Translations under genes and position numbers: made by a program
Shown: positions 1 to 64,000 of the stretch, piece by piece
How the letters are laid out: every line of letters begins with the position of its first letter
Position numbering within the stretch: position 1 is the first letter of the stretch
The notes under the pieces: model-generated
What the model was told of the DNA's origin: nothing
What the model saw: the letters and a program-made list of their open reading frames with translations, nothing else
The model's database searches: none
Assembly: GCA_030603395.1 (NCBI GenBank)
Contig: JAUVXX010000001.1
Span: 29,822 to 93,821 of the forward strand
Source: a bacterium
GTDB taxonomy: Bacteria > Patescibacteriota > Minisyncoccia > Minisyncoccales > CG1-02-41-26
Reading direction: 5' to 3'
DNA: 64,000 nt

Positions 1-334
1 TTATTCTCCCGAACCCTAAAACTTTTTTAGTGAAAGACGGATAATAAAATCTTCTGCCGTTAGTATCCAGCTCTATAATCACCGGGGGAAATTTCTTTCT
101 GATGAAAGAGAGTATTTTAAAAAAATCGGGGTGAATTGTCGGCTCCCCACCGGTTAAAATGATTTTGTCATCAATGAGATTGCCGTCTTTGTCAAAAATT
201 TTAGCAGCAATAATTCTTCTTTTAAGCTTGGTAAAACTGTAATCCTCAAAAGGGTCCCTATCCTGAAAATCAGAAGGATTAGTGCACATTATGCACTTGC
301 TGTTGCATTTATTCCAAAGACAAATAACCGGCAT
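1..334 (-). CDS. Radical SAM protein, N-terminal fragment; the gene continues past the window start
   Basis: Minus-strand ATG at 334. My translation reads MPVICLWNKCNSKCIMCTNP...ILTGGEPTIHPDF, giving a CxxxCxxC (CNSKCIMC) motif and a GGEP SAM-binding motif. There is no in-frame stop before position 1. It is absent from the ORF track because it is not stop-bounded. Confidence 0.55.
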   Translation of the reverse strand, partial: MPVICLWNKCNSKCIMCTNPSDFQDRDPFEDYSFTKLKRRIIAAKIFDKDGNLIDDKIILTGGEPTIHPDFFKILSFIRKKFPPVIIELDTNGRRFYYPSFTKKVLGFGRI

Positions 335-342
335 ATTTTATC

Positions 343-555
343 TTACTGTTCAATACCAAAAATAATCTCTCTTTCATCTTTGAGTTCTCCGATCGTTGCT
401 TCTCCTATGTTGTAGAATTTTGCTTTCTCTTTTAATTCTTGTTGAGCTCGAATTTTCGCCTCTTCTATACCAGAGCCCCTGACATAACCTAATACTTCAT
501 CGTGCTCCTGGCTCTGGTAAATAATAACATAGTTTTTGAGTTGTTTTTCGACCAT
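343..555 (-). CDS. Small hypothetical protein (70 aa) between two rSAM genes
   Basis: The ORF is compact and sits 17 nt upstream of the next rSAM gene on the same strand. It contains no recognisable motif. Confidence 0.35.
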   Translation of the reverse strand: MVEKQLKNYVIIYQSQEHDEVLGYVRGSGIEEAKIRAQQELKEKAKFYNIGEATIGELKDEREIIFGIEQ

Positions 556-571
556 ATTTTTTATTTATTAT

Positions 572-1492
572 TTATTTCATCGGCTTTAATTCTTTGTCTC
601 CATAGTTCTTAAGATAGTCCTTCCAAATTCCCTCGCATTTATCATAGAGTCGGCACCCTTGGCATCTTTTAGTTTTTGCTCGACCAACCACCTTGCGCGA
701 GCCCTCAACATCTCGGTTTTCAAAATCAGGGGCTAAATGTTCAGTGTGGAATATTTCCACTTCTTGTAATTCACTTACCTGGTCTAAATAATCAGTAAAG
801 TAGCAGAGGGGAACATAGCGGATAGCCCAGTGAGAAATTTTGTGCTTTTTGCCAATATCAAGACATTTGTGGATGTAAGAAGCTGCTTCTGAAATTTTTG
901 GAACAAATTTATAGAACCTATCATGGGCTGCCCCGTAAGAAGGGTCAACAAAAATAAATTCTGAATTTCTGATACCTAAATTATAAATAAGTTTTCCAAT
1001 CTGAGCAATGTATTTATAATTCTGTTTAACAATAGTGGTATTGGAGCCGATATTTTTCAACCCGACCTTTCTTACATTTTCTATTCCCTTTTTCAATTGG
1101 TTGAAACTGCCCTTTACTTGAGTCAAGAAATCATGGAGTTGGGCTGTATGGCCGTGAATAGAAAAGACTAGACTGTTTAAGCCAGCCTCCACTATTTTTT
1201 TAGCAAAGTTCCGATAAGAGTACATTCTGCCATTGGTTGACATCATTATTGTCTTGAAATCCTGTTCTTTGGCAAACTTTATCAAACCAACAATATCCGG
1301 TCTAATGCTCATCTCCCCTCCAACCAATTCTAAATAAGTTGTCCCTGAATTTCTGGCCTCAACCATTTCTTTTTTTATTTGTAAAGTTGTTTTTTCGGGG
1401 ATACTGTTTCTTTTATTAATATTAAGACAAAACTGGCAATTGTTATTACAGCGATAACCAGGGATAATAACGGTTTTTTTGATTTTGGGCAT
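572..1492 (-). CDS. Radical SAM enzyme, small CNNNC paralog family, with a C-terminal CxxCx5C Cys motif
   Basis: It has GYRCNNNCQFC (CxxxCxxC), a GGE SAM motif, the conserved core TNGRMYSYRNFAKKI, and a C-terminal CQGCRLYDKCEGIW. Confidence 0.8.
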   Translation of the reverse strand: MPKIKKTVIIPGYRCNNNCQFCLNINKRNSIPEKTTLQIKKEMVEARNSGTTYLELVGGEMSIRPDIVGLIKFAKEQDFKTIMMSTNGRMYSYRNFAKKIVEAGLNSLVFSIHGHTAQLHDFLTQVKGSFNQLKKGIENVRKVGLKNIGSNTTIVKQNYKYIAQIGKLIYNLGIRNSEFIFVDPSYGAAHDRFYKFVPKISEAASYIHKCLDIGKKHKISHWAIRYVPLCYFTDYLDQVSELQEVEIFHTEHLAPDFENRDVEGSRKVVGRAKTKRCQGCRLYDKCEGIWKDYLKNYGDKELKPMK

Positions 1493-1511
1493 AGCAATTA
1501 ACTTTTATTTA

Positions 1512-2372
1512 CTAAAGTTTAAATTCGTCTGTTCCATACAAATCTATATAACCCTTTAATACCCCGTCACATTTGGACTCGTAGGAACAATTTTGGCAAA
1601 GAGGGATTCTTATTTTGTCAGGATTTTTTTCAAGACAGGGAAAGAAATATTTTCGAGCATCTTTGAGAAGAGAGCAAGGTAAAAACTCCACCAATAAGAA
1701 CTTAGGAGAGAGGTTATCTTTATAATCTTTCAAGACATTAACTACATGTTGACCGAGCTCACTCATTCTCATTATAATCTTTTTATTGCGGGAGCGCCTG
1801 GAAAGAGGAGCGGCATTAAGAATATTTATTTCTTTTACCCCTAAACCACTGATTAGGTTTATCATCTTGGGAAGTTCAAGATAGTTTATTTTGTTTAAGA
1901 GCAGATTAACAATTAGGCTAAAACCTTTGTCTTTTAATTCTATAACATTTTTTATTCCTTTAACAGTTTGAAGAAAACTTCCCTTGGCTTGGGTCTGGCG
2001 ATCGTGCATTTGAGGAGTTGCCCCGTTAAGAGAGATAACTATTTGATTAACACCTATCCCCAATATTTTTTTAGCAAAATTTTTATAGCTAAGTAATCGC
2101 CCGTTGGTGGTGAAGCCGACCTGTTTAAAACCCAGTCCTTTGGCAAATCTCAACAGCTCAATAAAATCTTTTCTCAAAGTTGGCTCCCGACCCATAAAAT
2201 TAACAAAATCATAATGGGTTCTGACTTGAGAAATCTCTTTTTTAAGCTCTCCGGTGCTTTTTACCTTTAATCTCTCCATATATTCATCGGCTTCCGAACA
2301 AAAAATACAGTTGTTGTTGCAATTGTAGCCAATATAAATATAGGGACTAACTTTCATAATTTTAATAAACAT
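1512..2372 (-). CDS. Radical SAM enzyme, paralog of 572..1492
   Basis: It has GYNCNNNCIFC, the core TNGRLLSYKNFAKKI, and a C-terminal CQNCSYESKCDG. Confidence 0.8.
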   Translation of the reverse strand: MFIKIMKVSPYIYIGYNCNNNCIFCSEADEYMERLKVKSTGELKKEISQVRTHYDFVNFMGREPTLRKDFIELLRFAKGLGFKQVGFTTNGRLLSYKNFAKKILGIGVNQIVISLNGATPQMHDRQTQAKGSFLQTVKGIKNVIELKDKGFSLIVNLLLNKINYLELPKMINLISGLGVKEINILNAAPLSRRSRNKKIIMRMSELGQHVVNVLKDYKDNLSPKFLLVEFLPCSLLKDARKYFFPCLEKNPDKIRIPLCQNCSYESKCDGVLKGYIDLYGTDEFKL

Positions 2373-3319
2373 TTATGCTTTTGAGCCAAAGCGACAATCT
2401 CCTTTGGGCCGTATAAATTTAGGTAGTCTTGCCATACTCCCCCGCATTCTTTAAAAAACCGGCATCTCTGGCAAATCTCTATCCGTTCTTTATGAATATC
2501 TGAATAGATATTTCCTTTTTCTTTTTCAAATCTCCTCGGTTGGTATCCCACCTGCTCAGCTGTGGTCTTTCTGCCCTCAGCCGTAATGAGAGTGGTGCGG
2601 GAATCATCTCTTAGTTCCGGCTTAAAAAGACAGAGGGGAAAATCAAAAAAGGTAATCAGGTTAAACTTATCTAAAATAGCTTCAAGGTTATTCAAGGTAA
2701 AGGATAAATCATTTATTTTCACCACCAAAGTTTTATAAAAATCTTTGGCATAACCATCGGGAATAAGGTCTAAAATGTTGAAAAACTTAATTTTTAGAGA
2801 AGAGAGGAGCTTCCCTAGCTGGGTGAGCTTCTGGTAATTCAGTCGGGAAACCACCGTATTGACGATAACGTTGGTGTTGGGAAGTTTTTGAACGTTCTTG
2901 ATTCCCTGAATGGTTTGCTGGAAACTTTTTGGGGTGCGAGTAATGGCGTTGTGAAGTTCTGCTCTTGGACCATAAAGAGAAAAATTAATTCGTTTTACTC
3001 CGCTTTTAATAATTTTTTTAGCAAAATCATTATAACTTAGCATCCTCCCGTTGGTGCTTAAGCCAATATCTTGATAACCCAAATCTTCAGCACGCTTTAC
3101 CAACTCTAAAATATCTTCTCTGATGGTCGGCTCACCTCCGGTAAATTCTACTCTTTTGAAGCCCTGCTTTATTCCTCTCTCTAAATCTTTGATTACTTCT
3201 TTGGTGCTTCTGTCATCATATTTCTTGCCCTTTGGCTTGGTGGTACACATAATGCAGTTATTATTGCAAGAAAAACCAAGCATAGCTAAGAATATCCGTC
3301 TTGAATTATTATTCTTCAT
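2354..3319 (-). CDS. Radical SAM enzyme, paralog of 572..1492
   Basis: It has GFSCNNNCIMC, TGGEPT, TNGRMLSYNDFAKKI, and a C-terminal CQRCRFFKECGGVW. Confidence 0.8.
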   Translation of the reverse strand: MKNNNSRRIFLAMLGFSCNNNCIMCTTKPKGKKYDDRSTKEVIKDLERGIKQGFKRVEFTGGEPTIREDILELVKRAEDLGYQDIGLSTNGRMLSYNDFAKKIIKSGVKRINFSLYGPRAELHNAITRTPKSFQQTIQGIKNVQKLPNTNVIVNTVVSRLNYQKLTQLGKLLSSLKIKFFNILDLIPDGYAKDFYKTLVVKINDLSFTLNNLEAILDKFNLITFFDFPLCLFKPELRDDSRTTLITAEGRKTTAEQVGYQPRRFEKEKGNIYSDIHKERIEICQRCRFFKECGGVWQDYLNLYGPKEIVALAQKHKCLLKL

Positions 3320-3324
3320 AAAAA

Positions 3325-4227
3325 TTAACTTTTAACCGGCTTAAATTCCTGCCAGCCAAAAATTTGGGGGTACTCTTTCCAGGGACCCTCGCAAACCCTA
3401 TAATGTTTGCATTTCGGACAGTCAGGACCCTTGGCTTTACCTTCTGTTTTACGATATTTGCCATAATCTTCTATAGACCAAGTGGCATCATAAACTGCTC
3501 CTTCGGGAATAATTTTTTCAGCAATATAATCCTCGTAATCTTTCATAAAACAATAAGGGATGGCTTCCGTCATAACAGATACTCCTGCGTCAATGCCAAT
3601 TTGCAGTCCTTTTTTAACGTAAGGCATAACCCTGGACTTTTGGGGAACAATCTCATCTATTAGTTTCGGACTGGAAAGAATCATTTGATTGATATGCACA
3701 AAAGCAAATTGAAATTGGTTTACTCCCAAATTTACCAAAAGTTTGGCAATCTGGGGAAGGTATTTGTAATTAGGTTTGGTAATTACCGTATTCATCAGAA
3801 TACGTTGACCTAAAGATTTGAGATTTTTTATGCCGGTGGTAGTCTGCTCAAAGCTTCCCGGAACCGTAGTTAAGCTGTCGTGGAGGTAAGCTGTGTGTCC
3901 GTGCAAAGCCAAAGCAAACTCATTAGCCCCTTTTTTAATCAGGGCTTGGCAGAAATCTTTATAAGCAAACATCCGGCCGTTAGTCTGGATTTGAATAACT
4001 TTAAACCCTAAATCTTTTGCATATTGAACGAGTTCCGGCAAATCTTTCCTGATGGTCGGTTCGCCTCCGGTAAAAACAACCCCGTCGTATTTTTTACACG
4101 TCTTCCTTAAAATCTCTTTGATTTGTTTGGTTGTTTTGTCGGAATATTTCTCTCTTTTGTTTCCCTGAACGCAAAACCGACACCGGTTATTGCATTGAAA
4201 TCCCAATTTAATATCAACGCGTTTCAT
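3325..4227 (-). CDS. Radical SAM enzyme, paralog of 572..1492
   Basis: It has GFQCNNRCRFC, TGGEPT, TNGRMFAYKDF, and a C-terminal CPKCKHYRVCEGPW. Confidence 0.8.
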   Translation of the reverse strand: MKRVDIKLGFQCNNRCRFCVQGNKREKYSDKTTKQIKEILRKTCKKYDGVVFTGGEPTIRKDLPELVQYAKDLGFKVIQIQTNGRMFAYKDFCQALIKKGANEFALALHGHTAYLHDSLTTVPGSFEQTTTGIKNLKSLGQRILMNTVITKPNYKYLPQIAKLLVNLGVNQFQFAFVHINQMILSSPKLIDEIVPQKSRVMPYVKKGLQIGIDAGVSVMTEAIPYCFMKDYEDYIAEKIIPEGAVYDATWSIEDYGKYRKTEGKAKGPDCPKCKHYRVCEGPWKEYPQIFGWQEFKPVKS

Positions 4228-4254
4228 AGCTTTAATTATTTACTTTATTTTATT

Positions 4255-5352
4255 TTATTTAAATAGACGCCAGCACTGTGGATCTGGCAAAAACTGAGGC
4301 TCCTCCAGGTAGGTATCTTTCCAATAACTATAACTGACGCACTTTGCCCCTCCCCTACATTTATCAAAATAAGGGCAATCCTGACAGCGGATGTTTATGT
4401 TCTCGGGATTTCTTAGTTTTTTAAGCTCCCGGGAATTATAAAATATTTCTTCCAAGGACTGCTTTAGAACATTTCCCACGTAGATTGGCAGCCTTCGGCA
4501 GGGGTAAACATCCCCATTGGGCAGAATAGTCAAAGAAGAATATCCGGCCACGCAAGTGTTAGCCGGATAACTTTCCTGGGCTAAAATTCCGTCTTCGCAG
4601 CCTATTTCTAATCTTAATTTTGCTTTCTGCTCTTTTAATTTTTTCTGCGCTCTTAAAGTATAAAGGTACAGCTCTTTTGTTTCTCGGGGAGATAGCATTA
4701 ATTTTTTCATTTGTTTGCCCCTGCCCAAAGGAATAAATCTTCTTAAGCCCAAGCCATTTACTCCCAGATCTCTGGCTAATTGAATTATCTGGGGAACGTC
4801 CCCTAAATTCTGTCTGGTTATAGTCACGGAAATACTGGTGGGAATTTTGTTTTCAACCAGTAATTTTATCGCTTCTATTATTTTTCTAAAAGTTCCCCTG
4901 CCTCGAATTCCATCATTTTTCTCCTCTGTCCCCTCCAGGCTTACCTGGGCATAATCTATTTTTAGTTTTTTAAGTTTGGCTGTTTTTTCTTTATTGAGCA
5001 GAGTGCCGTTAATAAGAATTCCGTACCTGGTTTTCTTTCTATTTTGAAAACATTTCTCTAAAAATTTAAAGAAATCCGCTCTGACCATTGGCTCACCCCC
5101 GGTAATAGAGATTCTCGAGCTTTCACGGAGAAGCTTCCACTTCCTGACAAGCTTGACGTAGTCATTGAGAGTTTTGAAAAGCTGGCTCAAGGAAAGTTCA
5201 TTTTTAAGAAATTTCGGGTCAAAATAGCAGTGGCGGCAAGTCAAATTACACCTTTCGGTAATATGCCATTGGAGATGAAAAGAGGAAGGTTTGTATTCAG
5301 CAAACATTGTTTCTTCTCTTGAAATAATAACATCTCTCAATCTTTTTAACAA
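4255..5352 (-). CDS. Radical SAM enzyme with C-terminal SPASM domain
   Basis: It has CNLTCRHCYF and GGEP motifs. The C-terminus carries a Cys cluster CVAGY...CRRLP...CQDCPYFDKCRGGAKC, typical of SPASM auxiliary 4Fe-4S domains. Confidence 0.8.
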   Translation of the reverse strand: MLKRLRDVIISREETMFAEYKPSSFHLQWHITERCNLTCRHCYFDPKFLKNELSLSQLFKTLNDYVKLVRKWKLLRESSRISITGGEPMVRADFFKFLEKCFQNRKKTRYGILINGTLLNKEKTAKLKKLKIDYAQVSLEGTEEKNDGIRGRGTFRKIIEAIKLLVENKIPTSISVTITRQNLGDVPQIIQLARDLGVNGLGLRRFIPLGRGKQMKKLMLSPRETKELYLYTLRAQKKLKEQKAKLRLEIGCEDGILAQESYPANTCVAGYSSLTILPNGDVYPCRRLPIYVGNVLKQSLEEIFYNSRELKKLRNPENINIRCQDCPYFDKCRGGAKCVSYSYWKDTYLEEPQFLPDPQCWRLFK

Positions 5353-5436
5353 CTGTTATTGACAAATTTTTCTGAAGATGTATAATGAACTAAAAATAAA
5401 AAGCTCTTTAATAATTAGAGCGAAAGGAATAGCAAT

Positions 5437-6190
5437 GAAAAAGATTATAGGGATGATAGGAATTGTAGTAGTGATGATGCTTTTGGTGCTTTGTTTAGTG
5501 CCAAAAGCGGAAGCAAGAACAATAGGACTGTTGGTGGGTCCTAGTCTAAATCTTGAGGGACTAAATGATGTTCTTGGTGTCTTGAACAAAGAGCTAGGAG
5601 CGGATTTTAGCCTTAAAGAAGGACTAATGTATTCATTGGTCCTTAAGGGAGATTGGGTTACCCCGGTCTGGCGTAAAGGGATTGACTTCTCTGTTTGCCA
5701 GGCCAAGGCAGAAGACACTATCATGGGTTCCTGGGTTGGGAACCAAAGAGAGAAAATTGGGATTGAGATAGGAGTCTTGATTATGCCAATTTTTTTCACC
5801 AGAACATATGAGCCGAAAGGCAAGGGAAAAATATCGACTCGTCTGGGATTAGGGTTGGGAGGGGTTGTCACCCTCGTAAATATTTCCCAAGAAAAAACGA
5901 CTTTTTTTTGGGATCAGGATGGCAATCTTCAGGAGACAAAGCAAAGCTCAAGCAAAAGCCTGATTCTACCGTCTTTTGGTGTCCAGCTCTCAGCTGGACT
6001 TGAGTATAGGCTGGGAAAGAATGACGGGGAGTATGATTGGTCCAGAAAGAGAAAAAGTATTTTGCTGGAAGTAAGATATATTTCCAGCACGATAGAAATT
6101 CGAGACCCAGAGGCAAAACCCAATCCGATGGAAATTAGTGTCGAAATGAGTGAATTTTCTTTGAGGATGGGATTTATCACAGAGTTTTAA
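5437..6190 (+). CDS. Secreted beta-rich protein (signal peptide), function unknown
   Basis: The ORF track gives 5378..6190. An internal ATG at 5437 is preceded by a GAAAGGA ribosome-binding site and gives MKKIIGMIGIVVVMMLLVLCLVPKAEA, a signal peptide. The protein has an alternating hydrophobic pattern and ends in Phe. It is followed by terminator hairpins. Confidence 0.5.
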
Positions 6191-6197
6191 GAAAAAA

Positions 6198-6284
6198 ATT
6201 CTCCCCGACTTGGTTTAATCAAGCGGGGAGAATTTATATAGGTTTTAGTGATTTGTAACCCGTTAGATGAGAGTCCAACGGGTT
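6198..6284. terminator. Two stem-loops at the convergent junction between 5437..6190 (+) and 6298..6933 (-)
   Basis: The first inverted repeat is aattctccccg...cggggagaatt at 6198..6234, followed by TTTATATA. The second is aacccgtt...aacgggtt at 6257..6284, followed by TTTTAT. Confidence 0.5.
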
Positions 6285-6297
6285 TTATAATAGATTC

Positions 6298-6933
6298 TTA
6301 GTAAAAAAACTCATTCTCATTTAAATCTATTATCCCCGTTATAAATTCTATGGCAATTGTTTCTCCTATTAAATTCTTTAAAGGTTTGAAACATTTTCTC
6401 TCCTGGGTCCTGTCAACCCACTCTTGAGTGACTTCCTGTTCTTTTATGACCAGAGTAATTAAGTAATAATCGCCAGACAAGGGTTGCCAAACAAACATGT
6501 CAGAAGAATTTAGGGGAACCCGACAATCTTTTTCTGGAGATCTTACTGCCTCATCTATTATTTCAGCAATTTCAATATTGCAACTTCTTATTTGACCCAT
6601 AGAAACCTTTTCTTCCGGATAAAACTTGTCTAAATTAGCGGTCTGGTAAGCGGGACCGAACTCGCAAGAGATTTCACAGTCAGGCCACTTCTTAACAATA
6701 TGAACTAAGTTAATCAGGGAGTTTTCGTTTAATACCGAAGGTCCGAATGCTTCTCTAAGAGGTCCTGTATGATTAAAGATTATCTTATTAATTCTTTCGT
6801 TGCTGGTAATTCGTGGTATAATTTCAACTGAAGGTTCTCTCCGGGCAGAATAATAAATAAGCAATAGAGCAACTATGTCCACCACAAAGAAGATGCCCGC
6901 TATGAGTATTAAAATTTTAAGTTTTTTGCTCAT
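6298..6933 (-). CDS. Hypothetical protein with N-terminal membrane anchor
   Basis: It has an N-terminal TM segment (LKILILIAGIFFVVDIVALLLIYY) and no recognisable catalytic motif. Confidence 0.4.
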   Translation of the reverse strand: MSKKLKILILIAGIFFVVDIVALLLIYYSARREPSVEIIPRITSNERINKIIFNHTGPLREAFGPSVLNENSLINLVHIVKKWPDCEISCEFGPAYQTANLDKFYPEEKVSMGQIRSCNIEIAEIIDEAVRSPEKDCRVPLNSSDMFVWQPLSGDYYLITLVIKEQEVTQEWVDRTQERKCFKPLKNLIGETIAIEFITGIIDLNENEFFY

Positions 6934-6976
6934 ATTTTGAATATAAAGCTTTTTTGCCTTGTAACCTTTAAATAAA

Positions 6977-8458
6977 ATGATAACTTATTTCAGAGATATC
7001 CAGACAAAAAAACATAAAAAGATTGCCGCAGATTATCTTGAAAATAAATATTTTGTTTTTGAGATAGCGAAGACAAAATTTCTAATTACAACGAGGCATC
7101 GCTCTTGGGTTATTCTTTCTAAAAAAGAATATAAACTTCTTCTCAATCATAGGGTTCATCAGAACCCCAAGCTCTTTAAGATATTATCCGGACTCAATGT
7201 TATCTATATTAAAGATAACATATCAGAGGTAATTCAACAATACAAAAATAAATACCATTACCTAAGTCGTCCTCCGACGCTGAATATTATGGTGCCAACC
7301 TTGCGCTGTAATTTAAAATGTGATTACTGCCATTCTCTTTCCGGTCCAAATGTTAGAAAAAAAGATATGACTGAATCTTTAGTTAAAAAGACGATTGATT
7401 TTATTTTTACCATACCTCATCAGTCCAAAAAAGTTCATATAGAGTTTCAGGGAGGAGAACCGCTCTTAAGATGGGATATTGTAAAGTACAGTATAAAATA
7501 CGCAAAAGAAAAATCAAAAAAGATGAAATTTCGGCCTCCTTCTTTTTCTCTGACCACGAATCTCGCATTAATGAACGAGAAAATAGCAGAAGACATAGCC
7601 CGCTATAATTCAAATACAACCTCCTTTAAGATTAATATTTCTCTCGATGGCCCGGAAAAAATTCATGATTCTCAAAGGAAACATTGCGACGGAGAGGGAA
7701 GCTACAAAAAAGTTATTCACTGGCTTGATATTTTGAAGAAGAAATATAAAATCTCTCCCTCGGTGATATCGGTAATAACTCAAAACAGCTTAAATCACGA
7801 AAAAGAAATTATTGACGAATTAATAAAACATAATTTAAGGAACTTCAAATTTTTACCCGTTAGTTTAACGGGTAGACTCTACAATAAACATCAAGAAAAA
7901 AAAGATAATCTTTCTATTTCTCCTGAAGAATTTTTTAATTTTTGGAAGAACTCATTAGAATATATTTTAAAGTTAAATAAAAAAGGAATTAAAGTTAAAG
8001 AACAAATTACCCTTTTTCTTTTATCAAATATCTTGTCTTTAAGGGCAGATTATATGTGCGCAAGAAAACCCTGTGGAGCAGGCATTTCTCAGTTAGAGTT
8101 TGGTTGCGACGGAACAATTCATGCCTGCGACGGAGGAAAAAACATAAAAGAGTTGGAACTGGGCAATGTAAATACTCACCGCTACGAAGATATAACAATG
8201 TCAAAAATCGTTTCTCAATTAAGGTCCATCCGAAGCGAAAACTTACCCATCTGCTCTGATTGTCCCTGGGGCCCATATTGCGGGTATTGCGTCGCTCGAG
8301 GCATTAACCAACACGGCCAACTCAGACCCAAAATACCAGAGGACTATGACTGCCAATTATACAGCCGGATGATTCCTTATCTGTTTAGGGGATTTTTAGG
8401 TAAGGAACGAGCTCAAATTTTTTCTAAATGGGTTAACAATTTACTTGAGGGTTTTTGA
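6977..8458 (+). CDS. Radical SAM/SPASM enzyme with an N-terminal extension of about 110 aa (possible peptide-recognition domain)
   Basis: It has CNLKCDYCHS and GGEP motifs, and a C-terminal CGAGISQLEFGCDG...CSDCPWGPYCGYC, which matches an anaerobic-sulfatase-maturase-like SPASM domain. It is a paralog of 17972..19393. Confidence 0.8.
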   Translation: MITYFRDIQTKKHKKIAADYLENKYFVFEIAKTKFLITTRHRSWVILSKKEYKLLLNHRVHQNPKLFKILSGLNVIYIKDNISEVIQQYKNKYHYLSRPPTLNIMVPTLRCNLKCDYCHSLSGPNVRKKDMTESLVKKTIDFIFTIPHQSKKVHIEFQGGEPLLRWDIVKYSIKYAKEKSKKMKFRPPSFSLTTNLALMNEKIAEDIARYNSNTTSFKINISLDGPEKIHDSQRKHCDGEGSYKKVIHWLDILKKKYKISPSVISVITQNSLNHEKEIIDELIKHNLRNFKFLPVSLTGRLYNKHQEKKDNLSISPEEFFNFWKNSLEYILKLNKKGIKVKEQITLFLLSNILSLRADYMCARKPCGAGISQLEFGCDGTIHACDGGKNIKELELGNVNTHRYEDITMSKIVSQLRSIRSENLPICSDCPWGPYCGYCVARGINQHGQLRPKIPEDYDCQLYSRMIPYLFRGFLGKERAQIFSKWVNNLLEGF

Positions 8459-9395
8459 TTTGTAAGAATTTATAAACTAAGCAGCTGCCGTGACACTGTT
8501 TTCTCTTTTTAAAGAGACAATCTTTACATTCTGGGAATAAATCTATCTCCCACCTCAATTTGTCAAGGAGTTTTTTATAATAATCAATTATTTCTTTCTC
8601 GCTTTTGAAAGTATCTAAGGGAGGCCCCTCAATACCTAAGGCAATGCAGGGCAATAGTGTTTTGGCGGGTGTTATTGCATAACTACTTTTTCCGGCTCCG
8701 CAAATACCTCGCAGCCCGATATTTTTGATTAAAAATGCCCTTTCTTTTTCGGAAAAAAAACATAGAGGAAACGGTTCAGCAAGTTGACATTTGATATTTT
8801 GTCTTAACAAATCTTTTGTCAATTGTAAAATATATCTGGAAAAACCTTTTAAGTTCTCTTTTTTAATGTGCTCATTTTGATTAAAACTTGAAGGAAAAAC
8901 GGGAGTAAACTCTACATAATGAATGTCTAATTTTTTGCAGGCACCTATAATATAATTATAGGAAACATCAGGAGAAATAATATTAAACCTAAAGCCGAGG
9001 TTTTTGGTAATTTTTCTTATGTTTTTTAAATTAGAATATAGAGTTTCTAACTCTTGGGGGGAATATTCTGAGGGAGGGTTGAAATTAACCAAGAAGGAAA
9101 ATATAGCCGGAGATTCAATATTGATTTTTTTTATATCAAAGATTCCGTTGGTATAAAGCAGTATTTTCAAACCATACTTTTCAGCCAATTTTAAGGCAGA
9201 ATCTATTTTACTAAATAAAGTGGGCTCTCCTCCGTTAAAGCCAATCACCTCTTTGATTCCTTGCTTATTGAACCATTTGAAAACAGTTTCAAGTTTCTCT
9301 AAAGAAATTTCTCGGGGCCATTTTTTTAAAAATCCTTTGGCAAAACAATAACGACAATTTCTATTACAAAAATAACTAAGATTAATCTGTCTCAT
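8433..9395 (-). CDS. Radical SAM/SPASM enzyme
   Basis: It has CNRNCRYCFAKG, NGGEPT, and a C-terminal CGAGKSS...CIALG...CKDCLF...CHGSC. Its 3' end overlaps that of the convergent gene 6977..8458 by 26 nt. Confidence 0.75.
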   Translation of the reverse strand: MRQINLSYFCNRNCRYCFAKGFLKKWPREISLEKLETVFKWFNKQGIKEVIGFNGGEPTLFSKIDSALKLAEKYGLKILLYTNGIFDIKKINIESPAIFSFLVNFNPPSEYSPQELETLYSNLKNIRKITKNLGFRFNIISPDVSYNYIIGACKKLDIHYVEFTPVFPSSFNQNEHIKKENLKGFSRYILQLTKDLLRQNIKCQLAEPFPLCFFSEKERAFLIKNIGLRGICGAGKSSYAITPAKTLLPCIALGIEGPPLDTFKSEKEIIDYYKKLLDKLRWEIDLFPECKDCLFKKRKQCHGSCLVYKFLQIKNPQVNC

Positions 9396-9425
9396 TTAAT
9401 AAAAAGGCTGAAGATATTAACTCTA

Positions 9426-11093
9426 TCAAAATGGAGTATAATATCCTTTAGCTTTTAAGATGAAGGAGATTTCTTGGTCAGAATTTATAATTTCTTTTTT
9501 TGCTGGAAATTCCAGGTTAATAAATTGTCCGGGGATTAATCCCACTCTTCCATCTTTTAAGTGCTTCTCATTAATATTCTTATCTTCCGAATGACTAAGA
9601 CTGGATAGCTTAATAGTTTCTTGTTTAATGTCAGGATTAGTCAATGGACTAGCATTTACCAGACCAATAAAGCTTAGATTGTGAGAGTTAGTCCATTTTA
9701 ATTTCAAAGATAATGGACTCTTTCTTTCTTTGGTACATTGAGAAATATCAACTAAGCCCGAGGAAAACTTCTCTCTTGGGTGGACGATGCTAAGCAACCC
9801 TTTTTTATTATTTCCGACATATACATCAACATATATATTAATACTTTTACATAAGTGGACTGCCGCAAAGGCATCTTCTGGCTTTATTACTTCCCCAGCA
9901 ACAGCTGTTCCCAGAGAAGCTATAGCTATTTTCTTTAGGGAGTCGGTCCATTTTCTTTCCGAGGAAAATATTCTTTCTAGGTTTCTGGTTGCTTCGGCAA
10001 TTCTTTGGTAATTTGCCCTAAGGTTAGCCCTGAAGACTAAGTGGCAATTTTCTAAATTTTGCACATTATCGAATTTCACATCTAAGACATCTTCTTTTTC
10101 TCCACCAAAAAATATTTCATCGTTCAAAGTAGATAACTTTTTTGTCCAGTCCCTTCCTTTTTTATTTCTAATTGAAGACGGGAAAATTAGATTTTTATAG
10201 GCAACTATTTTATTGTTTTCTATCCCGATACTAAATTTCTTTGGATGAATAATTTTAATAAGTTCAAGATTATAGAGATGAGAATGTTCTCTTTCAAACT
10301 CCATTACTCGCAAAAGATATTTCTTACTCTTTTGACAGGGCTTTACTTCTAATTTGTATAGTTCTTTAACAATAATGTTCTCCCTTAATATATTTTCAGA
10401 CGCCGGCAAAATATTATTATCAATAACAAATTTTTTGCCGTTCCAAACCATAATAAATGGGCAGCCACAACTACTGTGAGAAACGTGAGAACTGTGTGAG
10501 CTATGACTGCTGTGGCTGCCATGAGCACAACTACTATGGGAGCCGTGTGAACAGTGAGATTGGTGGGAACTGTGAGAGCTGTGTGAGGTGTGGGAACCGT
10601 GAGAAGAGTGGGAAGAGTGAGAGCTGTGAGAAGAGTGAGAACTATGTGAGGAGTGAGAACCGTGGGAACCGTGTGAGGAGTGAGAGGAGTGGGAACCATG
10701 AGAACCGTGAGAGGAGTGTGAGCCGTGGGAAGAGTGAGAACTGTGGGAGGAGTGGGAACTGTGAGAGCTGTGTGAGCCGTGGGAACCGTGTGAGGAGTGA
10801 GAGGAGTGGGAACCATGAGAACCGTGAGATGAATGGGAGCCGTGGGAGGAGTGAGAACCGTGGGAACTGTGAGATGAGTGAGAGCTATGGGAAGTGTGGG
10901 AGCTATGCGAAGAATGTGAGGTATGAGAGCACTCCCAATCAGCTTGAGCTTCACGAGCTACCATTGAGCCAGCAACAGCTGCTCCTAAGATAAAGAGCAT
11001 TGTTCCTGCTTTAACAATGTCTTTCTTGTTGACGTTGCCCTCTTCAGAGGTCAAGAAAGTCTTAATGTTCTTTTTTATTCGTGGAAAATTCAT
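9426..11093 (-). CDS. His-Xaa-Ser repeat protein (HxsA-like precursor) fused to a C-terminal domain of about 320 aa with unknown function
   Basis: The leader MNFPRIKKNIKTFLTSEEGNVNKKDIVKAGTMLFILGAAVAGSMVAREAQADW contains a hydrophobic TM/signal-like segment. It is followed by about 60 consecutive H-x-S triplets (SHSSHSSHGSH...), then CGCPF and a non-repetitive domain. The leader is nearly identical to that of 11887..12321. Confidence 0.75.
   Translation of the reverse strand: MNFPRIKKNIKTFLTSEEGNVNKKDIVKAGTMLFILGAAVAGSMVAREAQADWECSHTSHSSHSSHTSHSSHSSHSSHGSHSSHGSHSSHGSHGSHSSHSSHGSHGSHSSHSSHSSHSSHSSHGSHSSHGSHGSHSSHSSHGSHGSHSSHSSHSSHSSHSSHSSHGSHTSHSSHSSHQSHCSHGSHSSCAHGSHSSHSSHSSHVSHSSCGCPFIMVWNGKKFVIDNNILPASENILRENIIVKELYKLEVKPCQKSKKYLLRVMEFEREHSHLYNLELIKIIHPKKFSIGIENNKIVAYKNLIFPSSIRNKKGRDWTKKLSTLNDEIFFGGEKEDVLDVKFDNVQNLENCHLVFRANLRANYQRIAEATRNLERIFSSERKWTDSLKKIAIASLGTAVAGEVIKPEDAFAAVHLCKSINIYVDVYVGNNKKGLLSIVHPREKFSSGLVDISQCTKERKSPLSLKLKWTNSHNLSFIGLVNASPLTNPDIKQETIKLSSLSHSEDKNINEKHLKDGRVGLIPGQFINLEFPAKKEIINSDQEISFILKAKGYYTPF
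10390..10930 (-). repeat. Tandem 9-nt repeats that encode the His-Xaa-Ser units
   Basis: The units are of the type gtgagaaccgtgggaacc and repeat with 9-nt periodicity across roughly 540 nt. ORFs called on other frames or on the opposite strand in this stretch are artefacts of the repeat. Confidence 0.8.
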
Positions 11094-11896
11094 ATATTTG
11101 ACTGCTCAGCCCCTTTAAGGCAGCTCTGGTAAAGAAACTCTCCTCTTCCCTCTTCATCTTTGTAGGGAATCTCTTCACATAGCGAGGGGTCTTTGGTAAA
11201 CTCAGCTATCTGGGGAAGATAGATCTCTGAACATTCAACCTCACTGCGATATTTTACACATTCATTAATATCTAAGATGCCTCGGCAAAGAATTTGAGCC
11301 CCTCTTTTATAGCTTATTTTGTCACAAAGAGTTATGTCTTTTTTCAAAATAGCTAATAAATTATAGTAACTATCTTTACACTTTTGGATTTCTATTTCCG
11401 AAAGATTTTGGCATTCCTCTTCGTCTTCTCTGATTAGTGCTTTGCAAAGAATCTTTTCTTGTTGAGGAAGTTCTTCTTTTTCACAAAGAGTTTCGTCTTT
11501 TTTAAAAACGGCTTGGCAGAAAAATTCTTTCTCTCCCGCTTTTTGGCAATAATCTATGTTATTTTCCTTAAGTGCTCGGAAGGAATAAAAAAAATTTTCG
11601 CATTGCTCTTTCTCTTCTTGACTTAATGCCATGTCGCAAAAATAAACATTATGAACACCAATACAGTGAAAGGAAGATTTTTCTCCCAGGGTCCAATTAA
11701 TATCAATATTCCCCGCTAGATCTTCTAAATTTTGACATCGCTGGAAATTTTCTTCAAGAAGAGCCAATTGCTTTGCCCTCTCCCATCTTGGAATAAAAAT
11801 TAAAGTTCCCAAAATTATTACTGACAATAAGATAATTATAAGAATGATTTTAGTTTTTTTAGACATTTTTGCATTTTCAATTTTTACTAACACCAT
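11090..11896 (-). CDS. Membrane-anchored protein with repeated Cys pairs
   Basis: It has an N-terminal TM segment (KIILIIILLSVIILGTLIFI) followed by 7 or 8 repeated C-x(8-13)-C units, for example CQKAGEKEFFC, CEKEELPQQEKILC, CQNLSEIEIQKC, and CDKISYKRGAQILC. It lies between the two Hxs-like precursor genes and overlaps both by 4 to 10 nt. Confidence 0.5.
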   Translation of the reverse strand: MVLVKIENAKMSKKTKIILIIILLSVIILGTLIFIPRWERAKQLALLEENFQRCQNLEDLAGNIDINWTLGEKSSFHCIGVHNVYFCDMALSQEEKEQCENFFYSFRALKENNIDYCQKAGEKEFFCQAVFKKDETLCEKEELPQQEKILCKALIREDEEECQNLSEIEIQKCKDSYYNLLAILKKDITLCDKISYKRGAQILCRGILDINECVKYRSEVECSEIYLPQIAEFTKDPSLCEEIPYKDEEGRGEFLYQSCLKGAEQSNI

Positions 11897-12321
11897 GACC
11901 CGGAACTATGTGAAGAATGGGAGCTGTGGGAGGAATGGGAGCAGTGGGACTGATGAGAACCATGGCAAGAGCCGTGAGAGACATGGGAAGAGTGAGAAGA
12001 GTGAGAGGAGTGAGAACCGTGAGAGTTATGAGAGCTATGACCAGAAGCGTGAGAACCGTGGGAAGAGTGAGAGGAGTGAGAGGAGTGAGAGCCGTGGGAA
12101 GAGTGAGAGCTGTGTGAAGAATGCGAAGAATGAGAACCATGGGAAGTGTGCTCACATTGAGGCCATTGAGCTTGAACTTCTCTCACAGCCATTGAACCAG
12201 CAACAGCTGCTCCCAAGATAAGGAGCATTGTTCCTGCTCGGACAATGTCTTTCTTATTGACATTTCCTTCTTCAGAAGTCAGAAAGAATTTAATGTCTTT
12301 TTTTATTTTTGGAAAATTCAC
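11887..12321 (-). CDS. His-Xaa-Ser repeat precursor peptide (HxsA-like), short 144-aa form
   Basis: The leader MNFPKIKKDIKFFLTSEEGNVNKKDIVRAGTMLLILGAAVAGSMAVREVQAQW is conserved with 9426..11093. It is followed by about 30 H-x-S triplets and ends in SGSWC. Nucleotides 11890..12156 have a 9-nt repeat structure. Confidence 0.75.
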   Translation of the reverse strand: MNFPKIKKDIKFFLTSEEGNVNKKDIVRAGTMLLILGAAVAGSMAVREVQAQWPQCEHTSHGSHSSHSSHSSHSSHGSHSSHSSHSSHGSHASGHSSHNSHGSHSSHSSHSSHVSHGSCHGSHQSHCSHSSHSSHSSHSSGSWC

Positions 12322-12326
12322 AAATT

Positions 12327-12791
12327 TTACTCGGTAACCATCTTGGTGATTTTAGTAGCGGTAAATTCCTCAAGTTCGTTTATCTTCTCAAAAGTTGATT
12401 CAACTGTTGCTACAACAATGCTGTCATCTATTTCTATTTCCGAAAATTCCGAGGCAGATTCTTCTTGAGTGGTTATGTTGTAAATTCGCCACTCGGTCTC
12501 TTCGGTAAACTTTATGGTTTTTTCCATCAGGTCTTTCTCGGCTGTCTCAATCAGAGAGGTCCTGGCCTCTATCCTTAAAGTTTTACCTTCAATATCAACC
12601 GCTTTAACTCCTCCTTCAATAAGATTGTTGGGATATTGCTGCTGAGAAGGAGTTTCTTCTTCCGAAGTTTCCGGGGTTTCTTGTTCTTCTTCCTGGACGG
12701 GAGGGGCCTCTTGGCCCAACAAAAACACCCCCATTAAGACAACAACAGCAACAACGAAGAAGATAAGAACAATTTTTGTTTTTTTATCCAT
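12327..12791 (-). CDS. Small membrane-anchored protein, paralog of 20035..20409
   Basis: It has an N-terminal TM segment, an acidic linker, and then a domain that shares YPNNLIEG and TFEKINELEEFTATKITK with 20035..20409, which reads YPHNLIEG and STYEKVNELDQFTAIKISK. Confidence 0.5.
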   Translation of the reverse strand: MDKKTKIVLIFFVVAVVVLMGVFLLGQEAPPVQEEEQETPETSEEETPSQQQYPNNLIEGGVKAVDIEGKTLRIEARTSLIETAEKDLMEKTIKFTEETEWRIYNITTQEESASEFSEIEIDDSIVVATVESTFEKINELEEFTATKITKMVTE

Positions 12792-12874
12792 GTAAATAGA
12801 ATAATTTAATAACGACCTTTAAACTAAAGTGGTGTAATTGTTTCATTATAGCAAACATAGGGATGTCAAGTAAA

Positions 12875-13795
12875 CTACCTGAAATAAATGCCTAAGTTTC
12901 TATTTTCTAAAGCAAAATAACTTATCTTTGCTTCAACATCTTTTATAATTTTAAATGATTCTTTGAGCCATAATTTCTGTTTGGGAAAGTTTTGTTTAAG
13001 TATATTTAACCTTTTAGGAGCAACGCTTTCTTTTAACCGAAACCAGAGCTTTGTTGAGGAAATATCAGAGCTCGGAGAGATACGGCAAAGCATTCCTGTT
13101 TCTTTAACTAGCATGTTTCTTAAAGCTGAAAGAACCGGTTGATAGACTTTTCCTACCTCTTTAGGATTTGGCAGGCCTTTACAGATTAAAGGATAAATCT
13201 TAAGAAAACATTCTCCCCTTGGCAAAAAATCAATCCCCACTGTATCAAAGTCCTTATTCTTAAATGTTTTTTCTAATTTATCTGCTTTAAGGTTTAAAAT
13301 ACAGCTCAGCTTTTTTATAAGCTCTTGAACCTTTTTTCTTTGAAGCTTCAATCCATCGGGGCTGGTAAAATATATCTTTACTCTTTCTATTTTGCTTTGG
13401 GCTAAATCTATGCCAAACTGCACCATCCAGGAATGACTTTTGGCTATTGATAATATGGGTTTAATTTTGTCATTGAATTTGCAGCTTGAATTGTTTAAAG
13501 AAACAAAGATTTTAGCGATACAATCTATTCGTTTTTTCCTTAATTTTTCTTTCTGAGCTAAACTTAAGAATTCTTTCAGAAAATTAAGATGGAGAATCCT
13601 TATTTTTTTCTGACCAGAAACCAAAGAGAACTCAAAACCATTGTAGAGATTTGATTTTAACTCACTGCCCCTTTCTAACTCGTCTATAATTTCAAAAATC
13701 AGCTTATTGGGATTAAATCCCCATCTTTGAGACAACAATCCGATTAATTGTTTTGCTTGAGAATTGTTCATTTTATCCGTAAAAATTTTACTCAA
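12875..13795 (-). CDS. Hypothetical protein of about 300 aa, paralog of 14716..15576, placed directly after an rSAM gene
   Basis: It shares GFEFSL and GFSLKL motifs and a conserved C-terminus (ENRNLGIYFR versus ENDNLILYIRF) with 14716..15576. It overlaps the upstream rSAM gene by 8 nt. Confidence 0.5.
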   Translation of the reverse strand: MSKIFTDKMNNSQAKQLIGLLSQRWGFNPNKLIFEIIDELERGSELKSNLYNGFEFSLVSGQKKIRILHLNFLKEFLSLAQKEKLRKKRIDCIAKIFVSLNNSSCKFNDKIKPILSIAKSHSWMVQFGIDLAQSKIERVKIYFTSPDGLKLQRKKVQELIKKLSCILNLKADKLEKTFKNKDFDTVGIDFLPRGECFLKIYPLICKGLPNPKEVGKVYQPVLSALRNMLVKETGMLCRISPSSDISSTKLWFRLKESVAPKRLNILKQNFPKQKLWLKESFKIIKDVEAKISYFALENRNLGIYFR

Positions 13796-14759
13796 AAATA
13801 TAAGATTTGGTTTTTTTTATATATTCCTGGAAGAGGCTTCGGCTTTTAGCGTTTTCCTTTAAAATTTGGGCTATTTTTTGGGAGGTATTATTGCGCAACT
13901 TGATTATATTTTTATCAAAATGAATGTCAGGGTAAAAATCAAAACACGACGAAGCTCTTTTGCCCGAAACGCTTATTTCAACATTTTTCCTTAAATCCTC
14001 TTTTTTGTTCAGAATTCGGCTTACGGAATTCAAAAAGATAAATCTTTTGTTTTTTATTTCTCTTACAATATAGTCAGAGATTTTGTTTAAGCAAGAAAGG
14101 AAATCTTTTCTTTCTTTTTCTTCCCAGGTTACTGTCTGAATTGGCTCAATGTTTATGCTCTTAAATCCCGTTTTTATTAAATAAATAAAATTTTCATGCA
14201 TTTTTTTAACCTCTGAAGGATGAACGGCCATCAGGGCACAAACATTTTCTTCCTTCAGGTTTTTAAAGACCGCTGGCAACTTTTTTATTATCTGAGAAAA
14301 TGAACTTCTGCCATTTTTAAATACCCGGAATCTATCGTGAGTTTCTTTTTTCCCGTCAATACTTACGGCTAATTTGACATTATATTTCTGAAAAAACTTG
14401 AGGTGTTCTTTTCTAATTAAAGTGCCGTTAGTGGCTACAGATACAGCTAATTGCTTATTTTTTTGCCTGACTAAAGATTGAGCAAAAATGATTATCTTTT
14501 TTAGTAAATCAAAATAAAGCAAGGGTTCTCCGCCATATAAAAGAAGCTGTTTTTCTTTTCCCGGAGATAAAATAAGATTTCTTACTGCTTGCTTGGCTTT
14601 TTCAAAGGGTATAATCTCATTGGTTTTTTTAATAAAACAATACCGACACCTCATATTGCAGCGAGTGCCAACAAAAAGCCACGTCTTTTTAATTTCCCTA
14701 TCTAGGCTCATCTTTTTAAAAACGGATGTAGAGAATAAGATTGTCATTTTCTGCATCAA
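13788..14759 (-). CDS. Radical SAM enzyme without a SPASM-type Cys cluster
   Basis: It has CNMRCRYCF, YGGEP, and ATNGTLIRKEH...SIDGKKETHDRFRVFKN, which is paralogous to the core of 16980..17987. Confidence 0.75.
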   Translation of the reverse strand: MMQKMTILFSTSVFKKMSLDREIKKTWLFVGTRCNMRCRYCFIKKTNEIIPFEKAKQAVRNLILSPGKEKQLLLYGGEPLLYFDLLKKIIIFAQSLVRQKNKQLAVSVATNGTLIRKEHLKFFQKYNVKLAVSIDGKKETHDRFRVFKNGRSSFSQIIKKLPAVFKNLKEENVCALMAVHPSEVKKMHENFIYLIKTGFKSINIEPIQTVTWEEKERKDFLSCLNKISDYIVREIKNKRFIFLNSVSRILNKKEDLRKNVEISVSGKRASSCFDFYPDIHFDKNIIKLRNNTSQKIAQILKENAKSRSLFQEYIKKTKSYIFE

Positions 14760-15576
14760 TTACGTGAATTTTTCCCTTGGCGCTTTTGATGAGAGTTAAG
14801 ATTTCCCTTAAACAGTTAGTATTGCCGCTTAAACTCAGAAGTTTCTCTAGCGTTTCTTTTTTTAATCCATTTTTCAACTGAACTCCGAATTTTCTGGAAA
14901 TAAGCTTGTTCCCCTGATATCTTTCGCCAAAATGATAATGAGAACTGATTGGTTTTAAAAAAGTGAAGATTTTTCGCTCAAGAGAAGAGGGCCCTCCTTT
15001 ATCTTGACATTTTTCCTCTAAAAAATGGGTAAGGTAATAAATTTTATATTTCGGTTTTGGCTCCTGGTCAATATCAAAACCCATTATGACAATCTTTTCC
15101 TTTTTGAGAGGAATGTTTATTTTAAATTGTTCAAGGATGCTTTTTACCGCAGAACGCACTGTCTTAGAGTCATTGATATCGCCGAAATGTAGATAAACTT
15201 TAAATCTTATTTTTTTCTTTTTTGTCTCCAAGCCAAAATAAAGCGAGGGTTTGATTTTATTTAATTTTCTGAGCTTGTGAAATAATAATTTTGAAACATT
15301 AGATTTGCCGTAAGAATTAATGATACCCTCTATCAATTCTATTCTCTCAGTATACAAATTTTCAAAGTTCTTGGAATAAGTATCGTAGTTGACCAATCTT
15401 AAGGTATCCTCAATCTTTCCTTTTTTTAATTTAAGAGAAAATCCGAATTCAGTTTTGTTTGCTAAATCGCCTTTCACTAATTTCTTAATGACAGGGCTTA
15501 TAATCTCCCGGGTGGACGCATCGGGGAGTAACTTTTTTGCTAAATAAGAAAACGTTTCAGATATGTTTTTTTCCAT
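14716..15576 (-). CDS. Hypothetical protein of about 286 aa, paralog of 12875..13795
   Basis: See 12875..13795. It lies 4 nt downstream of the HemN-like rSAM gene. Confidence 0.5.
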   Translation of the reverse strand: MEKNISETFSYLAKKLLPDASTREIISPVIKKLVKGDLANKTEFGFSLKLKKGKIEDTLRLVNYDTYSKNFENLYTERIELIEGIINSYGKSNVSKLLFHKLRKLNKIKPSLYFGLETKKKKIRFKVYLHFGDINDSKTVRSAVKSILEQFKINIPLKKEKIVIMGFDIDQEPKPKYKIYYLTHFLEEKCQDKGGPSSLERKIFTFLKPISSHYHFGERYQGNKLISRKFGVQLKNGLKKETLEKLLSLSGNTNCLREILTLIKSAKGKIHVIDAENDNLILYIRF

Positions 15577-15580
15577 AAGT

Positions 15581-16975
15581 TCACAAAGGAATATATTTTA
15601 ATTCTTCATCCCCAATAATCTTTTTTTTATTTTTTACCGGTTTTATTTTCTTTTGGCATTTTTTAACTATTTCCTCAGAATAAAAATATTTAGAAAAAAC
15701 CAAATAAGCGCCGAAATTAGGAACTTTAGATTGAAGATGAGTCGGTCTTGCGATTATTTTTCCTCTTTTTACCAAATATTCAATTTCTTCTTTCAAAACT
15801 TTGTCTATGTCTTGACCAAAAAGCTGGTAAATCCTTTTTTTGGGAAGAAGATTGTACCTGAGAGAATTTATAACGTACCATTTTATCTCTTCAATTTTAT
15901 TTTTATATCTGCATTGAAGATAAACCGGGCTTTCATTCTGCCGAATGCCTCTTTCGTATTTTTCTAAATCGGGAAAGTTCATATAATTTCCCCAACCGGA
16001 AATATGCGACATAGCCGCCATTCCCAATCCCAAGAAAGGACTGTTATATTCAACCGTGTCAGCTATCTGAATATTTCGGGCTTCATTGCTTTTACCTATG
16101 TCTTCAAACTGTAAAAACTTATAGGAAGAGTCAAGAAGCATTTTGCGGCCCAAAGCGTTCATTTCCTCTCTCTTTTGCATTTCTTCCCGCGACAGGACTT
16201 TTCCCTGCTGGGAGAAGGAAGTAGCCGGATTGGGAAAGAAGGGATTAACGTGAACCACATCCGGTGAAAGCTTAATTACTTTCTTCATTGTCTCTTTAAA
16301 GCTTTTGAGCGTTTGGCCGGGCAAGCCGCACATTATATCAAAGTTTATGTATTTAATGCCGGCTCGCCGCGCCCGCTGATAAGCTTTGTAAACCGATTTC
16401 TCAGACGATAAACGTCCCCACTTTTTCATTAATTTATCATCAAAGCTCTGTACTCCCATATTAAGCCGGCTGACTTTATATCTCTTTAATAATTTCAATT
16501 TTTTCCAAGAAAGAGTACTGGGATTTGCTTCAAAAACCACCTGAATGCATTTCTTAAAATCAAAATGGTTATAGATAAGTTCAAAAAATTTTTCAAGCTG
16601 AGTCGGGCTTAAAAGAGAGGGGGTGCCCCCGCCAACATAAAGTGAACGAAAAGAGACGGATTTAAAAATCTTTGAATACAATTTCACTTCCCTGGCAAGC
16701 AGGTTTAAGTAATTGTCTATTTGGCTGTGATTTTTAAGCTTTTGAGCCGGGAACCGGCAAAAAATACACCTTGAAGCACAGAAAGGAAGGTGAACGTACA
16801 TTCCCACCTTATCTACGCCTCTATTTATTGTTCTTTTCCAGGCAGTTTTTATCTCTTCCTGGTTGGCTTTATGCCAAACAAAAATTGGGGGGTAATAAAA
16901 GGGGAAACCAACAAAGTCAGTCTGGGATATTTTTTCAGTGATTGCTCGGAAGAGCCAATCTTTATCTTTAATCAT
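15581..16975 (-). CDS. HemN/HemW-family radical SAM enzyme (coproporphyrinogen-III-oxidase-like; possible class C rSAM methyltransferase)
   Basis: It has YVHLPFCASRCIFCRF (the YxHxPFCxxxCxFCxF signature), GGGTPS, and MGVQSF motifs, which are typical of the HemN family. Confidence 0.8.
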   Translation of the reverse strand: MIKDKDWLFRAITEKISQTDFVGFPFYYPPIFVWHKANQEEIKTAWKRTINRGVDKVGMYVHLPFCASRCIFCRFPAQKLKNHSQIDNYLNLLAREVKLYSKIFKSVSFRSLYVGGGTPSLLSPTQLEKFFELIYNHFDFKKCIQVVFEANPSTLSWKKLKLLKRYKVSRLNMGVQSFDDKLMKKWGRLSSEKSVYKAYQRARRAGIKYINFDIMCGLPGQTLKSFKETMKKVIKLSPDVVHVNPFFPNPATSFSQQGKVLSREEMQKREEMNALGRKMLLDSSYKFLQFEDIGKSNEARNIQIADTVEYNSPFLGLGMAAMSHISGWGNYMNFPDLEKYERGIRQNESPVYLQCRYKNKIEEIKWYVINSLRYNLLPKKRIYQLFGQDIDKVLKEEIEYLVKRGKIIARPTHLQSKVPNFGAYLVFSKYFYSEEIVKKCQKKIKPVKNKKKIIGDEELKYIPL

Positions 16976-16979
16976 AGCC

Positions 16980-17987
16980 TTAATCTGCCCTGGTTATCTT
17001 TAAAAAATTAGATATGTAAATTTTTGAGATTTCACAGAAGGTCTGGAAATGTTTTTTAAAATCTTTTTTGTTCTCTTGAGACCAAAGATATAAACCAATT
17101 GGACAGAAGCAGTATTCCTGACAAGGACATTTTGAGCATTTGCTGTCTGTTATTTTAAGAATCCCCTTTTTTGCCTTTCTTAACAAGTTTTCTCTTTTTG
17201 CTTTATCAATTCCTCCTCCTCTGCCAACTATGTATTTTTTTCTCCTTTTATCAAAAAAAGAAAATACTTTATCGCAAAGATAAAAATTTCCATCAGGACC
17301 TAAATTCAGCTGCTGGCAGCAGAAATTCTCGCTGTTTTTCTCAAGGCCTTTTGTTATGCTAAACTCGCTAAAAGTTTTTTTAAGGATATTGAGCTGATTT
17401 TTTGACCATAAACCGTAAACCTCTGGATAAAAATCTATTAAGCGAAATCCGTTTTCAACAAAGAACTTAATGTTTTCAGTAAGGTGGTTTACTGTTGAGG
17501 GAGTAAAGATCAGAGAGATTTTAATTTTTTCTTTATTTAAATTTTTGATATTTTTCCAGACCGTTTTGAAGACCGAACGTTCTTTATCATTTTTAAATAC
17601 TCTGTTGACGTCATTTACATCTTGCTTACCGTCTAAACTTATTGAGAGGCCGACGTTGTTCTCGGCTAAAAATTCACTTCTTTCTTTGTTGAGCAAGGTG
17701 CCGTTGCTGGAGAGCACAATAAAAGCCCTCTTTTTTTCGTTCCTTTTCAAATATTCTATCAATTCTTTTAATTCCCCCCAATAAAGCAAGGGTTCTCCGC
17801 CGGTAAAATTAATGGTCGGCTCTTTTATTGAGTGTTTCAAAAAAAAGCTGATTCCCCTTTTTAATTCGGGAACATTGGGGATAATCTTTTTCAAATTCTC
17901 TTTGTCAATAAAACAATAGCTGCAATCAAGATTGCAGCCACCTCCAAGAAAAATAGATAAAGAATGGTATTTTATTTGCTGAGCCAT
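16980..17987 (-). CDS. Radical SAM enzyme with a C-terminal Cys-rich (SPASM-like) region
   Basis: It has GGGCNLDCSYCF, TGGEP, and a C-terminal CSKCPCQEYCFCP. Confidence 0.75.
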   Translation of the reverse strand: MAQQIKYHSLSIFLGGGCNLDCSYCFIDKENLKKIIPNVPELKRGISFFLKHSIKEPTINFTGGEPLLYWGELKELIEYLKRNEKKRAFIVLSSNGTLLNKERSEFLAENNVGLSISLDGKQDVNDVNRVFKNDKERSVFKTVWKNIKNLNKEKIKISLIFTPSTVNHLTENIKFFVENGFRLIDFYPEVYGLWSKNQLNILKKTFSEFSITKGLEKNSENFCCQQLNLGPDGNFYLCDKVFSFFDKRRKKYIVGRGGGIDKAKRENLLRKAKKGILKITDSKCSKCPCQEYCFCPIGLYLWSQENKKDFKKHFQTFCEISKIYISNFLKITRAD

Positions 17988-19393
17988 TTTTTAAATATTT
18001 TTAATGCTTCAGGAGTTTCAAATTTTCGGAATAAATAATCTAAGATGCTTTTGTTTACCTGACAGCGAAAGTTATTGGGAGCTTGAGCAAAGATGTTGCC
18101 TTCTTCAGAATAGTTAAACACCGGACAAACTCCGCAATAAGGCAGGTAAACACAATCACTGCATCCGGTAAGCCCTTCCAACGTAGAGGCAAGGCAAAGA
18201 GATTTAGTAACCTCAGAAGAAATAATTTCTTTATAGGTATTTTTATGAACGTTGCCCAGTTTAAAAGTTCCATCTCCCATCTGTCCCAGCATTCTCCCCT
18301 CATCACAAGTATAAACATCTCCGTTGTAGTGGTAAGCTAGCTGACCAATACCAGCCCCACAGGGTGAACGAAGGTCCAAAAAATTAGGGTCATTATCAGT
18401 GAATGCTTTCTGAGCGATCATTTTAGCTATTCTCTCTCTGATGTCTATTCCCCGAAGATTCAATTCTATTATATAATCTAATGCCTTTTTATAAAAAGTA
18501 ACAAAGTCCTGGGCGCTGTAGCCAAGCAGTTTTTGAAGCCCCTTTGCCATACCGAAAGGGTTAAGCGGTCTTAAGTGAATATCCCTCAAGCCCAGCTTTA
18601 CGTACTCATCAACGATTTCTTTCCATAAGGGAAGCGAATCTCCCGTAGTGGTAATAAGAGCGTTTACTTGATAATGCAGGTCTTTGTATTTTTTCTTTGT
18701 TTTTTTAATTCCCTGACAAGTAGCGCGATAACTGCTTTTTCCATCAAGTTTCGGCCTGTTTTTGTTGTGAAGTTTCTCCGGCCCATCCAGAGAGCTGCAA
18801 ATAGAAATCTTTTTGCCGTGAAGCCAATTCAATTTTTTATCATCTAAAAGACTTAGGGTGGAAACAAGACTGAACCTTAACTCTTTCTTTGCTTTTTTAT
18901 TTTTCTCAAGCACCCGATTGACAATGAATTTAACTATGCCAAAGTTGGCCAATGGTTCCCCTCCCTGAAATTCAACGTTAATAAAGGGGGAGGTGGTTTC
19001 AAAAATCATATCCACTACTTTCTTAGCTGTTGGCTCTTGCATGTCCAAATCAGTTCTGGTCATATTTTTAGACGAAGCATGGCAGTATCTGCAGGCATGG
19101 TCGCAGCGAAGAGTAACCACAATAATATGAAGACCGGGTCCCTGACTTAGATATTTGCCGCGATAGCTGGCGTATCTGTTAGTTAATCTTGCTTGACAGT
19201 TTTCACAGCGCCACGATTTAGAAGTAAAGTGCTTTTTGTCTAATTCTTTGTAAACAGAGGCCTCTTCTTTAAGTTTCCCTTCTTTAAAATTTTTAAAGTC
19301 CTTTTTTTGGAGAAAAATAAAATCGCCAAGATCATTGGTCAGGAGATATTTTTGTCCTAATTTTTTAAAACGGAAAAAACCTGTCTTAATCAT
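17972..19393 (-). CDS. Radical SAM/SPASM enzyme with an N-terminal extension of about 100 aa, paralog of 6977..8458
   Basis: It has CDHACRYCHASS and QGGEP motifs, and a C-terminal CGAGIGQLAYHYNGDVYTCDEG...CSDCVYLPYCGVCP. Confidence 0.8.
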   Translation of the reverse strand: MIKTGFFRFKKLGQKYLLTNDLGDFIFLQKKDFKNFKEGKLKEEASVYKELDKKHFTSKSWRCENCQARLTNRYASYRGKYLSQGPGLHIIVVTLRCDHACRYCHASSKNMTRTDLDMQEPTAKKVVDMIFETTSPFINVEFQGGEPLANFGIVKFIVNRVLEKNKKAKKELRFSLVSTLSLLDDKKLNWLHGKKISICSSLDGPEKLHNKNRPKLDGKSSYRATCQGIKKTKKKYKDLHYQVNALITTTGDSLPLWKEIVDEYVKLGLRDIHLRPLNPFGMAKGLQKLLGYSAQDFVTFYKKALDYIIELNLRGIDIRERIAKMIAQKAFTDNDPNFLDLRSPCGAGIGQLAYHYNGDVYTCDEGRMLGQMGDGTFKLGNVHKNTYKEIISSEVTKSLCLASTLEGLTGCSDCVYLPYCGVCPVFNYSEEGNIFAQAPNNFRCQVNKSILDYLFRKFETPEALKIFKKWLSK

Positions 19394-19590
19394 TGTTTCA
19401 TCATAGCTAAAACATAATTACAAAATTCATCTTCAATTTTTCTCTTGGCGGTCGGTACTATATTCTCTAACTTTACGGTGATTACTTTTTTATTCTGACT
19501 TATTTTAAAATCTGCCAGCCCTTGATAGGCCTGGCTGGCTTTTTCGACAGTTTTAAGGTTATAGAAATTTTTGTTAAACCTTATCGTCAT
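19390..19590 (-). CDS. Small protein (66 aa) translationally coupled to the downstream rSAM/SPASM gene
   Basis: It overlaps the downstream gene by 4 nt (ATGA). It could be an accessory or chaperone-like (HxsD-like?) component, but this assignment is speculative. Confidence 0.35.
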   Translation of the reverse strand: MTIRFNKNFYNLKTVEKASQAYQGLADFKISQNKKVITVKLENIVPTAKRKIEDEFCNYVLAMMKQ

Positions 19591-19596
19591 AACCTT

Positions 19597-20028
19597 TTAT
19601 TTCTTTTCCCCATACTTTTCCTCCCAGGGCACGGCAATGCCCAGAGGATCACTCTCAATATGTTCTTCTTCTGATGTTTCTTCCGAGGGAAAAGCCGAGA
19701 ACAATGCTTTTTCCACAATGGTTTCTCTTATCTTCTTGGTGTTTTTAGCGATGGCCGTTCTTAAAACATAATCTAAAAGTTCATTTTTAAACTCTCCGGC
19801 GAGCTCTTCCAATTTTTTAGAGTCAAGCTTTCGCTTTCCTTCTATAAAAACTTTAATTTCTTTCTTGGGGTCGCCATCTAAAAACAAATATGCTCGGTCA
19901 ACAAAAACATAACAAGCTCCATAGATGGCTTCCAATGGATAAATTTTGGGGTTAAGTGAAATCACCAGCTGGCCATTTTGTTTTTGAGTTTTTATGGTCT
20001 TGATATTCCTTCTATTTTTTGAAGACAT
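19597..20028 (-). CDS. Hypothetical protein (143 aa)
   Basis: It is a compact ORF inside the operon with no recognisable motif. Confidence 0.4.
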   Translation of the reverse strand: MSSKNRRNIKTIKTQKQNGQLVISLNPKIYPLEAIYGACYVFVDRAYLFLDGDPKKEIKVFIEGKRKLDSKKLEELAGEFKNELLDYVLRTAIAKNTKKIRETIVEKALFSAFPSEETSEEEHIESDPLGIAVPWEEKYGEKK

Positions 20029-20034
20029 AAGCGT

Positions 20035-20409
20035 TTATTCTCCTGGAAGATTCATAAACTTGCTTATCTTGATAGCGGTAAACTGGTCAAGTTCATTTAC
20101 TTTTTCGTAGGTTGATTCTTCGGTACCGATTACCACCGGGTCTCCTTTTTTAAGTTGCGAAAACTTCAGGGGAGATTCTTTTTTAGTAGTCATATCATAG
20201 AGAACAATCTCTGTCTTTGAAGTAAGCTTAATGGTTTTTTTCAGAGAAGAAGCTTTGGCCGTACTAATTTTTGAGGTATCAGCATCCAAGATGAAACTGG
20301 TTGGACCTGAATAGTCAATTTCTGATATTTGTCCCTCTATAAGATTATGGGGATACTCTTCAGTAGAAGAGGAATTCTTTGATTGTGGCCGCTTTTTTTC
20401 TTTTGCCAT
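20035..20409 (-). CDS. Small protein, paralog of 12327..12791; first gene of the cluster after clpP
   Basis: It shares motifs with 12327..12791. It begins 18 nt after the clpP stop on the same strand. Confidence 0.5.
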   Translation of the reverse strand: MAKEKKRPQSKNSSSTEEYPHNLIEGQISEIDYSGPTSFILDADTSKISTAKASSLKKTIKLTSKTEIVLYDMTTKKESPLKFSQLKKGDPVVIGTEESTYEKVNELDQFTAIKISKFMNLPGE

Positions 20410-20427
20410 ATTCTTTGTTATTAACCT

Positions 20428-21012
20428 TTATTTTTTCCCTTTGATGACTTCGTCAATGATACCGTACTTTTTTGCCTCTTCGGCCGACAAGTAAAAGTCC
20501 CGGTCGGTGTCTTTTCCTACTTTATTTAAGGGTTGGCCGGTATGTTTGGCTAAAATCTGATTAAGCTTTTGCTTAATCTTCAAAATCTGTCTTGCCCCAA
20601 TTTCAATCTCGGTTGCCTGTCCGGTAATTCCTCCAGCAACCTGGTGTAAAAGAATTTCTGAATTGGGCAGGGCAAATCTCTTGCCTTTGGCTCCCGCTGC
20701 CAGCAAGGTTGCTCCCATGGAACCAGCCAAACCCACACAGATAGTTGAAACATCACAATCTATATATTGGATGGTGTCGTAGATTGCCAAGCCGGCTGTC
20801 ACCGAACCTCCGGGAGTGTTGATATAGAGTTTAATATCTCGATGAGAGTCCTTGGAAGCCAAAAGTAAAATTTCAGCTATGACTAAATTTGCCAAAGGGT
20901 CACTAATTGGTCCTGACAAAAAAATTATTCTTTCTTCCAGCAATTTTGAGAAAATATCGTAAAACCGCTCTCCCCTTTGTGTTTTTTCAATAATGGTTGG
21001 AATAATAGGCAT
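20428..21012 (-). CDS. clpP: ATP-dependent Clp protease proteolytic subunit
   Basis: The sequence [54 protein letters not shown]...VGLAGSMGA is a canonical ClpP core with the Ser/His catalytic region. The track ORF starts at a TTG at 21048. The more likely start is the ATG at 21012 (MPIIPTI), which lies 8 nt after the tig stop. Confidence 0.9.
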
Positions 21013-21019
21013 AGATTGG

Positions 21020-22294
21020 TCATTTCGAGAAGTTTTCGAGTCTCTCAAAAATCTTCTCGTTATATAGTATACCTCTATAATACTCTTTGAGACGGTCTAT
21101 GTCAATTTCCTTTTTGGCTTGGTTAATTCCTGGATAATTTTTTAAAAATCCATTGGCAGCAGTCTTTATTTCTTCTTCAGAAACCACAATTTTTTCTTTT
21201 TTGCCGAGCTCTCTTAAAATCAAGAGGTTTTTAACTTTTTTCTGGGCTTCTTCTGAAAAAGAATCTCTCAGTTCTTTCTCTGTTTTTTGAATTTTCTTCA
21301 GATAATCCTCAAAGCTCATTTTAAGCTCTTGAACCGCTTCCTTTTTGAGGTTGTCCAGTATCCTGTCTTTTTCCAAATCAATTAAAACCTGGGGAATTTC
21401 AAATTTCAGGGCCCCTGATATTTTTTCTAAAATTTCCGTTCTCCGTCTCTGGGTCTCTTTGGTTGTTTTTTCTTTCCTGATACCCTTTCTGATACCTTGC
21501 TTGAGTTCTTCTAAGTTTTTAAACTCCCCTAAATTTTGAGCGAAATCATCATTTAATTCGGGAAGCTCCATTTGTTGGACTTTTTTAACTTTAACTCTAA
21601 AATTAACTTTCCTGTCAGCCAATCCTTTTTTAAAATAATCTTTTGGGAAATGAACAATAAACTCTTTCTTTTGACCAGCCCCCATCCCTTCCAGATTACT
21701 CTCAAACCCTGGCACAAATTGTCCTTTAGCCAGCAAAAACCCGTCTTGAAAAACTTTATCATTTTCAATCTGGGGGCTCTTGTACTCAATCTCCATAAAA
21801 TCCCCTTGTTGAGCCGCTCTGTCCAAATCCTTAAAACTGGCTCTTGACCTTGCCAGAAATTTCAAAGCATCCTCCACCTCTTTGGCTTCAATTGAAACTT
21901 CTTTTTTCTCCACTTCAGAGGCAATCTTTTGGCAATCGGGCAATGGTATCTCAGGTAAAACATTGACCCTAATTCTGAAAGAAAAAGGATTGTCTCTGGC
22001 TAATTTTAAAATTTCAACTTGAGGCGTATCAATAACTTCAAGTTTTTTTTCAAAGACTAATCTGGGATATTTGTTTTTGACGACAAGTTCGGCAGCTTCC
22101 GCTAAAATTCTCTCCTTACCAATCTCTCTCTCAATCATTTCTCTGGGAACTTTACCCTGCCGAAAACCCTTAAATTTTAAATTCTTACCCAAGTCCTGAG
22201 CGGCCCTGTCTAAATAAGGAAAAAATTCCTGCCAGGGAACTTCAAACAAAATCTCAACTTTTGAGTTGGGTAATTTTTTAATCGAGGCTTTCAT
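21020..22294 (-). CDS. tig: Trigger factor
   Basis: It carries the N-terminal ribosome-binding signature [10 protein letters not shown]. Its length of about 420 aa and its position upstream of clpP also fit trigger factor. Confidence 0.9.
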
Positions 22295-22354
22295 AACGAC
22301 TACGAAATACGAAAGAGTACGAATATACGAATATCCTATAAGGGCGAGCTAATC

Positions 22355-22399
22355 AACATTTTTTCAGCATGGGCGTGGGGGGGGCGCTGAAAAAATGTT
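22355..22399 (-). terminator. Stem-loop between hppA and tig
   Basis: It is a perfect 14-bp inverted repeat, aacattttttcagc...gctgaaaaaatgtt, with a G-rich loop. Confidence 0.45.
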
Positions 22400-22425
22400 A
22401 GGTTAGCGAGCGCCTAGGTCAAAGT

Positions 22426-24414
22426 TTAGCTAAATAATAAGAAGAGGGGAATGAAGATTAGAGAAACTACTCCTACCACCTTGATTAAAATGTTCAGAGA
22501 AGGACCGGCGGTGTCTTTGAAAGGATCCCCAACCGTATCTCCTATCACACTTGCCTTATGGGCTCCTGAACCCTTGCCTCCCAAATTGCCAGCCTCAATG
22601 TATTTTTTGGCATTGTCCCAAGCTCCACCAGCATTAGCCATCATCACAGCTAAGAGAAACCCGGTAATCAAAGTTCCCACCAAGAGCCCGGCTAAAGATT
22701 CAAGCCCTAAAAATATTCCCACCAAAATTGGAACCAAAATTGCTACCATTCCCGGCAGAATCATTGATTTTAAAGCTCTTTGAGTAGTGATATCTACACA
22801 TCTGGCATAATCGGGCTTGGCTTTTCCTTCCATCAAACCGGGGATTTCTCTGAATTGACGCCGCACCTCCTCAACCACGATAAAGGCACCCCGACTGACG
22901 GCTCGTATAGCCAGGCTTGAAAAAAGAAAAGGCAGGGCAGCTCCGATAAACAACCCTCCTATGACTTCCGGGGTGATAAGGAAAAGGGTTTCCAAGTTGG
23001 CAGCCTTGGCAAAAACAGCCAACCAGGCCAAGGCAGCGAGAGCCGCCGACCCAATAGCAAAACCCTTCCCGGTGGCGGCTGTAGTATTGCCAACCGAATC
23101 CAAAGCATCGGTCCTTTTCCTGACTATCTCTGGAAGCGAGGCCATCTCAGCGATACCGGCCGCATTATCAACCACCGGCCCGTAGCAATCGGCCGACAAA
23201 TTAATTCCCAGAACCGACAAAATACCCACCGAAGAAACAGCAATACCAAAGAGCCCGGCAAACTTGTAAACCAAAATCATACCTATGCCTACCCCGATAG
23301 CCGGTATAACCACGCTGACCAAGCCCTGAGAAAAACCTTCCAAAATGTTTAAGGAAGGTCCGCTTTGCGAAGATTTGGCAATGCTCATAACCGGCGAGTA
23401 CTTATCTGAAGTATAATACTGGATGGAGAAACTGAGCAAAATACCAATGGCCAAGCCAACGACCACCGCCCAAAAGACCCCCAAATCTCCCAAGATATAT
23501 TGAGCGATAAAATAGGCAGCTATGACCATCAAGCCATTGGCAAAAATCATTCCTTTTTGCATGGCTTGACGAATTTTTTCGGTCTGCTGTTGAAAGTTAA
23601 GTTCGGTTTCCTCCTTTTTTATTTTAACCAAAAAACTTCCCGCCATTGAAGCCAAGATTCCGGCTGAAGCCAAAAGAATGGGGAAGATAAATCCTCGCAC
23701 CCCATAAAGAGGCACTCCCAGCACGGTGGTGGCGGCAATGGCTGAAACATAAGATTCGAAAAGGTCTGAACCCATGCCGGCTATGTCCCCCACGTTATCT
23801 CCTACCGCATCGGCAATGACGGCTGGGTTTCGGGGATCATCCTCTGGTATCCCTTTCTCTATCTTGCCGACCAAATCAGCGCCAATATCGGCTGATTTAG
23901 TGTACATTCCCCCACCAACCCTCAAAAAAAGAGCAATCAAAGAACAACCAAAAGCGAAACTTATCAAAACCCCTGGCGTTTTAAATAAAAGCCAAACCAG
24001 GATTATTCCTAAAAGTCCCAGGGAGGTCACAAACATTCCGGTGATGGTCCCTCCGCGAAAAGCTATTCGAAAAGCCCCTGAAAGAGATTTGAGGGCAGCA
24101 TTGGTAACCCTGCCATTACTTTTGGTGGCGACCAGCATTCCCAGAAATCCGGCCGTAGCTGAAAGTCCAGCCCCCATTAAGAAGGTCATGGCTTGCCTAA
24201 AATCAATTGCTATTCCCAAAACCAAAGCAATAAAAATTAGAATCAAGAATAAAATCTTGAATTCTCTCCTGAGAAAAGTCATGGCTCCTTCTCGGATAGC
24301 CAGGGAAATCTCAGCTATTTTTTCGGAGCCCTCGGGGTTTTTTTTAATTCCTAAAAATAAAAAAAGTCCGAAAACAAAAGCAAAAATAGAAATAATAAGT
24401 GGTAAAAATAACAT
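22426..24414 (-). CDS. hppA: Membrane-bound proton- or sodium-translocating pyrophosphatase
   Basis: It has [20 protein letters not shown] and [21 protein letters not shown], which are signature motifs of the H+-PPase family. The protein has many TM helices. Confidence 0.9.
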
Positions 24415-24420
24415 ATTATG

Positions 24421-24777
24421 TTACTCCTGACATTTCTTGCAAAATGCCGCTTGAGGATAAGCCCTTAACCTTGCCTGAGAAATTGGTTTTTTACATTTCT
24501 CGCAGATGCCGTACTGTCCCTTCTTTATTTTCTCTAAACTATCATTTATTTTTTTCAATTCAAGCTCCAAAGTGTAGCCAACCGAAAGGATATTTCCATA
24601 TTCTTCAACTTCATCTGCTTCTTCTTCTATGCCTCCCCCGTCAAATTTAGGATAAGGAGTAATCCAATCTCCCTTAACTTTTTTACTCCTTTTACCCAGA
24701 GAGTCAAGCCGCCTCTCTAATTTCTCTTTCGCCTCCCTTAGCTTCTCTCTCAACTTTTCTTTTAATTTTTTATCCAT
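24421..24777 (-). CDS. DksA/TraR-family C4 zinc-finger protein
   Basis: It has a coiled-coil N-terminus and a C-terminal CEKC...x17...CKKC four-Cys zinc finger. Confidence 0.65.
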   Translation of the reverse strand: MDKKLKEKLREKLREAKEKLERRLDSLGKRSKKVKGDWITPYPKFDGGGIEEEADEVEEYGNILSVGYTLELELKKINDSLEKIKKGQYGICEKCKKPISQARLRAYPQAAFCKKCQE

Positions 24778-24780
24778 ATA

Positions 24781-26652
24781 TTAGAGATACCGGTGTAAAA
24801 GCAAGTACAAAGCCACCCCCACTCCAATTACCAAAAGGAAAATCAGGACTCTCATTAAAAGCTTCTCTGAAGAGGAAGGTTCTCTGACGATGGGCCTGAA
24901 GACAATCTCTCTTTTCGTTCCCTTCGCCTTTAAGGAAGGCTTTGACCTTTTTCCTTTCTTTTCCTCTCCTCCGGAAACCCTGGCCAAAAACCTTTCCCTC
25001 TCTTCTTCTTCCCCTGAAGAAATTTTAGTCAATTTCTTTAAGATTTCCTCCTTGGAGACAGGTCCTTTAACCTCAACCTCCTTCTTTCCCTCTTCTTTGG
25101 CTCTCTCTCGAACTTCCCTCAGTTTCTTTTCCTCCTCCAAAACCCTTCTTCTTGCTTCTTCAAACTGCTTCTCTTCTTCCTTTTTTTCTTCCTCTTCCAT
25201 TCTTCTTTTTTCTTCCTCCGCCTCTCTCTCTGCCTTCTCCCTTTCTTCTTTTTCTTCAACCTCCCCTAGCTTCTTCTCCGGCTCTCTTTCTCCGAGCACT
25301 TTTTCTTCGGGAACTCTTTTCTCAGGAGCTTCTTTCTCTTCCTCTTGAGCAATTATTTTTTCTCCCTCCTCAATACCAAATTCAAGCAAGGTATCAATTT
25401 CTTCCTTTCTTTGGGAGAGAACGCCTTGTTTTTGAGAAAGGTTTTCTATATTAAGGTCAATTTCTCCGATTTTCTCGTCAACTCTCTTGATTTCTCTTTC
25501 TAATCCCCATCTCTGTTTCTCAATTTCTTTTCTCTCATCTCCGATTTTCCACTTGAGCTTACCAAACTTTCTTCTTTCAGAGAACGTTTCAGCGGCTTTT
25601 TCTTGCTCCGAAATCCTCTTTTTCTCTTCTTCAATCTCTCTCTCTCTTTCTCGAACTTGGCCGAGCTCGCTCTCAATCTCTTTCCTTTTCACCTCAATTT
25701 CCGTTCTCACCCCCAGTAATTCTTTTTTGGCTCCCTCAAGTTGTTCCATCTCTTTGGCTATCCTTTCCCTTTCTTCCCGGAGTCCTATCTCTTTGAGAAC
25801 CTTTGAAATTTCTTCTTGCTTGTCTTGCAAATCTTTTTCTTGGCTAGAAACTTTCCCTAAAGAGTCCTCAATGTTCTTCAATTTCCCTCTCAGACCACCA
25901 ACTTTCCTCTCTTCTTCCCATCTTGCCTGTTCCATCCCTTTCTCTTGTTTCTCAAGAATCCATCGCTTACTTTCTATCCGGTGAATCTTCTCTGGGGTTT
26001 CAGCAGCTCCTTCTTTCTCTTCAATTAACTGGAGCTTTTTTTCAAGCTGTCTTTCTCTTGCTAAAATCTTCTCCAATGATAATTTCTGCTGATTTAATCT
26101 CTTCCGGAGATTATCTCTTACTCCTTCCAAGGGTCTTCTCTTTTCAGGGAAAGTTCCAAGAAGTTTGCTAATCTCAGATTTTTGAACGAGCAATTCGTTC
26201 TTTTTCTTTTCCCTTTCTTTCTTTTCCTCAATTCTCCCCTTTCTTTCCTCCTCTAATTTCTCTTTTGCCTCCTGAGCCCTTCTTCTGACTTCCTCAATTG
26301 CTTCTTTCTCTCCCATTAAGACCCTTTCTTTCTCAACCTCTCCCCGCCTTCTTTCCTCCTCAGCCTTGGCTCTTCCTCTTATTTCTTCGGCTGCAGCCCC
26401 CTCTCTTCTTTTTTGCTCCTCTTTCCTTTTTTCTCCCTCAAGTCTTTCTCTCTTTCTTTCTTCGATCTCCTTAACTATTTTCTCCTCTATTTTCTCCCCT
26501 ATTTTCTCCCTGACAACTTTTTTCTCGGGAATTTTCTTTTTCTTCAATCTCTGGATATCTTCTTCCATGGTTAAAAACATTCCCTTCTCCAGAATCTGAG
26601 AAGTCTTTTTTTGGCGGAGCAAATCTACTTTTTTATCTGGTTCTTGAGCCAT
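24781..26652 (-). CDS. Highly charged E/K/R-rich coiled-coil protein with a C-terminal TM anchor
   Basis: It is 623 aa of low-complexity charged sequence and ends in the hydrophobic segment LLMRVLIFLLVIGVGVALYLLL. The plus-strand ORFs inside it are composition artefacts. Confidence 0.5.
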   Translation of the reverse strand: MAQEPDKKVDLLRQKKTSQILEKGMFLTMEEDIQRLKKKKIPEKKVVREKIGEKIEEKIVKEIEERKRERLEGEKRKEEQKRREGAAAEEIRGRAKAEEERRRGEVEKERVLMGEKEAIEEVRRRAQEAKEKLEEERKGRIEEKKEREKKKNELLVQKSEISKLLGTFPEKRRPLEGVRDNLRKRLNQQKLSLEKILARERQLEKKLQLIEEKEGAAETPEKIHRIESKRWILEKQEKGMEQARWEEERKVGGLRGKLKNIEDSLGKVSSQEKDLQDKQEEISKVLKEIGLREERERIAKEMEQLEGAKKELLGVRTEIEVKRKEIESELGQVREREREIEEEKKRISEQEKAAETFSERRKFGKLKWKIGDERKEIEKQRWGLEREIKRVDEKIGEIDLNIENLSQKQGVLSQRKEEIDTLLEFGIEEGEKIIAQEEEKEAPEKRVPEEKVLGEREPEKKLGEVEEKEEREKAEREAEEEKRRMEEEEKKEEEKQFEEARRRVLEEEKKLREVRERAKEEGKKEVEVKGPVSKEEILKKLTKISSGEEEERERFLARVSGGEEKKGKRSKPSLKAKGTKREIVFRPIVREPSSSEKLLMRVLIFLLVIGVGVALYLLLHRYL

Positions 26653-28759
26653 AACCCTTGGGTTTGAAACCAGCTTGTTTTGCCGAAAGATTTATCCTCC
26701 CTAATTCATCAATTTTTATGACCTTAACCGGAATAATATCTCCGAGGCTAACCACATCAGCTACTTTGTCTATTCTTTGGGGAACAAATTCGGAAATGTG
26801 AACCATTCCCTCCTGTCCCGGGGAAACCTCAACCATTGCCCCGAAATCTAAGATTCTTTTCACCTTGCCCTGGAAAACCTCTCCTGCCTTGATTTCTTTG
26901 GTGATGCTTTTTATCCAATCAATAGCTTTTTGAGCGGCCGCTTCCTTTTCAGCGGTCACAAATACTTCTCCCGACTCTTCAATGTCAATAGCTACCTGGC
27001 AACTCTCAATTATCTCATTGATAATCTTGCCTCCCGGGCCGATGACACTACCTATCTTACTGGGGTCAATTTGCAGCCGGAAAACTTTGGGAGCAAAAGG
27101 AGAAAGCTGGGCTCTGTGCCGTGATAAAACCTTGCCGGTATTTTTCAGAACCTCCAATCTGGCTTTTTGGGCGGCTGCCAAAGCTTCTTTTAAAATTTCT
27201 TTGGTTAAACCGTCGGTCTTAACGTCCATCTGGATAACCGTGATACCCTTTTCAGTGCCGGCAACCTTAAAGTCCATATCTCCCAAAGAATCCTCGGGTC
27301 CCTGGATGTCGGTTAAAAGTTTCCAATTTTTATCTGATTCTTTAACCATGCCAATGGCAATACCGGCGGCCGGTCTTTGGATAGGCACCCCGGCATCCAT
27401 TAAAGCCAACGAAGCCCCGGAAACAGAAGCCATGCTGGTTGAACCATTAGAAGACAAAAGTTCAGAAACCACTCGGATGGTATAGGGGAATTCTTCAAAG
27501 CTTGGAAGAAGAGGGAAAAGAGCTTTCTCGGCCAACATGCCGTGGCCAATCTCCCTTCTGCCAGGCCCCCTCAAGGGTTTAACTTCACCAACCGAATATG
27601 GAGGAAAATTATAATGGTGTAAAAATCGTTTCTTGCCGACAATCTCCATGCCCTCAACGAGCTGCTGGTCTCCAGGAGCTCCCAGGGTTAAAATTGACAG
27701 AACTTTTGTTTCTCCCCGAGAAAAAAACCCGGAACCGTGAACCCGAGGTAAAAGACCAACTTCTGCCTCTATCTTCCTTATTTCGTCCAACTTCCTCCCA
27801 TCCGGCCTTCTCTCTTTCTGGAGAATGTTTTCTTTTAAAATCCTCTCTTTTTCTTTTTCAAAAACAGTTAAAGCTTGAGCAATTTTCTCTTCCCCAAACT
27901 CTTTCTCAATCTTTTCTCGGAGTTCCTCTTCCAAGCCCTTCAAATCGTTATTTCGTTTCTGTTTCTCTTTTTGGAAGAAAGCTTTTTCTAATCTCTTGGC
28001 TAAAAACTTTTTAATTTCTTTTTCAAGGTCTGGCTCAAGCACTGGTTTTTCAAGTTTAATTTTCTCTTTGCCAATTTTTTTGGCAATTTCCTTTTGAAAA
28101 TCAATCAGGGCTTTTAGATGAGGTCTGGCAAACTCAAAAGCTTCCAAAACCATTTCCTCGCTTATCTCCTCTCCCTTACCTTCAAGCATATTGATGAGAA
28201 TCTCTCCCTCCCTTTCAATTCCAGAAAAAATCAAATCCAACTCTCCCTTTTCTCTTTCCTCATAAGTGGGGTTGAGAATAAAATTGTTATCAATCTTGCC
28301 GATTCTGACCACTCCAATCGGTCCCTGCCAGGGAATTTCAGAAATTGACAAAGTTAAAGAAGCCCCCAAAAGCCCGGCGACCACCGGGTCGTTTTGAGCA
28401 TCCCAGCTTAAACAGATAGCTATCACCTGAATCTCGCTTTTGAGATTCTCTGGAAAAAGAGGACGAATAGCTCTGTCAATCATCCTTGAACTCAAGACTG
28501 CTTCGGCGCTCGGTCGTCCTTCTCTTCGGATAAAGCGGGAGCCGCCGATTCTTCCCGCAGCATAATACTTTTCTTCATAATCGCAGGTTAATGGGAAAAA
28601 TCCCAGATCTTCTCTTTCCTCTCCCATTTGGGCTGTCACCAGAACCGAGGTCTCCCCTGACTTGACCAGACAACATCCTGAGGCCTGTTCAGCCAATCCT
28701 CCAAATTCCACCTTAATTTCTTTTTCTGCTAATTTTATTTGAAAAGAATCTTTTTGCAT
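26633..28759 (-). CDS. pnp: Polynucleotide phosphorylase
   Basis: It has two RNase PH-like domains (GGTRxGRR-type region), a KH domain, and a C-terminal S1 domain (GEVFQGKVKRILDFGAMVEV). Its length is about 708 aa. Confidence 0.9.
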   Translation of the reverse strand: MQKDSFQIKLAEKEIKVEFGGLAEQASGCCLVKSGETSVLVTAQMGEEREDLGFFPLTCDYEEKYYAAGRIGGSRFIRREGRPSAEAVLSSRMIDRAIRPLFPENLKSEIQVIAICLSWDAQNDPVVAGLLGASLTLSISEIPWQGPIGVVRIGKIDNNFILNPTYEEREKGELDLIFSGIEREGEILINMLEGKGEEISEEMVLEAFEFARPHLKALIDFQKEIAKKIGKEKIKLEKPVLEPDLEKEIKKFLAKRLEKAFFQKEKQKRNNDLKGLEEELREKIEKEFGEEKIAQALTVFEKEKERILKENILQKERRPDGRKLDEIRKIEAEVGLLPRVHGSGFFSRGETKVLSILTLGAPGDQQLVEGMEIVGKKRFLHHYNFPPYSVGEVKPLRGPGRREIGHGMLAEKALFPLLPSFEEFPYTIRVVSELLSSNGSTSMASVSGASLALMDAGVPIQRPAAGIAIGMVKESDKNWKLLTDIQGPEDSLGDMDFKVAGTEKGITVIQMDVKTDGLTKEILKEALAAAQKARLEVLKNTGKVLSRHRAQLSPFAPKVFRLQIDPSKIGSVIGPGGKIINEIIESCQVAIDIEESGEVFVTAEKEAAAQKAIDWIKSITKEIKAGEVFQGKVKRILDFGAMVEVSPGQEGMVHISEFVPQRIDKVADVVSLGDIIPVKVIKIDELGRINLSAKQAGFKPKGYGSRTR

Positions 28760-29265
28760 TACTTTATCGGCAGTAAATATCTCCTGGGGTCCTCACCGAT
28801 ATCTAAAAATTCATCAGCCGCCTCTTTTAATTTTGTAGAGGTGGTTTTGCCAAAAGCCATCACCTCCACTCTCTTGCCTTGATTGCGTAAATACTCAACC
28901 AAAGGAATAAAATCTCCGTCCCCGGAGCAAAGAATAATCACATCAATATTGGGAGAAGTTCTGATGGCATCAATGACTATACCAACGTCCCAATCAGCTT
29001 TTTTCTGACCTCCGTAAAACTCCTGGAGGTCTCTGACCCGCGTCTCAAACCCCAGCTTAGTTAAGGCCTCAAAAAAAGCTTTCTCTTCCCCGGTTTTGGT
29101 TCGAACCACATAAGCAAAAGCTCGGATGAGTTTTCTTCCAGCAATAGCCTGTCTTAAAATCTCTTTAAAGTTAACCCGTCCCCCGTAAAGATTTTTGGCT
29201 GAGTGATAAAGGTTTTGGACGTCTATCAAAACCTCTACTCTTTGTTCTTTTGGTTTGATAATCAT
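28759..29265 (-). CDS. NYN-domain (LabA-like) protein, a predicted RNase
   Basis: It has [11 protein letters not shown]...[25 protein letters not shown], which is a LabA/NYN-fold signature. It is inserted between rpsO and pnp. Confidence 0.65.
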
Positions 29266-29531
29266 CTTTTTTTAAGTCCTAATTTTTTAACTATACTGTT
29301 GTGTCTTCTGATATTTTCTTTCTTGAGGTATTTTAAAAGTTTTTTCCTCTTGATGACCATTTTCAAAAGACCTCTCCGTGAATGAATGTCTTTGGGGTGT
29401 TTTTTGAGGTGGCTAAGAACTTTTTTGATGTCCTCCGTTAAAAGCGCTATCTGAACATCAGCCGAACCGGTATCTTTCTCTTTAAGTTTGTACTTTTTGA
29501 TTATTTTTTCTTTTTCTTCTGGTGTTAACAT
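29262..29531 (-). CDS. rpsO: 30S ribosomal protein S15
   Basis: It has [49 protein letters not shown], which is a canonical S15 sequence. Confidence 0.9.
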
Positions 29532-29538
29532 AATTTTG

Positions 29539-29611
29539 TGCCCCCATCAGGACTCGAACCTGAAACAAACTGATTAAGAGTCAGCTACTCTACCAATTGA
29601 GTTATGGGGGC
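29539..29611 (-). tRNA. tRNA-Lys (anticodon CTT)
   Basis: I folded the cloverleaf by hand. The acceptor is gccccca/tgggggc, the D-stem is actc/gagt, the anticodon stem is gctga/tcagt with loop ctCTTaa, and the T-arm is tcagg-ttcgagt-cctga. Confidence 0.85.
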
Positions 29612-29612
29612 C

Positions 29613-30203
29613 CTAAAGCCCTATCTCGCAGTCAATGGTGAAAATGAAATTTGTCGTAAAGTTCTGCAAGCCAGTCCACTCAGCTACCCCCATTATTTTC
29701 AGCACTGTACCGACCAGCATAAAAGCGCCGTAAACCAGGAAAAGGCCAATGATCACGTTTCTGATTAAACTTGTACCCTGTTTTACCAGCTCCGGCTTCC
29801 CTCCGGCGAAATAAAACATAATTCCCCCAATCACCAACATCAAAACAGCAATCGGAGGAACAACATAAATTAAAACAAAATCAAATATTCCATCAATCAT
29901 CACAAAAAAATGGCAGAATTGACAAGTAACATTTTCAAGATGCCCTCCATTACTTACACAACTTCGTTCAAATGCTTCAGTTGGACTAAGCCCTGTTTTC
30001 ACTTCATCTTGTACATCTTTAAGTAAATCCTTACAGCCATCACTATCAAAAGCGCCTACGCAAACTTCCTTCCCGCAAGGAACTAAACCATCATAACAAA
30101 CACCTTCGGAATCTGCTTGGTAGAACCCAGCTAAGATTACCTGCGGCAAAAATAAGCCAACCAGGAAAACAATTAAAAACAATAGGGCTATTCTTTTTGA
30201 CAT
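29613..30203 (-). CDS. Cys-rich membrane protein with a signal peptide and two C-terminal TM helices (possibly VirB2/TrbC-pilin-like)
   Basis: It has a signal peptide, a Cys-rich ectodomain, and two hydrophobic helices near the C-terminus. The family assignment is tentative. Confidence 0.4.
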   Translation of the reverse strand: MSKRIALLFLIVFLVGLFLPQVILAGFYQADSEGVCYDGLVPCGKEVCVGAFDSDGCKDLLKDVQDEVKTGLSPTEAFERSCVSNGGHLENVTCQFCHFFVMIDGIFDFVLIYVVPPIAVLMLVIGGIMFYFAGGKPELVKQGTSLIRNVIIGLFLVYGAFMLVGTVLKIMGVAEWTGLQNFTTNFIFTIDCEIGL

Positions 30204-30242
30204 TTATTAAATATTAGCAAATTTTTCACTAAAATAAAAATC

Positions 30243-30317
30243 TGGTGCCCCTGCCAGGACTCGAACCCAGAACACAAAGTCCGAAGCTTCGTGTGATATC
30301 CATTTCACCACAGGGGC
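30243..30317 (-). tRNA. tRNA-Arg (anticodon TCG), CCA encoded
   Basis: I folded it by hand. The acceptor is gcccctg/caggggc, the D-stem is gtga/tcac, the anticodon stem is cgaag/ctttg with loop ctTCGga, the T-arm carries GGTTCGAGTCC, and the 3' end is ACCA. Confidence 0.8.
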
Positions 30318-30426
30318 TAACATTTTATTAGTATAGCAAGAAATTTGCCCTTCGACAAGTGCTCAGGGCAATCCTGAGGTTTCTCGAAGGATTGAAAAAA
30401 AGCAATTTTTAGGGCATAATAAACCA

Positions 30427-31947
30427 ATGAAAATACCCAAAGAAGTCCAATCTGTCATTGACAAACTCAAGGAAAACAAGTTTGAGGCCTATATCGTTGG
30501 CGGTTGCGTCCGTGACATTTTAAGAGGAGTTGAACCCCAGGATTGGGATGTGGCCACCAATGCCAAACCGGAGAAAATCAGCAAAATCTTTTTAAAAAGT
30601 TTTGCTGACAACAAATTCGGCACCATCACCGTGCTAACCGGGGCAAAAGACGCAAAATTAAAAGAAATTGAAATTACCCCTTATCGTATTGATGAAAAAT
30701 ACACTGACAAACGCCACCCTGATAAAATAAAATGGGCTAAAACCATTAAACAAGACTTAGCCAGAAGAGATTTTACAATTAATGCCCTTGCCCTCGGCCC
30801 GAAGGGCCGAAATATCGAAATAGGACCCTACGGGGAGTCGCCTGAAGCGACAGCGAAATGTCGAAATATCGAACTTATTGACCCTTGTGAAGGTCAAAAA
30901 GATTTAAAAAATAAAATCATCAGGGCCGTGGGAAAAGCAGAGGATAGATTCAATGAAGATGCCCTAAGAATGCTCAGAGCAGTAAGATTTGCCGTCTCTC
31001 TTGAACAGAGAACATGGAGGATTGAAGAAAAAACAGCTCAGGGGATTGAAAAAAATGCTCATCTTTTGGAATTTATTTCCCAAGAAAGAATTAGAGATGA
31101 ACTGATAAAAATCATTATGTCTCCCAATGGAGCCCAGGGTATAGAAATCTTAAGAAAATTAGGACTTTTAAAATATATTATCCCGGAACTTGAAGAGGGC
31201 TTTGGTGTTGAACAGAACAAACACCATATCTATCAAGTTTACCAGCACGCTTTGCTTTCTTTAAACTATGCCTGCCAGAATAATTTTTCTTTTCCTGTCA
31301 GAATGGCCGCTTTTTTGCACGACATTGGCAAACCAAGAGTAAAAGAAGGGGAAGGCCCTGACGCCACCTTTTACAATCATGAAATAGTAGGGACAAAAAT
31401 CACCCGTCAAATTCTCCAGAGATTGAGATTCCCCAAAAAAGACATTGAAAAAATAGCCAAATTAGTCAGGTGCCACCTCTTTTATTACAATGTTGATGAG
31501 GTTGGCGAATCGTCAGTCAGACGGCTCTTGAGAAAGGTGGGGACAGAAGACATTGAAGCACTTTTGCAGGTTCGGATGGCAGACAGAATTGGTTCCGCCG
31601 TCCCCAAAGCTGAACCCTACAAGTTGAGACACCTGAAATATATGTTTGAAAAAGTTTCTCAAGACCCCATCTCGGTAAAGATGTTGAAAGTAAGCGGCAA
31701 TGAAGTGATGAAAATCTTGAAAATCAATCCTGGCCCCCAGATAGGTCAGATTTTGGACGTTTTATTAAGCGAAGTTTTAACTGAGCCCAAGAGAAATAAA
31801 AAAGATTATCTGAAAAAAAAGATAAAGGAACTTGGCAAATTGAAACCAAAGAAACTTCAAGAATTGGCTCAAAAGGGCCGCCAAGATATAGAGAAAATAG
31901 AGACAAAAAGAGATGAAATGACCAAAAAAAAATACTGGGTCACTTAA
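30427..31947 (+). CDS. cca: CCA-adding tRNA nucleotidyltransferase with HD domain
   Basis: It has the class II nucleotidyltransferase head motif GGCVRD and an HD motif FLHDIGKP. Its length is about 506 aa. Confidence 0.85.
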   Translation: MKIPKEVQSVIDKLKENKFEAYIVGGCVRDILRGVEPQDWDVATNAKPEKISKIFLKSFADNKFGTITVLTGAKDAKLKEIEITPYRIDEKYTDKRHPDKIKWAKTIKQDLARRDFTINALALGPKGRNIEIGPYGESPEATAKCRNIELIDPCEGQKDLKNKIIRAVGKAEDRFNEDALRMLRAVRFAVSLEQRTWRIEEKTAQGIEKNAHLLEFISQERIRDELIKIIMSPNGAQGIEILRKLGLLKYIIPELEEGFGVEQNKHHIYQVYQHALLSLNYACQNNFSFPVRMAAFLHDIGKPRVKEGEGPDATFYNHEIVGTKITRQILQRLRFPKKDIEKIAKLVRCHLFYYNVDEVGESSVRRLLRKVGTEDIEALLQVRMADRIGSAVPKAEPYKLRHLKYMFEKVSQDPISVKMLKVSGNEVMKILKINPGPQIGQILDVLLSEVLTEPKRNKKDYLKKKIKELGKLKPKKLQELAQKGRQDIEKIETKRDEMTKKKYWVT

Positions 31948-31954
31948 ACTAAAA

Positions 31955-32027
31955 CGGAGCGTGGCCTAGCAGCTAAGGCGCCTCGTTCGGGACGAGGAGA
32001 ACGTGGGTGCAAGTCCCACCGCTCCGA
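31955..32027 (+). tRNA. tRNA-Pro (anticodon CGG)
   Basis: I folded it by hand. The acceptor is cggagcg/cgctccg, the anticodon stem is cctcg/cgagg with loop ttCGGga, the T-arm is gtggg-tgcaagt-cccac, and the discriminator is A. Confidence 0.8.
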
Positions 32028-33269
32028 CTATTCGTATCTCAAGGCCTCAATGGGGTTTTTCTTGGAAGCGGTGCGGGCGGGATAGATCCCGAATACCAAG
32101 CCAACAAAAGCAGAAACTCCTAAACCCAATAAAGCTCCCGTTACGGGAAAAGCGAAGGGCCAATCCAAAGAAAGTACTCTTCCTAAAACCAAACTGCCCG
32201 CAAAAGAAAGAGTTGCCCCCAGGATAATACCAATTATTCCTCCGATGGCGGTGAGTACCACTGCCTCCAAAAGAAATTGATTGAGAATATCTTTGTTTCT
32301 GGCGCCAACGGCTTTTCTTATGCCGATTTCTCGCGTTCTTTCGGTAACCGAAACCAGCATAATGTTCATCACGCCAACCCCTCCCACAATTAAAGAGATA
32401 GCGGCCAAAGAAGCCAAAAGTAAAGATAAAATTCCGGTTATGGTGCCTACCCGTTCGGCAATGTCGGTCTGCGTCATCACGTAAAAATCATCTTTGGCAG
32501 GGTCTTCAATGCCGTGTAATTCTCTCAAGGTCCTTTCTATATCCGCAACCACCATTGGTATAACTTGCTCATTTTTTGCTTTGGCCAAAATTTCATGATA
32601 ATAGTCAATCCCCAAAAGGTATTTTTGAGCCGTGCTGTGAGGAACTACCACTATCTCATCCAGGTTAAACATGGCTACCTGTCCTTTTGAGGGCAAAACT
32701 CCAACTACCTTGAAGTTCCTGTTTTTTATCTTTATTTTCCTGCCCACCGCATCAGAAAGCCCGAAGAGTTCTTTTTTAACCCGGGAACCTATTACCGCCA
32801 CGCTTTCAGCCATTTTAATGTCTTGCTCGGTAAACAAAGTGCCTTCTTCAGGATAGATATTAAACATCTCGCTTAACCATTCAGCTGACCAGCCCATCAC
32901 AGAAGCCTTAAAGGTTTCTCCTTCCCAAGAAACAGTTCCAGGCACAGCCACCGCTGGCACCGCGTCCAGAAGGTCGGGGACGTTTTTTTTATTTTTTAAG
33001 GCCTTGAGGTCACGCTCTTTCAAAGAGTTAGACATCACCTCAGCCATATCGCTGGGACCCTTTGGTTCTCTGCCCGGCCTGATAATGATTAAGTTGGCTC
33101 CCATGCTTTCTATCTGGCCTAAGATGAGATTCTCTGCTCCCTGGCTTACTGAAATGACCGTGATAATAGCAACCACACCGATGACAATACCCAAAATGGT
33201 TAGGGCAGAACGCATCTTATTTGCCCTTAAGCCAGTCAGGGCGGTTTTAAAAGTGTTTTTTAGAGTCAT
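32028..33269 (-). CDS. ABC transporter permease, FtsX/MacB family
   Basis: It has an N-terminal TM segment, a large extracytoplasmic domain, and a C-terminal FtsX region (IGIRKAVGARNKDILNQFLLEAVVLT). Confidence 0.85.
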   Translation of the reverse strand: MTLKNTFKTALTGLRANKMRSALTILGIVIGVVAIITVISVSQGAENLILGQIESMGANLIIIRPGREPKGPSDMAEVMSNSLKERDLKALKNKKNVPDLLDAVPAVAVPGTVSWEGETFKASVMGWSAEWLSEMFNIYPEEGTLFTEQDIKMAESVAVIGSRVKKELFGLSDAVGRKIKIKNRNFKVVGVLPSKGQVAMFNLDEIVVVPHSTAQKYLLGIDYYHEILAKAKNEQVIPMVVADIERTLRELHGIEDPAKDDFYVMTQTDIAERVGTITGILSLLLASLAAISLIVGGVGVMNIMLVSVTERTREIGIRKAVGARNKDILNQFLLEAVVLTAIGGIIGIILGATLSFAGSLVLGRVLSLDWPFAFPVTGALLGLGVSAFVGLVFGIYPARTASKKNPIEALRYE

Positions 33270-33271
33270 AA

Positions 33272-33991
33272 TTATTTTACGAAATGGTCTTTCTCAGCAA
33301 GATGCTGTTGAGCAACCTTAATGTCCTCTTCAATTTTCCCGTCACGCATTTTGATAATACGTTCAGCACATTGAGCAGTATAGGTTTCATGGGTGACTAA
33401 GATAATGGTATGGCCCTGCTTATTTAATTTTTGTAAAATTTCCATAATCACCTGCCCTGATTTTGAATCAAGGTTGCCGGTTGGTTCATCAGCAAATATT
33501 AAACTGGGGCGGTTAACAATGGCTCTGGCAATAGCCACTCTTTGTTTTTCTCCACCCGAAAGCTGGGAGGGCAAATGGTTGATTCTGTCAGTAAGACCCA
33601 CTGCCTCTATTGCCTTTTCAGCGAGCTCTTGTTGTAAACTCCCTTTAATCCCGGAGTAAGAAAGCGGCAGTTTAACATTTTCCAAAACAGTTGTCCTTGG
33701 CAAAAGATAAAAACTCTGGAAAACAAATCCCATTTTTTTGTTTCTTGTCCGAGCCAGTTCATCATCAGAAAACTCATCAATTTTCTTTCCTTCAAAGTAA
33801 TACTCCCCATTGGTTGGTCGGTCAAGGAAGCCCATAACATGCAAAAGCGTTGATTTACCAGAGCCCGAAGGTCCCATGACAGCAACAAACTCTCCTCCTT
33901 TCATGGAAAAAGAAACTCCTCTTAGGGCCGGAGTTTCCACGTCTTCATCTTTATAAATTTTTTCCAAATCTGTTAACTCAATAATAGCCAT
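33272..33991 (-). CDS. ABC transporter ATP-binding protein (MacB/LolD-type)
   Basis: It has Walker A (GPSGSGKST), the ABC signature [14 protein letters not shown], and Walker B ([12 protein letters not shown]). Confidence 0.9.
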
Positions 33992-33992
33992 A

Positions 33993-35648
33993 TTATTCTT
34001 CTTCCATAAAGGTAATTACCTTATCTTGTTTTTCTAATCCCTTGGTAATCTCTACTGTACCATCAGAACCACGAAGCCCTGTTTCAACCTCTACTTCCTC
34101 AATGCTTTCTCCTTCCAACACCCGAACAAATTTCTTCCCATCCCTTGAAATTAAAGCCCGCTGAGGGATAACCAGCACCTTTTCTTTCCTTGCTGCAAAA
34201 ACATCAATGTTGGCGGTCATGCCTGACTTAATTTCTTTTCCCTCTTCCTCAAACTCAAAAATCACCTTGTAGGTAGCAATTCCCTCAATGATGGTCTCAG
34301 CCGGCTCAATTTCAATAATTTTTGCTGGAAACAAAATATCCTCTCCGTAAGCATCAAGGGTCAGGGAGGCCTCATTGCCAATTTTAATTTTAGCTATGTC
34401 GGCTTCAGGAACATTCGCTTCAATTTGAAAGTCCGCTTCAGAATCAATGGTAACCATATCCTGATTTGACGAAACAATCTCTCCCTTTTTTGCCTCAACT
34501 GACGTTACCATCCCCTTGATGGGCGAATGAATAATTGTTTTGCTAAGCTGGGCTTCGATGTATTCAATGCTGGCTCGGGCTTTTTTAGCCTGGGCTTCCT
34601 GAACAGAAATTTGCTCCTCGGTGCTTCCTGCCTCTTTCAGAACTAACTCTTTTTCAGCAAGAGTTAAGGCGTTTTTTGCTTCATTTATCTGGGTTTCAGC
34701 TGCAACAATGTTTTTTTGATTGGTAGCTTTTTGGACTTCAATTCCCTGCTGTTTGCCAGAGATGGTTATAACTTCGTTGTTAATATCGGTCTTGGAAGTA
34801 CTAAGATTGGTTTTTTCAGTGGTGGTTAATTTTGAAATTGGGATAGTTTCAAGACACAGTTTAACTTTTTGAAGAGCCTCTTTAACGTTAAAGAGAGCCC
34901 CGTCAATTTTTTCATTAGTTGGGTCCGAAACCGCCTCTTTAACATCCTCCTTGGTTCCTCCTTCCAATCGAGAAATAAAATCATTTGTCCATCTTCCTGC
35001 ATTCTCTCCACCCAAAAGAGCATCAACAGCCGAGGCTTTCATTGCCGCGATTTGATAGCTCTCCTGGAAATAGTCAGTGAAGTGGACATACTGAATGTCG
35101 GTAACAGTAAAGATAGCATTTGTCCCCACATTGACCGACTCTGAAGCAGCCATAATTGCTTCATCGTAAACTTTTTCAAGATCAACCTCAGCTTTGCTCT
35201 TTACATTTTCTAAGTTCAGTTCAGCATCAATAATCGATTTTTGGGAATTTTCAACTTTTGTTCTAGCAACCGCTATTTCTTCTTCTCTTGTTCCCTGCTT
35301 CAACTCTTCCAGTTTTGCTTCCTGTATTTCAAGGTTTGCTTCTGCCTCTGAAAGCTGGGCAGCCAATTCTGAATTTTCCAAGGCTATAAGCATCTGTCCA
35401 ACAAATACGCTGTCTCCAACCCCTACCAAAACCCCAGCTATTTTCCCGCTTTTCTCAAAAGCAAGAGTAAGGCTCTCCGCTGCCCTTATTTTTCCTGTTA
35501 CGCTGACTTCCTGGCTGATATCTGATATTTCAGCCAAAACAAACTGGTAAGGAAGTTTAGCACTCTTCTTTTTTATGTATAGCCAACCGCCAGCAACAAT
35601 GCCTGCCAAAACAATAATCAGTATTAAAATTTTAGTTATCTTCTTCAT
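33993..35648 (-). CDS. Efflux periplasmic adaptor (HlyD/MacA-family membrane fusion protein)
   Basis: It has an N-terminal TM segment, a long coiled-coil, and a C-terminal beta-domain, and it lies in an operon with the ABC ATPase and permease. Confidence 0.7.
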   Translation of the reverse strand: MKKITKILILIIVLAGIVAGGWLYIKKKSAKLPYQFVLAEISDISQEVSVTGKIRAAESLTLAFEKSGKIAGVLVGVGDSVFVGQMLIALENSELAAQLSEAEANLEIQEAKLEELKQGTREEEIAVARTKVENSQKSIIDAELNLENVKSKAEVDLEKVYDEAIMAASESVNVGTNAIFTVTDIQYVHFTDYFQESYQIAAMKASAVDALLGGENAGRWTNDFISRLEGGTKEDVKEAVSDPTNEKIDGALFNVKEALQKVKLCLETIPISKLTTTEKTNLSTSKTDINNEVITISGKQQGIEVQKATNQKNIVAAETQINEAKNALTLAEKELVLKEAGSTEEQISVQEAQAKKARASIEYIEAQLSKTIIHSPIKGMVTSVEAKKGEIVSSNQDMVTIDSEADFQIEANVPEADIAKIKIGNEASLTLDAYGEDILFPAKIIEIEPAETIIEGIATYKVIFEFEEEGKEIKSGMTANIDVFAARKEKVLVIPQRALISRDGKKFVRVLEGESIEEVEVETGLRGSDGTVEITKGLEKQDKVITFMEEE

Positions 35649-35746
35649 TATCGTTACTTTGAATATCTAAATCTTAAAACTTAAAAACAAAAATGTCAAA
35701 CAGCCAACGGGTTGAAAATAAATAAAATTTGGACTAAGCTAAAGAT

Positions 35747-35818
35747 GGGGCCTGTAGTTTAATGGTAGAATACCTCATTCGCATTGAGGAAATGCGAGTT
35801 CGATTCTCGCTGGGTCCA
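35747..35818 (+). tRNA. Probable tRNA-Ala (anticodon CGC) with an irregular acceptor stem
   Basis: The anticodon stem-loop is good (cctca-ttCGCat-tgagg) and the T-arm is gcgag-ttcgatt-ctcgc. A G3-U70 pair is present. However, I found mismatches at positions 4-69 and 7-66 when folding by hand. Confidence 0.5.
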
Positions 35819-35880
35819 TAGAAATAAAAATCCGCTAACTCAAACTCTCGGTTAGTGGATTTTAACTTTGGTTTTTTAAC

Positions 35881-37566
35881 TTACTCTAATTCTTTTTCGA
35901 TATCCTCAATTTCTTTTCTTACTATCTTTTCAGATCTTTCTAAAATCTCTATTAGTTCGTCTCGAATTATTTTCTCTTTTGGACTCAATCCCGGCCTAAA
36001 ATCAAGACGTTCAATTCTCTTGGTAATTTTTTTCTTTAAATCATTAAAGGTCTTTTTCAAGCTATCTGCTGCCTCTCGAGTCTCCTTCTCAACCTTCCTT
36101 TTCTTGGACAAAATAAGATAAATAATAATTGCCATTATCAAAGCAGTTAAGATTATTAAGATTAAAAATAGGGTTCGATAAGTAAAAATCCAAGGGCCAA
36201 TAGAAATTCCACCCAAGATAACTTTTACCTGATATTCTGGAGAGGAATCACTTATTGCCCCTCTTTCATCTTTACTTCTAGCTGAAATTGTATAGTTACC
36301 TGATTTAAAAAGCTCATCAGTAGAAAATAACCAAATTCCATTTTCATCGCTTCCTACTTCCCATTTTTTTATTAGTTTATCATTTCTTTTGAAAAAGATA
36401 ATTACAGTTACATTTGATAAAGCAGTTCCTTCGACATAAAATACTTCTTCTCCAGCAATATAGGTTTCCGGGTAAATTAAAATTTTAGGAATTAGAATTG
36501 ACTCAACATTTAACAAAGTTGCTGCTTCTCTAAAATTCCCGGCTCTATCTATTGCCTTAACTAAAATCTTATAGGAACCCGGGGCTTGATGAGGAAGTTG
36601 AAAAGGACTAGTTTGAGCTCGCACCAGAGAAAATGTATCCCCTTCACCAATTTTTATCTCGTAATGACTTATCCCTGATAAATCATCTTCAGTCTCAAAA
36701 TACAAAAATGGACGAGGGTTGGTTGAATCCCCTTGATTATCTATAACCACATCAAAAGGATGAGGAGGAGTGGTGTCAATTTGAACTTTATAATGAGAAG
36801 TTCTACTCCAGCCAGCTTTGTTTTGAATTCTCAAATGAAAGTACCATGATCCATCTTCTACTCCTTCATAGCTTTTTGAACTTACCACTTCCTCCGAGAC
36901 AGCTCCTGGGATAGAAAAAGGGCTCTGGTCGAATTTATAACTCACCCCAATAATATCTGGAGAGACTTTCCATTGAAATTTTGGATCGGGATTTTGGTAC
37001 CAGAGGTTTTCTTTGGGATGAGTGGGAGAGGAAATCTTTGGAGGAGCTGGAGCCTCAACAATCTCTGGAGGAACTTCAGTGATTGAGAAAGTTGCTCCTT
37101 GGATAAAAGCTAAAATATCAGTCCCCCTGCCATCAGCAGCTAAAACTGCCGCTTCAGAAAAGGAAACCTTTGCTTGTCCTACTTTCTTTGCCCTAAAGTT
37201 AATCGCAAAAATAGTCCCCACCCCAGTAAATCCCGGGGCTGGCACTCCTCCTTGAAAATTAACTTCTCCTCTTGAATTTGAAAAAATTGGTTCTTCTGGC
37301 CAAAATGTAAATATTGAATCCGTCTTAGAAACACTTTTTACTTCCAATAGCCCCCTGGGAAATAAAATTTTTGCTTTAGCCGCATTAATCGGAGCTCCAT
37401 TACTATTTACTTTTACTCTAACCAGAAATGTGCTCCCTATCTGATATTCTCCACTGCCCGGGCTTAAAAACAAAGATGCCTCCGCTCCCTCTGTAGAGGA
37501 AGCAACCAGCAACAAGCAACAAGCAACAAGAACTAATAATTGAAGTTTTAGAGTTGAAAGTTTCAT
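35881..37566 (-). CDS. Surface protein paralog 1: signal peptide, cohesin-like N-domain, conserved middle domain, C-terminal TM with basic tail
   Basis: It has the signal peptide MKLSTLKLQLLVLVACCLLLVASS, a cohesin-like N-domain (LFLSPGSGEYQIGSTFLVRVKVNSNGAPINAAKAKILFP), and a shared domain SPTHPKENLWY...DGSWYFHL...IDTTPP. It ends with a TM segment plus KKRKVEKE. Confidence 0.6.
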   Translation of the reverse strand: MKLSTLKLQLLVLVACCLLLVASSTEGAEASLFLSPGSGEYQIGSTFLVRVKVNSNGAPINAAKAKILFPRGLLEVKSVSKTDSIFTFWPEEPIFSNSRGEVNFQGGVPAPGFTGVGTIFAINFRAKKVGQAKVSFSEAAVLAADGRGTDILAFIQGATFSITEVPPEIVEAPAPPKISSPTHPKENLWYQNPDPKFQWKVSPDIIGVSYKFDQSPFSIPGAVSEEVVSSKSYEGVEDGSWYFHLRIQNKAGWSRTSHYKVQIDTTPPHPFDVVIDNQGDSTNPRPFLYFETEDDLSGISHYEIKIGEGDTFSLVRAQTSPFQLPHQAPGSYKILVKAIDRAGNFREAATLLNVESILIPKILIYPETYIAGEEVFYVEGTALSNVTVIIFFKRNDKLIKKWEVGSDENGIWLFSTDELFKSGNYTISARSKDERGAISDSSPEYQVKVILGGISIGPWIFTYRTLFLILIILTALIMAIIIYLILSKKRKVEKETREAADSLKKTFNDLKKKITKRIERLDFRPGLSPKEKIIRDELIEILERSEKIVRKEIEDIEKELE

Positions 37567-37615
37567 TTTTCAGTTGATTTTACGAACTTGTCTCCTGTCC
37601 CTTGTCTCCTGTCTC

Positions 37616-38902
37616 TTACTTTATTCTTTTACTGTTTTCTTTTAATTTCGCTTCTCTTTTTTTTAATCTCTGTTTAATTGCTTCTTGAAGTTTTCGATTC
37701 TTTCTCCCCCACCAAAGCAAAATTCCAATAATTAAACTAACTATTAAAACAATAATTATTCCAATCAGCCACCAAGGCAAAAATATTCCCCAAAACCAAA
37801 CTCCTTTCCCGGTTAAACCAATTCCCTTAGGGGTGATTTCAAGTTTTACTGACTCATCTCGCCAATTGCCAGAATTATCAAAAGCTCTCACTACTACCAT
37901 ATATTTTCCAGGTTCAAGAGCTGGAAGTTTGTAAGGACTTGATACTTCAATAAAAAATCCAGCCCCTTTTTCTTCACGGTCAGGATTAATATCAATCACT
38001 TTGATTTCAAAATGGTCTAAACCAGAGAGGGCATCCGTGGTGAAGAAAGAGACAATGGGCTGAGAAACGCTGGTTTGAGGAAAAGGAGTTATTTCGGGAG
38101 TAAAAGAAGCTGGTGGAGTAGAATCAATTTGAACTAAATAGTGACTGGTTCCTCCCCAGACCTCAGCTTTTTTAGCCTTAACATGAAAATACCAAATTCC
38201 ATCTTCCAAATCAGTGAAAGATATCAAAGTAAAGTCGCCTTCCGGAATACTATCGGGAACCCCTTGAGGGTCATGGTCTAAACTATAACTGAAAGTTTCG
38301 ATCCCTTCTTCTTTTACCCAGCTGAAAGTGGGGTTATTGTTTTTATACCATTTGTTTTGGTCAGAATGGGTAGGAGAAAAAACTTCCGGTCCTTCAGGTG
38401 GAGGGATGCGGAGATTATAAACCCCTCTTCCCCTTGAAGTTAAAATATTAGTACCCTTTCCATCATCTAAAAGGGCTCTTGAAGAATCTAAAAAAGTAAT
38501 AGTGGTTTCGCCCGGAGCAATAGCTCTGAAAGTAATGGTTGAAACTAAACCAGCGGAAGTATTAATTCCCGGAGAGGGTATTCCTCCTCGAAAGGAAGCT
38601 TTACCTTCGATATTGGAATAAGTTGGTTGAGAAATCCAAACCGAAATAAAAGACCTCCCAGCAGTAGGACTGGCGATCTGTAATTTTTTAGGGTCGAATT
38701 TTAAATCTACCTGAACGGCATTAACATTTTCTCCTCCAGTATTAACAAATATAGAAACATCAAAAGTATTTCTAACATAAAAAGTGCCAGAATTTGGAGA
38801 AAGATACAGCGAAGCCCCAGCAGCTCCTGTAGATGAGGCAACAAGCAACAAGCAACAAGCAGCAAGAACTAATAATTGAAGTTTTAGAATAGGGTATCTC
38901 AT
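37616..38902 (-). CDS. Surface protein paralog 2
   Basis: It has the signal peptide MRYPILKLQLLVLAACCLLLVASS and the same domain order as paralog 1 (SPTHSDQNKWY...DGIWYFHV...IDSTPP), and it ends with a TM segment plus a basic tail. Confidence 0.6.
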   Translation of the reverse strand: MRYPILKLQLLVLAACCLLLVASSTGAAGASLYLSPNSGTFYVRNTFDVSIFVNTGGENVNAVQVDLKFDPKKLQIASPTAGRSFISVWISQPTYSNIEGKASFRGGIPSPGINTSAGLVSTITFRAIAPGETTITFLDSSRALLDDGKGTNILTSRGRGVYNLRIPPPEGPEVFSPTHSDQNKWYKNNNPTFSWVKEEGIETFSYSLDHDPQGVPDSIPEGDFTLISFTDLEDGIWYFHVKAKKAEVWGGTSHYLVQIDSTPPASFTPEITPFPQTSVSQPIVSFFTTDALSGLDHFEIKVIDINPDREEKGAGFFIEVSSPYKLPALEPGKYMVVVRAFDNSGNWRDESVKLEITPKGIGLTGKGVWFWGIFLPWWLIGIIIVLIVSLIIGILLWWGRKNRKLQEAIKQRLKKREAKLKENSKRIK

Positions 38903-38905
38903 TTT

Positions 38906-40054
38906 TTAGTTGATTTTACGAACTTGTCTCTTGTTTCTTGTTACCCACCAAATTACTCCGGCCACTATTAAACCTAAAATTACCCAAGGTAGAATATCTT
39001 TCCAGGTTATTTTGTAGGGCGGTACAATTTCTGCTGTTCTCTCGTTTCCTGCTTTGTCCGCTGCCTTCACCGATATTCTACTTCTCAAGCTCTGATCCTC
39101 TAACAAATAAGGGCTCATTGCTCTTTTGAAATCTCGTTTCCCTTCCTTGACTTCGTAGTGCTCGATACCTGAAGTTTTATCATCTGTCACAAACACTAAA
39201 TACTTCTTTCCCTCAATTTCAGCAATTTGAGGTTCAAATTCTCCTGGCGGAGTCGCATCAATCATCGCTCTAAAACTTATCTTCGGTCCCCATTTTCCGC
39301 GTTGTTCCGCGTCAATTCCGCGTTTTTCACGCAAATGAAAATAATAGATTCCGTCTTCTAACCCTTTATATTCTATATCTCCCATCCAAATTAATTCTCC
39401 CTCTGGTTTATCTGGTATCTCATCTGGTTCAGCTAAAGGGTCGTGGCTTAAAAGATAGCTGTATTCAGCTCCCTCAATTAAATCCCAGTGTAAGTGCAAC
39501 GTTTTAGCTTTGTACCATTTATTCTGGTCAGGGTGACTTTTTGAGGAAATTACTGGCAACCCTTCTGGCTTTTTAATAATTTCATAACTCCCTGTCAAAA
39601 AGGTTAATTCAGCTTCTGTTCCCTTACCATCATTTAACAAAACCTTGCAATCTTCTTCTTTAAATCTAACTTCTGTTTTTCCTACTTTCTCTGCAGAAAA
39701 ATTAATCATACCAATTGTTCCCTGACCATTAAATCCTTTAGGCACTCCACCAATAAAAGAAATTTCTCCTGGCTGGATTTTTGGCTCTCGAGCCCAAAGA
39801 GTTAAGATTGAACCCCCTTTACTAAAATCAGTTGCCCCTAATAAAGATGAGGGGAAATTTAAATCCACCTCAACCACATTTATTTCCTGACCTTCGGTGT
39901 CCAATCTTATCTCCGCGATAAAAGAGTCACCTGAATAAACAGTCTGATTTTGAGGCAATAAATATAAAACCGCTGCCTGAACAGAACAAGCAACAAGTAA
40001 CAAGTAACAAGTAACAAGGATTAAAAATTGAAATTTTATAATAGAAAGTTTCAT
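38906..40054 (-). CDS. Surface protein paralog 3
   Basis: It has a signal peptide and the shared domain SKSHPDQNKWY...DGIYYFHL...IDATPP, and it ends with a TM segment plus a basic tail. Confidence 0.6.
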   Translation of the reverse strand: MKLSIIKFQFLILVTCYLLLVACSVQAAVLYLLPQNQTVYSGDSFIAEIRLDTEGQEINVVEVDLNFPSSLLGATDFSKGGSILTLWAREPKIQPGEISFIGGVPKGFNGQGTIGMINFSAEKVGKTEVRFKEEDCKVLLNDGKGTEAELTFLTGSYEIIKKPEGLPVISSKSHPDQNKWYKAKTLHLHWDLIEGAEYSYLLSHDPLAEPDEIPDKPEGELIWMGDIEYKGLEDGIYYFHLREKRGIDAEQRGKWGPKISFRAMIDATPPGEFEPQIAEIEGKKYLVFVTDDKTSGIEHYEVKEGKRDFKRAMSPYLLEDQSLRSRISVKAADKAGNERTAEIVPPYKITWKDILPWVILGLIVAGVIWWVTRNKRQVRKIN

Positions 40055-40102
40055 TTTTCAGTTGATTTTACGAACTTGTCTCCTGTCCTTTGTCTCCTGT
40101 CT

Positions 40103-41011
40103 CTATTCGGTCCAATAGTACATCATTATTGAGAAGTCCACTAAATCTACGATACCATCAAAGTTGATATCTGCACAACGATTAGCAGGCCTGGTTTGTC
40201 CCCAGAAATAAAGGAGAATTGAAAAATCAATCAAATCGATTCTCCCATCAAAATTCAAATCCGCTCCTTGACAGACTAAGGCTCCGGGAGCCAAAACTAA
40301 AAAAGAAAGAGTTTGAGAAAATGGGCTTTGTTCTCCGTCTCCAAAGAGAGCTTTGGCTCTTGCTTTATGTTCCCTTTCTTCCAAGGATGCTGTATTTAAT
40401 TTATAAGCCCACTTTCCTTTTTCATCGGTAAAGGCTTCCTTTACTGTTTCTCTAGGGGAAGAAATAAATATATTAATCTGGCTTTCTGGAAATGCCTGAC
40501 CCAAAATATTAACTTTGTTTCCTCTCTCCACCTGAGTGGGAGTTAGAGAAATAGTAGGGGAAATAAAAATCCCAGATATAGTGGTAGTTCTCTCGGCTAA
40601 AATGCTAACAGTAAAACTTAAAGTAACTGATTTGCGACCTTTAGTATCTTCAGCCCAAATTCCAAAAGTATAAATTCCTCCCGGAATCCCAGTTAATTCT
40701 TTTTTAAATAAACCAGAGGACTTAGCAAGAAAAGTAGCAGTAACCACATCATTTCTTAAAATAGTTAAAAAGGCATTGGGGTAAGCCCTTCCTTTAAAGA
40801 CAATCTTTGCTGCTGGAGTTGGCACTACTGCTCCTCCTCCTCCTCCTCCTGTTGGAACAACCTCTTCTTCTTCCTCTTCTTCTTCCCCCGGAGCAACTTC
40901 CACTCTAGCACTTACCGAAATATCCACGGTTGGAGTTTGGCAATATCCTAAAACTGGAAAAAAAAGTAAAATTATTCCCGCTAATAAAATTATGAATCGT
41001 GTCTTCTGCAT
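40103..41011 (-). CDS. Secreted protein with a C-terminal dockerin-like duplicated calcium-binding motif
   Basis: It has a signal peptide, a poly-Glu/poly-Gly linker, and a C-terminal DLNFDGRIDLIDFSIL plus DINFDGIVDLVDFSIM, which looks like a type-I dockerin duplicated F-hand. Confidence 0.6.
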   Translation of the reverse strand: MQKTRFIILLAGIILLFFPVLGYCQTPTVDISVSARVEVAPGEEEEEEEEVVPTGGGGGGAVVPTPAAKIVFKGRAYPNAFLTILRNDVVTATFLAKSSGLFKKELTGIPGGIYTFGIWAEDTKGRKSVTLSFTVSILAERTTTISGIFISPTISLTPTQVERGNKVNILGQAFPESQINIFISSPRETVKEAFTDEKGKWAYKLNTASLEEREHKARAKALFGDGEQSPFSQTLSFLVLAPGALVCQGADLNFDGRIDLIDFSILLYFWGQTRPANRCADINFDGIVDLVDFSIMMYYWTE

Positions 41012-41082
41012 TTCTCTATTATATAAGAAAAATCATCCAATATAAACTGGATGACTTCTTGTCTCTTGTCTCCTGTCTCTTG

Positions 41083-42039
41083 TCACTGTCTCAATACTTT
41101 CTCTCCCCTAACCAAAACATTGAAAGCAGTCGCCCATCTCTTTCTACTTAAAATGAAAAATGCTATTACCGCCATTATCCCTACTCCAGCTTTCCAGGGA
41201 AAAGCCCAAAAGGTAATTACCCTTGGAACTAAAGAAGTGTTACTCAGTCCATAACTTCCAACCAGAGTAGCAGTGTATCTTCCCGCCCAAAGCCATTTTC
41301 TATCCCAGGAGGTTTCAATTTTTCTTACTGAATTTGGGAGAACATTTCTTTGGACAAACCCAACATCAGCCACTTTTTTTCCTAACCAATTAGTAATAAC
41401 TACAAAACCTTTTGGTTTAAGGTGAATTGTCCCTTTATTCTCAAATCTTATGGTGAAATTTATTGGACCATACTCGGAATAGTAGGGAGCAAAAAATTCT
41501 TTGACTATCAAATTTTCTTCAACTTCTCCTGCCACCGAAAGTAAAACCAGAGCACCCACTCTTCCAGCAACCCCAGCTCCCACAAATTCTCCTCCTACCA
41601 CGGCGGTGGTACCAGCTAAAATTGAGCCATAATGACCACCAGGTTCTGCGTTTTCTGGAACATTGATAGTAAATGTAACAAATTTTTGCTCTTTTGGTTC
41701 CAGGGTAAACTCCTCGGGTTCCATTTTTATCCATCTGGCAATGGAGTAAGTTTCTGTTTCTGCTGGTTCAAGTTTCACATGTCCTATCTCACCCATTACA
41801 GTAAAATCTTCTATTTCCATCTTTATTCCAATGGTAGCGTTACTTGGATTATAAACTTTAACTTGATTTGTAATTGCATCTCCGGGGTTAGCTGTCAATT
41901 CAAAAGTCAAGGGAGAAATTCCAACGCCAATTCCTTGAGCAAAAACTGAGTGGCAAAATATTATCCCTCCAATAGCTAAAATTGTAACGGGGATAAACCA
42001 TTTCATATCTTTATCGTTGCTGCTAACCCGTGCTATCAA
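41083..42039 (-). CDS. Surface protein with signal peptide and C-terminal TM anchor (DUF916/DUF3324-like architecture); paralog of 42849..43964
   Basis: It shares the motif FTINVPENAEPGGHYGSI with 42849..43964 (FTISVPENAEPGGHYSVM) and has a C-terminal TM segment. Confidence 0.5.
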   Translation of the reverse strand: MIARVSSNDKDMKWFIPVTILAIGGIIFCHSVFAQGIGVGISPLTFELTANPGDAITNQVKVYNPSNATIGIKMEIEDFTVMGEIGHVKLEPAETETYSIARWIKMEPEEFTLEPKEQKFVTFTINVPENAEPGGHYGSILAGTTAVVGGEFVGAGVAGRVGALVLLSVAGEVEENLIVKEFFAPYYSEYGPINFTIRFENKGTIHLKPKGFVVITNWLGKKVADVGFVQRNVLPNSVRKIETSWDRKWLWAGRYTATLVGSYGLSNTSLVPRVITFWAFPWKAGVGIMAVIAFFILSRKRWATAFNVLVRGEKVLRQ

Positions 42040-42662
42040 AAGCTTCCCGTTAAGGTTAAAGTAATAGTGTCGTAGTAAGTATCTGCTGGTGTGCTAGTGG
42101 CATGAATAGTTGCCTTTAATGTCAGGGTACCCTGATCAAATGCTGTTGCTGTACTAGAACTAGCAAAATTTTGGCTTGTCGTCGCTAACTGTCCTACACT
42201 ATCACCAACTACGTTATAAGGACTATAAATACTCATCCCGCCGGTAGTGGTAGTTCCCTGCGCACCATATCCCTCAGTTCCGGCTGTCAAAGGAGAAGTA
42301 GTTGTCGATATAATGAGATGTTCGGTAGTTGTACCCAAAAGTCCTCCAAGCACAGTATCACCCAGATCTTTTATAGTCAATGTGTACCCATTAGCTGCGT
42401 TGGTCTTTATGCTGAAATCATTAGTAGTAGCGTTAACACTGCCACTACTTAGTGTTCCAAAAACCATTGCTGTAGTTGATACATTTAACTCAATCGTTTG
42501 ACCAACAGTTGCTGAAACAGTTATAACAGAGGTCGTAGCAGCACTAACATAATCAACAGGAGCTACCTTTTCATGTATTCCTATCATTGCCACCATTACC
42601 AAAGCTAAACCAACTCCAATAGCTATAATTATATCGAGATTTCTTTTAATTTTTTTCGCCAT
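42036..42662 (-). CDS. Small Thr/Ser/Gly-rich beta-rich secreted protein (WxL-domain-like)
   Basis: It has a signal/TM N-terminus. Its C-terminus, TYYDTITLTLTGSF, resembles the C-terminus of the giant protein, TYNTTVYYVCTANY. Confidence 0.45.
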   Translation of the reverse strand: MAKKIKRNLDIIIAIGVGLALVMVAMIGIHEKVAPVDYVSAATTSVITVSATVGQTIELNVSTTAMVFGTLSSGSVNATTNDFSIKTNAANGYTLTIKDLGDTVLGGLLGTTTEHLIISTTTSPLTAGTEGYGAQGTTTTGGMSIYSPYNVVGDSVGQLATTSQNFASSSTATAFDQGTLTLKATIHATSTPADTYYDTITLTLTGSF

Positions 42663-42848
42663 TTCTTACTTTAAATTTTTAAATTAGAAATCTATTATCG
42701 ATCTTTGGATTATTTTACTTTACTATAAATTTATTTTACCACAAAACCCTCTATCAAGAGAAAAAAAGTTTTCTACAGGTTATTTTATTATAGCGTTTAA
42801 TTCCCCCTCCTAAGACTGTCAACTGTGGATAACTTTTAAACGTAGGAT

Positions 42849-43964
42849 TCATGGTTTATAATTCTTTTTAACCAAAACCCTTGTTGCTAATTTTATCCGT
42901 TTTCTATATTTTACTACAATAAACATAATTAAGCCAATACTTACCATAAATCCGAGCCAAAATTGCCAGGGGAAAGAGAAGAAAGTTAAAACAAATGGAA
43001 TATTTGGCTGGAGAATTCCTGCAACTACCGGACTTTTTGCTTCAAGTTCTAATCTGGCTTGATATTTTCCAAAAAAGAAATTTCTTGCCAAAAAATTAGC
43101 GATTGATTCTGGCAGCCATTTCAAATAGCTTGGGATTCCTGCTGAAAACTCAATTGGGAATTGGCGAATTTTTCCCGGTAGAATTGTCCTTTGGGGAATT
43201 TTTGCCTCTCCAACTTTCTTGCCAAAAATATTATAAATTAAAACTTTGCCGAATGGTTTGATATGGTAAATATCATTGTTTTTTATCCTCAGCAAAAATG
43301 AGGAGGGAGATTTTTTAGTTATAGTAACTTCATTAGCAGCTTGAACCACTCTTCCAATGAAGGCAGAAGCAAGATTTTCCAAGATAACTAATCTCTCTTC
43401 TTTTGGTACAGAAAATTCAATTACTTCTAACTTTTGTTCAACTTCCGGCTCTAGCATAAAGACTTTCACTGAAAATAAAAACAAAACCCCAATCACTGGA
43501 ATGGCCCGGGGCTGGTCTTCCTCGAAATAAAAAGATGGTAACTGAGGCTCAAAAAGCATAACAGAATAATGACCACCTGGTTCTGCGTTTTCTGGAACAG
43601 AAATTGTAAAATTAACTTTCTCTGTTTCGCCAGAATCCAAAATAAAATTCGGCTTCTCAATCCTGAACCACTTCCGAGAAGCAAAAGATGAATCTTGGGA
43701 AGATTCATCAAACAACATTTCCCCTGAATCTTCGGCTGCCGTGAAGTCAGTTATTCTCACCTCTATTGGAACTGCCACCTCACTCTTGTTTGTGAGATTA
43801 ATTTTTTCAGTTATTTCCTTTTCAGGGAAAACATCTATTTCAAAAATCTGAGGAGAGACAGAGAAACCAATAGATCCAATTTTTTGAGCATTTACTGAAA
43901 AAAGGGGGATTAAAAAACTTACAATAAAAACAGGTATAAAAAGTTTTAATAATTTGCTGTGCAT
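42849..43964 (-). CDS. Surface protein, paralog of 41083..42039
   Basis: See 41083..42039. It has a signal peptide and a C-terminal TM segment. Confidence 0.5.
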   Translation of the reverse strand: MHSKLLKLFIPVFIVSFLIPLFSVNAQKIGSIGFSVSPQIFEIDVFPEKEITEKINLTNKSEVAVPIEVRITDFTAAEDSGEMLFDESSQDSSFASRKWFRIEKPNFILDSGETEKVNFTISVPENAEPGGHYSVMLFEPQLPSFYFEEDQPRAIPVIGVLFLFSVKVFMLEPEVEQKLEVIEFSVPKEERLVILENLASAFIGRVVQAANEVTITKKSPSSFLLRIKNNDIYHIKPFGKVLIYNIFGKKVGEAKIPQRTILPGKIRQFPIEFSAGIPSYLKWLPESIANFLARNFFFGKYQARLELEAKSPVVAGILQPNIPFVLTFFSFPWQFWLGFMVSIGLIMFIVVKYRKRIKLATRVLVKKNYKP

Positions 43965-46900
43965 ACGTAATACACTGTTGTGTTATATGTCCCAGGTGCC
44001 TGGGTGACAGCGGTAGAAACTTTGTAAGTAATTGTATGCTCACTTCCACTTGGAACAGCAGAAGTTTCATCAGCCATTGAGTCACCGGGAGTGGAGGTAG
44101 CAAAACCGGCATATTTTGTTGAAGTGGCGAAACGATTATCATAGCCAGGACCAAGAGAATTATCATCGGTAGTATAACCAAATCCACATTCGCTGTTATT
44201 CATGCAATTACCTGACCAAAGAGCAGGGGTGGAGTTAGCATAAGGCCATCTATCAATATAATTTGTTTCATCAAGTTTTAACCTCCCATCATTACTGGCA
44301 TAGGCTTTAACGGTGTAGCCACCAGAATAAGAAGTGGTAGCATACAAGATTGTCGTTCCGGTGGCGGTAAAATCATTTCCACTATCCAATTGCCCTAAAT
44401 TAACTGATAAAGAATCAACTGAAAACTCTAAATCAGAAGTCATGCCAGCATACCAAGAACCATTAGTTGGAGGTTCATTAACGCTGGGGTAAGGAGTATT
44501 CATAGCGGAACTACTACTCCTAAACCAATCTATTGAAATACATTTATCTACTCCCGAGCTTTCCGTGCTTGAAACTGAAGTAATATACTTATTCCCTTGG
44601 TCATTATAATAATCATAATCGCTATAACCCAAAACCGTAAGTTGCAAATTGTATTTGTAATAAGTAGTTGTAGCGCTGTCTTCCGAATATTCTCTAATTC
44701 TGATGGCTCCGTCAGTTCCGGGTTGAGGAATGGTCCCGGTGGCAGTCCCAGTAGCATAGGTTACTGTAACTTGAGTGGTTGAGGCATCTCCCCAGGCACC
44801 TCCTGACCACTTCCAAATTGTGGCATCAGAAGTAGAAGTGCTATATATAGTTGTCGTAGCACCGGGGACATCAGTGGAAGTAGCGTTGGCATCCACCACA
44901 TGAGCTCCCAAATACCAATCAACATTCAAAACACCATTACTGCTAACATTCTTGTCGTTCAAAGTGGTGTTAATCACTGTGGTAGTTCCGTTAGTAAAGT
45001 TTGGCCAGTTCCAGGTTGACTCTTGGATATTACAAGTACCCAAACAAGCAAAACTCCAAGAAGAAGCCGCTCCTTCGCCAACAATAGTTTTATCAGTAGA
45101 GATTGTTTCCCCGCCTTTAACATTTAGAGTTCCCCCTGCATCAACGGTAGTCGTAGCATTTTGTTGAATGTAAACCTTACATTGTCGATTACTCCCCAAA
45201 GCGGTTCCATCAAAGTCCTTGGTATATTCCCAATAATCAGTGATGCCGGTTGCTGTATGGAAGTCGCCCCAGATATAAAGATAGCCATCATTGCTGGCAT
45301 GGTCTTGTGAATACAAAGAGCCGGAAGAATCTACATCATAGCTGGTGGAGGTGGAGTTCCACATTCTGATATCAGTGCTTGTTCCAATTTTTAAAGTAGC
45401 GTAGGTTTCAGCAGCTTGGGTTGTTGAACCAACAGTATAGGAGGAAGCACTGTTAAGATATAAGGTGGAGTTTGATTGCCAATCAGTAACTGAAGGGACA
45501 GAGGTTGAGATAACATAATTACCTTGAACTTCAATAGTAATGGAGGTAGTAGCGACAAAAGAGGTAGCGTTGGTTATGTTCCAATTACTGGTGGAAGTAG
45601 CATCAGCAATTATGGTCCAACCACCTGAAGCATTGTCAAAAGTAACAATGTTAAAAGGAGAGTTTCCTGGATTAATGGTTTCTCCGGTATCTGAAGAATC
45701 AAAAGTAACTGTTCCTGAAGGATGATTAAAGATTCCTCCTGACTCTACTAACCAAGAGCCGCCAACATGGAGGGTAATATCAGTGGAGGTTGCGGTTCCA
45801 TTGGTGATAGTGAAGTCATTGTCAATATAGGGGTCAGTTCCAGTGGCGAAACTCCAACCCCCTCCTGACCCATTGAAAGTAAGGTTGTATAAATGAGAAC
45901 TACCCAAAGTTATAGTGTGACCAGCGGAGGTAGCAAAGAGTTTTAAAGTTCCATTGTTGTGTTTGAAAGTTCCTCCAGAAACATCAAAGTCACCACCAAC
46001 AGCTAAAGTTCCGGTGGTGGAGGTTGCTGTGCCAGCGCTAATGGTGAAGTTGTTGGTAGTAGTGGCATCAGTATCTTGGAAAGTCCAGCCACCTCCAGAA
46101 CCATTAAAAGTTAAATCATAGAAATCCGAACCACCAGCCGTGATTGTTTTGCCAGTGGTGGTGGCATCAAAAGTAACGGTTCCTTGTTGGGCGCGGAAAG
46201 TGCCAGAGTTTGTCCAAGAACCTGCAACATTGATGTTGTAATTGGAGCTTGAAGCATCAAGGATAGAATCTGAACCAATAATTAATAAATCTCCAGAAAC
46301 TTTGGTTGAGGTAGCGAGAGTGGTGGTGGCAGTTGAAGATTTTTCAAAAGTAAGAGTGTAAAAATCATGGCTATTATCTATGCCACCAGAATTAATGGTG
46401 CTTGTTGTTGTTCCGTTAAAAGTGGTGGTTGAATTAGCAGCATCAAAAGTAGCTCCGGTATCTACGGTCCAATTAGTTCCCAAATTAATTAGAGTTGCGT
46501 TACCAGCCAAAGTATCTGAAGCATTAAGGGTACCATTGATGGTAATATATTCTGTAATATCTAAATCATAACCTCTGGTATTTAAGGTATCGCCATTTTG
46601 AACAGTTAAGCTATCAGCTGTCATATCTGAACTTAAATTAGTGGTAGCTGGTGAGTTTCCAATATGGACATTGCCCAAATTATTCTTGGTAGCATTATCA
46701 TCTTGAAAATAACCGATTCCACTTCCTTCAAATATTAAAAGACCACTACTAGTTGCTTTAGTGAAAGTGGTGCTTGAAGCAATGGTGAAGCTTCTTGTAA
46801 CAAAGTTGTTTGCTCCTTGGCTGAGAGTGCCTTGAGTGATAGTGGTGGTGGCTGAAGTTGTCGCTGCATCCTGGAAAGTCCATTCACCGCCTGAACCATT

Positions 46901-49900
46901 GAAAGTCAGGTTATAGAAGGAATTGCCAGCGGTGGTAATAGTTTTGCCAGTGGTGGTAGCGTTAAAAATAACTGTATTGCTACCAGCAGTAAAAGTAGCC
47001 GTTGAGGAAGCGGTCCAAGAACCAGCTAAAGTAATAGTGCCTCCAGCTGTCAGGGTAGCTTCTGTTCCAATCAGTAAATCACCATCTGGTGTAGAGCTGG
47101 CATTACCCTCCAAAGTAATGGTGCCCCCCGGTGAATAAGAGTCTCCCCCCCAAACAATTAGTTTCTTATAAGGATTTAAAACTAAATTATTGCTATTTGA
47201 AGTAAAGAAAATATCTGTTGGGTCATTATCTCCATCCCATTGACCCAAATCAGCATTAGAAATAGCCGTCCCATCTTCTTCTCTTACAATCAGCCGATTT
47301 TGATAAAGATCAATATCATCGGGGCTGCCGCTGTTGTAGCGAGTGACAGTTACTGCCTGCTCGCCTCCATTAGTATCCAAATAAACTGTCAAAACTTGTC
47401 CGGCTGAAGGTGGGTCAATTCCGGAAACCGTATAAGTGCCATCAGTATTAGCCGTATTGGAATTGTCACCTCCTCCATCAACTTTAACCCGGACTAATGG
47501 CTGGGAAGCCATAGCTGTGTCTCCCTCATTAGTATAAAGCGTACCCGAAACCGTGGTGCCAACGATGGGTGGCACCCAGGTTACTTTCCAATCATCAAGG
47601 GTTGGGGAACTGGTAGCAGAATCAATAGTTAACTCTGCTTTCAAACAAATACGATTGTAAGTAGAAGTACTAAGCCCTGAAATATTTTTAGGACTGGCAT
47701 TTACATCAAAACCAACATCGTTGCCTGGAAGAGTACTGGTGGGAACAAGGGTATCGCAAGCTATGGATAAGGTATAATATACTTTCAACTTTATATCAGA
47801 GCCCGAGGGCTCATTAGTTGACCAGTAAACTTCGCCCCAACTTTCTCGGTTCGGCACCCAATCAAAATCAACTTCAGTTGACATCACGGTTCCTGAATCC
47901 GCTCGGATGGTAGTGATTCCATCAATCTCTACCGGAAAGTCGCCACTAACTGAACCGCCATCAATAGTAACATCGTCAGAGGCATTAATTTTAATCTCAA
48001 TAGTATCGCCCCCATTAGCATTAGAGGTAACATCTAAAACTACATACATGCACATAGCAGTAGTACTTGAAATCTGTACTGCATCGGTAAAAGTAGAGGT
48101 CCCGTTTGGTCCGCTAAATGTACTAGTGGAGCCAAATTGAGTTTCATCCCCACTATAACTCAGACCAGCACAATTATAAGGAGAGCTGGTATCCAAATCA
48201 TACCAGAGCTCAATATTATCAAGACCGGTCTGGGCATTCACGCTTCCGTATTCAGTAATGGTAACCGCGGTCATCGTGGCATTGCCATCATCAGTAGTTG
48301 TAGCAGTAAACATTCCTCCGATATGCTTATCTGTGTCTCCTACATTTAGATTGGCAACCTGGTTTCCGCTAGCGCCAATTGTTATCTCAGGACCAACAAC
48401 TTGAACCGGCACAAGCTCAATCGCCGCAATGCTGTAACCATCGCTCACCGCCTGGCTCCAGTTAAGATTATAAGTGCCGGTGGTAGTAGCTACGAGCTCG
48501 CTACCGGCATAAGCGGTGTCGCTATAAGAGCTTGATCCTGACCGAAAGTCCCAGCGCTCTGTCTGGCCTGAAGTGGGTGCATGAGGATAGGTATCTCCTC
48601 CGTCTCCTGTCACTGCGTCAATAATCAACGAATCGGCGTAGGTAGTAGTAAAGCTAAAAGAGATGGAGATCGTGTTGTTGCCAGTCTGAGTGGAAGTGGC
48701 TCCGATAGGGGTAGTCTGGTCTACTCCGGTGTAGGAGATGGCGACGATACCACTGTTGTCCTGGCTTGAAAGGTTACAGGTTGCGGTATGAGTGCCTGAT
48801 GCGCCGACTAGATACCAAACCGACACCATGGCGCCATTCCCTGAGATGCTGGCGCCGTCGATATTGGTAAGACTTTGCGCGCCGAAAGTGACACTAGAAA
48901 CAGTCTGATTCTCTCCGTGACAGATAACCAAGAGTAATGTGTTGCTGCCTGAGACAGTGTGGTCAACACTAATACTGGTGTGTGTGGAAGAGTCAAAGTT
49001 AGTGCTGGCAGTTCCATCAATAACCGGAGCCGCCTGCGCCACTTTTACTTCCGGCGGTACAGATGGATTTTTCCAAATCTGGGGCCAGCCAGAAAACATC
49101 CAACCTGTCACTATCAACAGAATAAGCAGAAAAGTTATTATTTTTCGGCCCCCTTCCCTTTTCTTCTTTTTAACAAAATAGAAACTAGCGAAGATTACCG
49201 AAGTTCCTGCAATAAGAATAACTACGATAAGGAGATCAGTGGCCCAACCGATACCAGTAGTATCTTCCATTTGGCCGCTATCAGCTTTTTTATCAGCTCC
49301 AGGTCTCGCTCCTTCGTAAAGAGCTAAGACGTCTTCAGTTTCCTCCGAGCTTGAAGACTGGACAATATAATAGCCCTCGGCTGCGAATTCTATTTTTGAA
49401 TAATTTTCAGGGGCATTAAATTCTAAATAGAACTCGTCCCCCTTTTCTATCACCAGGTAATTATCATCTGAAAGCAAAAGCAAACTTTTATCAGCGTCAG
49501 AAATTGCAGAAAGTTCAACGATGTTTTGGTCCTCACCATCTACTCTCAGGAAAATCTTGTCAATATAAGCTCTTTCGTCCATCTCTTCTGTAATTTTGAG
49601 CTTGATTTTACCGTCAATAATTTCTGTTTTTCCAGTAATATCTATGAAGTCTGTGTATTCTTTTTCTGGTGAGGTTGCCCATGGGATAAAGTCTGAGAAC
49701 TTAATGTATTGATCATTTTGATAGACATAAAGAAATGGTGACCATCCTCCTAACTTTACTCCATCGGTGGTAGTCACGGTACTGGTAAGGGTGTCAGTAT
49801 TAAATTGAGCGCCAGTGGTCTGGAACCATTGAGCTACCTCAAGCGTGGAGGAGACACTAATACTTCGTTTGGTAGAATAAGATGACCAGATATTGGTTCC

Positions 49901-52900
49901 TCCAGGATCGCGCGCTTTTACTCGCCACCAATAAACTGTATCCTCGGATAAAGCATCACCGGCTTGAATAGTATAAGTAGTGGTGGCGCCTGAACTACTT
50001 GTAGCTGAACTCCAACCCGCATCTGTAGGATAATCGGCCTGACTTGAAGTAGCTGGTGAGCTGAAGTTGTAATCAATATCCCATTCAAGCCAAAATTCTA
50101 CCGGGTCGCCGTCAGGATCTGTGGCGGAAAAACCTCCCAAGTCCGGGGTGGTTGTGGAAGCTAACATATTGGGGAAAGCCGGGGTATCAGCAAGAATCGG
50201 AGTATTGGGATTTGTTAATTCTCCAGCAATGGTCACCTCAGGATATCTGTCACTGGTGTAAGTAAAGTGAGTGGTGGTGCCAGCATTGGTTAATCGGAAA
50301 CAATAGGTAGCACCATCTGTAGCTGTAGTTGAAGCTTCAATGGAAAATTCTGCTTCTAAGAACTCCGAAGTAGTTAGAGTAGTTGAGGCAATTTGGCTAG
50401 AGGTATCCTTTACTGCATTGTTATCTACTAAAAAGGTGGTGTTTTCATCAGATACTCCCCCAGTTGAAGTAGCAATGTTAGTAGTATCTGCTCCATCAGT
50501 TAAATAAGTAGAAGTTGACATATCCCAATCACCTTCTGCTGCTCCAACGTCAACCCAGGTGGAAATATCCGAACAAGAAGCCCCTGTTTTTTCTCCATAT
50601 TCCAGACGATATTGAACATCGGTAGAGGTAGCTGTTCCTTCATTAGAAATCTCAATCCTTAATCTGGTAGTGGTGGCTTTTTCTAGACCGGTCAGAGCTG
50701 TATCTTGATTACCATTAGTGGCTGAAGTAGCACTGGTAGCATAAGCTCCTGTAATAATATTTCTTTTTTCTATTCGCCATTGCCAATTCCCGGGTACAAC
50801 ATCCATACCTGTGATATAGATATAACCTGAATCAACGGTAACTGCCCGAACGTGATCATCACTATCGAACCCACTGCTGGGATCTACTTGAACCACTCCA
50901 TCCCCGTCAAAAGCACCAGCCACACAAGCATCGGTACTGGTACAGAGATTACCGGTAGTGATATTTCTTTTTTCTATTCGCCATTGATAATCACCAGCCG
51001 GATTAACGTTTTCATAGCCACCAAGATAAACGTAACCTGAGTCAACTTTAATCGAATAGGGAATATCATCATCAGTAGTTGGATCACTAGTTACTTCGCC
51101 GCTGGAACCAAAAGCACTCACTAAATTTCCATCTGATTTATTTCTTTTTTGGACTTTCCATCCCAGGTCCCCTCCAGCATAATCCCAACCAGAAATATAT
51201 AAGTAATTTGAATCAATAGCAATTGAGTGAGAACTTTCTGAACCACCACTGTCCCAATATTGAGTGATTATCCCATCCTCATCAAAAGCACCAGCAGCAC
51301 AGGTGCTGGTACTGTTACAGAGATCTCCTGTACTAATATTTCTTTTTTCTATCACCCATTGGCCGCCGTTGTTATTGTCCTTACCAGCAGCATAGAGATA
51401 ATTATCATCAACAGCAACTGTATAAAAAAGGTCTTCCCCACTAGTTGGATTTCTCTGAGCTACTCCTCCACTACCAAACTCACCAGCTGCACAAGCATCG
51501 GTGCTGGTACAGAGAGCTCCGGTATTGATATTCCTTTTCTCTATTCGCAACTGGTTATCTGTTTCAACACTATCCCAACCAACTATATAGACATAGTTTG
51601 AGTCAATTGTGATTCCATAAGATTGATCGCTACCACTGCTTGGATTGTTTGATGCTATTCCTCCACTACCAAACTCACCAGCAGCACAGGCGCCGGTACT
51701 GGTACAGAGAGCTCCTGTACTAATATTTCTTTTTTCTATTCGCCATTGGTTACCACCAGTCCCGTCTTTACCAGTAAGATAAATATAACTAGAATCAATA
51801 GCAAGGTTGTAAATCATATCACTGCCAGCACTTGGGTTGCTTGTTACTGTTCCTCCACTACCAAACTCACCAGCAGCACAGGCGCCGGTACTGGTACAGA
51901 GAGCTCCTGTACTAATATTTCTTTTTTCTATTCGCCATTGGTTACCGTTGGCAGTATCGTAGCCAGCAACATAAATATAATCCAAATCATCAGCTATGGC
52001 CCGAGCTCTATCATCGCCGCCGGTAGGATTTTTTTGGATTATTCCATCTTCATCAAAGGCAGTTTCCGCACCATCATCATTTCGCCAGTGATAATGGATT
52101 TGTTTAAGATCAGTGAAGGCATCAGAGGCAATCTGCCACTGCCGAATCTCTGAGAATATAGGATTTAGGATATAGGGATCTTGAAACTCTAGGGGACCTA
52201 ATAAATATAAATAGGGGCTTACATCTGGCGCATCAAAGGTGTAACGAAGCCCAATGAAATCATCTTTATTAAAGGTAGCTTCGCAATGGATTTCTTGAGC
52301 TTCTTCAGAATTTAGGGAATAGTAGTTAGAATTTAGGGATTCATTATTTATCCTATATTCTATATTCTGAATACTAAATCCTAGGGGTATTGTTTCAATA
52401 ATTTCTCCTGCAAAATCCTGGTTGGCTTTTATTTTCAAAGTCATCTCATAAGTTGCTGGTGGAAAGATTCTGGTTGGTCCTATTCTTTCTATATCAAAAA
52501 GAACGGAATCACGGACCTCAAAAGAATCCTCAATTTCATAACCGGTATCAAGGTTAGTCAATTTCATCTGATAAATGCCTACTTCCCCTGTCTGATAATA
52601 AGCAAAATAATCTGGTGTATCGGTTACATTATTCGGACCACACTCACCTGACTTTTGAACTTCAAGAGCGGTCACTTTGCCATCAGGTGCAGTAATTTCT
52701 AACTCTAAATTAGCATTACAAACGGTATGACCATCATCTCCTAATGCCGCCATCTGCAAGTATGCTTGCTCACCCGGCGAATAAATTGACTTACTGGTAT
52801 TAATAGCAAGAACTCCCCAGGTGAAATCTTGCTCAAATATTTGCAATCCAGCTAAATCCGCCAATTTATCTTCTATCTTTACAATAAGTTTATATAGACC

Positions 52901-55780
52901 CGGACGAAACTGTAAGGGCTTATTTATCGTTACTGAAAATTCTCCATTATCTTCAAAAGAAATCTCATAATCAATGTCTACTTTGCTCCCTTGGGATCCT
53001 TGAATCTCGGAGGTAATATTGATATCTTCCCAGGGAACAACAGAAGGCAAATTAGTGGAATTGCTTGAGGTAGAATCATTTCCAACCAAAGCCCCCAAAA
53101 CCCTGAAGGTTAAGTTACCGTTGGTTGAGGTAGTAGAAGTTGAGGAGGGAGTAGAGGTTGAGGTAGTGGAGGTTGAGGTAGTAGCGGTTGGGGTGCTTGA
53201 AGTTGAAGTTGAAGTAATGGTTGTCGTGCTAGATGAAGGAAAGCTAACGGAGGTCCGTCCTCCGTCACTTGTCGTGGTGGTGGTTAAAAATTTATTATAA
53301 ATTTTATTATATCGGAATCGAAACTTCGGCTCCTCATTTGCTCGAAAACTGTGTTTCTCAGACACCACTTCAATACCCTCTTTTTCGTCCTCTTTTTTCC
53401 TTTCTTCCCCTTCTTGCTCTTCTTCCTCTATAGTTTCTTCCTCCTCAATTTCCTCCTCTTCAAATTCTTCTTCTGTAGGTTCTTCTTCGAATTCCTCTTC
53501 TGGGAATTCTTCTGTCTCCCCTGATGTTTCTTCTGTTATTTCTTCTGGTGTTTCCTCTGAAAGAAATTCTTCGGGCTCTGTGAGCTCCTCGGTGGGTTGC
53601 TCTTGAGGCTGCTCCTGGGATTCTTCTTGGGGTTCTTCCTGAGGCTGTTCCTCCTCGGTTGCCTGTTCTTTATATGTAACTTCTACCCAGATGCTATCAA
53701 GATAAGCAGTAACATTCGTCTCACCACCAACCACTCCCTCAAATTTTATTTTTAGATTCTCAACATCATCCCAATTTTTCAAAAACGAGATATCGTACTC
53801 AAAATACCCACCACCTTGTCCTGAACTTGCCGAAGGATTCAAAGCATTAGATAAAGGATAACCAGAGATAGTATCTAATATCTGCCAGTTCTCACCGTCC
53901 AACGAATACCAAATAATAATTTTTGTATCAAGATTAGGCAGAGTTTCGCTGGTGCTGGTTGCAGTTGTAGAAGTGCCTTCTTCTGCCTTTACTATGAAGA
54001 CTATGTCAATTAACTGTTTAAGGTTGAATTTTAGATATGCTAATGCTTTCTTTGTTTTAACAACCAAAATTCCAAAGAAATTTTTAACTTTGCCCCATGG
54101 GGAGAAGTGAGTTGGCCCCTCTTCTAAAGAGAATGAAGAATCCGTAGATGTAGCCAATTGGTCATTGGTACCACTTGGGGTATTGGTTGCAGTATTATTT
54201 AAATTTTCAATGGGCAATTCGGCATTAGTAGAGGTAGTAGAAGTACTACTAACTTGCTCAGGAGGATTAACTTGCTCAATAGTAATGTTCACTGTAGCTT
54301 CATTGCTTTCTGCTTTGCCATCCGATGCTTTGAAAGTAAAACTATCTTCGCCATAATAATTTTCATTTGGGCTATATGTTACCTCGGGAAGATTATCGGC
54401 AACTAAAGTTCCATTTTCTGGTTCAGACAAAATAGAATAGCTTAGTGAATTTCCATCAGTATCTGTGGCATTTAAAGTAATGGTAGTTGAAGTATTTTCA
54501 TTTAAGGTTATGTTTTGATCAAAAGCTTGAGGTGGGTGATTTGGTTCAGAAACTTCAATGGTTGTAGTGGCTTCAGTTTCTAATTCACCTCTTTCAACTT
54601 TTACTTCAGCTTCATATATATTAGGTTCTTCGAAATTGCAAAGACCAGAAACAATGTAATTCTCTTCAGTAGTGGTGGCTATTATATCCCAGTCCTCTCC
54701 CAAGCCACAGTTGAAATAATAGGTAACGGTACCAGTGGCAGTTCCAATAGTATTGACAACTAAGTCAACATTATTTAAAGGAGCTTGACCGGAATTGGGC
54801 TCAGCTGTCAAATTAACTGAAATAGTAGTGGTCGTGGGAATTGTTGTGGTTGTAGTAGTTGAAGGTGGCGATGGTGATAAATCAAAATCAGGAATTTTCT
54901 CCCCGATAGCGAAAGAAAATTTAATTTTAGCAGATTGAAATTGCTTTTGGTCGAAATTAGTAGGAGAAATCACCTGGAAATCTTCAGCTACAAGAACTAA
55001 AGAGCCACTTTCATAAACTGCCGAGTTTGTTTCAGAAAACGAATCTAGACCTCCCAGAGGCCCGGCCTCTGGTGGTCCTTGGACATTTTGAGGATTTCGC
55101 CAATCACCGGTAGAAAGGGTGGTATAAAAATTGATTGTCTTTATTTCTTGGGCAAAGATGGCTTCAATTGAGTTTTGTAAAAATTTTGCTGGAGCAAATC
55201 CTGAAACTAAAAGGAAGGTGACAAAAGCAGTTAGACCTAATCGCCAGCCAAAACCAAAAAGCTTATTTCTCCCTTGAGGAATAATTAGATTAAGATAAGG
55301 AGAGAAGTTAGAGGATGTCTCTTTCTGACTTTGAATCTTTGCTTCTTGATATTTTTTTATCGCTTCTTCCGTCGTCACCCAAGAAATTCCAGAATAAATT
55401 TTCCTTCCCTTTATCTTCCCTTTTCTAATTAAATAACCAATGTAGTCAGAAGTATAGCCAGAAATCTCTGCTACTTCTTTTAATAAGAGGTATTTTCTTT
55501 TTACTAAATGAGAATTCCGAACGTCGGAATTCTTGGCTCTTTTACAATATTTAATTACTTCTTCTGGGGTGGTTTGCCAAGAGATATTAGCGAAAATCTT
55601 TTTCCCTTTAATCTTTCCTTGGCGAATCAAATAGCCAACATAATCAGGAGAATAGCCTGAGATTTCTGCTGCTTTTTTAAGAGAGATAAATTGTTTTTCT
55701 CTTGGTTTCATAGAATCTCGAGGGTCGAGATTATTTACTTTTAAGAATTCTAACATTATAACATAGTTTAAAGCCCTCAA
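43946..55780 (-). CDS. Giant surface protein (3,944 aa)
   Basis: It is an uninterrupted 11.8 kb ORF with several parts. Two N-terminal HTH_17-like domains precede a TM segment. Poly-Thr linkers and an acidic EEQPQEEPQE region follow. Then come seven repeats of about 64 aa of the form WRIEKRNISTGALCTSTGACAAGEFGSGG, which may be beta-propeller-like. An internal TM-KKKKR-TM hairpin comes next. After it there are about six repeats of roughly 90 aa of the form YNLTFNGSGGGWTFQD...GTVTFDATTTGKTIT, which may be beta-helix-like. The protein ends in a WxL-like C-terminus. Confidence 0.7.
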   Translation of the reverse strand: MRALNYVIMLEFLKVNNLDPRDSMKPREKQFISLKKAAEISGYSPDYVGYLIRQGKIKGKKIFANISWQTTPEEVIKYCKRAKNSDVRNSHLVKRKYLLLKEVAEISGYTSDYIGYLIRKGKIKGRKIYSGISWVTTEEAIKKYQEAKIQSQKETSSNFSPYLNLIIPQGRNKLFGFGWRLGLTAFVTFLLVSGFAPAKFLQNSIEAIFAQEIKTINFYTTLSTGDWRNPQNVQGPPEAGPLGGLDSFSETNSAVYESGSLVLVAEDFQVISPTNFDQKQFQSAKIKFSFAIGEKIPDFDLSPSPPSTTTTTTIPTTTTISVNLTAEPNSGQAPLNNVDLVVNTIGTATGTVTYYFNCGLGEDWDIIATTTEENYIVSGLCNFEEPNIYEAEVKVERGELETEATTTIEVSEPNHPPQAFDQNITLNENTSTTITLNATDTDGNSLSYSILSEPENGTLVADNLPEVTYSPNENYYGEDSFTFKASDGKAESNEATVNITIEQVNPPEQVSSTSTTSTNAELPIENLNNTATNTPSGTNDQLATSTDSSFSLEEGPTHFSPWGKVKNFFGILVVKTKKALAYLKFNLKQLIDIVFIVKAEEGTSTTATSTSETLPNLDTKIIIWYSLDGENWQILDTISGYPLSNALNPSASSGQGGGYFEYDISFLKNWDDVENLKIKFEGVVGGETNVTAYLDSIWVEVTYKEQATEEEQPQEEPQEESQEQPQEQPTEELTEPEEFLSEETPEEITEETSGETEEFPEEEFEEEPTEEEFEEEEIEEEETIEEEEQEGEERKKEDEKEGIEVVSEKHSFRANEEPKFRFRYNKIYNKFLTTTTTSDGGRTSVSFPSSSTTTITSTSTSSTPTATTSTSTTSTSTPSSTSTTSTNGNLTFRVLGALVGNDSTSSNSTNLPSVVPWEDINITSEIQGSQGSKVDIDYEISFEDNGEFSVTINKPLQFRPGLYKLIVKIEDKLADLAGLQIFEQDFTWGVLAINTSKSIYSPGEQAYLQMAALGDDGHTVCNANLELEITAPDGKVTALEVQKSGECGPNNVTDTPDYFAYYQTGEVGIYQMKLTNLDTGYEIEDSFEVRDSVLFDIERIGPTRIFPPATYEMTLKIKANQDFAGEIIETIPLGFSIQNIEYRINNESLNSNYYSLNSEEAQEIHCEATFNKDDFIGLRYTFDAPDVSPYLYLLGPLEFQDPYILNPIFSEIRQWQIASDAFTDLKQIHYHWRNDDGAETAFDEDGIIQKNPTGGDDRARAIADDLDYIYVAGYDTANGNQWRIEKRNISTGALCTSTGACAAGEFGSGGTVTSNPSAGSDMIYNLAIDSSYIYLTGKDGTGGNQWRIEKRNISTGALCTSTGACAAGEFGSGGIASNNPSSGSDQSYGITIDSNYVYIVGWDSVETDNQLRIEKRNINTGALCTSTDACAAGEFGSGGVAQRNPTSGEDLFYTVAVDDNYLYAAGKDNNNGGQWVIEKRNISTGDLCNSTSTCAAGAFDEDGIITQYWDSGGSESSHSIAIDSNYLYISGWDYAGGDLGWKVQKRNKSDGNLVSAFGSSGEVTSDPTTDDDIPYSIKVDSGYVYLGGYENVNPAGDYQWRIEKRNITTGNLCTSTDACVAGAFDGDGVVQVDPSSGFDSDDHVRAVTVDSGYIYITGMDVVPGNWQWRIEKRNIITGAYATSATSATNGNQDTALTGLEKATTTRLRIEISNEGTATSTDVQYRLEYGEKTGASCSDISTWVDVGAAEGDWDMSTSTYLTDGADTTNIATSTGGVSDENTTFLVDNNAVKDTSSQIASTTLTTSEFLEAEFSIEASTTATDGATYCFRLTNAGTTTHFTYTSDRYPEVTIAGELTNPNTPILADTPAFPNMLASTTTPDLGGFSATDPDGDPVEFWLEWDIDYNFSSPATSSQADYPTDAGWSSATSSSGATTTYTIQAGDALSEDTVYWWRVKARDPGGTNIWSSYSTKRSISVSSTLEVAQWFQTTGAQFNTDTLTSTVTTTDGVKLGGWSPFLYVYQNDQYIKFSDFIPWATSPEKEYTDFIDITGKTEIIDGKIKLKITEEMDERAYIDKIFLRVDGEDQNIVELSAISDADKSLLLLSDDNYLVIEKGDEFYLEFNAPENYSKIEFAAEGYYIVQSSSSEETEDVLALYEGARPGADKKADSGQMEDTTGIGWATDLLIVVILIAGTSVIFASFYFVKKKKREGGRKIITFLLILLIVTGWMFSGWPQIWKNPSVPPEVKVAQAAPVIDGTASTNFDSSTHTSISVDHTVSGSNTLLLVICHGENQTVSSVTFGAQSLTNIDGASISGNGAMVSVWYLVGASGTHTATCNLSSQDNSGIVAISYTGVDQTTPIGATSTQTGNNTISISFSFTTTYADSLIIDAVTGDGGDTYPHAPTSGQTERWDFRSGSSSYSDTAYAGSELVATTTGTYNLNWSQAVSDGYSIAAIELVPVQVVGPEITIGASGNQVANLNVGDTDKHIGGMFTATTTDDGNATMTAVTITEYGSVNAQTGLDNIELWYDLDTSSPYNCAGLSYSGDETQFGSTSTFSGPNGTSTFTDAVQISSTTAMCMYVVLDVTSNANGGDTIEIKINASDDVTIDGGSVSGDFPVEIDGITTIRADSGTVMSTEVDFDWVPNRESWGEVYWSTNEPSGSDIKLKVYYTLSIACDTLVPTSTLPGNDVGFDVNASPKNISGLSTSTYNRICLKAELTIDSATSSPTLDDWKVTWVPPIVGTTVSGTLYTNEGDTAMASQPLVRVKVDGGGDNSNTANTDGTYTVSGIDPPSAGQVLTVYLDTNGGEQAVTVTRYNSGSPDDIDLYQNRLIVREEDGTAISNADLGQWDGDNDPTDIFFTSNSNNLVLNPYKKLIVWGGDSYSPGGTITLEGNASSTPDGDLLIGTEATLTAGGTITLAGSWTASSTATFTAGSNTVIFNATTTGKTITTAGNSFYNLTFNGSGGEWTFQDAATTSATTTITQGTLSQGANNFVTRSFTIASSTTFTKATSSGLLIFEGSGIGYFQDDNATKNNLGNVHIGNSPATTNLSSDMTADSLTVQNGDTLNTRGYDLDITEYITINGTLNASDTLAGNATLINLGTNWTVDTGATFDAANSTTTFNGTTTSTINSGGIDNSHDFYTLTFEKSSTATTTLATSTKVSGDLLIIGSDSILDASSSNYNINVAGSWTNSGTFRAQQGTVTFDATTTGKTITAGGSDFYDLTFNGSGGGWTFQDTDATTTNNFTISAGTATSTTGTLAVGGDFDVSGGTFKHNNGTLKLFATSAGHTITLGSSHLYNLTFNGSGGGWSFATGTDPYIDNDFTITNGTATSTDITLHVGGSWLVESGGIFNHPSGTVTFDSSDTGETINPGNSPFNIVTFDNASGGWTIIADATSTSNWNITNATSFVATTSITIEVQGNYVISTSVPSVTDWQSNSTLYLNSASSYTVGSTTQAAETYATLKIGTSTDIRMWNSTSTSYDVDSSGSLYSQDHASNDGYLYIWGDFHTATGITDYWEYTKDFDGTALGSNRQCKVYIQQNATTTVDAGGTLNVKGGETISTDKTIVGEGAASSWSFACLGTCNIQESTWNWPNFTNGTTTVINTTLNDKNVSSNGVLNVDWYLGAHVVDANATSTDVPGATTTIYSTSTSDATIWKWSGGAWGDASTTQVTVTYATGTATGTIPQPGTDGAIRIREYSEDSATTTYYKYNLQLTVLGYSDYDYYNDQGNKYITSVSSTESSGVDKCISIDWFRSSSSAMNTPYPSVNEPPTNGSWYAGMTSDLEFSVDSLSVNLGQLDSGNDFTATGTTILYATTSYSGGYTVKAYASNDGRLKLDETNYIDRWPYANSTPALWSGNCMNNSECGFGYTTDDNSLGPGYDNRFATSTKYAGFATSTPGDSMADETSAVPSGSEHTITYKVSTAVTQAPGTYNTTVYYVCTANY
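50700..52100 (-). repeat. Tandem repeats of about 192 nt inside the giant gene, with near-identical copies
   Basis: The string atatttcttttttctattcgccattg recurs at about 50757, 50957, 51341, 51530, 51722 and 51915, and the copies at 51722 and 51915 sit in nearly identical flanking sequence. Confidence 0.75.
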
Positions 55781-55857
55781 GTCAATAGTCCAACTGTGGA
55801 AAACTTTTATTCTCCAGGGTTAGATATCCCCCTCCCAAACTTGTCTAAACAAAAATA

Positions 55858-55876
55858 CAGAGACCGGGTCTCTGTC
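55858..55876 (-). terminator. Stem-loop acagagaccgggtctctgt, followed by a T-run on the minus strand
   Basis: It is a palindrome. On the minus strand it is followed by atttttgttt. Confidence 0.45.
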
Positions 55877-56044
55877 AGGCTTTTTAATTTTGTGGCTTAA
55901 ATAATTAAGTCCGAGAAAACTCGAGAAGTATTTAGTAAGGTCTTAAAAAAATACGACTAACTAAAGATTAAAAAACATTGATAAATATATTAATAAAGAT
56001 TAATAAATACTGGTGAGAAATCACTGTATCGGCAACCAAAATTT

Positions 56045-56063
56045 ACAGAGGCCGGGCCTCTGT
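56045..56063 (-). terminator. Stem-loop acagaggccgggcctctgt, 48 nt downstream of 56111..56857
   Basis: It is a palindrome that is nearly identical to the hairpin at 55858. On the minus strand it is followed by aaattttggtt. Confidence 0.5.
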
Positions 56064-56110
56064 ACTACTCTTGTGATAAATAAATTTTATTTGTTCTATT
56101 AAATTAAATC

Positions 56111-56857
56111 TTATTTGCTAAAAAGGTGAAGGAAATTTCTACCAAATTTCTTAAGATTCTGGATGTCTTGAGCAACATCACGTTTAAGTTCATCGGTGAT
56201 ATTAATAAGGGACTCTTTAATTTTCTCTCCCCCTTCCCAGATTTGCTCATTAATCTGTCCCACGAAACTAAGGACAATTCCCGGATTAAAAGTTTTAACT
56301 ACTTGCTCTGTACCCTTTGAAATATTTCCAGAAATTTCTTTTATAAGTTGAGAAGCTGAATTTCCGAGAACTTCTGCTCCTTGGAAGATATCTTGGGAGA
56401 TATTTTTTCCGACATCGGTTGCAAGTCCTCCAATATCGGTCGCGCCATTTTTAATATCGCTGGCAATTACTTTTGTTCTCACAGCAATAAAATTACCAAC
56501 TCCCTTGATTGCTGGCTCAAAATAAGGATAGGCAAAAAGAGTACTGATAGAAGCCAAAATAAAAACCAGGGCACAAACAATAGCAATCCGTTTGGCTCTA
56601 TACAATGATTGGTCAGAAGTAACCTCTTTTATTTTTATTTTTATTTTTTCTTTTTTTCTATCGGATAGCCGATTTTTGAAATTTTTTACTCTTTGCAGAT
56701 ACTCATCAATCCATTCTTTTTTAGTCATCCAATTTCTGGCGACTTTTAGTGCCCGCAATTTTCCCTGTCTTGCTCGCAAGCTTAAATACTCCTGGGAATA
56801 ACCAGAATATTTTGCTGCTTCATTCAAGGAAATATAATTTGATGTATCCTTTACCAT
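56111..56857 (-). CDS. Membrane protein with an N-terminal HTH_17-like domain followed by a TM segment
   Basis: The N-terminus, ISLNEAAKYSGYSQEYLSLRARQGKLRALKVARNWMTKKEWIDEY, matches the giant protein's N-terminal domains. It is followed by the TM segment IAIVCALVFILASISTLFAY. Confidence 0.5.
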   Translation of the reverse strand: MVKDTSNYISLNEAAKYSGYSQEYLSLRARQGKLRALKVARNWMTKKEWIDEYLQRVKNFKNRLSDRKKEKIKIKIKEVTSDQSLYRAKRIAIVCALVFILASISTLFAYPYFEPAIKGVGNFIAVRTKVIASDIKNGATDIGGLATDVGKNISQDIFQGAEVLGNSASQLIKEISGNISKGTEQVVKTFNPGIVLSFVGQINEQIWEGGEKIKESLINITDELKRDVAQDIQNLKKFGRNFLHLFSK

Positions 56858-57008
56858 TATCTAATTATCGGCTATCCAGCATATCTGTCAAGAGCAGACC
56901 TGTGAAAAAAGATGAACAAATCGCTTCTTAATTAGTTTAGGTCTTGACAGGTTTGTTTGGCAAAGTTAAAATTAAATAAAGGTTACAAAACATTAATAAA
57001 TGTAAAGA

Positions 57009-57227
57009 TTGATGAATACATCAAAAAAATATTTTACCATCAAGGAGGTAGCTAAAATTTTAGGAGTTACCCCTTTGACTCTAAGAAATTGGGATAAAAA
57101 GGGGGAATTGAAAGCCTATCGAAATCCTATAAATAATTACCGACTTTACAAACCAGAAGAAATTGAGCTTTTTTTACGCAAAATCGAATCTAGAAAAGAG
57201 CCAGGAGGAAAGATCTTTTTAGGCTAA
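57009..57227 (+). CDS. Small MerR/excisionase-type HTH DNA-binding protein
   Basis: The motif FTIKEVAKILGVTPLTLRNWDKKGELKAYRNP is HTH_17/MerR-like. Confidence 0.6.
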   Translation: MMNTSKKYFTIKEVAKILGVTPLTLRNWDKKGELKAYRNPINNYRLYKPEEIELFLRKIESRKEPGGKIFLG

Positions 57228-57233
57228 AAAAAT

Positions 57234-57611
57234 GTGAATATGAATTCAAAAGAGTTGGGAAAGTTTGGTGAAAAAATTGCTGAAAAAGAGCTTAAAAAGA
57301 AAGGGTACAAAATTTTGGCTCAAAATTTTAAAAGAAAATGGGGAGAACTTGACCTGGTGACTAAAAAGAAAGGGAATATTATTTTCTTTGAAGTAAAAAC
57401 AATCTCGGCAAGAGAAGGGTTTTTACCAGAAGATGAAATTGATTGGAAAAAGAAAAAGCAGTTAAGAAAAATGGCCCAGATTTATCTATCAGAGAATAAA
57501 ATTCCCTTTGAAAGCTCTTGGCAGATTGACATAATAGCCATTGAAATTTCTCCGGATTTCAAAAAAGCAAAAGTTAAACATTTCAAAAACGCTATTGAGG
57601 ATAATTATTGA
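57234..57611 (+). CDS. yraN: YraN-family (UPF0102) predicted endonuclease
   Basis: It has GEKIAEKELKKKGYKILAQNFKRKWGELDLV...IIFFEVKT...QIDIIAIE, which is the family signature. A perfect terminator hairpin lies at 57612..57639. Confidence 0.7.
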   Translation: MNMNSKELGKFGEKIAEKELKKKGYKILAQNFKRKWGELDLVTKKKGNIIFFEVKTISAREGFLPEDEIDWKKKKQLRKMAQIYLSENKIPFESSWQIDIIAIEISPDFKKAKVKHFKNAIEDNY

Positions 57612-57639
57612 CCCTTCACCTTTAGCTAAAGGTGAAGGG
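57612..57639 (+). terminator. Rho-independent terminator after yraN
   Basis: It is the inverted repeat cccttcaccttta..taaaggtgaaggg, followed by a T-rich tract. Confidence 0.6.
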
Positions 57640-57876
57640 TTGACATATTTTCCCTTTTTGTTAAACTTATAAAAGTTAAAGGTCGTTGCGAAACGGCTTT
57701 TAATTTTATAACATATCCTATATCCCCTCCAAGGAGTCCCAGAGATAGGAGAGGGGTCGGGAGAACCGCAGGTTCTCCCGTGTAGGAAAAGATTAAAAAC
57801 CGAGGGTTTTTAAAGAGCGGTGTTAGCGCCCCGCCACAGCGGGGGCGCGTGCCGCGACTAACTCTCTAGTACCATT

Positions 57877-59094
57877 ATGGATCTCAAAATATTTACATCG
57901 GCCGTTATGGAAATAGCTGAAGAGCGTGGGGTGCCTCAAGAAAAAGTCATTGAGGTGATTAAGGCTGCCTTGGCCTCGGCTTACAAGAAAGAGTACGGCA
58001 AAAAGAAACAGAAATTTGAAGCTGAGCTTGATGCTAAAACAGGCAAGGTCAAATTTTGGCAAGTTAGACAGGTGATAGACAAGAATATGATTTTAGCTGA
58101 AGACGAGGAAGCTGCCGAAGGCGAAGAGAAAGTTCGCTTCAATCCCGAACGCCATATCATGATAGAAGATGCCAAAAAGATTGACAAGAAGATAAAAAAG
58201 GGAGAGGAATTAAGAATTCCGGTGAAAACCAAAGAGGACTTTGGCCGGATTGCCGCCCAAACAGCCAAACAGGTTATTTTGCAAAAAATCAAAGAGGTTG
58301 AAAGGGAAGAGATTTTAAAAGAATACAAAGAGAAGGAAGGAGAAATCGTTTCGGGAATCTGCCAAAGAGTTGAGCAAAGTGTGGTCTTTTTTGACATTGG
58401 CAAAGCTTCGGGCATTTTACAGAGGTCGGAGCAAATTCCCGGAGAGTTTTACAAGCCGGGTCAACGATTAAAACTTTACGTTTTAAAAATTGAAGAGACC
58501 CCTAAGGGACCGGTGATTTTTCTTTCAAGGGCTTATCCCAAGTTGGTCTCAAAACTTTTTGAACTGGAGGTGCCAGAAATTTCTTCGGGCCAGGTAGAGA
58601 TTAAATCAATTGCCAGAGAACCAGGCTCTCGCAGCAAAATCGCGGTGGCGACCCTTGAGGAAGGTATCGACCCGATTGGCTCCATGGTGGGACAAAAGGG
58701 AACCAGAATTTGGGCGGTTATCAATGAGCTGGCTGGAGAAAAAATTGACGTTATTGAATGGTCAGAGGAATCAGAAAGATACATCGCCAACGCCCTCTCC
58801 CCAGCCAAAGTTTTGGAGATTAGAATTCTGCCAAAAAACAAAGCTCAAGCCATTGTTCCCAACGACCAACTCTCTTTAGCTATTGGCAGAGAAGGACAAA
58901 ATGTCAGATTGGCTGCCAAGTTAACTGGCTGGAAAATAGATGTCAGGAGCTTGGACCAGGTAGAGGGAGAAAGGAAGGAGGAAGCCAAAGAAGAAGAAAA
59001 AGAAGAAAAGAAACCCGCCTCCGCCGAGGCTACGGCGGGCAAGAAAGAAAAGAAGACAAAAAAGAAAACTAAAGCTAAAACTACTAAAACTTAA
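57877..59094 (+). CDS. nusA: Transcription termination/antitermination factor NusA
   Basis: It has the NusA N-terminal domain, an S1 domain and two KH domains, plus a Lys-rich C-terminal tail. Confidence 0.9.
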
Positions 59095-60641
59095 TGGTTT
59101 CAAAAATTCTTTCGGCTGCTCTAAAAGGTCTCGCGACCCAGCTAATTGAGGTTGAGGTTGCCTGCTCCAAAGGATTGAGGTCTTTTAACGTTGTCGGGTT
59201 GGGAGACAAAGCGATTGGGGAAGCCAAAGAAAGAGTGGGGGCTGCCATCAAAACTATCAATCTCTCCCCACCCCATCATGAAGCTCGCAAGGTTCTGGTT
59301 AATCTTGCTCCAGCTGACTTGAAAAAAGAGGGGAGCTTGTATGACCTTCCCATTGCCTTAGGCTTTCTTTTGGCTTCAGAACAAACAAAATTTAATCCAG
59401 ACCAGAAACTTATTTTAGGAGAATTAGCTCTGGATGGAACTTTAAAACCAATTAAGGGAGCGCTCTCTTTCGCTCTCTTGGCCCGAGCAAAAGGATTTGA
59501 AGAGCTCATTTTACCCAAAGAGAACGCTAAAGAAGCAGCTTTGGTTAATCTTCTAAAAAGTCAGAGGGAGCTTAGTGTTATCGGAGTAGAAAATTTAAAA
59601 GAAGTTCTCGGTTATTTGGAAAAAAGAAAAGAAGTTCCTGAAGCTGAAATAAATTTTGCTGATTTAGAGAACCCGGAGGAAAATTTTGAAATTGAATTTG
59701 GCTGGATAAAGGGCCAGGAGCATAGTAAAAGAGGCATGGAAATTGCGGCGGCTGGAGCCCACCATGTCCTTTTGGAGGGGCCGCCCGGAGCCGGCAAAAC
59801 TTTGTTGGCTAAGGCCGCCATTTCCATCTTCCCTAAGCTGGATTTTGAAGAAATACTGGAATTAACCAAAATCTACAGCACCTGCGGGCTTTTGCCAGAG
59901 GACAAACCTTTTTTAACTCAAAGACCCTTTCGGGTCCCTCACCATACTTCATCAGAAGTTGCTCTGATTGGCGGTGGTTCCCCGCCCCTGCCAGGAGAGA
60001 TCACCTTGTCCCATCGAGGTGTTTTATTTTTGGACGAATTCCCCGAGTTTCACCGCGACGTTTTGGAAAGCTTGCGGCAACCCATTGAAGAAGGAAAAAT
60101 TACCATCCAGCGAGCCAAGCACTTCTCAGTCTTCCCGGCCAACTTCACCTTAATTGCCGCTGCCAATCCCTGTCCTTGCGGCTATCGCAATGACCCAGAA
60201 AAAGAATGCACCTGCACCTCCTCCCAAATCGCCTCCTATCGCAGAAAGTTATCCGGGCCCCTGATGGACAGAATTGACATATTCAGTTGGGTGCCTTCTC
60301 TAAAATACGCAGAGCTTATTTCGCCGGACCAAGAAAATTTAAGTGCCCAAACCAGAAGCAAAATTGAAAGGACCAGGGAGATTCAAAAAGAAAGATTTAA
60401 AGATGACAGAAATTTGACTAATTCAGAAATGATTATCCCTCAAATAAAAAAATACTGCCAGATTCGCAGTAGTTCTCAAAATATTTTAAGAAAATACGTT
60501 GATTCGGGGAAACTTTCGGCTCGCGGCTTTCATCGGGTTTTAAAGGTAGCCAGAACCATAGCTGATTTGGAAGGGAGAGACAATATTTCTTTTCAAGACG
60601 TTAATGAAGCTCTAAGCTATCGGCTGAGAGAAGAACAATAA
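59094..60641 (+). CDS. comM: YifB/ComM-family Mg-chelatase-like AAA ATPase
   Basis: It has an N-terminal Lon-like domain (VVGLGDKAIGEAKERV), Walker A (GPPGAGKT), and the ChlI-type motifs VLFLDEFPEF and AAANPCPCG. Confidence 0.85.
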   Translation: MVSKILSAALKGLATQLIEVEVACSKGLRSFNVVGLGDKAIGEAKERVGAAIKTINLSPPHHEARKVLVNLAPADLKKEGSLYDLPIALGFLLASEQTKFNPDQKLILGELALDGTLKPIKGALSFALLARAKGFEELILPKENAKEAALVNLLKSQRELSVIGVENLKEVLGYLEKRKEVPEAEINFADLENPEENFEIEFGWIKGQEHSKRGMEIAAAGAHHVLLEGPPGAGKTLLAKAAISIFPKLDFEEILELTKIYSTCGLLPEDKPFLTQRPFRVPHHTSSEVALIGGGSPPLPGEITLSHRGVLFLDEFPEFHRDVLESLRQPIEEGKITIQRAKHFSVFPANFTLIAAANPCPCGYRNDPEKECTCTSSQIASYRRKLSGPLMDRIDIFSWVPSLKYAELISPDQENLSAQTRSKIERTREIQKERFKDDRNLTNSEMIIPQIKKYCQIRSSSQNILRKYVDSGKLSARGFHRVLKVARTIADLEGRDNISFQDVNEALSYRLREEQ

Positions 60642-60642
60642 A

Positions 60643-61677
60643 CTATTTAGTCCATTTCAAATAACTTCCTACTGGGTATTTGCTTAAAAAGTTTCTTGCT
60701 CCTCTGACCTCAAAGTGAAGATGGCATCCTGTAACTCCTAGGGTGTAGCCAGTATTCCCGATCCTACCAATAATATTACCGGTAGTTACTTTCTGGTTGG
60801 GTTGAACCAAAATTTGAGAAAGATGTCCATAATAAGTGACTACCCCATTGAGGTGTAAAATAGTCACACTATTGCCCCCTACCCAAATTGGGCCTGCTCT
60901 CTGTACGATGCCTCCAGCCGCGGCTACCACCGGACTTCCGCAGTCGTTGCCGATGTCAACGGCACTGTCAAATGGTCCATGAGGCCCTTGAGTTATTTTT
61001 CCTTCACAGGGAAAAATGAAATAGGATTCAGCCAAGGGAATCTCAGCAAGCTGGGGAAGAATTCTAGGCATTTGGCCTCCAGGGATAATTAAGAGGTCAC
61101 CAATAAAAATATCGCCCTGGTTCGCGAGAGCGTTAAAGCTGACAACCTCGTCTGCTTCCGCTCCGTAAATTTGAGCGACTCCACTTAAGGCATCTCCTTC
61201 TTTAACTACGTGTAATATCCCAGAAACCGGCAGAATAATCAATTTCTGCCCGGGGCTAATCATGGAGTTTAGAGACAAGTCATTGGCCCAAAGGAGGGTT
61301 TCCAGGGAAATGTCAAATCGAGAAGCAATAGTAGAGAGAAAATCTCCCTCCTTCACCAGGTATTCTTCAATCTCTTTTTTGGGTTCAAATCCTCCCAAAA
61401 CTCCCAAAACTCTTCCCTGAACCAAGAAAGGGGGAGCTGAGGGCGCTAACAAAGAACTTTCAATGATGTTCAAATCAAAAATTCTCAAAGCCAAACCCTG
61501 TTCAGCTGAAAGATATTGAGTTCCATCAGCTATATCTCCCCTCAAAGAGAAATCCACCTTCTTTTCAAAGTAAGCTGTCCCGGTAAAACAAAGGAAAATA
61601 ATTACCAAAAGTCCTGCTATCCCTAAATAGAAAAGGGGAGATTTAGAAAACTTTATCATACTGGAAACGTAATCCAA
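60643..61677 (-). CDS. LysM-domain M23-family metallopeptidase
   Basis: It has a LysM motif (GDFLSTIASRFDISLETLLWAN) and an M23 motif (HLHFEVR) with a Gly-rich core. Confidence 0.8.
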   Translation of the reverse strand: MDYVSSMIKFSKSPLFYLGIAGLLVIIFLCFTGTAYFEKKVDFSLRGDIADGTQYLSAEQGLALRIFDLNIIESSLLAPSAPPFLVQGRVLGVLGGFEPKKEIEEYLVKEGDFLSTIASRFDISLETLLWANDLSLNSMISPGQKLIILPVSGILHVVKEGDALSGVAQIYGAEADEVVSFNALANQGDIFIGDLLIIPGGQMPRILPQLAEIPLAESYFIFPCEGKITQGPHGPFDSAVDIGNDCGSPVVAAAGGIVQRAGPIWVGGNSVTILHLNGVVTYYGHLSQILVQPNQKVTTGNIIGRIGNTGYTLGVTGCHLHFEVRGARNFLSKYPVGSYLKWTK

Positions 61678-61775
61678 AACGACCTAAGAGTCAAGTCTTT
61701 TATCCACATCCCCACACCTAATTTAGGTGTGGGGACACATCCCCTTTTTATCGCCCTTTTGTGATAAAATAAGAT

Positions 61776-62621
61776 ATGGACTTTGATTTGGTTTCAAAGA
61801 GGGTTGTTAAAAATTTACTCCGCCGCAAAGCCATCCGACCATCCAAGAGAATGGGTCAGCATTTTCTGGTACAGAAGACAGTTCTCCGTAAGATTATTGA
61901 AAGTTCTGAGTTGGAAACAAATGATATCGTCTTGGAAATAGGGGCGGGCCTGGGAACTTTAACGAGAGAACTGGCTCAAAGAGTTAAAAAAGTTGTGGCT
62001 GTTGAGAAAGACCCCAGGTTGGTAGAAATACTAAGAGAGACTTTGAGAGGCTTTAAAAACGTAGAAATTATCCAAGAAGATATCTTGAAGATTCATGATT
62101 CAAGATTCATGATTTATGAATCATATAAGATGGTCAGTAATCTTCCTTATAGTATCGCCACTGAGGTTATTAGGAAATTCATTGAATCCACAAACCCACC
62201 AAAGTTAATGGTGGTGATGGTTCAAAAAGAAGTGGGCAAGAGAATTTGTTCAAAGCCCCCCAAGATGGAAAGATTGGCAGTTTTGGTCGGAGCTTTGGCC
62301 CACGTCAAAATTTTAGATACTGTTAAAAAAAGTTCTTTTTGGCCCCAGCCCAAGGTAAATTCTGTAATTCTTCGAATTACACCGCTGATTTACGCTGATG
62401 AAAAGCTGATTACCGCTGATAAAGATCTGTTTAGAAGAATAGTTAAGGCTGGGTTTTCTCACCCCAGAAAACAATTAGCCAAAAATCTCTCTGAGGGTCT
62501 AAATCTTCCTCGTCAAAAAGTTAAAGATTGGCTTTTGGAAAACAATATTCAACCCACCCAGCGAGCCGAAAATTTAAGTTTGGGAGATTGGACTAACTTG
62601 ACCAAATCATTTAACGTTTGA
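61776..62621 (+). CDS. rsmA: 16S rRNA adenine dimethyltransferase
   Basis: It has GQHFLV, the SAM motif VLEIGAGLGTLTREL, and a KsgA-type NLPY motif. Confidence 0.9.
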   Translation: MDFDLVSKRVVKNLLRRKAIRPSKRMGQHFLVQKTVLRKIIESSELETNDIVLEIGAGLGTLTRELAQRVKKVVAVEKDPRLVEILRETLRGFKNVEIIQEDILKIHDSRFMIYESYKMVSNLPYSIATEVIRKFIESTNPPKLMVVMVQKEVGKRICSKPPKMERLAVLVGALAHVKILDTVKKSSFWPQPKVNSVILRITPLIYADEKLITADKDLFRRIVKAGFSHPRKQLAKNLSEGLNLPRQKVKDWLLENNIQPTQRAENLSLGDWTNLTKSFNV

Positions 62622-62658
62622 CATTTGGATTTTGGATTTTGTTTGATATAATAATTTA

Positions 62659-64000
62659 ATGGCGAAACTATTCAAAAAAAACTTTTTCAAAATAACAATC
62701 ACTCTTGTCTTACTTTCTGTTGTCTTAGGAACGCTTTTGCCAATCCATCAAAGTTATGCCCAAACCCTTACTCCCTGGATTCCAATTAAGGCACTCGGTT
62801 CTTCAGCCGTCAAAGTAGCTCAAGCTATCTTAGGTTCTTTCCTTTGGCTCATTGTTTTTTTAGCTGAAGGGGTCTTGGCCATTGGTATTGCTCTTTTAAG
62901 CGGGGTCATTGGTTTTACTTTGAAAGGAGCTGTTTCTCTTACCAACCCGGCTAAAAATGAAATCATCAACATTGGCTGGACTTTAATCCGTGACTTTGTC
63001 AATATTGGCTTTATTTTGGGCTTGGTTTATATTGGTTTGGCGACCGCCTTGAGAATAGCTGGCTTTGAGCTGAAAAAAGTATTCCCCTGGTTTTTGATTA
63101 TGGCTCTTTTGATTAACTTCACCCCGGTTATCTGTGGAGTGGTGGTTGATGCGGCTAATATGGTCACTAAATTCTTCCTGGAAGCCATGGCTAACTGGAC
63201 CCTTCTTGGTGAAGTATTTAAACTTCATATGACTGGAATAGGAGATCTTTTTGGCGGTTTAGGTTGGGTTCCGGTGGCTAAATTTGCTTTCTTAATCGCC
63301 TTTGGCTTTGCGGCTGGCTTCGTGCTCCTTATTTTTGCTGTTTTACTTTTGCTCAGGGCTGTCGTTATTCCCATTCTGGTCATCTTTTCCCCCTTGGCGT
63401 TTCTGGCTTATATTTTTCCAAGGACCAGAAGCTATTTCACCCAATGGTGGAACCAACTTTTGCAATGGTCTTTTATCGGGGCCATCGGTGGATTCTTCCT
63501 TTATTTAAGTCGGCTGGCTCTTCGCCAACAAGCTGATTTTAGTTTCGCCATCCCCACAGAAGATCCTGCCCTGGGCACCTTTATGGAACAGATAGCCCCT
63601 TATTTTATGGCTGTTGCTTTTCTTATGGTGGGACTTTTCATTACTCTCAAAAGCAGCGCCATGGGCGCCAATATGGTAACAGGCTTTGCTAAAAAGCAAG
63701 GCATGAAAGCTCTGAAATGGGGAGGCAAGGCAATGGGAGGAGCTGGAGCAGCCACGGTCGGAGCAGTCAGAGGAGCGACAGCAGGAGAAGGTGTAAAAGG
63801 AAGGGCCTGGGAGGCTTTCAAAGGAGCAGTTACTCCAGGGGGTCGAGAAAAAGGAAGAGAAGTGGTAGAAGGGTTCCTTGAAAAAGCCCATCTGGTCAGA
63901 CCGGGATTTTACGAAAAAAGAAGAAGAGAACGCTGGAAATTAGGTGATTTAGTAAAAAGTTTCGAAAAACTTCCCATACCCAGACTCAATGAAATTATGA
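62659..64000 (+). CDS. Polytopic integral membrane protein, truncated at the window end (possibly VirB6/TrbL-like)
   Basis: I translated this frame by hand: MAKLFKKNFFKITITLVLLSVVLGTLLPIHQSYAQ... It then has more than six hydrophobic helices and a Gly/Ala-rich charged tail, with no stop to position 64000. The minus-strand ORFs listed in the track for this region are shadows of it. Confidence 0.55.
   Translation, partial: MAKLFKKNFFKITITLVLLSVVLGTLLPIHQSYAQTLTPWIPIKALGSSAVKVAQAILGSFLWLIVFLAEGVLAIGIALLSGVIGFTLKGAVSLTNPAKNEIINIGWTLIRDFVNIGFILGLVYIGLATALRIAGFELKKVFPWFLIMALLINFTPVICGVVVDAANMVTKFFLEAMANWTLLGEVFKLHMTGIGDLFGGLGWVPVAKFAFLIAFGFAAGFVLLIFAVLLLLRAVVIPILVIFSPLAFLAYIFPRTRSYFTQWWNQLLQWSFIGAIGGFFLYLSRLALRQQADFSFAIPTEDPALGTFMEQIAPYFMAVAFLMVGLFITLKSSAMGANMVTGFAKKQGMKALKWGGKAMGGAGAATVGAVRGATAGEGVKGRAWEAFKGAVTPGGREKGREVVEGFLEKAHLVRPGFYEKRRRERWKLGDLVKSFEKLPIPRLNEIM

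What the first reader, a model, noticed from the sequence alone, without database searches (positions are those of the whole stretch)
1..20409. Very large radical SAM cluster (12 or more rSAM genes) built around His-Xaa-Ser repeat peptides: a greatly expanded Hxs-type maturation system
About 20 kb carries 12 genes with CxxxCxxC and GGEP radical SAM motifs. Five have SPASM-type Cys clusters (several others carry a shorter CxxCx5C motif), one is HemN-like, and five or six form a tandem family of small paralogs.

The cluster also contains two paralogous proteins. Each has a conserved leader of about 50 aa with a hydrophobic segment, followed by about 60 and about 30 tandem H-x-S triplets. The pairing of His-Xaa-Ser repeat proteins with radical SAM and SPASM maturases matches the comparative-genomics-defined Hxs system (HxsA precursor plus HxsB and HxsC rSAM proteins). 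That system has no known product chemistry.

In this window the system is far larger than the two-enzyme pair. It has duplicated precursors (one fused to a domain of about 320 aa), a HemN-like rSAM (class C methylase or cyclopropanase type), two duplicated unknown families, and a Cys-pair repeat protein. The whole array follows tig-clpP on the same strand with an 18-nt gap, in the position usually held by clpX.

This density and architecture look undescribed to me. The His-rich product may be a metal-binding or cross-linked surface or secreted peptide.
Basis: partly seen in the sequence, partly recalled or inferred. Interest (0 to 1): 0.92.

Follow-up and report, generated by a model that had tools for sequence, protein, structure and literature searches.

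The report
Giant His-X-Ser protein maturation cluster
A candidate-phyla-radiation bacterium carries a 20 kb, twelve-radical-SAM-enzyme version of the recently characterised "HXS" system, built around two exported proteins with 27 and 50 His-X-Ser repeats and including a previously unrecognised family of prenyltransferase-like proteins, so it points to new protein chemistry but is a variant of a known system.

Summary
Window 1-20409 holds 12 radical SAM (rSAM) ORFs, two His-X-Ser (HxS) repeat proteins with a shared leader, two duplicated unknown families and a Cys-repeat protein, directly after tig-clpP.

Curated NCBIfam models place it in the Hxs system:
- HxsB: 532 bits against a cut-off of 370.
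- HxsD and an HxsD-like protein: above cut-off.
- Both precursors: HxsA4/HxsA3, above cut-off.
- No gene reaches the HxsC or HxsC4 cut-off.

The enzymes and precursors are co-conserved in at least 13 loci from CPR, Planctomycetes, Myxococcota, Elusimicrobia and archaea. CPR relatives range from minimal versions (HxsD-D'-B-HxsA) to this one, so the window looks like a core plus an accessory module plus an array of HxsC-like genes.

New here:
- The 555-aa precursor ends in two carbohydrate-binding-module-like β-sandwiches.
- A B12-rSAM replaces the HemN-like gene in one relative.

Corrections:
- The repeat counts are 50 and 27.
- The array is at least five transcription units, not one strand.
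- Hxs function is no longer unknown: Nat Commun 2026 reports antiphage activity and a +8 Da modification.

Verdict: a new variant of a known kind.

The parts
1..337 (-). HxsC-like small radical SAM paralog, N-terminal part only (the gene runs off the window start)
   Evidence: Translation shows CNSKCIMC and TGGEPT. It is 27-31% identical to the four downstream paralogs.
343..555 (-). 70-aa protein of unknown function inside the HxsC-like array
   Evidence: ORF. No Pfam or NCBIfam hit.
572..1492 (-). HxsC-like small rSAM paralog (306 aa)
   Evidence: Best NCBIfam hit is HxsC4 NF038332 at 136.9 bits (cut-off 500, not met). HxsC scores 74.7 against 267.9. It carries CNNNCQFC and a C-terminal CQGCx5C. 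A 62% identical homologue lies in L006.
1512..2372 (-). HxsC-like small rSAM paralog (286 aa)
   Evidence: HxsC4 130 bits and HxsC 90.8 bits, both below cut-off.
2354..3319 (-). HxsC-like small rSAM paralog (321 aa)
   Evidence: HxsC4 149.2 bits and HxsC 122.5 bits, both below cut-off. It is the best window match to canonical Aeromonas HxsC, at 25% identity.
3325..4227 (-). HxsC-like small rSAM paralog (300 aa)
   Evidence: HxsC4 178.8 bits and HxsC 110.5 bits. Homologues lie in L029 (70%), L032 (55%) and L024 (50%), each in an Hxs-type cluster.
4255..5352 (-). rSAM/SPASM enzyme (365 aa), first gene of the lower minus-strand operon
   Evidence: Pfam Radical_SAM plus SPASM at 48.3 bits. The nearest NCBIfam families are ACGX and SbtM at about 164 bits, below cut-off.
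5435..6190 (+). 251-aa protein with an N-terminal signal-peptide-like segment; function unknown
   Evidence: Sequence read. A perfect TTGACA-16-TATAAT lies at 5359-5386 and hairpins lie at 6200-6290. No family hits.
6298..6933 (-). 211-aa membrane-anchored protein conserved next to the Hxs core in relatives
   Evidence: Homologues lie in L027/L028 (68%) and L029 (48%) at the same relative position. No family hits.
6977..8458 (+). HxsB paralog (493 aa, rSAM/SPASM), convergent with the main operon
   Evidence: HxsB TIGR03978 scores 302.1 bits, below the 370 cut-off. SPASM 30.9 bits. It is 31% identical to the true HxsB. A 75% identical homologue lies in the same convergent position in L027/L028.
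8433..9395 (-). 320-aa rSAM with a C-terminal Cys cluster, directly after the long precursor gene
   Evidence: Pfam Radical_SAM 53.3 bits. It carries CNRNCRYC and CKDCx6Cx3C. A 76% identical homologue lies after the HxsA gene in L027/L028.
9426..11093 (-). Long precursor HxsA-L (555 aa): leader, 50 HxS triplets, then a ~345-aa domain of two β-sandwiches
11090..11896 (-). 268-aa membrane-anchored protein with 16 regularly spaced Cys
   Evidence: Cys spacing. Homologues lie between the two precursor genes in L001 (82%) and after the precursor gene(s), at the contig end, in L005 (41%). No family hits.
11887..12321 (-). Short precursor HxsA-S (144 aa): same leader, 27 HxS triplets, C-terminal GSWC
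   Evidence: HxsA4 60.3 against 55; HxsA3 63.4 against 65. Sequence and counts.
12327..12791 (-). 154-aa membrane-anchored member of a small family that always precedes the precursor gene
   Evidence: It is 42% identical to 20035-20409. The family alignment separates membrane-anchored and soluble subtypes, conserved in L001, L005, L006 and L027.
12875..13795 (-). ABBA prenyltransferase-fold protein, '306 type'
   Evidence: Matches the family profile at E=2e-76. For fold evidence see 14716-15576. It is rare: 4 hits among 5.8 billion clusters and 64 among 1.84 billion representatives.
13788..14759 (-). 323-aa rSAM (PapB/HxsB-like core, no SPASM tail)
   Evidence: PapB-family 157.6 bits and HxsB 120.7 bits, both below cut-off. 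It lies between the two prenyltransferase-like genes here and in L002 and L032.
14716..15576 (-). ABBA prenyltransferase-fold protein, '286 type'
15581..16975 (-). HemN-family rSAM (464 aa), probably a class C methyltransferase
   Evidence: NCBIfam: STM4012 187.8 against 380; HemW 182.4 against 205.4. PDB: HemN 1.3e-31 and the methyltransferase NocN 7.4e-26. In L005 a B12-binding rSAM occupies this slot.
16980..17987 (-). 335-aa rSAM in the position HxsC holds in canonical operons
   Evidence: PapB-family 128.2 bits, below cut-off; HxsC is not among its top hits. It overlaps the HxsB stop codon. It is conserved after HxsB in L002-L007.
17972..19393 (-). HxsB, the signature rSAM/SPASM maturase
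   Evidence: TIGR03978 531.8 bits against a cut-off of 370, matching the full length of the model. SPASM 25.1 bits. It is 40% identical to annotated Aeromonas HxsB.
19390..19590 (-). HxsD-like small protein (66 aa)
   Evidence: NF038315 72.5 bits against 41.
19597..20028 (-). HxsD (143 aa)
   Evidence: TIGR03976 71.9 bits against 50. It contains ELLDYVLRT, which corresponds to the LLNDYxLRE motif.
20035..20409 (-). 124-aa soluble member of the 124/154-aa family; first gene after clpP
   Evidence: An 18-nt gap separates it from the clpP stop codon.
20428..22294 (-). clpP and tig (context, not part of the system)
   Evidence: ClpP NF001368 307.7 bits; trigger factor TIGR00115 310.4 bits. The same junction occurs in L002-L004, L006, L027 and L028 (tig lies off the end of the L005 contig, which starts inside clpP), but not in L029.

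Best explanation
This is a chromosomal, greatly enlarged member of the His-Xaa-Ser (Hxs) protein-maturation system in a CPR/Patescibacteria bacterium.

**Precursors.** There are two, a 144-aa HxsA-S and a 555-aa HxsA-L. They share a ~27-residue N-terminal recognition segment (FPxIKKxIKxFLTSEEGNVNKKDIV). This is followed by a hydrophobic segment and an AxA site that looks like a Sec signal peptide, and then 27 or 50 H-[S/G/T]-S triplets.

**Proposed maturation (inferred from family membership and from the canonical system).** The leader is bound in the cytoplasm by HxsB together with HxsD and the HxsD-like protein. The HxS triplets are modified by radical chemistry. Further steps are added by:
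- the other rSAM enzymes: two PapB-like enzymes, a second HxsB paralog, a 320-aa enzyme, a SPASM enzyme and at least five HxsC-like paralogs;
- a HemN-type class C methyltransferase, proposed to C-methylate;
- two ABBA-fold prenyltransferase-like proteins, proposed to prenylate, possibly at the C-terminal G-S-W-C.

**Export.** The products are then exported. HxsA-L would be held at the envelope by its two carbohydrate-binding-module-like β-sandwich domains. This matches the layout of canonical HxsA (signal peptide, HxS repeats, peptidoglycan-binding domain), with ten times as many repeats.

**Cluster origin.** The cluster grew in modules. A core (HxsD, HxsD-like, HxsB, 154-aa protein, HxsA-L, 320-aa rSAM, HxsB paralog, 211-aa protein) is found alone in relatives. 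Into it were added an accessory module (335-aa rSAM, HemN, prenyltransferase-like, 323-aa rSAM, prenyltransferase-like, HxsA-S, Cys-repeat protein) and an array of HxsC-like genes.

**Biological role (least certain).** The product would be an envelope-bound modified poly-His/Ser layer. The most likely role is protection against phage or foreign-DNA entry, as for canonical HXS (about 0.3). Metal binding is about equally plausible.
For: **Shown**
- Hxs membership of HxsB, HxsD, the HxsD-like protein and both precursors is above curated cut-offs.
- The window's HxsB is 40% identical to annotated Aeromonas HxsB inside a canonical hxsDBCA operon.
- Precursors with the same leader lie beside HxsB/HxsD in 13 loci from CPR, Myxococcota, Planctomycetales, Elusimicrobia, Aenigmarchaeota and Methanosarcinales.
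- The core occurs alone in L027/L028 and L029.
- Core plus accessory module, with the same gene order, occurs in L002-L006 and L001.
- Accessory-type genes occur with HxsB in Omnitrophota (L007) and Planctomycetales (L016), and in L033-L035.
- The HxsC-like array lies directly after the prenyltransferase module in L032, and after the core in L029 and L006. This ties the lower half of the window to the system.
- The fused HxsA plus C-terminal domain architecture is present in 5 of the 9 homologue sequences retrieved and read, out of 22 hits.
- The family's invariant residues are E45, R60, R78, K178, Y180, K229, E276 and Y283.
- All six further family members whose contexts were examined lie in rSAM-rich clusters. 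Four of those clusters have HxsD and three also a ~480-500-aa HxsB-type rSAM; one has a polyprenyl synthase.
- HemN-like protein: hits HemN at 1e-31 and the class C methyltransferase NocN at 7e-26. A B12-rSAM fills the same slot in L005.
- The C-terminal domain has a carbohydrate-binding-module-like fold.

**From the literature**
- Canonical HxsB, HxsC and HxsD mature a signal-peptide-bearing HxsA that acts in the envelope against phage DNA entry (PMC13128918).
Against: - No gene meets the HxsC or HxsC4 cut-off. The HxsC-like paralogs lack the ~100-residue N-terminal domain of canonical HxsC.
- The repeats contain no Lys or Arg. The basic repeats of canonical HxsA (HRSHRSHSSHRS) underlie the proposed DNA binding, so that mechanism does not transfer simply.
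- The locus sits beside housekeeping tig-clpP in eight related loci (tig itself is visible in seven) and shows no mobile-element or defence-island neighbours. PADLOC gives only generic viperin-type rSAM hits.
- The cluster is split into at least five transcription units, and L001 has a different tail (a 445-aa rSAM, a CPBP protease and methyltransferases). Not every gene need act on the HxS proteins.
- The prenyltransferase model is of moderate confidence (pLDDT 65, four-sequence alignment). Sequence-level links to known prenyltransferases are marginal (E=0.028). PatF shows that this fold can be catalytically inactive.
- No signal-peptide predictor was available.
- No expression or mass-spectrometry data exist.
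Confidence: 0.75

Rival explanations
1. The region holds two or three unrelated rSAM systems that happen to be adjacent. A genuine Hxs operon would occupy 20409-8433. A separate cluster would occupy 1-8458 (HxsB paralog, SPASM enzyme, HxsC-like array) and act on another, unseen substrate.
For: - There are strand switches and at least five transcription units.
- In the close relative L001 the precursors are followed by different genes: a 445-aa rSAM, a CPBP protease and methyltransferases.
- The HxsC-like array runs off the window, so a second precursor could lie beyond position 1.
Against: - The HxsB paralog, the 320-aa rSAM and the 211-aa protein are part of the minimal Hxs cluster in L027/L028, at 68-76% identity and in the same arrangement.
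- HxsC-like genes follow the core in L029 and L006, and follow the prenyltransferase module directly in L032.
- These enzymes' best family matches are themselves Hxs models.
- The intergenic gaps in 1-9400 leave no room for another precursor gene. The only small ORF is the 70-aa one, which has no repeats or Cys.
Confidence: 0.12
2. The system makes a metal-binding product. The poly-His/Ser proteins would be extracellular or envelope chelators or stores for Ni, Zn or Cu. The rSAM cross-links would only rigidify or protect them. The system would have no role in phage defence.
For: - The repeat region of HxsA-L is about 30% His with no basic residues, and conserved Cys flank the repeats.
- The chromosomal position next to housekeeping genes is stable in several genomes.
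- There are no defence-specific hits.
- CPR cells depend on scavenging (general knowledge).
Against: - No metal transporter, chaperone or metalloregulator is linked to the system in the window or in related loci.
- The only experimentally tested Hxs system is antiphage, and there the His residue of the modified SHRSS motif is required for protection and was modelled in the HxsC active site rather than serving as a free ligand.
- Heavy enzymatic modification is not needed for simple His-tag-like chelation.
Confidence: 0.25
3. The short 144-aa precursor is a classical RiPP. After leader removal it would give a secreted, diffusible antimicrobial or signalling peptide, and the cluster would be a natural-product gene cluster rather than an envelope system.
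For: - The layout is leader/core, with a conserved C-terminal G[SG]WC.
- The enzymes are RiPP-type maturases (PapB-like, SPASM, a cyanobactin-like prenyltransferase fold, a class C methyltransferase).
- A YcaO protein is present in L034.
Against: - No dedicated leader peptidase or ABC exporter is in the window's cluster.
- The leader carries a Sec-like hydrophobic region and an AxA site, not a double-glycine motif.
- The partner precursor is a 555-aa protein with folded domains.
- The minimal systems have only that long form.
Confidence: 0.15
4. The HxS proteins are ordinary low-complexity surface proteins, and their position among the rSAM genes is a coincidence.
For: Low-complexity Ser/His-rich proteins are common. 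The 555-aa ORF gives weak chance hits to collagen-like adhesins.
Against: - The precursors score above the curated HxsA3/A4 cut-offs.
- The leader motif is conserved and linked to HxsB/HxsD across bacterial and archaeal phyla.
- The imperfect DNA repeats show selection at the protein level.
Confidence: 0.02

Closest known systems
Canonical HXS antiphage system hxsD-hxsB-hxsC-hxsA (Haft & Basu 2011 families TIGR03976-03979; Li et al., Nat Commun 2026, PMC13128918)
   Same: - HxsB and HxsD are equivalogs above cut-off, and the gene order begins D-B.
- The precursor has an export signal, tandem H-x-S triplets and a C-terminal folded domain that plausibly binds envelope glycan.
- The enzymes lack signal peptides.

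   Different: - 27 and 50 repeats instead of 5.
- The X residue is Ser/Gly, not Arg.
- The leader has a ~27-residue conserved N-terminal extension (HxsA3/A4 type).
- There is no HxsC equivalog, and there is an extra HxsD-like gene.
- There are 12 rSAM genes instead of 2, plus a HemN-type enzyme, two ABBA-fold proteins, a Cys-repeat protein and other exported proteins.
- It is chromosomal next to tig-clpP in a CPR bacterium. In contrast, 99.7% of canonical systems are in Pseudomonadota and 99.8% have four genes.
- Antiphage function is untested here.
NCBIfam variant Hxs families HxsA3 (NF038309), HxsA4 (NF038313), HxsC4 (NF038332), HxsD-like (NF038315)
   Same: Both precursors and the 66-aa protein score above these models' cut-offs. 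Curators have therefore already recognised this leader type and the extra HxsD-like protein.
   Different: The five HxsC-like paralogs score only 130-179 bits against the HxsC4 cut-off of 500. The models say nothing about the accessory module. I found no publication describing these variants.
Cyanobactin F-family / ABBA peptide prenyltransferases (PagF, PatF, LimF, DciF) and DMATS enzymes
   Same: - Size is about 300 aa.
- The best PDB sequence hits are LimF/LynF-type enzymes.
- Conserved Tyr, Lys, Arg and Glu lie on the barrel strands.
- One family member is encoded beside a polyprenyl synthase.
   Different: - There is no significant hit to any Pfam or NCBIfam prenyltransferase model.
- Identity to known structures is about 10%.
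- Members are found only in Hxs-type rSAM clusters, not in cyanobactin (PatA/PatG) clusters.
- The substrate and the activity are unknown.
Multi-rSAM RiPP pathways that load many modifications on one precursor (e.g. polytheonamide/proteusin clusters; ranthipeptide PapB, SCIFF) - recalled from general knowledge
   Same: Several rSAM enzymes, including methyltransferase classes, act on a leader-bearing ribosomal precursor. The nearest non-Hxs family for the 335- and 323-aa enzymes is PapB.
   Different: - The substrates here are exported repeat proteins, one of them 555 aa with folded domains.
- The leader is Sec-like.
- No nitrile-hydratase or Nif11 leader is present.
- None of the equivalog cut-offs for those families is met.

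Membership tests
Hxs (His-Xaa-Ser) system | HxsB radical SAM/SPASM maturase (TIGR03978, cut-off 370 bits) | tested here: met
   17972-19393 scores 531.8 bits over the full length of the model. Its SPASM domain is above the Pfam threshold. It is 40% identical to annotated HxsB. The second copy, 6977-8458, scores 302.1 bits, below cut-off.
Hxs (His-Xaa-Ser) system | HxsC radical SAM maturase (TIGR03977, cut-off 267.9; variant HxsC4 NF038332, cut-off 500) | tested here: not met
   The best HxsC score is 122.5 bits (2354-3319). The best HxsC4 score is 178.8 bits (3325-4227). The gene in the HxsC position (16980-17987) is PapB-like. The paralogs are about 25% identical to Aeromonas HxsC and lack its N-terminal ~100 residues.
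Hxs (His-Xaa-Ser) system | HxsD small protein (TIGR03976, cut-off 50) with an LLNDYxLRE-type motif | tested here: met
   19597-20028 scores 71.9 bits and contains ELLDYVLRT. In addition, 19390-19590 matches HxsD-like NF038315 at 72.5 bits against 41.
Hxs (His-Xaa-Ser) system | Precursor with tandem His-Xaa-Ser repeats recognised by an HxsA model | tested here: met
   The 555-aa ORF scores HxsA4 79.0 against 55 and HxsA3 71.7 against 65. The 144-aa ORF scores HxsA4 60.3 against 55. They have 50 and 27 HxS triplets. Neither ORF hit any other HxsA-type model: HxsA3 and HxsA4 were the only Hxs precursor families returned at E<=0.01.
Hxs (His-Xaa-Ser) system | Operon order hxsD-hxsB-hxsC-hxsA (99.6% of canonical systems) | tested here: not met
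   The order here is 124aa-D-D'-B-rSAM335-HemN-PT-rSAM323-PT-154aa-A-CysRpt-A (PT = prenyltransferase-like; CysRpt = Cys-repeat protein), followed by further units on both strands. Only the D-B start and the downstream position of A are kept.
Hxs (His-Xaa-Ser) system | HxsA is exported and carries an envelope-binding domain | tested here: inconclusive
Hxs (His-Xaa-Ser) system | rSAM-dependent +8 Da modification, N-terminal processing and antiphage activity | not testable with these tools
   These are known only for the E. coli system. Here PADLOC gives only generic viperin-type rSAM hits.
ABBA (PT-barrel) peptide prenyltransferases | Barrel of five ααββ units | tested here: met
ABBA (PT-barrel) peptide prenyltransferases | Significant match to a curated prenyltransferase sequence model (e.g. 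the LynF/TruF/PatF family, Trp_DMAT PF11991) | tested here: not met
   No NCBIfam hit. Pfam Trp_DMAT matches only 2 of 46 family members, with a best E of 5e-4. The profile against PDB finds LimF at E=0.028.
ABBA (PT-barrel) peptide prenyltransferases | Prenyl diphosphate binding and transfer to a peptide residue | not testable with these tools
   The evidence is indirect only. Invariant R60, R78, K178, K229, Y180, Y283, E45 and E276 are present. A polyprenyl synthase lies beside a family member in L032. Family presence coincides with a precursor C-terminus of G[GS]WC in 6 of 6 systems, and absence with other endings.
HemN family / class C radical SAM methyltransferases | HemN-type rSAM domain | tested here: met
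   PDB HemN 1olt at 1.3e-31 and the methyltransferase NocN at 7.4e-26. Pfam Radical_SAM 91.9 bits.
HemN family / class C radical SAM methyltransferases | Assignment to a specific equivalog (HemW, HemN, HemZ, ChuW, STM4012) | tested here: not met
   All are below cut-off: STM4012 187.8 against 380; HemW 182.4 against 205.4; HemN 163 against 325; ChuW 153.9 against 400. The methyltransferase role is inferred from the cluster context and from the B12-rSAM in the same slot in L005.

The most novel reading that the evidence does not exclude
Uncultured lineages (CPR, Planctomycetes and others) use an Hxs-derived pathway to build a new kind of post-translationally made envelope material. It would consist of long poly(His-X-Ser) proteins that are radical-cross-linked, C-methylated and prenylated. 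The prenylation would be done by a previously unrecognised, Hxs-specific family of ABBA peptide prenyltransferases, possibly acting on the conserved C-terminal G-x-W-C to give a lipid anchor. The many diverged HxsC-like paralogs would each install a distinct modification along the repeat array.
Probability: 0.3. Interest if true: 0.8.

Novelty: new variant of a known kind. Interest (0 to 1): 0.62.

Why it matters
The chemistry that Hxs enzymes perform on His-X-Ser motifs is still unsolved. Only a +8 Da shift on one motif is known (PMC13128918), and the E. coli system resisted in-vitro reconstitution.

A natural system with 27-50 repeats per substrate offers two practical advantages. It gives a much larger mass signal. 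It also gives a ladder of increasingly complex relatives (HxsB alone, then HxsB plus the accessory module, then those plus the HxsC-like array) for assigning each enzyme's step.

The finding also does three other things:
- It defines a new, rare family of prenyltransferase-fold proteins tied to rSAM peptide maturation.
- It extends a system thought to be 99.7% proteobacterial to CPR bacteria, DPANN archaea and other uncultured phyla.
- It raises the question of whether tiny episymbiotic bacteria invest 20 kb of a roughly 1 Mb genome in an envelope barrier against phage or in metal capture.

Tried and rejected
- **Exact look-ups failed.** Look-ups of window proteins (HxsB, P0001, P0005) found no record. 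I therefore could not read the source contig beyond window position 1, and the true end of the HxsC-like array is unknown.
- **Word-indexed homology searches were shallow.** Searches for the 306- and 286-aa proteins gave only 4 and 2 hits. The exhaustive profile search was needed.
- **No family hits for the small unknowns.** Pfam and NCBIfam gave nothing usable for the 124/154-aa family, the Cys-repeat protein, the 211-aa protein, the 251-aa signal-peptide protein or the 70-aa ORF. A profile of the 124/154 family against PDB gave one marginal hit, E=0.059.
- **PADLOC was uninformative.** It gave only generic rSAM similarity to viperins. HXS post-dates that library.
- **The promoter/terminator scan was not enriched over shuffles** (54 against 45 and 17 against 17). 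Operon boundaries therefore rest on strand changes, the 12/12 consensus promoter at 5359-5386, an extended -10 element at 12845-12874 and hairpins read directly.
- **clpX could not be settled.** No ClpX-like Walker A motif or Pfam hit was found in the window. This says nothing about the rest of the genome, so the 'clpX position' remark stays untested. L029 shows the system next to type IV pilus genes instead, so linkage to tig-clpP is specific to this lineage.
- **A frameshift or assembly artefact in the 555-aa ORF was considered and rejected.** NCBI called only 341 aa of it (P0007). Five independent homologues have the same fusion and the same CGCPF-x-VWNGK junction.
- **The idea that the prenyltransferase slot is empty in L006 was considered and rejected.** hhalign shows a divergent family member there (96.7% probability).
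- **Literature searches found nothing.** Searches for an expanded or CPR Hxs system, or for a prenyltransferase + HemN + rSAM RiPP, returned nothing relevant.

Full report
**1. What is in the sequence**

Window 1-20409 is almost entirely coding. Reading the minus strand downward from clpP (20428-21048) and tig (21020-22294), both confirmed, the genes are:
- a 124-aa protein (20035-20409, starting 18 nt after the clpP stop codon);
- HxsD (19597-20028);
- an HxsD-like 66-aa protein (19390-19590);
- HxsB (17972-19393);
- a 335-aa rSAM (16980-17987);
- a HemN-family rSAM (15581-16975);
- a 286-aa unknown (14716-15576);
- a 323-aa rSAM (13788-14759);
- a 306-aa unknown (12875-13795);
- a 154-aa membrane-anchored paralog of the 124-aa protein (12327-12791);
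- a 144-aa HxS-repeat protein (11887-12321);
- a 268-aa protein with 16 spaced Cys (11090-11896);
- a 555-aa HxS-repeat protein (9426-11093);
- a 320-aa rSAM (8433-9395).

The strand then changes. An HxsB paralog (6977-8458, +) converges on the 320-aa rSAM. A 211-aa membrane protein (6298-6933, -) diverges from it. A 251-aa signal-peptide protein (5435-6190, +) has a perfect sigma-70 consensus promoter upstream and hairpins downstream.

A final minus-strand operon (5352 to beyond position 1) holds a SPASM enzyme (4255-5352), four complete small rSAM paralogs and one truncated one (3325-4227, 2354-3319, 1512-2372, 572-1492, <1-337), and a 70-aa ORF.

The array is at least five transcription units, not a single run.

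**2. Test of the Hxs interpretation**

NCBIfam hits:

| Gene | Model | Score | Cut-off |
|---|---|---|---|
| 17972-19393 | HxsB | 531.8 | 370 |
| 19597-20028 | HxsD | 71.9 | 50 |
| 19390-19590 | HxsD-like | 72.5 | 41 |
| 555-aa precursor | HxsA4 | 79.0 | 55 |
| 555-aa precursor | HxsA3 | 71.7 | 65 |
| 144-aa precursor | HxsA4 | 60.3 | 55 |
| 6977-8458 | HxsB | 302.1 | 370 (not met) |
| small paralogs | HxsC4 | 130-179 | 500 (not met) |
| small paralogs | HxsC | 75-122 | 268 (not met) |

The gene in the HxsC position (335 aa) is PapB-like instead.

Against a canonical Aeromonas hxsDBCA operon, HxsB is 40% identical. Canonical HxsC finds only the small paralogs, at about 25% identity, and those lack its N-terminal ~100 residues.

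Pfam SPASM is above threshold in three enzymes. Two more have only the Cys motif.

**3. The precursors**

The two leaders are near-identical over about 55 residues. Each consists of a conserved polar segment (FPxIKKxIKxFLTSEEGNVNKKDIV), a hydrophobic stretch at residues 26-47, and AQA followed by D/Q-W-x-C.

The repeats are H-[S/G/T]-S. There are 50 in the long protein (longest run 44) and 27 in the short one. The repeat regions contain no Lys or Arg. The underlying DNA repeats are imperfect, at 66-87% matches, so selection acts on the protein.

The same leader type precedes HxS arrays beside HxsB in Myxococcota, Planctomycetales, Elusimicrobia, Aenigmarchaeota and Methanosarcinales loci.

The long form is a genuine fusion. 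Homologues of 418-534 aa have the same leader, repeats and CGCPF-x-VWNGK junction, although the source annotation called only 341 aa of it.

**4. Comparative genomics: a modular system**

The organism is a CPR/Patescibacteria bacterium, judged from the record titles of the closest loci.

- Relatives L027/L028 carry only tig-clpP-HxsD-D'-HxsB-154aa-HxsA(fusion)-rSAM320-(HxsB paralog, convergent)-211aa.
- L029 carries HxsD-D'-HxsB-HxsA(fusion)-211aa-HxsC-like, next to type IV pilus genes.
- L002-L006 and L001 add the accessory block (rSAM335, HemN, 286-aa, rSAM323, 306-aa, short HxsA, Cys-repeat protein) in the same order as the window.
- Omnitrophota (L007) and Planctomycetales (L016, eight rSAM genes) carry parts of the same block after HxsB.
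- HxsC-like arrays accompany HxsB in Methanosarcinales, Woesearchaeota, SAR324 and Halothermothrix loci.
- In L032 three HxsC-like genes directly follow the 286/rSAM323/306 block.

The window is therefore the largest example seen here of a graded series. Its lower half is linked to the Hxs core by repeated co-occurrence.

The HxsC-like paralogs are only 27-37% identical to each other. The duplications are therefore old and the copies have probably diverged in function.

**5. The 'unknown' 286/306-aa family has a prenyltransferase fold**

No Pfam or NCBIfam model matches it.

A profile of the two paralogs and their close homologues found 64 representatives among 1.84 billion proteins.

A 46-sequence profile hits LimF/LynF-type enzymes best among all PDB sequences, though only at E=0.028.

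The invariant residues (E45, R60, R78, K178, Y180, K229, E276, Y283) are of the kinds that line ABBA active sites. That last point is from general knowledge and was not mapped onto coordinates here.

All six further family members whose contexts I could read lie in rSAM-rich clusters. Four of those clusters have HxsD, and three (L033, L034, L035) also carry a ~480-500-aa rSAM in the HxsB position; L031 is too short to show one. In L032 a polyprenyl synthase gene sits beside the family member.

L006 has a divergent member in the same slot (hhalign 96.7%).

Every system that has this family and a visible precursor has a precursor ending in G-[GS]-W-C: the window, L001, L005, L006, L016 and L034/35. 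Systems without the family end differently. This is a small-sample correlation. It suggests, but does not show, that the C-terminal Trp or Cys is the target.

**6. The HemN-like enzyme**

It matches HemN (1e-31) and the class C methyltransferase NocN (7e-26) among solved structures. It does not reach any NCBIfam equivalog cut-off.

In L005 the same slot, between the 335-type rSAM and the prenyltransferase-like gene, holds a B12-binding rSAM, which is the class B methyltransferase architecture. A Dph6-like ATP pyrophosphatase lies nearby.

Two different rSAM methyltransferase classes in one slot support a C-methylation step. This is an inference.

**7. What is known**

Li et al. (Nat Commun 2026, PMC13128918) showed the following for canonical HxsDBCA:
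- It blocks phage DNA entry.
- HxsC binds HxsD.
- Mature HxsA acts in the periplasm through its peptidoglycan-binding domain and its basic repeats.
- 99.7% of systems are in Pseudomonadota and 99.8% have four genes.

I found no paper on HxsA3/A4-type or expanded systems. PADLOC (2023) has no Hxs model and gives only viperin-type rSAM hits.

**8. Most likely mechanism and its limits**

*Shown.* This is an Hxs-family system by HxsB, HxsD and HxsA membership. Enzymes and precursors are co-conserved. It is modular.

*Inferred.* The leader is recognised by HxsB, HxsD and the HxsD-like protein. Radical modification of the HxS triplets is followed by methylation and prenylation. The product is exported by a Sec-type route. 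HxsA-L is retained through its β-sandwich domains.

*Role.* By homology an envelope barrier against phage is the first guess. However, the repeats lack the basic residues invoked for DNA binding. The locus also sits stably beside housekeeping genes rather than in a defence island. I give the defence reading about 0.3, and metal binding by the His-rich product a similar weight.

**9. Verdict**

The interpretation (an expanded Hxs-type system) is supported, apart from the missing HxsC equivalog and the outdated 'unknown function' statement.

It is a new variant of a known kind. The most novel element is a rare, Hxs-specific family of prenyltransferase-fold proteins, together with the fused precursor carrying carbohydrate-binding-module-like domains. 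Its practical value is as a favourable system for solving Hxs chemistry.

Noticed in passing
window 43946-55780 (-): A single 3944-aa ORF. Pfam finds only one bacterial Ig/cadherin-like domain near residues 404-502. It is probably a giant surface protein, of the kind common in CPR genomes.
   Followed up: partly
window 35881-42662 (-): A run of probable surface or cell-wall proteins: Big_13 Ig-like (35881-37566), cohesin/Y_Y_Y-like (37616-38902), a WxL-interacting peptidoglycan-binding domain (41083-42039), and several ORFs with no family hit.
   Followed up: partly
window 5359-6190 (+): A 251-aa signal-peptide protein with no family match lies inside the rSAM cluster on the opposite strand. 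It sits behind a 12/12 sigma-70 consensus promoter (TTGACA-16-TATAAT) and is followed by two hairpins at 6200-6290.
   Followed up: partly
window 12845-12874 (-), in the 83-nt gap before the 154-aa gene: An extended -10 promoter-like element (TGcTATAAT) lies just upstream of the 154-aa gene and the precursor genes. It could drive the precursors separately from the enzymes. It is only a consensus match.
   Followed up: no
window 9426-11093 (-) versus P0007: The public annotation of the source contig calls only the C-terminal 341 aa of this ORF. It misses the leader and the 50 HxS repeats. Homologues show that the full 555-aa fusion is real.
   Followed up: yes
L005 3968-5320 and 7155-7868: In a related Patescibacteria cluster, a B12-binding rSAM replaces the HemN-like gene. 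A diphthine-ammonia-ligase-like (Dph6 family) ATP pyrophosphatase is also present. Dph6 acts on a modified histidine in its normal role, which is notable in a His-repeat cluster.
   Followed up: partly
L001 5051-7263: In the closest MAG, the precursors are followed by a 445-aa rSAM, an Rce1-like CPBP protease and two SAM methyltransferases, instead of the window's tail. CPBP/Rce1 enzymes process prenylated C-termini in eukaryotes (general knowledge).
   Followed up: no
L034 13934-15226; L016 19349-20554; L033 8819-9931: Other expanded Hxs-type clusters carry a YcaO protein (L034) and MiaB-like UPF0004-rSAM enzymes (L016, L033). The accessory enzyme set therefore varies widely between lineages.
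   Followed up: no
window 22426-24414, 26633-28759, 29539-35818: Housekeeping context: a membrane-bound Na+/H+ pyrophosphatase (858 bits), PNPase, four tRNA genes, CCA-adding enzyme/poly(A) polymerase, and a MacB/FtsX-HlyD-ABC export set at 32028-35648. No ClpX-like Walker A motif is present anywhere in the window.
   Followed up: partly
window 29613-30203 (-): A 196-aa ORF matches the type IV secretion system pilin family (PF18895, E=3.6e-8) and lies between tRNA genes.
   Followed up: no

What the first reader, a model, noticed from the sequence alone, without database searches (positions are those of the whole stretch)
1..4227. Tandem array of five or six paralogous small rSAM enzymes with no precursor genes between them
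Six consecutive same-strand genes (the partial at 1..334 plus 572, 1512, 2354, 3325, and the SPASM gene 4255) are packed with gaps of 0 to 28 nt. The first five share CNNNC-type cluster motifs, the core TNGR[ML].[SA]Y..F, and a C-terminal CxxCx5C-G-W-Y motif, which looks like a partial SPASM or twitch domain.

RiPP clusters usually pair one maturase with one precursor. A tandem series of closely related rSAMs suggests iterative or position-specific modification of a repetitive substrate such as the H-x-S array. The alternative is recent amplification.

The array continues past the left edge of the window.
Basis: seen in the sequence. Interest (0 to 1): 0.6.

Follow-up and report, generated by a model that had tools for sequence, protein, structure and literature searches.

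The report
Expanded HxsC-like radical SAM gene array
Five old, diverged copies of a radical SAM enzyme related to HxsC sit side by side in a large gene cluster of an ultra-small (CPR-type) bacterium. The cluster most likely modifies proteins carrying 27-50 His-x-Ser repeats, which makes it an undescribed expanded form of the four-gene HXS system recently shown to block phage DNA entry.

Summary
The array is real, but it needs corrections. All genes are on the minus strand. There are four complete paralogs: P1 572-1492, P2 1512-2372, P3 2354-3319 and P4 3325-4227. A fifth, P0, is cut by the left edge (2-334). A SPASM radical SAM gene lies upstream at 4255-5352.

The paralogs are not closely related. 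They share 32-37% amino-acid identity and essentially no DNA similarity. Each has its own orthologs, in the same gene order, in other CPR/Parcubacteria genomes, with dN/dS of 0.03-0.12. Recent amplification is refuted.

Their best family matches are HxsC4 and HxsC, all below the curated cut-offs. Like canonical HxsC they carry a C-terminal CX2CX5C motif, but they lack its roughly 110-residue N-terminal extension.

The same 20 kb holds HxsD, HxsB and two HxsA-type proteins with 50 and 27 HxS repeats. It holds 12 radical SAM genes in all.

Related loci carry 3-9 HxsC-like domains, often fused into one polypeptide. Domain number does not track repeat number.

Best reading: a multi-enzyme maturation machine for HxS-repeat proteins. 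This is a new variant of the known HXS system. The chemistry is unknown.

The parts
2..334 (-). P0: N-terminal 111 aa of the fifth HxsC-like radical SAM paralog. Its C-terminus lies beyond the left edge of the window.
   Evidence: Translation shows CNSKCIMC, TGGEPT and TNGRRFYY. Orthologs are 312-313 aa (L021 84% identical, L016 77%) and score 165-172 bits on TIGR03977 HxsC.
343..555 (-). o70: a conserved 70-aa protein of unknown function. It always lies directly upstream of P0.
   Evidence: One search lists the ORF. It is conserved in L001, L002, L003, L005, L007, L016 and L021. dN/dS is 0.10-0.19. It has no family hit and is not HxsD-like by hhalign. The AF2 model is beta-beta-alpha-beta with pLDDT 68.7.
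572..1492 (-). P1: HxsC-like radical SAM enzyme, 306 aa.
   Evidence: NF038332 137 bits, TIGR03977 75 bits, PF04055. Its orthogroup has bootstrap support of 100.
1512..2372 (-). P2: HxsC-like radical SAM enzyme, 286 aa. It has GRE in place of GGE and a shorter C-terminal insert.
   Evidence: Its orthogroup has bootstrap support of 96.
2354..3319 (-). P3: HxsC-like radical SAM enzyme, 321 aa.
   Evidence: NF038332 149 bits, TIGR03977 122 bits. Its orthogroup has bootstrap support of 94. In L007, L009 and L010 it is fused to further HxsC-like domains.
3325..4227 (-). P4: HxsC-like radical SAM enzyme, 300 aa.
   Evidence: NF038332 179 bits. A word-based search found 2391 homologs at E<=1e-10. The AF2 model has pLDDT 91.8. 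In L006, L013 and L017 it is fused to a PapB/HxsB-like radical SAM domain.
4255..5352 (-). SPASM5: radical SAM/SPASM enzyme, 365 aa, probably the first gene of the operon.
   Evidence: PF04055 plus PF13186 SPASM at E 1.2e-12. Orthologs lie directly upstream of P4 in L016 (72%) and L010, and directly after HxsB in L003 (58%).
6977..8458 (+). HxsB-like radical SAM/SPASM enzyme, 493 aa, on the opposite strand.
   Evidence: TIGR03978 302 bits, below the cut-off of 370.
8433..9395 (-). r320: radical SAM enzyme, 320 aa.
   Evidence: PF04055. A 63%-identical ortholog lies next to the long HxsA in L003.
9426..11093 (-). Long HxsA-type protein, 555 aa: conserved leader, transmembrane helix, 50 in-register HxS repeats (residues 57-208) and a C-terminal domain of about 345 aa with no known relatives.
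   Evidence: NF038313 HxsA4 79 bits, above the cut-off of 55. Repeat count. Leader alignment. No PDB or Pfam hit for the C-terminal domain.
11090..11896 (-). cys268: membrane-anchored protein with 16 Cys, function unknown.
11887..12321 (-). Short HxsA-type protein, 144 aa: the same leader plus 27 HxS repeats.
   Evidence: NF038313 60.3 bits, above the cut-off of 55. Repeat count.
13788..14759 (-). r323: PapB/HxsB-like radical SAM enzyme with no detected SPASM region (its matches end inside the radical SAM core).
   Evidence: Homologous domains are fused N-terminally to HxsC-like domains in L006, L013, L015 and L017.
15581..16975 (-). HemN/HemW-like radical SAM enzyme, 464 aa.
16980..17987 (-). 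r335: PapB-like radical SAM enzyme. It occupies the slot directly after HxsB where canonical systems have HxsC, but it is not HxsC-like.
   Evidence: It scores only 60 bits on the HxsC-like HMM, against 298-414 bits for P1-P4.
17972..19393 (-). HxsB, a full member of the family, 473 aa.
   Evidence: TIGR03978 531.8 bits, above the cut-off of 370. It is 40% identical to the annotated hxsB of an Aeromonas plasmid.
19597..20028 (-). HxsD, 143 aa.
   Evidence: TIGR03976 71.9 bits, above the cut-off of 50. Alignment A3.
20035..20409 (-). u124: small protein at the upstream border of the cluster and a paralog of u154 (12327-12791). ClpP and trigger factor follow, so the cluster ends here.

Best explanation
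The array is the HxsC-type maturase set of an expanded His-Xaa-Ser (HXS-like) system in a CPR/Parcubacteria bacterium close to Nealsonbacteria.

The operon holds five anciently diverged HxsC-like radical SAM enzymes (P4, P3, P2, P1, P0), a SPASM radical SAM enzyme at its head and a small 70-aa partner gene before P0. Each HxsC-like enzyme has the SAM-cleaving CX3CX2C cluster. Each also has a C-terminal Cys...CX2CX5C site that I infer binds one auxiliary Fe-S cluster. None has the N-terminal extension of canonical HxsC.

These enzymes probably act together with HxsB, HxsD and further radical SAM enzymes in the same 20-kb cluster. Their likely substrates are the two HxsA4-type proteins encoded upstream. 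Both carry a conserved cytoplasmic leader (P-x-I-K-K-x-I-K-x-F-L-T-S-E-E-G), a membrane helix and 27 or 50 H-x-S repeats flanked by Cys.

The enzymes most likely work as a physically associated multi-enzyme machine in which each orthogroup carries out a different step or recognises a different sequence context. They probably do not each handle one repeat position.

By analogy with the E. coli HXS system, the modified protein would be processed and displayed at the cell envelope.

Shown here: homology, gene order, conservation, gene fusions and purifying selection. Inferred: the substrate, the auxiliary cluster, the division of labour and the biological role.
For: - For P1-P4, the two top NCBIfam matches are always HxsC4 (130-179 bits) and, except for P1, HxsC second. 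The HxsC4 alignments of P1 and P3 run nearly full length.
- P0 orthologs match only HxsC (165-172 bits) and HxsC4 at E<1e-15.
- Canonical HxsC from Aeromonas and Calothrix finds P3, P4, P2, P1 and P0 among its best matches in the window. It ends in CDDCASKAVC-CGFF or CDACTVKDKC-GGFF, the same CX2CX5C motif.
- 81 of 83 HxsC-like sequences keep this motif, and 79 have an upstream Cys.
- HxsD (71.9 bits against a cut-off of 50), HxsB (531.8 against 370) and two HxsA4-type proteins (79 and 60.3 against 55) lie on the same strand within 20 kb.
- The order P4-P3-P2-P1-o70-P0, complete or as far as the contig reaches, recurs in L001, L002, L004, L005, L007, L010, L016 and L021. L010 lacks a detected o70.
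- The orthogroups are monophyletic in 94-100 of 100 bootstrap replicates. dN/dS is 0.03-0.12.
- HxsB lies within 10 kb of the P4 ortholog in L003, L005, L006, L008, L011, L012, L013, L014, L017 and L018.
- Fusions occur in related genomes: three HxsC-like domains in one 1055-aa ORF (L007), two in L009 and L010, and a PapB-like domain joined to an HxsC-like domain in L006, L013, L015 and L017.
- Many of the best hits in the 1.84-billion-protein representative library have 2-5 matched stretches.
- In the experimentally studied system, HxsB and HxsC active-site mutants abolish HxsA processing and defence, HxsC binds HxsD, and a +8 Da modification maps to an SHRSS motif (PMC13128918).
Against: - No paralog reaches a curated cut-off (HxsC 267.9, HxsC4 500).
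- All lack the roughly 110-aa N-terminal region of canonical HxsC.
- The array lies 5-8 kb from the HxsA genes. Between the array and the HxsA genes lie a plus-strand secreted-protein gene and a plus-strand HxsB-like gene (with a minus-strand 211-aa gene between them), so they are not in one operon.
- In L004, L007-L010 and L013-L017 my scan found no ORF with four or more consecutive HxS units within the DNA held. Several of these contigs are short, and L008 does carry the leader.
- The best structural match is BlsE, a sugar-nucleotide enzyme. L003 has glycosyltransferases interleaved in the array.
- There is no biochemical evidence for any CPR member. The chemistry of even the canonical +8 Da modification is unresolved.
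Confidence: 0.65

Rival explanations
1. The array is a recent tandem amplification or an assembly duplication of one radical SAM gene, with no functional diversification.
For: Only the tandem same-strand arrangement supports this.
Against: Amino-acid identity is 32-37%. At the DNA level there are only a few short weak matches (longest 122 nt at 70%) apart from the 19-nt P2/P3 overlap. Each paralog has its own orthologs at 70-93% identity, in the same order, in independent assemblies. The orthogroups have bootstrap support of 94-100. All ORFs are intact, with dN/dS of 0.03-0.12.
Confidence: 0.01
2. One reading: each paralog modifies a particular position or subset of the H-x-S repeats. On this view the number of enzymes reflects the repetitiveness of the substrate.
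For: The substrate candidates are highly repetitive, with 50 and 27 units. The middle residue varies: S 30, G 14, T 3 and others in the long protein. Several paralogs could in principle read different contexts.
Against: Domain number does not follow repeat number. L018 has 12 repeats and 8-9 domains, L011 has 7 repeats and 7 domains, and L012 has 6 repeats and 3 domains. The window has 50 and 27 repeats and 5 domains. Most repeat units are identical (HSS or HGS), which leaves little to define a position. From my own knowledge, not tested here: single radical SAM maturases such as PapB process several repeated motifs iteratively.
Confidence: 0.1
3. The HxsC-like array acts on something other than the HxS tract. 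Candidates are a glycan or nucleotide sugar destined for the Ser-rich protein or the cell surface, or another protein of the cluster such as the 16-Cys protein or o70. Co-location with the Hxs genes would then reflect a shared envelope pathway rather than a shared substrate.
For: The top structural and PDB sequence match is BlsE, cytosylglucuronate decarboxylase. L003 has PMT_2 and GT2 glycosyltransferases inside the array, and L001 has methyltransferases nearby. Several related loci show no HxS-repeat ORF in the DNA held. The array forms its own transcription unit.
Against: The HMM matches to HxsC4 and HxsC (E 1e-38 to 1e-53 for HxsC4) are far stronger than those to BlsE (E 1e-14 to 1e-21). 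The C-terminal Cys motif is shared specifically with HxsC. The window cluster has no glycosyltransferase. HxsB lies nearby in 10 related loci.
Confidence: 0.15

Closest known systems
Canonical four-gene HXS antiphage system, HxsD-HxsB-HxsC-HxsA (TIGR03976-03979; Li et al., Nat Commun 2026, PMC13128918)
   Same: HxsD and HxsB are members above the curated cut-offs. There is a repeat protein with in-register H-x-S units. There are radical SAM enzymes of the HxsC lineage with CX3CX2C and a C-terminal CX2CX5C.
   Different: - The window has five HxsC-like paralogs instead of one. All lack the roughly 110-aa N-terminal extension and score below the cut-off.
- It has 12 radical SAM genes instead of 2.
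- It has 27-50 repeats instead of 5.
- Its HxsA has a different leader (HxsA4 type) and no recognised peptidoglycan-binding domain.
- The slot after HxsB holds a PapB-like enzyme.
- The host is CPR. The paper places 99.7% of systems in Pseudomonadota and finds that more than 99.8% have four genes.
- Antiphage function was not tested here.
NCBIfam variant models HxsA3 (NF038309), HxsA4 (NF038313) and HxsC4 (NF038332)
   Same: Both HxsA proteins pass the HxsA4 cut-off. HxsC4 is the top hit of P1-P4, and for P1 and P3 the alignment runs nearly full length.
   Different: P1-P4 score 130-179 bits against a cut-off of 500, so they are relatives of HxsC4 and not members. I found no publication describing these variant models or multi-paralog arrays.
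Single-auxiliary-cluster ('twitch'-type) and related radical SAM enzymes with solved structures: BlsE, MoaA, SkfB, SuiB, viperin
   Same: The predicted fold of P4 is a partial TIM barrel followed by a C-terminal beta-hairpin and helix with Cys ligand candidates. Foldseek gives E 2e-14 for BlsE 7vob, 1.5e-11 for SkfB and 7e-10 for MoaA.
   Different: Sequence identity is only 12-21%. The Cys spacing (Cys...CX2CX5C) is that of the second half of the SPASM motif without the final CX3C. I had no model coordinates to check the cluster geometry.
Iterative single-enzyme maturation of repeated motifs, such as PapB acting on freyrasin (from my own knowledge, not tested here)
   Same: A radical SAM enzyme acts on a precursor with many copies of a short motif. 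The window also encodes PapB-like radical SAM enzymes.
   Different: In that case one enzyme handles all repeats. Here several diverged paralogs are conserved together and are often fused.

Membership tests
HxsC (TIGR03977, equivalog) | Whole-protein score at or above the curated cut-off of 267.9 bits | tested here: not met
   P1 74.7, P2 90.8, P3 122.5 and P4 110.5 bits. P0 orthologs score 165-172 bits.
HxsC (TIGR03977, equivalog) | Radical SAM CX3CX2C motif plus C-terminal CX2CX5C motif | tested here: met
HxsC (TIGR03977, equivalog) | N-terminal extension of about 110 residues before the radical SAM motif, as in the Aeromonas and Calothrix HxsC proteins (401 and 400 aa) | tested here: not met
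   In P0-P4 the first Cys of CX3CX2C lies at residues 10-18. In canonical HxsC it lies at about residue 117-122.
HxsC (TIGR03977, equivalog) | Gene adjacent to hxsB within the hxsD-B-C-A order | tested here: not met
   The gene after HxsB is the PapB-like r335. The array lies 13 kb further on.
HxsC (TIGR03977, equivalog) | Physical complex with HxsD and modification of the HxsA repeat | not testable with these tools
   Known only from pull-downs and MS in E. coli.
HxsC4 (NF038332, exception model) | Whole-protein score at or above 500 bits | tested here: not met
   130-179 bits for P1-P4. The best score among ten other clade representatives was 163 bits.
HXS system as a whole | HxsA repeat protein, HxsB and HxsD all present | tested here: met
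   HxsA4 79 and 60.3 bits (cut-off 55). HxsB 531.8 bits (cut-off 370). HxsD 71.9 bits (cut-off 50).
HXS system as a whole | Four-gene composition in the order D-B-C-A | tested here: not met
   There are about 22 genes, 12 of them radical SAM genes. The paper reports four genes in more than 99.8% of systems.
HXS system as a whole | Protection against phage by blocking DNA entry | not testable with these tools
   PADLOC 2023 has no Hxs model and gave only generic viperin-type hits.
SPASM domain radical SAM enzymes (PF13186 / TIGR04085) | Seven-Cys motif including CX2CX5CX3C, and a Pfam SPASM match | tested here: not met
   P1-P4 have no SPASM hit. Only CX2CX5C plus one upstream Cys is present. 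The neighbouring gene at 4255-5352 does match SPASM.
Radical SAM superfamily (PF04055) | Pfam gathering score, CX3CX2C, and a GGE-type SAM-binding motif | tested here: met
   70-85 bits against a cut-off of 29.5. GGE is present in P1, P3, P4 and P0, and GRE in P2.

The most novel reading that the evidence does not exclude
The HxsC-like orthogroups, separate here and fused into 2-5-domain polypeptides elsewhere, form a processive radical SAM assembly line. Each module performs a different, currently unknown reaction on His and Ser side chains. Together they turn a 27-50-unit H-x-S tract into a heavily cross-linked, non-proteinogenic polymer displayed on the envelope of ultra-small bacteria (CPR and Omnitrophota). 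There it would control DNA passage, either as phage defence or as DNA uptake, or mediate host attachment. This would be a lineage-wide trait taking up about 3% of a 660-kb genome.
Probability: 0.2. Interest if true: 0.85.

Novelty: new variant of a known kind. Interest (0 to 1): 0.6.

Why it matters
The HXS system was shown to be an antiphage defence only in 2026, and the chemistry of its radical SAM step (+8 Da on SHRSS) is still unresolved. That study reports the system as almost exclusive to Pseudomonadota and invariably made of four genes.

This locus, and at least 17 related loci, show a much larger form in CPR and Omnitrophota genomes. It has 3-9 HxsC-like domains per locus, up to 12 radical SAM genes, and substrates with ten times as many repeats.

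The fused and separate versions give a natural set of dissected enzymes for working out what HxsC-type enzymes do. Organisms with genomes of about 0.6-0.7 Mb keep all these genes under strong purifying selection. That argues for an important envelope function in episymbiotic bacteria.

Tried and rejected
- **Extending the contig leftward.** The window's own proteins are in the protein collection, from an NCBI contig of 205,463 bp. Their gene positions are not on record. I therefore inferred the left neighbourhood from a close relative, L021.
- **o70 as an HxsD homolog.** hhalign gave a probability of 0.4%, so I rejected homology. A functional analogy remains possible.
- **o70 fold search.** The model has pLDDT 68.7, and the best Foldseek E-value was 0.16, to ribosomal proteins. 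This is uninformative.
- **PADLOC scan.** It returned only generic viperin-type radical SAM hits.
- **Literature searches for CPR, Nealsonbacteria or Omnitrophota together with radical SAM or Hxs.** They found nothing relevant.
- **P0 as sister to canonical HxsC.** The first NJ tree showed this, but only 21 of 100 bootstrap replicates supported it. I keep only the HMM-score argument.
- **The C-terminal domain of the long HxsA.** It has no Pfam or PDB sequence match.
- **L002.** Its apparently truncated 141-aa P0 is caused by a scaffold gap of Ns. It is not a pseudogene.
- **Cys geometry of the auxiliary site.** I could not measure it because the model coordinates are not exposed.

Full report
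**What is in the sequence**

All genes of the finding lie on the minus strand. Read in the direction of transcription, the unit is:
- a radical SAM/SPASM gene (4255-5352, 365 aa);
- P4 (3325-4227, 300 aa);
- P3 (2354-3319, 321 aa);
- P2 (1512-2372, 286 aa);
- P1 (572-1492, 306 aa);
- a 70-codon ORF, o70 (343-555);
- the first 111 codons of a further radical SAM gene, P0 (2-334), which runs off the left edge.

The spacers are 27, 5, -19, 19, 16 and 8 nt. A perfect sigma-70-like site on the opposite strand at 5359-5386 belongs to a divergent secreted-protein gene. No better-than-chance terminator lies inside the array: 4 were found against 6.2 expected. One transcription unit is therefore a reasonable inference from the spacing.

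'CNNNC' is simply the canonical CX3CX2C motif with Asn residues. The C-terminal motif of the partial gene is not visible in the window.

**Not a recent amplification**

- The four complete paralogs share 32-37% amino-acid identity (E 1e-40 to 1e-66). P0 shares 27-31% with them.
- At the DNA level there are only a few short weak matches (the longest is 122 nt at 70%) apart from the 19 bases where P2 and P3 overlap.
- All keep CX3CX2C, a GGE-type motif (GRE in P2) and the C-terminal Cys motif.
- Against orthologs in two other assemblies, dN/dS is 0.03-0.12 for every paralog and 0.10-0.19 for o70.

**Family assignment**

- For P1-P4 the top NCBIfam hit is always HxsC4 (NF038332), at 130-179 bits against a cut-off of 500. 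For P1 and P3 the alignment covers nearly the whole model. HxsC (TIGR03977) follows at 75-122 bits against a cut-off of 267.9.
- Pfam sees only Radical_SAM, with no SPASM match.
- I fetched canonical HxsC from an Aeromonas plasmid and a Calothrix plasmid. These 400-401-aa proteins find P3, P4, P2, P1 and P0 among their best matches in the window, at 20-33% identity. They end in CX2CX5C-x-G-F-F.
- They also carry about 110 residues ahead of the radical SAM motif that P0-P4 lack.
- Of 83 HxsC-like sequences collected here, 82 have CX3CX2C, 81 have the C-terminal CX2CX5C and 79 have a further Cys 15-90 residues upstream.
- An AF2 model of P4 (pLDDT 91.8) shows a partial TIM barrel followed by a beta-hairpin and helix. 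Its best structural neighbours are BlsE, GDGT-MAS, SuiB, SkfB, viperins and MoaA.
- A single auxiliary Fe-S cluster of the 'partial SPASM/twitch' kind is therefore a sound inference, but it is not shown.

**Context in the window**

From about 20,400 leftwards the window is one large Hxs-type cluster. ClpP and trigger factor bound it on the right. Its members are:
- HxsD (19597-20028; 71.9 bits, cut-off 50);
- HxsB (17972-19393; 531.8 bits, cut-off 370);
- a PapB-like radical SAM gene in the slot where HxsC normally sits (16980-17987);
- a HemN-like radical SAM gene;
- a second PapB-like radical SAM gene (13788-14759);
- three unknown proteins;
- a short HxsA (11887-12321);
- a 16-Cys membrane protein;
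- a long HxsA (9426-11093);
- another radical SAM gene (8433-9395);
- an HxsB-like gene on the plus strand (6977-8458);
- two small envelope proteins;
- the operon of the finding.

That makes 12 radical SAM genes in 20 kb.

Both HxsA proteins pass the HxsA4 cut-off. They carry 50 and 27 in-register H-x-S units flanked by Cys. The repeats follow a leader, P-x-[IL]-K-K-x-[IL]-[KR]-x-F-L-x-[SE]-E-E-G, and a hydrophobic helix. This leader is conserved in eight loci.

**Related loci**

P4 has 2391 homologs at E<=1e-10. The few that carry names are called Nealsonbacteria, and one is called Woesearchaeota. Contexts came and were mapped.

- The order P4-P3-P2-P1-o70-P0, complete or as far as the contig reaches, recurs in L001, L002, L004, L005, L007, L010, L016 and L021. 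Ortholog identities are 44-94%. L010 lacks a detected o70.
- Each of P0-P4 forms its own clade, with 94-100% NJ bootstrap support.
- L021 is a close relative: its P1 is 92% identical and it comes from the same MAG as L004, whose P4 is 94% identical. There P0 is 312 aa and ends in CKNCLYRKYC.
- After P0 in L021 come a 406-aa polytopic membrane protein with a weak Peptidase_A24 match (E 0.015), an Ig-domain protein, RNase Y and HU. The array therefore most likely ends with P0, giving five HxsC-like genes.
- The A24-like gene directly follows the last radical SAM gene in most related loci and was found in 12 loci, L021 included.
- A family HMM separates HxsC-like domains cleanly from other radical SAM enzymes. 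The former score at least about 190 bits and cover the whole model. The latter score 135 bits or less and cover only the core.
- The HMM counts 3-9 HxsC-like domains per well-covered locus. These include Omnitrophota MAGs and the complete 661-kb Nealsonbacteria genome CP061210.1.
- HxsB lies within 10 kb of P4 in ten loci.
- These loci were found with P4 as the query, so the apparent universality of P4 is biased.

**Fusions**

Several genomes encode these enzymes as single polypeptides:
- three HxsC-like domains in a 1055-aa ORF (L007);
- two in L009 and L010;
- a PapB-like radical SAM domain joined to an HxsC-like domain in L006, L013, L015 and L017.

A profile of P1-P4 searched against 1.84 billion representative proteins found 2764 clusters at E<=1e-30. 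Many of the top hits have 2-5 matched stretches and are up to 1406 aa long. This is Rosetta-stone-type evidence that the separate enzymes in the window act together.

**How it most likely works**

In the E. coli HXS system, HxsB and HxsC active sites are needed for HxsA processing. HxsC binds HxsD. A +8 Da change maps to the last repeat. The mature protein acts in the periplasm against incoming phage DNA (PMC13128918).

By homology and context, I propose that P0-P4 are HxsC-type maturases of the two HxsA4-type proteins and work as a multi-enzyme assembly. Because the orthogroups are old, individually conserved and sometimes fused, they probably catalyse different steps or recognise different contexts.

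Domain number does not scale with repeat number. There are 6-12 repeats with 3-9 domains in L011, L012 and L018, against 50 and 27 repeats with 5 domains here. This argues against one enzyme per position.

o70 is always paired with P0, the paralog that scores highest on the HxsC model. It may play the part of HxsD, although no homology is detectable. The A24-like membrane protein is a candidate leader peptidase. Both of these last points are conjecture.

**Rivals**

- Recent amplification is excluded.
- A non-HxsA substrate, such as a sugar or another cluster protein, remains possible. The best structural match is BlsE, glycosyltransferases are interleaved in L003, and several related loci lack a detectable HxS ORF in the DNA held.
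- This rival is weaker than the HxsC link.

**Novelty**

The HXS system and its NCBIfam variants (HxsA3, HxsA4, HxsC4) are known. The 2026 paper reports that more than 99.8% of systems have four genes and that 99.7% are in Pseudomonadota. I found no description of multi-paralog or fused HxsC arrays, or of Hxs-type clusters in CPR or Omnitrophota, in the searchable literature.

I therefore rate this a new variant of a known kind. It is a real, conserved and widespread feature, with its chemistry and biological role untested.

Noticed in passing
window 1-20409: There are twelve radical SAM genes in 20 kb: five HxsC-like, one SPASM, one HxsB, one HxsB-like on the plus strand, two PapB-like with no detected SPASM region, one HemN-like and one unclassified. 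This density is unusually high for a genome that is probably under 1 Mb.
   Followed up: partly
beyond the left edge; L021:2701-3921, L016:16744-18051, L003:19812-20900: A polytopic membrane protein of about 400 aa has weak Peptidase_A24 similarity (E 0.015). It carries D-x-x-x-G-K-I-R-N and G-D-A-K-L motifs. It was found in 12 related loci (L021 included), usually directly after the last HxsC-like gene. It is a candidate leader peptidase for HxsA, whose leader ends in a conserved S-E-E-G.
   Followed up: partly
window 12327-12791 and 20035-20409: Two small proteins (154 and 124 aa) are paralogs: 42% identity, E 5e-31. One lies next to the short HxsA and the other at the upstream border next to HxsD. 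Homologs also follow the A24-like gene in L005 and L007. No family match.
   Followed up: partly
window 12875-13795 and 14716-15576: Two proteins of unknown function (306 and 286 aa) each lie directly downstream of a radical SAM gene. They show weak end-to-end similarity: 24% identity, E 0.057. They may be a pair of accessory or recognition proteins.
   Followed up: no
window 11090-11896: A 268-aa membrane-anchored protein with 16 Cys lies between the two HxsA genes, overlapping both by a few bases. It has no family match. It could be another radical SAM substrate or a disulfide-rich envelope protein.
   Followed up: no
window 9426-10469 (C-terminal 347 aa of the long HxsA): A C-terminal domain of about 345 aa follows the HxS tract. 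It is conserved in L003 (59%) and L005 (46%) but has no Pfam or PDB sequence match. It takes the place of the peptidoglycan-binding domain of canonical HxsA.
   Followed up: partly
window 8433-8458: The plus-strand HxsB-like gene (6977-8458) and the minus-strand radical SAM gene (8433-9395) converge, and their 3' ends overlap by 26 nt.
   Followed up: no
window 43946-55780: A giant 3944-aa ORF carries Big_9 and cadherin-like domains. Nearby are cohesin-, dockerin- and WxL-interacting-domain proteins (37616-42039). This looks like a cell-surface adhesion locus typical of episymbiotic CPR bacteria.
   Followed up: no
L007:856-4023; L013:11828-14605; proteins P0132-P0135: Single ORFs of 900-1400 aa with 3-5 radical SAM domains are among the top hits in the metagenome representative library. 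These are natural fusions of the enzymes that are separate in the window.
   Followed up: partly
L002:10804-11229: The apparently truncated 141-aa P0 homolog is caused by a run of N (a scaffold gap). It is not a pseudogene.
   Followed up: yes

What the first reader, a model, noticed from the sequence alone, without database searches (positions are those of the whole stretch)
9426..12321. Two Hxs-like precursor paralogs with the same leader but different lengths, one short (144 aa) and one fused to a large C-terminal domain
Both proteins start with MNFP(R/K)IKK.IK.FLTSEEGNVNKKDIV.AGTML.ILGAAVAGSM..RE.QA.W, followed by a Cys and then the H-x-S array. The leader has a basic N-terminus and a hydrophobic core. 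It could be a Sec signal or signal-anchor, or a leader recognised by the maturases.

The long copy carries about twice as many repeats and continues into a non-repetitive domain of about 320 aa after a CGCPF junction. The short copy ends in SGSWC. The Cys residues flanking the repeat block (W-E-C at the start and HSSCGC or GSWC at the end) are candidate cross-link sites.

The repeats are encoded by near-perfect 9-nt DNA repeats, so the repeat number is likely to vary.
Basis: seen in the sequence. Interest (0 to 1): 0.8.

Follow-up and report, generated by a model that had tools for sequence, protein, structure and literature searches.

The report
Paired His-Ser repeat proteins, radical-SAM cluster
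Two neighbouring genes in a candidate-phyla-radiation-type bacterium encode secreted proteins made mostly of His-x-Ser repeats, a catalogued substrate class of a radical-SAM maturation system recently shown in E. coli to block phage DNA entry; the longer one is fused to a widespread, unnamed extracellular domain.

Summary
Minus-strand ORFs 9426-11093 (555 aa, 50 HxS) and 11887-12321 (144 aa, 27 HxS) share an 80%-identical leader. The frame is confirmed by homologs.

Both pass the NCBIfam HxsA4 cut-off. They sit in a 20-kb cluster with HxsB, HxsD, an HxsD-like protein and 10 further radical-SAM enzymes. This is a member or variant of a catalogued family, not a new kind.

- **Leader:** it looks bipartite. 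A conserved N-terminal motif (P-x-I-K-K-x-I-x-x-F-L-x-x-E-E-G) is followed by a variable hydrophobic stretch and a small-x-Ala cleavage site. I read this as maturase docking plus Sec export.
- **C-terminal part (residues 211-555):** a two-beta-sandwich module with CBM-like fold. About 785 protein clusters carry it, mostly secreted multidomain proteins. It always begins Gly-Cys-Pro, and no Pfam or NCBIfam model covers it.
- **Relatives:** they carry one fused copy, or two short copies, or short copies only. Repeat counts run from 0 to at least 149.
- **Wrong claim:** the "near-perfect 9-nt repeats" do not exist. Units are 64-68% identical and codon-scrambled.

The biological role (envelope defence, as in E. 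coli HXS, or metal binding) is inferred, not shown.

The parts
9426..11093 (-). Long HxsA-type protein (555 aa): leader, 50 HxS repeats and a C-terminal module
   Evidence: ORF. NCBIfam HxsA4 79 bits (cut-off 55) and HxsA3 71.7 bits (cut-off 65). Public gene call P0001 starts only at M215, giving 341 aa.
10926..11093 (-). Leader of the long copy (residues 1-56). It holds the conserved n-region motif, a hydrophobic stretch at residues 29-46, the putative signal-peptidase site AQA51|D52, and then W-E-C55.
   Evidence: The cleavage site is read by the -3/-1 rule and has not been run through a predictor.
10470..10925 (-). H-x-S array of the long copy (residues 57-208; x = S, G or T; no Lys or Arg)
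9429..10463 (-). C-terminal module (residues 211-555): two beta-sandwiches joined by a helical hairpin, starting at the invariant C211-P212-F213
11887..12321 (-). Short HxsA-type protein (144 aa, GTG start): leader, 27 HxS repeats and a G-S-W-C tail
   Evidence: HxsA4 60.3 bits (cut-off 55) and HxsA3 63.4 bits (below cut-off 65). Orthologs in L010, L011 and L014.
11090..11896 (-). Membrane-anchored all-helical protein with 16 invariant Cys. It overlaps both HxsA genes, by 10 nt and by 4 nt.
   Evidence: It always follows the W-C-ending short HxsA in L010, L011 and L014. The fold search was uninformative.
12327..12791 (-). 154-aa single-pass membrane protein immediately upstream of the HxsA genes; a paralog lies at 20035-20409
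   Evidence: Conserved upstream of HxsA in L002/L003, L010, L011, L012, L013 and L016.
17972..19393 (-). HxsB radical SAM/SPASM maturase
   Evidence: TIGR03978 531.8 bits against a 370 cut-off. The closest solved relative is CteB, 5wgg. A homolog is present in 65 of 79 leader-bearing loci.
19390..20028 (-). HxsD-like protein (19390-19590) and HxsD (19597-20028)
   Evidence: NF038315 72.5 bits against 41. TIGR03976 71.9 bits against 50.
12875..17987 (-). Five-gene block absent from the syntenic relative L002/L003: a radical SAM enzyme (335 aa), a HemN-like radical SAM enzyme (464 aa), an unknown protein (286 aa), a radical SAM enzyme (323 aa) and an unknown protein (306 aa). I read it as the tailoring set that travels with the short HxsA.
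   Evidence: L014 has HxsB, short HxsA, the Cys-rich protein, the 335-type radical SAM enzyme and the 286-type unknown in a row. L010 has the 306-type unknown upstream.
572..9395 (.). Downstream part of the cluster: a radical SAM enzyme (320 aa, 8433-9395), an HxsB-like radical SAM/SPASM enzyme on the + strand (6977-8458), an unknown protein (211 aa, 6298-6933), a radical SAM/SPASM enzyme (4255-5352) and four HxsC-like radical SAM paralogs (572-4227)
   Evidence: Orthologs sit next to the fused HxsA in L001-L007 and L009.

Best explanation
Both genes encode HxsA3/HxsA4-class substrates of a His-Xaa-Ser radical-SAM maturation system.

Proposed mechanism (steps 2-5 inferred):
1. The genes are co-transcribed and translationally coupled within a cluster holding 11 radical-SAM genes.
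2. The shared leader is bipartite. Its conserved N-terminal motif (K/R-[ILF]-P-x-I-K-K-x-I-x-x-F-L-x-x-E-E-G-x-[IV]-x-K-K) docks the cytoplasmic maturases HxsB, HxsD and HxsD-like, so both paralogs enter the same pathway.
3. Radical-SAM enzymes modify residues in the His/Ser array before export. The short copy has extra tailoring enzymes of its own.
4. The hydrophobic stretch and the A/V-x-A site then drive Sec export and signal-peptidase cleavage (after A51 in both).
5. Outside the cell, the long form is a 150-residue modified His/Ser polymer tethered to a double beta-sandwich binding module. This is the functional counterpart of the peptidoglycan-binding domain of E. coli HxsA. The short form lacks the tether and probably associates, through its Trp-Cys end, with the 16-Cys membrane protein encoded between the two genes.

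The most likely role is an envelope-located layer, either a barrier to phage DNA entry as in E. coli HXS or a metal-loaded His matrix. The role is the least certain step.
For: **Shown**
- Family membership by curated HMM cut-offs for HxsA4, HxsB, HxsD and HxsD-like.
- Gene overlaps and gaps of -10, -4, 5 and 30 nt.
- The leader motif is conserved in proteins that were found through their C-terminal module only, so the sample is unbiased with respect to the leader (P0019, P0032, P0033, P0037, L004, L006, L007). The hydrophobic stretch, by contrast, varies.
- 15 of 17 leaders have A or G at -1 and A, V or T at -3 a few residues after the hydrophobic stretch.
- HxsB homologs are present in 65 of 79 leader-bearing loci, and HxsD in 43.
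- The module co-occurs with secreted-protein domains: papain C1+CARDB, subtilase S8+PKD, PPC, and a T9SS sorting tail. Its fold is CBM/discoidin-like.
- The triad short HxsA / Cys-rich protein / second HxsA is conserved in L010 and L011. The cassette short HxsA / Cys-rich protein / radical SAM enzyme / unknown protein is conserved in L014.

**Precedent**
- E. coli HxsA needs its signal peptide and its peptidoglycan-binding domain. It is processed and modified (+8 Da in an HxS repeat) in an HxsB/C/D-dependent way, and it acts in the periplasm (PMC13128918).
Against: - No signal-peptide or transmembrane predictor could be run. The 18-residue hydrophobic stretch with charged R-E before the AQA could instead be an uncleaved signal anchor.
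- No true HxsC is present. The four paralogs score 75-123 bits against a cut-off of 268.
- The arrays contain no Lys or Arg, unlike the basic-residue-rich E. coli repeats, so the electrostatic DNA-binding model may not transfer.
- This lineage probably has no outer membrane and therefore no periplasm.
- No modification chemistry is known.
- The Cys-rich partner has no informative structural match.
- PADLOC gives no defence-specific hit.
Confidence: 0.6

Rival explanations
1. Classical RiPP natural product. The leader is only a maturase-recognition sequence. A protease removes it, and a small modified peptide (a bacteriocin or metallophore) is released, mainly from the short copy.
For: - The cluster is dense in radical SAM/SPASM enzymes.
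- Short stand-alone precursors are the majority form: 41 of 55 complete ORFs.
- L010 has a CPBP/Rce1-like protease and methyltransferases downstream.
- L008 links a short precursor to AMP-binding and PKS genes.
Against: - Arrays of 80-150 residues are far longer than usual cores.
- The same leader drives a protein fused to a 345-aa folded extracellular module.
- The leader contains a Sec-like hydrophobic stretch with a small-x-A site.
- No leader peptidase or ABC exporter was detected in the window cluster.
- The E. coli homolog acts as a protein, not as a peptide.
Confidence: 0.15
2. Uncleaved signal anchor. The hydrophobic stretch is a transmembrane helix, so both proteins are N-in/C-out membrane proteins that display the His/Ser array on the cell surface.
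For: In the window clade the hydrophobic stretch is 17-18 residues long (Kyte-Doolittle mean 1.7 over 19 residues) and is followed by charged R-E.
Against: More distant homologs have hydrophobic stretches of only 10-13 residues followed by T-A-S-A or T-T-S-A, which is typical of cleaved signals. The long form already carries a separate candidate anchoring module.
Confidence: 0.2
3. The array is mainly a metal-binding (Zn, Ni or Cu) His-rich sponge or a flexible spacer, and the radical-SAM neighbours act on something else.
For: The array is 33% His and 53% Ser and has no charged x residues. Repeat number is very plastic, from 0 to at least 149.
Against: The leader-bearing HxS protein is coupled to HxsB in 65 of 79 loci. 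In E. coli, HxsB/C/D act on HxsA and a modification was mapped inside an HxS repeat. Metal binding and radical-SAM modification are not mutually exclusive.
Confidence: 0.15

Closest known systems
E. coli HXS antiphage system, HxsA/B/C/D (Li et al., Nat Commun 2026, PMC13128918; predicted by Haft & Basu 2011, as cited in PMC9062424)
   Same: - An HxS-repeat protein with an N-terminal export signal and a C-terminal non-repeat domain.
- HxsB and HxsD are encoded upstream in the order D-B-...-A.
- Maturation is expected before export.
   Different: - 50 and 27 repeats instead of 5.
- x is S, G or T rather than basic residues.
- No hit to canonical HxsA, and no peptidoglycan-binding domain; a double beta-sandwich module or nothing takes its place.
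- No true HxsC.
- An extra HxsD-like protein.
- 11 radical-SAM genes, two substrates, and a host of candidate-phyla-radiation type.
NCBIfam in-silico families HxsA4 (NF038313), HxsA3 (NF038309), HxsD-like (NF038315), HxsC4 (NF038332)
   Same: Both window proteins pass the HxsA4 cut-off, and the long one also passes HxsA3. The HxsD-like protein passes its cut-off.
   Different: - The four HxsC-like paralogs reach only 130-179 bits against a cut-off of 500 for HxsC4.
- The models cover only the leader and the first repeats (81-93 positions). They say nothing about the module, the paired arrangement or the Cys-rich partner.
SPASM-type peptide maturases such as CteB (SCIFF thioether synthase, PDB 5wgg)
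   Same: This is the best solved relative of the window HxsB (E 2e-18, core plus SPASM). HxsB has about 85 extra N-terminal residues where CteB carries its leader-binding domain; the CteB domain position is my own knowledge.
   Different: The substrate is a long repeat protein with an export signal. The chemistry is unknown.
CBM32/CBM35/CBM6/discoidin-type galactose-binding-like beta-sandwich modules
   Different: - 3-13% sequence identity, with no Pfam hit.
- Foldseek finds nothing at E<=0.001.
- The module is a fixed pair of sandwiches with its own invariant residues: G-C-P start, N226, E265/E267/E269, H283, R440, H471, H501 and G-x-Y at the end.

Membership tests
NCBIfam HxsA4 / HxsA3 (His-Xaa-Ser repeat protein) | HMM score at or above the curated cut-off | tested here: met
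   Long copy: A4 79.0 against 55 and A3 71.7 against 65. Short copy: A4 60.3 against 55 (met) and A3 63.4 against 65 (just below).
NCBIfam HxsA4 / HxsA3 (His-Xaa-Ser repeat protein) | Conserved leader followed by tandem H-x-S, encoded next to HxsB and HxsD | tested here: met
   HxsB, HxsD and HxsD-like lie in the same strand run. HxsB is present in 65 of 79 related loci.
Canonical HXS system (HxsABCD) | HxsB (TIGR03978) present | tested here: met
   531.8 bits against 370. A second HxsB-like gene at 6977-8458 scores 302, below the cut-off.
Canonical HXS system (HxsABCD) | HxsC (TIGR03977) present next to HxsB | tested here: not met
   The best of the four paralogs scores 122.5 bits against 267.9. 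HxsC4 scores at most 178.8 against 500. They lie 13-18 kb from HxsB.
Canonical HXS system (HxsABCD) | HxsD (TIGR03976) present | tested here: met
   71.9 bits against 50
Canonical HXS system (HxsABCD) | HxsA of the canonical type: about 5 basic HxS repeats plus a peptidoglycan-binding domain | tested here: not met
   Only the A3 and A4 models (plus weak collagen-like adhesin matches) hit at E<=0.01. There is no Pfam domain. The arrays have 50 and 27 repeats and no Lys or Arg.
Canonical HXS system (HxsABCD) | Radical-SAM-dependent processing and modification of HxsA, and antiphage activity | not testable with these tools
   Needs expression, mass spectrometry and phage assays. PADLOC 2023 has no specific model.
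Sec (type I) signal peptide | Basic n-region, hydrophobic h-region, and small residues at -3 and -1 | tested here: inconclusive
   Met by inspection in 15 of 17 leaders. No SignalP or transmembrane predictor was available. The n-region is unusually long (about 28 aa) and conserved.
RiPP precursor (leader plus small core) | Leader peptidase and/or exporter in the cluster; short core | tested here: not met
   No peptidase or ABC transporter hit among the cluster proteins. The cores are 83-150 residues or fused to a 345-aa domain.
Carbohydrate-binding module families (CBM32/35/6) | Sequence-family membership and a sugar or Ca site | tested here: not met
   There is fold resemblance only. No Pfam or NCBIfam hit. 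Binding was not tested.
Hint/intein-like autoprocessing domain | Nucleophile Cys or Ser as first residue, and the Hint fold | tested here: not met

The most novel reading that the evidence does not exclude
The C-terminal module would be a previously unrecognised autoprocessing or covalent-attachment domain. Its almost invariant Gly|Cys-Pro start comes after poly-Gly/Pro linkers, and the Cys is replaced only by Ser. That start would be a cleavage or ligation site that releases the passenger, or covalently anchors it to the envelope. The passenger here is the radical-SAM-modified His/Ser polymer; elsewhere it is a protease, PKD domains and so on. In that case the long and short paralogs would yield similar mature polymers by two routes, and about 800 protein clusters from uncultured bacteria and archaea would share a new surface-display mechanism.
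Probability: 0.1. Interest if true: 0.8.

Novelty: new variant of a known kind. Interest (0 to 1): 0.5.

Why it matters
The His-Xaa-Ser system was assigned a function only in 2026 (E. coli, blocking phage DNA entry), and that study found 99.7% of HXS systems in Pseudomonadota.

This locus, together with about 80 related metagenomic loci, shows a divergent branch in uncultured small-genome bacteria. In that branch:
- the arrays are 5-30 times longer;
- a different anchoring module is used;
- more than one substrate can be encoded per locus (8 loci, counting the window);
- in this window the cluster holds 11 radical-SAM enzymes.

The branch offers natural variants for working out what the radical-SAM enzymes do to His and Ser.

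The work also exposes a large uncharacterised extracellular domain family. And it shows that automated annotation systematically mis-calls these genes, through truncated starts, antisense ORFs and contig breaks inside the array, so the family is under-counted.

Tried and rejected
- **AFDB Foldseek:** the library was not available.
- **Locus search with alignment A1:** it has no conserved stretch usable for locus finding. The single-protein scan of genome contigs returned one locus only.
- **Exact look-up of P0001:** it found no contig.
- **Sequence search of the module profile against the PDB:** only coiled-coil noise.
- **Foldseek against the PDB:** nothing at E<=0.001.
- **The 306-aa and 286-aa unknown proteins:** no PDB, Pfam or NCBIfam match. 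They are only weakly alike (24% identity, E 0.06). I wondered whether they might be prenyltransferase-like barrels, but that rests on nothing tested and is dropped.
- **Promoter and terminator scans:** at chance level (32 found against 29.8 expected, and 12 against 10.9).
- **PADLOC:** only generic viperin-type radical-SAM hits.
- **Stand-alone C-terminal domain proteins (280-340 aa):** I considered whether these are real and rejected it. They are truncated gene calls or contig ends.
- **Repeat arrays in other frames:** I considered whether they code there and rejected it. The ORFs at 10385-10954, 10457-10993 and 11844-12221 are repeat artefacts.
Full report
**1. What is there**

The minus strand carries two ORFs at the stated coordinates.
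- The long protein (9426-11093, 555 aa) has a 56-residue leader and 50 H-x-S units at residues 57-208. Forty-four units are in register, followed by a Cys-Ala insertion and six more. The junction C209-G-C211-P-F comes next, then 345 non-repetitive residues.
- The short protein (11887-12321, 144 aa) starts at a GTG that aligns with the ATG of the long gene. It has the same leader, 27 H-x-S units and the tail G-S-W-C.
- The leaders are 80% identical as protein (E 6e-30) and about 85% identical as DNA.

The genes are packed tightly with their neighbours:
- a 5-nt gap after the 154-aa membrane protein gene;
- a 10-nt overlap between the short gene and a 268-aa gene;
- a 4-nt overlap between that gene and the long gene;
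- a 30-nt gap before the next radical-SAM gene.

**2. Frame and DNA repeats**

The frame is correct. In homologs from at least 14 other loci the conserved leader, the array and the conserved C-terminal domain lie in one ORF.

Within the array, His is written with 2 codons and Ser with 6, while the amino-acid period is kept. That is the signature of selection on the protein.

- TRF reports 66-67% matches at period 9.
- The 44 in-register units comprise 25 different 9-mers, with 68% mean identity.
- What does exist is a recent 117-nt duplication of 13 units: 87% over 2.3 copies, with a 53-nt exact repeat.

**3. Family**

- Both proteins match NCBIfam HxsA4. The long one scores 79 bits and the short one 60.3, against a cut-off of 55.
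- Both also match HxsA3. The long one scores 71.7 and the short one 63.4, against a cut-off of 65.
- The same strand run contains HxsD (71.9 against 50), an HxsD-like protein (72.5 against 41) and HxsB (531.8 against 370).
- The cluster (572-20028) holds 11 radical-SAM genes in all. They include a second HxsB-like gene, a HemN-like one and four HxsC-like paralogs. The paralogs stay far below the HxsC and HxsC4 cut-offs.
- Flanking genes are bacterial housekeeping genes: ClpP, trigger factor, PNPase and DksA.
- Named relatives are called Candidatus Nealsonbacteria, and a type IV secretion pilin-like gene is present. I therefore take the host to be a candidate-phyla-radiation bacterium.

**4. 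Leader**

I aligned 17 leaders, including those from proteins found only through their C-terminal domain.
- K7, F13, L14, E17 and E18 are invariant.
- P4, K8, I10, G19 and K23 are at least 90% conserved.
- The following hydrophobic stretch is conserved only in character.
- Four to nine residues after it, 15 of the 17 have A or G at -1 and A, V or T at -3. Examples are AQA|D, VQA|Q, ASA|V, TSA|Q and VDA|I.

This fits von Heijne's rule for signal peptidase I, which is established knowledge and was not run through a predictor here.

I read the leader as bipartite: a specific cytoplasmic recognition motif in front of a generic Sec signal. HxsB has about 85 residues ahead of its radical-SAM core. 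Its closest solved relative, CteB (5wgg), has a leader-binding domain at that position; this is my own knowledge and was not tested.

**5. C-terminal domain**

- It has 20 close homologs, all without names or Pfam domains. The apparently stand-alone ones are artefacts:
  - this window's own public protein (P0001) was called from Met215;
  - L004, L006 and L007 encode full 509-, 601- and 521-aa fusions;
  - L004 has an assembly gap inside the array;
  - in L006 and L007 antisense ORFs were called across the array.
- The AlphaFold model (pLDDT 78, pTM 0.79) shows two beta-sandwiches joined by a poorly predicted helical hairpin.
- Foldseek and sequence searches of the PDB give nothing significant.
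- An exhaustive profile search found 785 cluster representatives at E<=1e-3, and 412 at E<=1e-10.
- In those proteins the module follows papain C1+CARDB, subtilase S8+PKD, PPC, CUB/fn3 or pilin+M15 peptidase domains. In one case a T9SS sorting tail follows it. It is therefore an extracellular module.
- It begins almost always with Gly-Cys-Pro-[FY]-x3-W-[ND]-G...[DE]-N-N-[IL]-[LM]-P-x-S-E after a poly-Gly/Pro linker.
  - The residue before the Cys is Gly in 78 of 103 cases.
  - By my count about 114 of 119 full-length members have the Cys, 3 have Ser and 1 has Tyr.
- Across the broad family N226, E265/267/269, H283, F341, R440, H471, H501, G550 and Y552 are also at least 90% conserved.
- No Pfam or NCBIfam model covers the module.

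**6. Comparative picture**

*Loci found through the module*
- L001, L002/L003, L004, L006, L007 and L009 show the order HxsD, HxsD-like, HxsB, then a small membrane protein or a SPASM enzyme, then one fused HxsA, then radical-SAM genes.
- L002/L003 is the relative with preserved flanking synteny. It lacks the short HxsA, the 268-aa gene and the five genes at 12875-17987.

*Closest relatives*
- L010 and L011 are 84% and 82% identical at DNA level.
- They have the same triad: short HxsA (32 or 33 units, ending SGSWC), the Cys-rich protein, and a second HxsA (41 or 42 units).
- Their second copy stops at "...YCPKF". A different radical-SAM gene follows, and in L010 (the longer contig) also a CPBP protease and methyltransferases.
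- Collinearity with the window ends inside the array.
- Because more distant relatives all have the fusion, I infer that L010 and L011 lost the module.

*A second cassette*
- L014 has HxsB, a W-C-ending short HxsA, the Cys-rich protein, a radical-SAM enzyme of the 16980-17987 type and an unknown protein of the 14716-15576 type in a row.
- The window cluster therefore looks like two cassettes interleaved. The short copy appears to bring its own tailoring genes.

*Leader-based metagenome scan*
- The scan added 68 loci.
- Among 80 leader-bearing ORFs, 14 are complete fusions, 41 are complete short forms of 76-255 aa, and 25 run off a contig end.
- H-x-S/T unit counts range from 0 to 55 in complete ORFs and reach at least 149 in L072.
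- Short forms end in Y, W or F in 27 of 41 cases and in W-C in 4.
- Seven loci besides the window have two leader ORFs.
- A short copy paired with a fused copy was seen only in the window, but many of the contigs are short.

**7. The partner gene**

- The 268-aa protein has an N-terminal transmembrane helix and an all-helical domain.
- It contains 16 Cys, all invariant in six homologs.
- There is no informative structural match.
- It accompanies the W-C-ending short HxsA in all four loci where that form was seen. I infer a physical partnership through a disulfide or a shared metal. This was not tested.

**8. Comparison with what is known**

- Haft and Basu predicted the system in 2011, as cited in PMC9062424.
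- Li et al. 2026 (PMC13128918) showed the following in E. coli:
  - HxsA has a signal peptide, five basic HxS repeats and a peptidoglycan-binding domain.
  - It is processed and modified (+8 Da within SHRSS) in an HxsB/C/D-dependent way.
  - It acts in the periplasm and blocks phage DNA entry.
  - 99.7% of the systems they found are in Pseudomonadota.
- The window system shares the architectural logic: export signal, HxS array and a non-repeat domain, with D-B upstream.
- It differs in these respects:
  - array length;
  - array composition, with no Lys or Arg;
  - the anchoring domain;
  - the lack of a true HxsC;
  - the extra HxsD-like protein;
  - the number of radical-SAM enzymes;
  - having two substrates.
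- I file it as a variant of a known kind. It is already captured at the leader level by NCBIfam HxsA3 and HxsA4, but I found no paper that describes it.

**9. Verdict**

The DNA-repeat claim is wrong.

The mechanism I favour is a bipartite leader, cytoplasmic radical-SAM modification, Sec export, and then tethering to the surface through the module (long copy) or the Cys-rich partner (short copy). It rests on conservation and on the E. coli precedent, and I give it confidence 0.6. The final biological role, defence or metal handling, is open.

Noticed in passing
window 9429-10463 (-); P0025-P0169: The C-terminal module belongs to a large unnamed family: 785 cluster representatives, attached to secreted proteases, PKD, CARDB and T9SS-tailed proteins. 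Its start is almost invariant, Gly-Cys-Pro-[FY]...W-[ND]-G...NN[IL][LM]P-x-SE, after poly-Gly/Pro linkers. Cys is replaced by Ser in 3 members. No Pfam or NCBIfam model covers it.
   Followed up: partly
window 9426-11093; L004 9443-10972; L006 9059-10870; L007 9257-10837: Automated annotation mis-calls these genes. The window's own public protein starts at Met215 (341 aa). Antisense ORFs were called across the arrays in L006 and L007. L004 has an N-gap inside the array. 25 of 80 leader-bearing ORFs end at a contig break. Repeat counts from short-read assemblies are therefore unreliable.
   Followed up: yes
window 572-20028: The cluster holds eleven radical-SAM genes. It looks like two interleaved cassettes. 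One is the HxsD/D'/B, fused HxsA and downstream set, as in L002. The other is the short HxsA, Cys-rich protein and 12875-17987 set, as in L014 and L010.
   Followed up: partly
L010 3061-3639; L011 1510-2199; L030 5974-6639: In close relatives the second HxsA ends at '...(S/N)LYCPKF*', just where the module would begin. This looks like a remnant of a deleted fusion. In L010 and L011 the downstream genes differ from the window's: another radical SAM enzyme in both, and in L010 also a CPBP protease, two methyltransferases and another Cys-rich protein. Downstream of L030 was not examined.
   Followed up: partly
L012-L079: Stand-alone short HxsA3/4 proteins mostly end in an aromatic residue (Y, W or F in 27 of 41) or in Trp-Cys (4 of 41). 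Among the loci examined (window, L010, L011, L014), the Trp-Cys enders are followed by the 16-Cys membrane protein.
   Followed up: partly
L072 5164-6684: An ORF with the same leader carries at least 149 H-A-S units and still runs off the contig end.
   Followed up: no
L008 4181-10441: A 79-aa HxsA-type precursor directly after HxsB is followed by AMP-binding/PP-binding, acyltransferase and ketosynthase genes. This may be a hybrid pathway.
   Followed up: no
L007 9257-10837; P0032; P0033: Some fused homologs have Cys- or Gln-rich variants of the array (H-S-Q runs, S-S-C-H, H-G-S-C-H-S-N) instead of H-S-S / H-G-S.
   Followed up: no
window 12875-13795 and 14716-15576 (-): Two unknown proteins (306 and 286 aa) are weakly alike over their full length (24% identity, E 0.06). 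They have no Pfam, NCBIfam or PDB match. Each sits next to a radical-SAM gene.
   Followed up: partly
window 12327-12791 and 20035-20409 (-): Two paralogous small membrane proteins flank the Hxs core. The first is conserved directly upstream of HxsA in seven related loci.
   Followed up: partly
window 43946-55780 (-): A 3944-aa ORF with bacterial Ig and cadherin-like domains. It is probably a giant surface protein.
   Followed up: no
window 29538-35818: Four tRNA genes (Lys-CTT, Arg-TCG, Pro-CGG, Ala-CGC) and a type IV secretion pilin-like small protein at 29613-30203.
   Followed up: no
L005 (CAYNWY010000058.1): A 5-kb contig with a 77%-identical module and the same downstream genes is labelled Candidatus Woesearchaeota archaeon. 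The syntenic genes elsewhere are bacterial, so this may be a binning or classification error.
   Followed up: no
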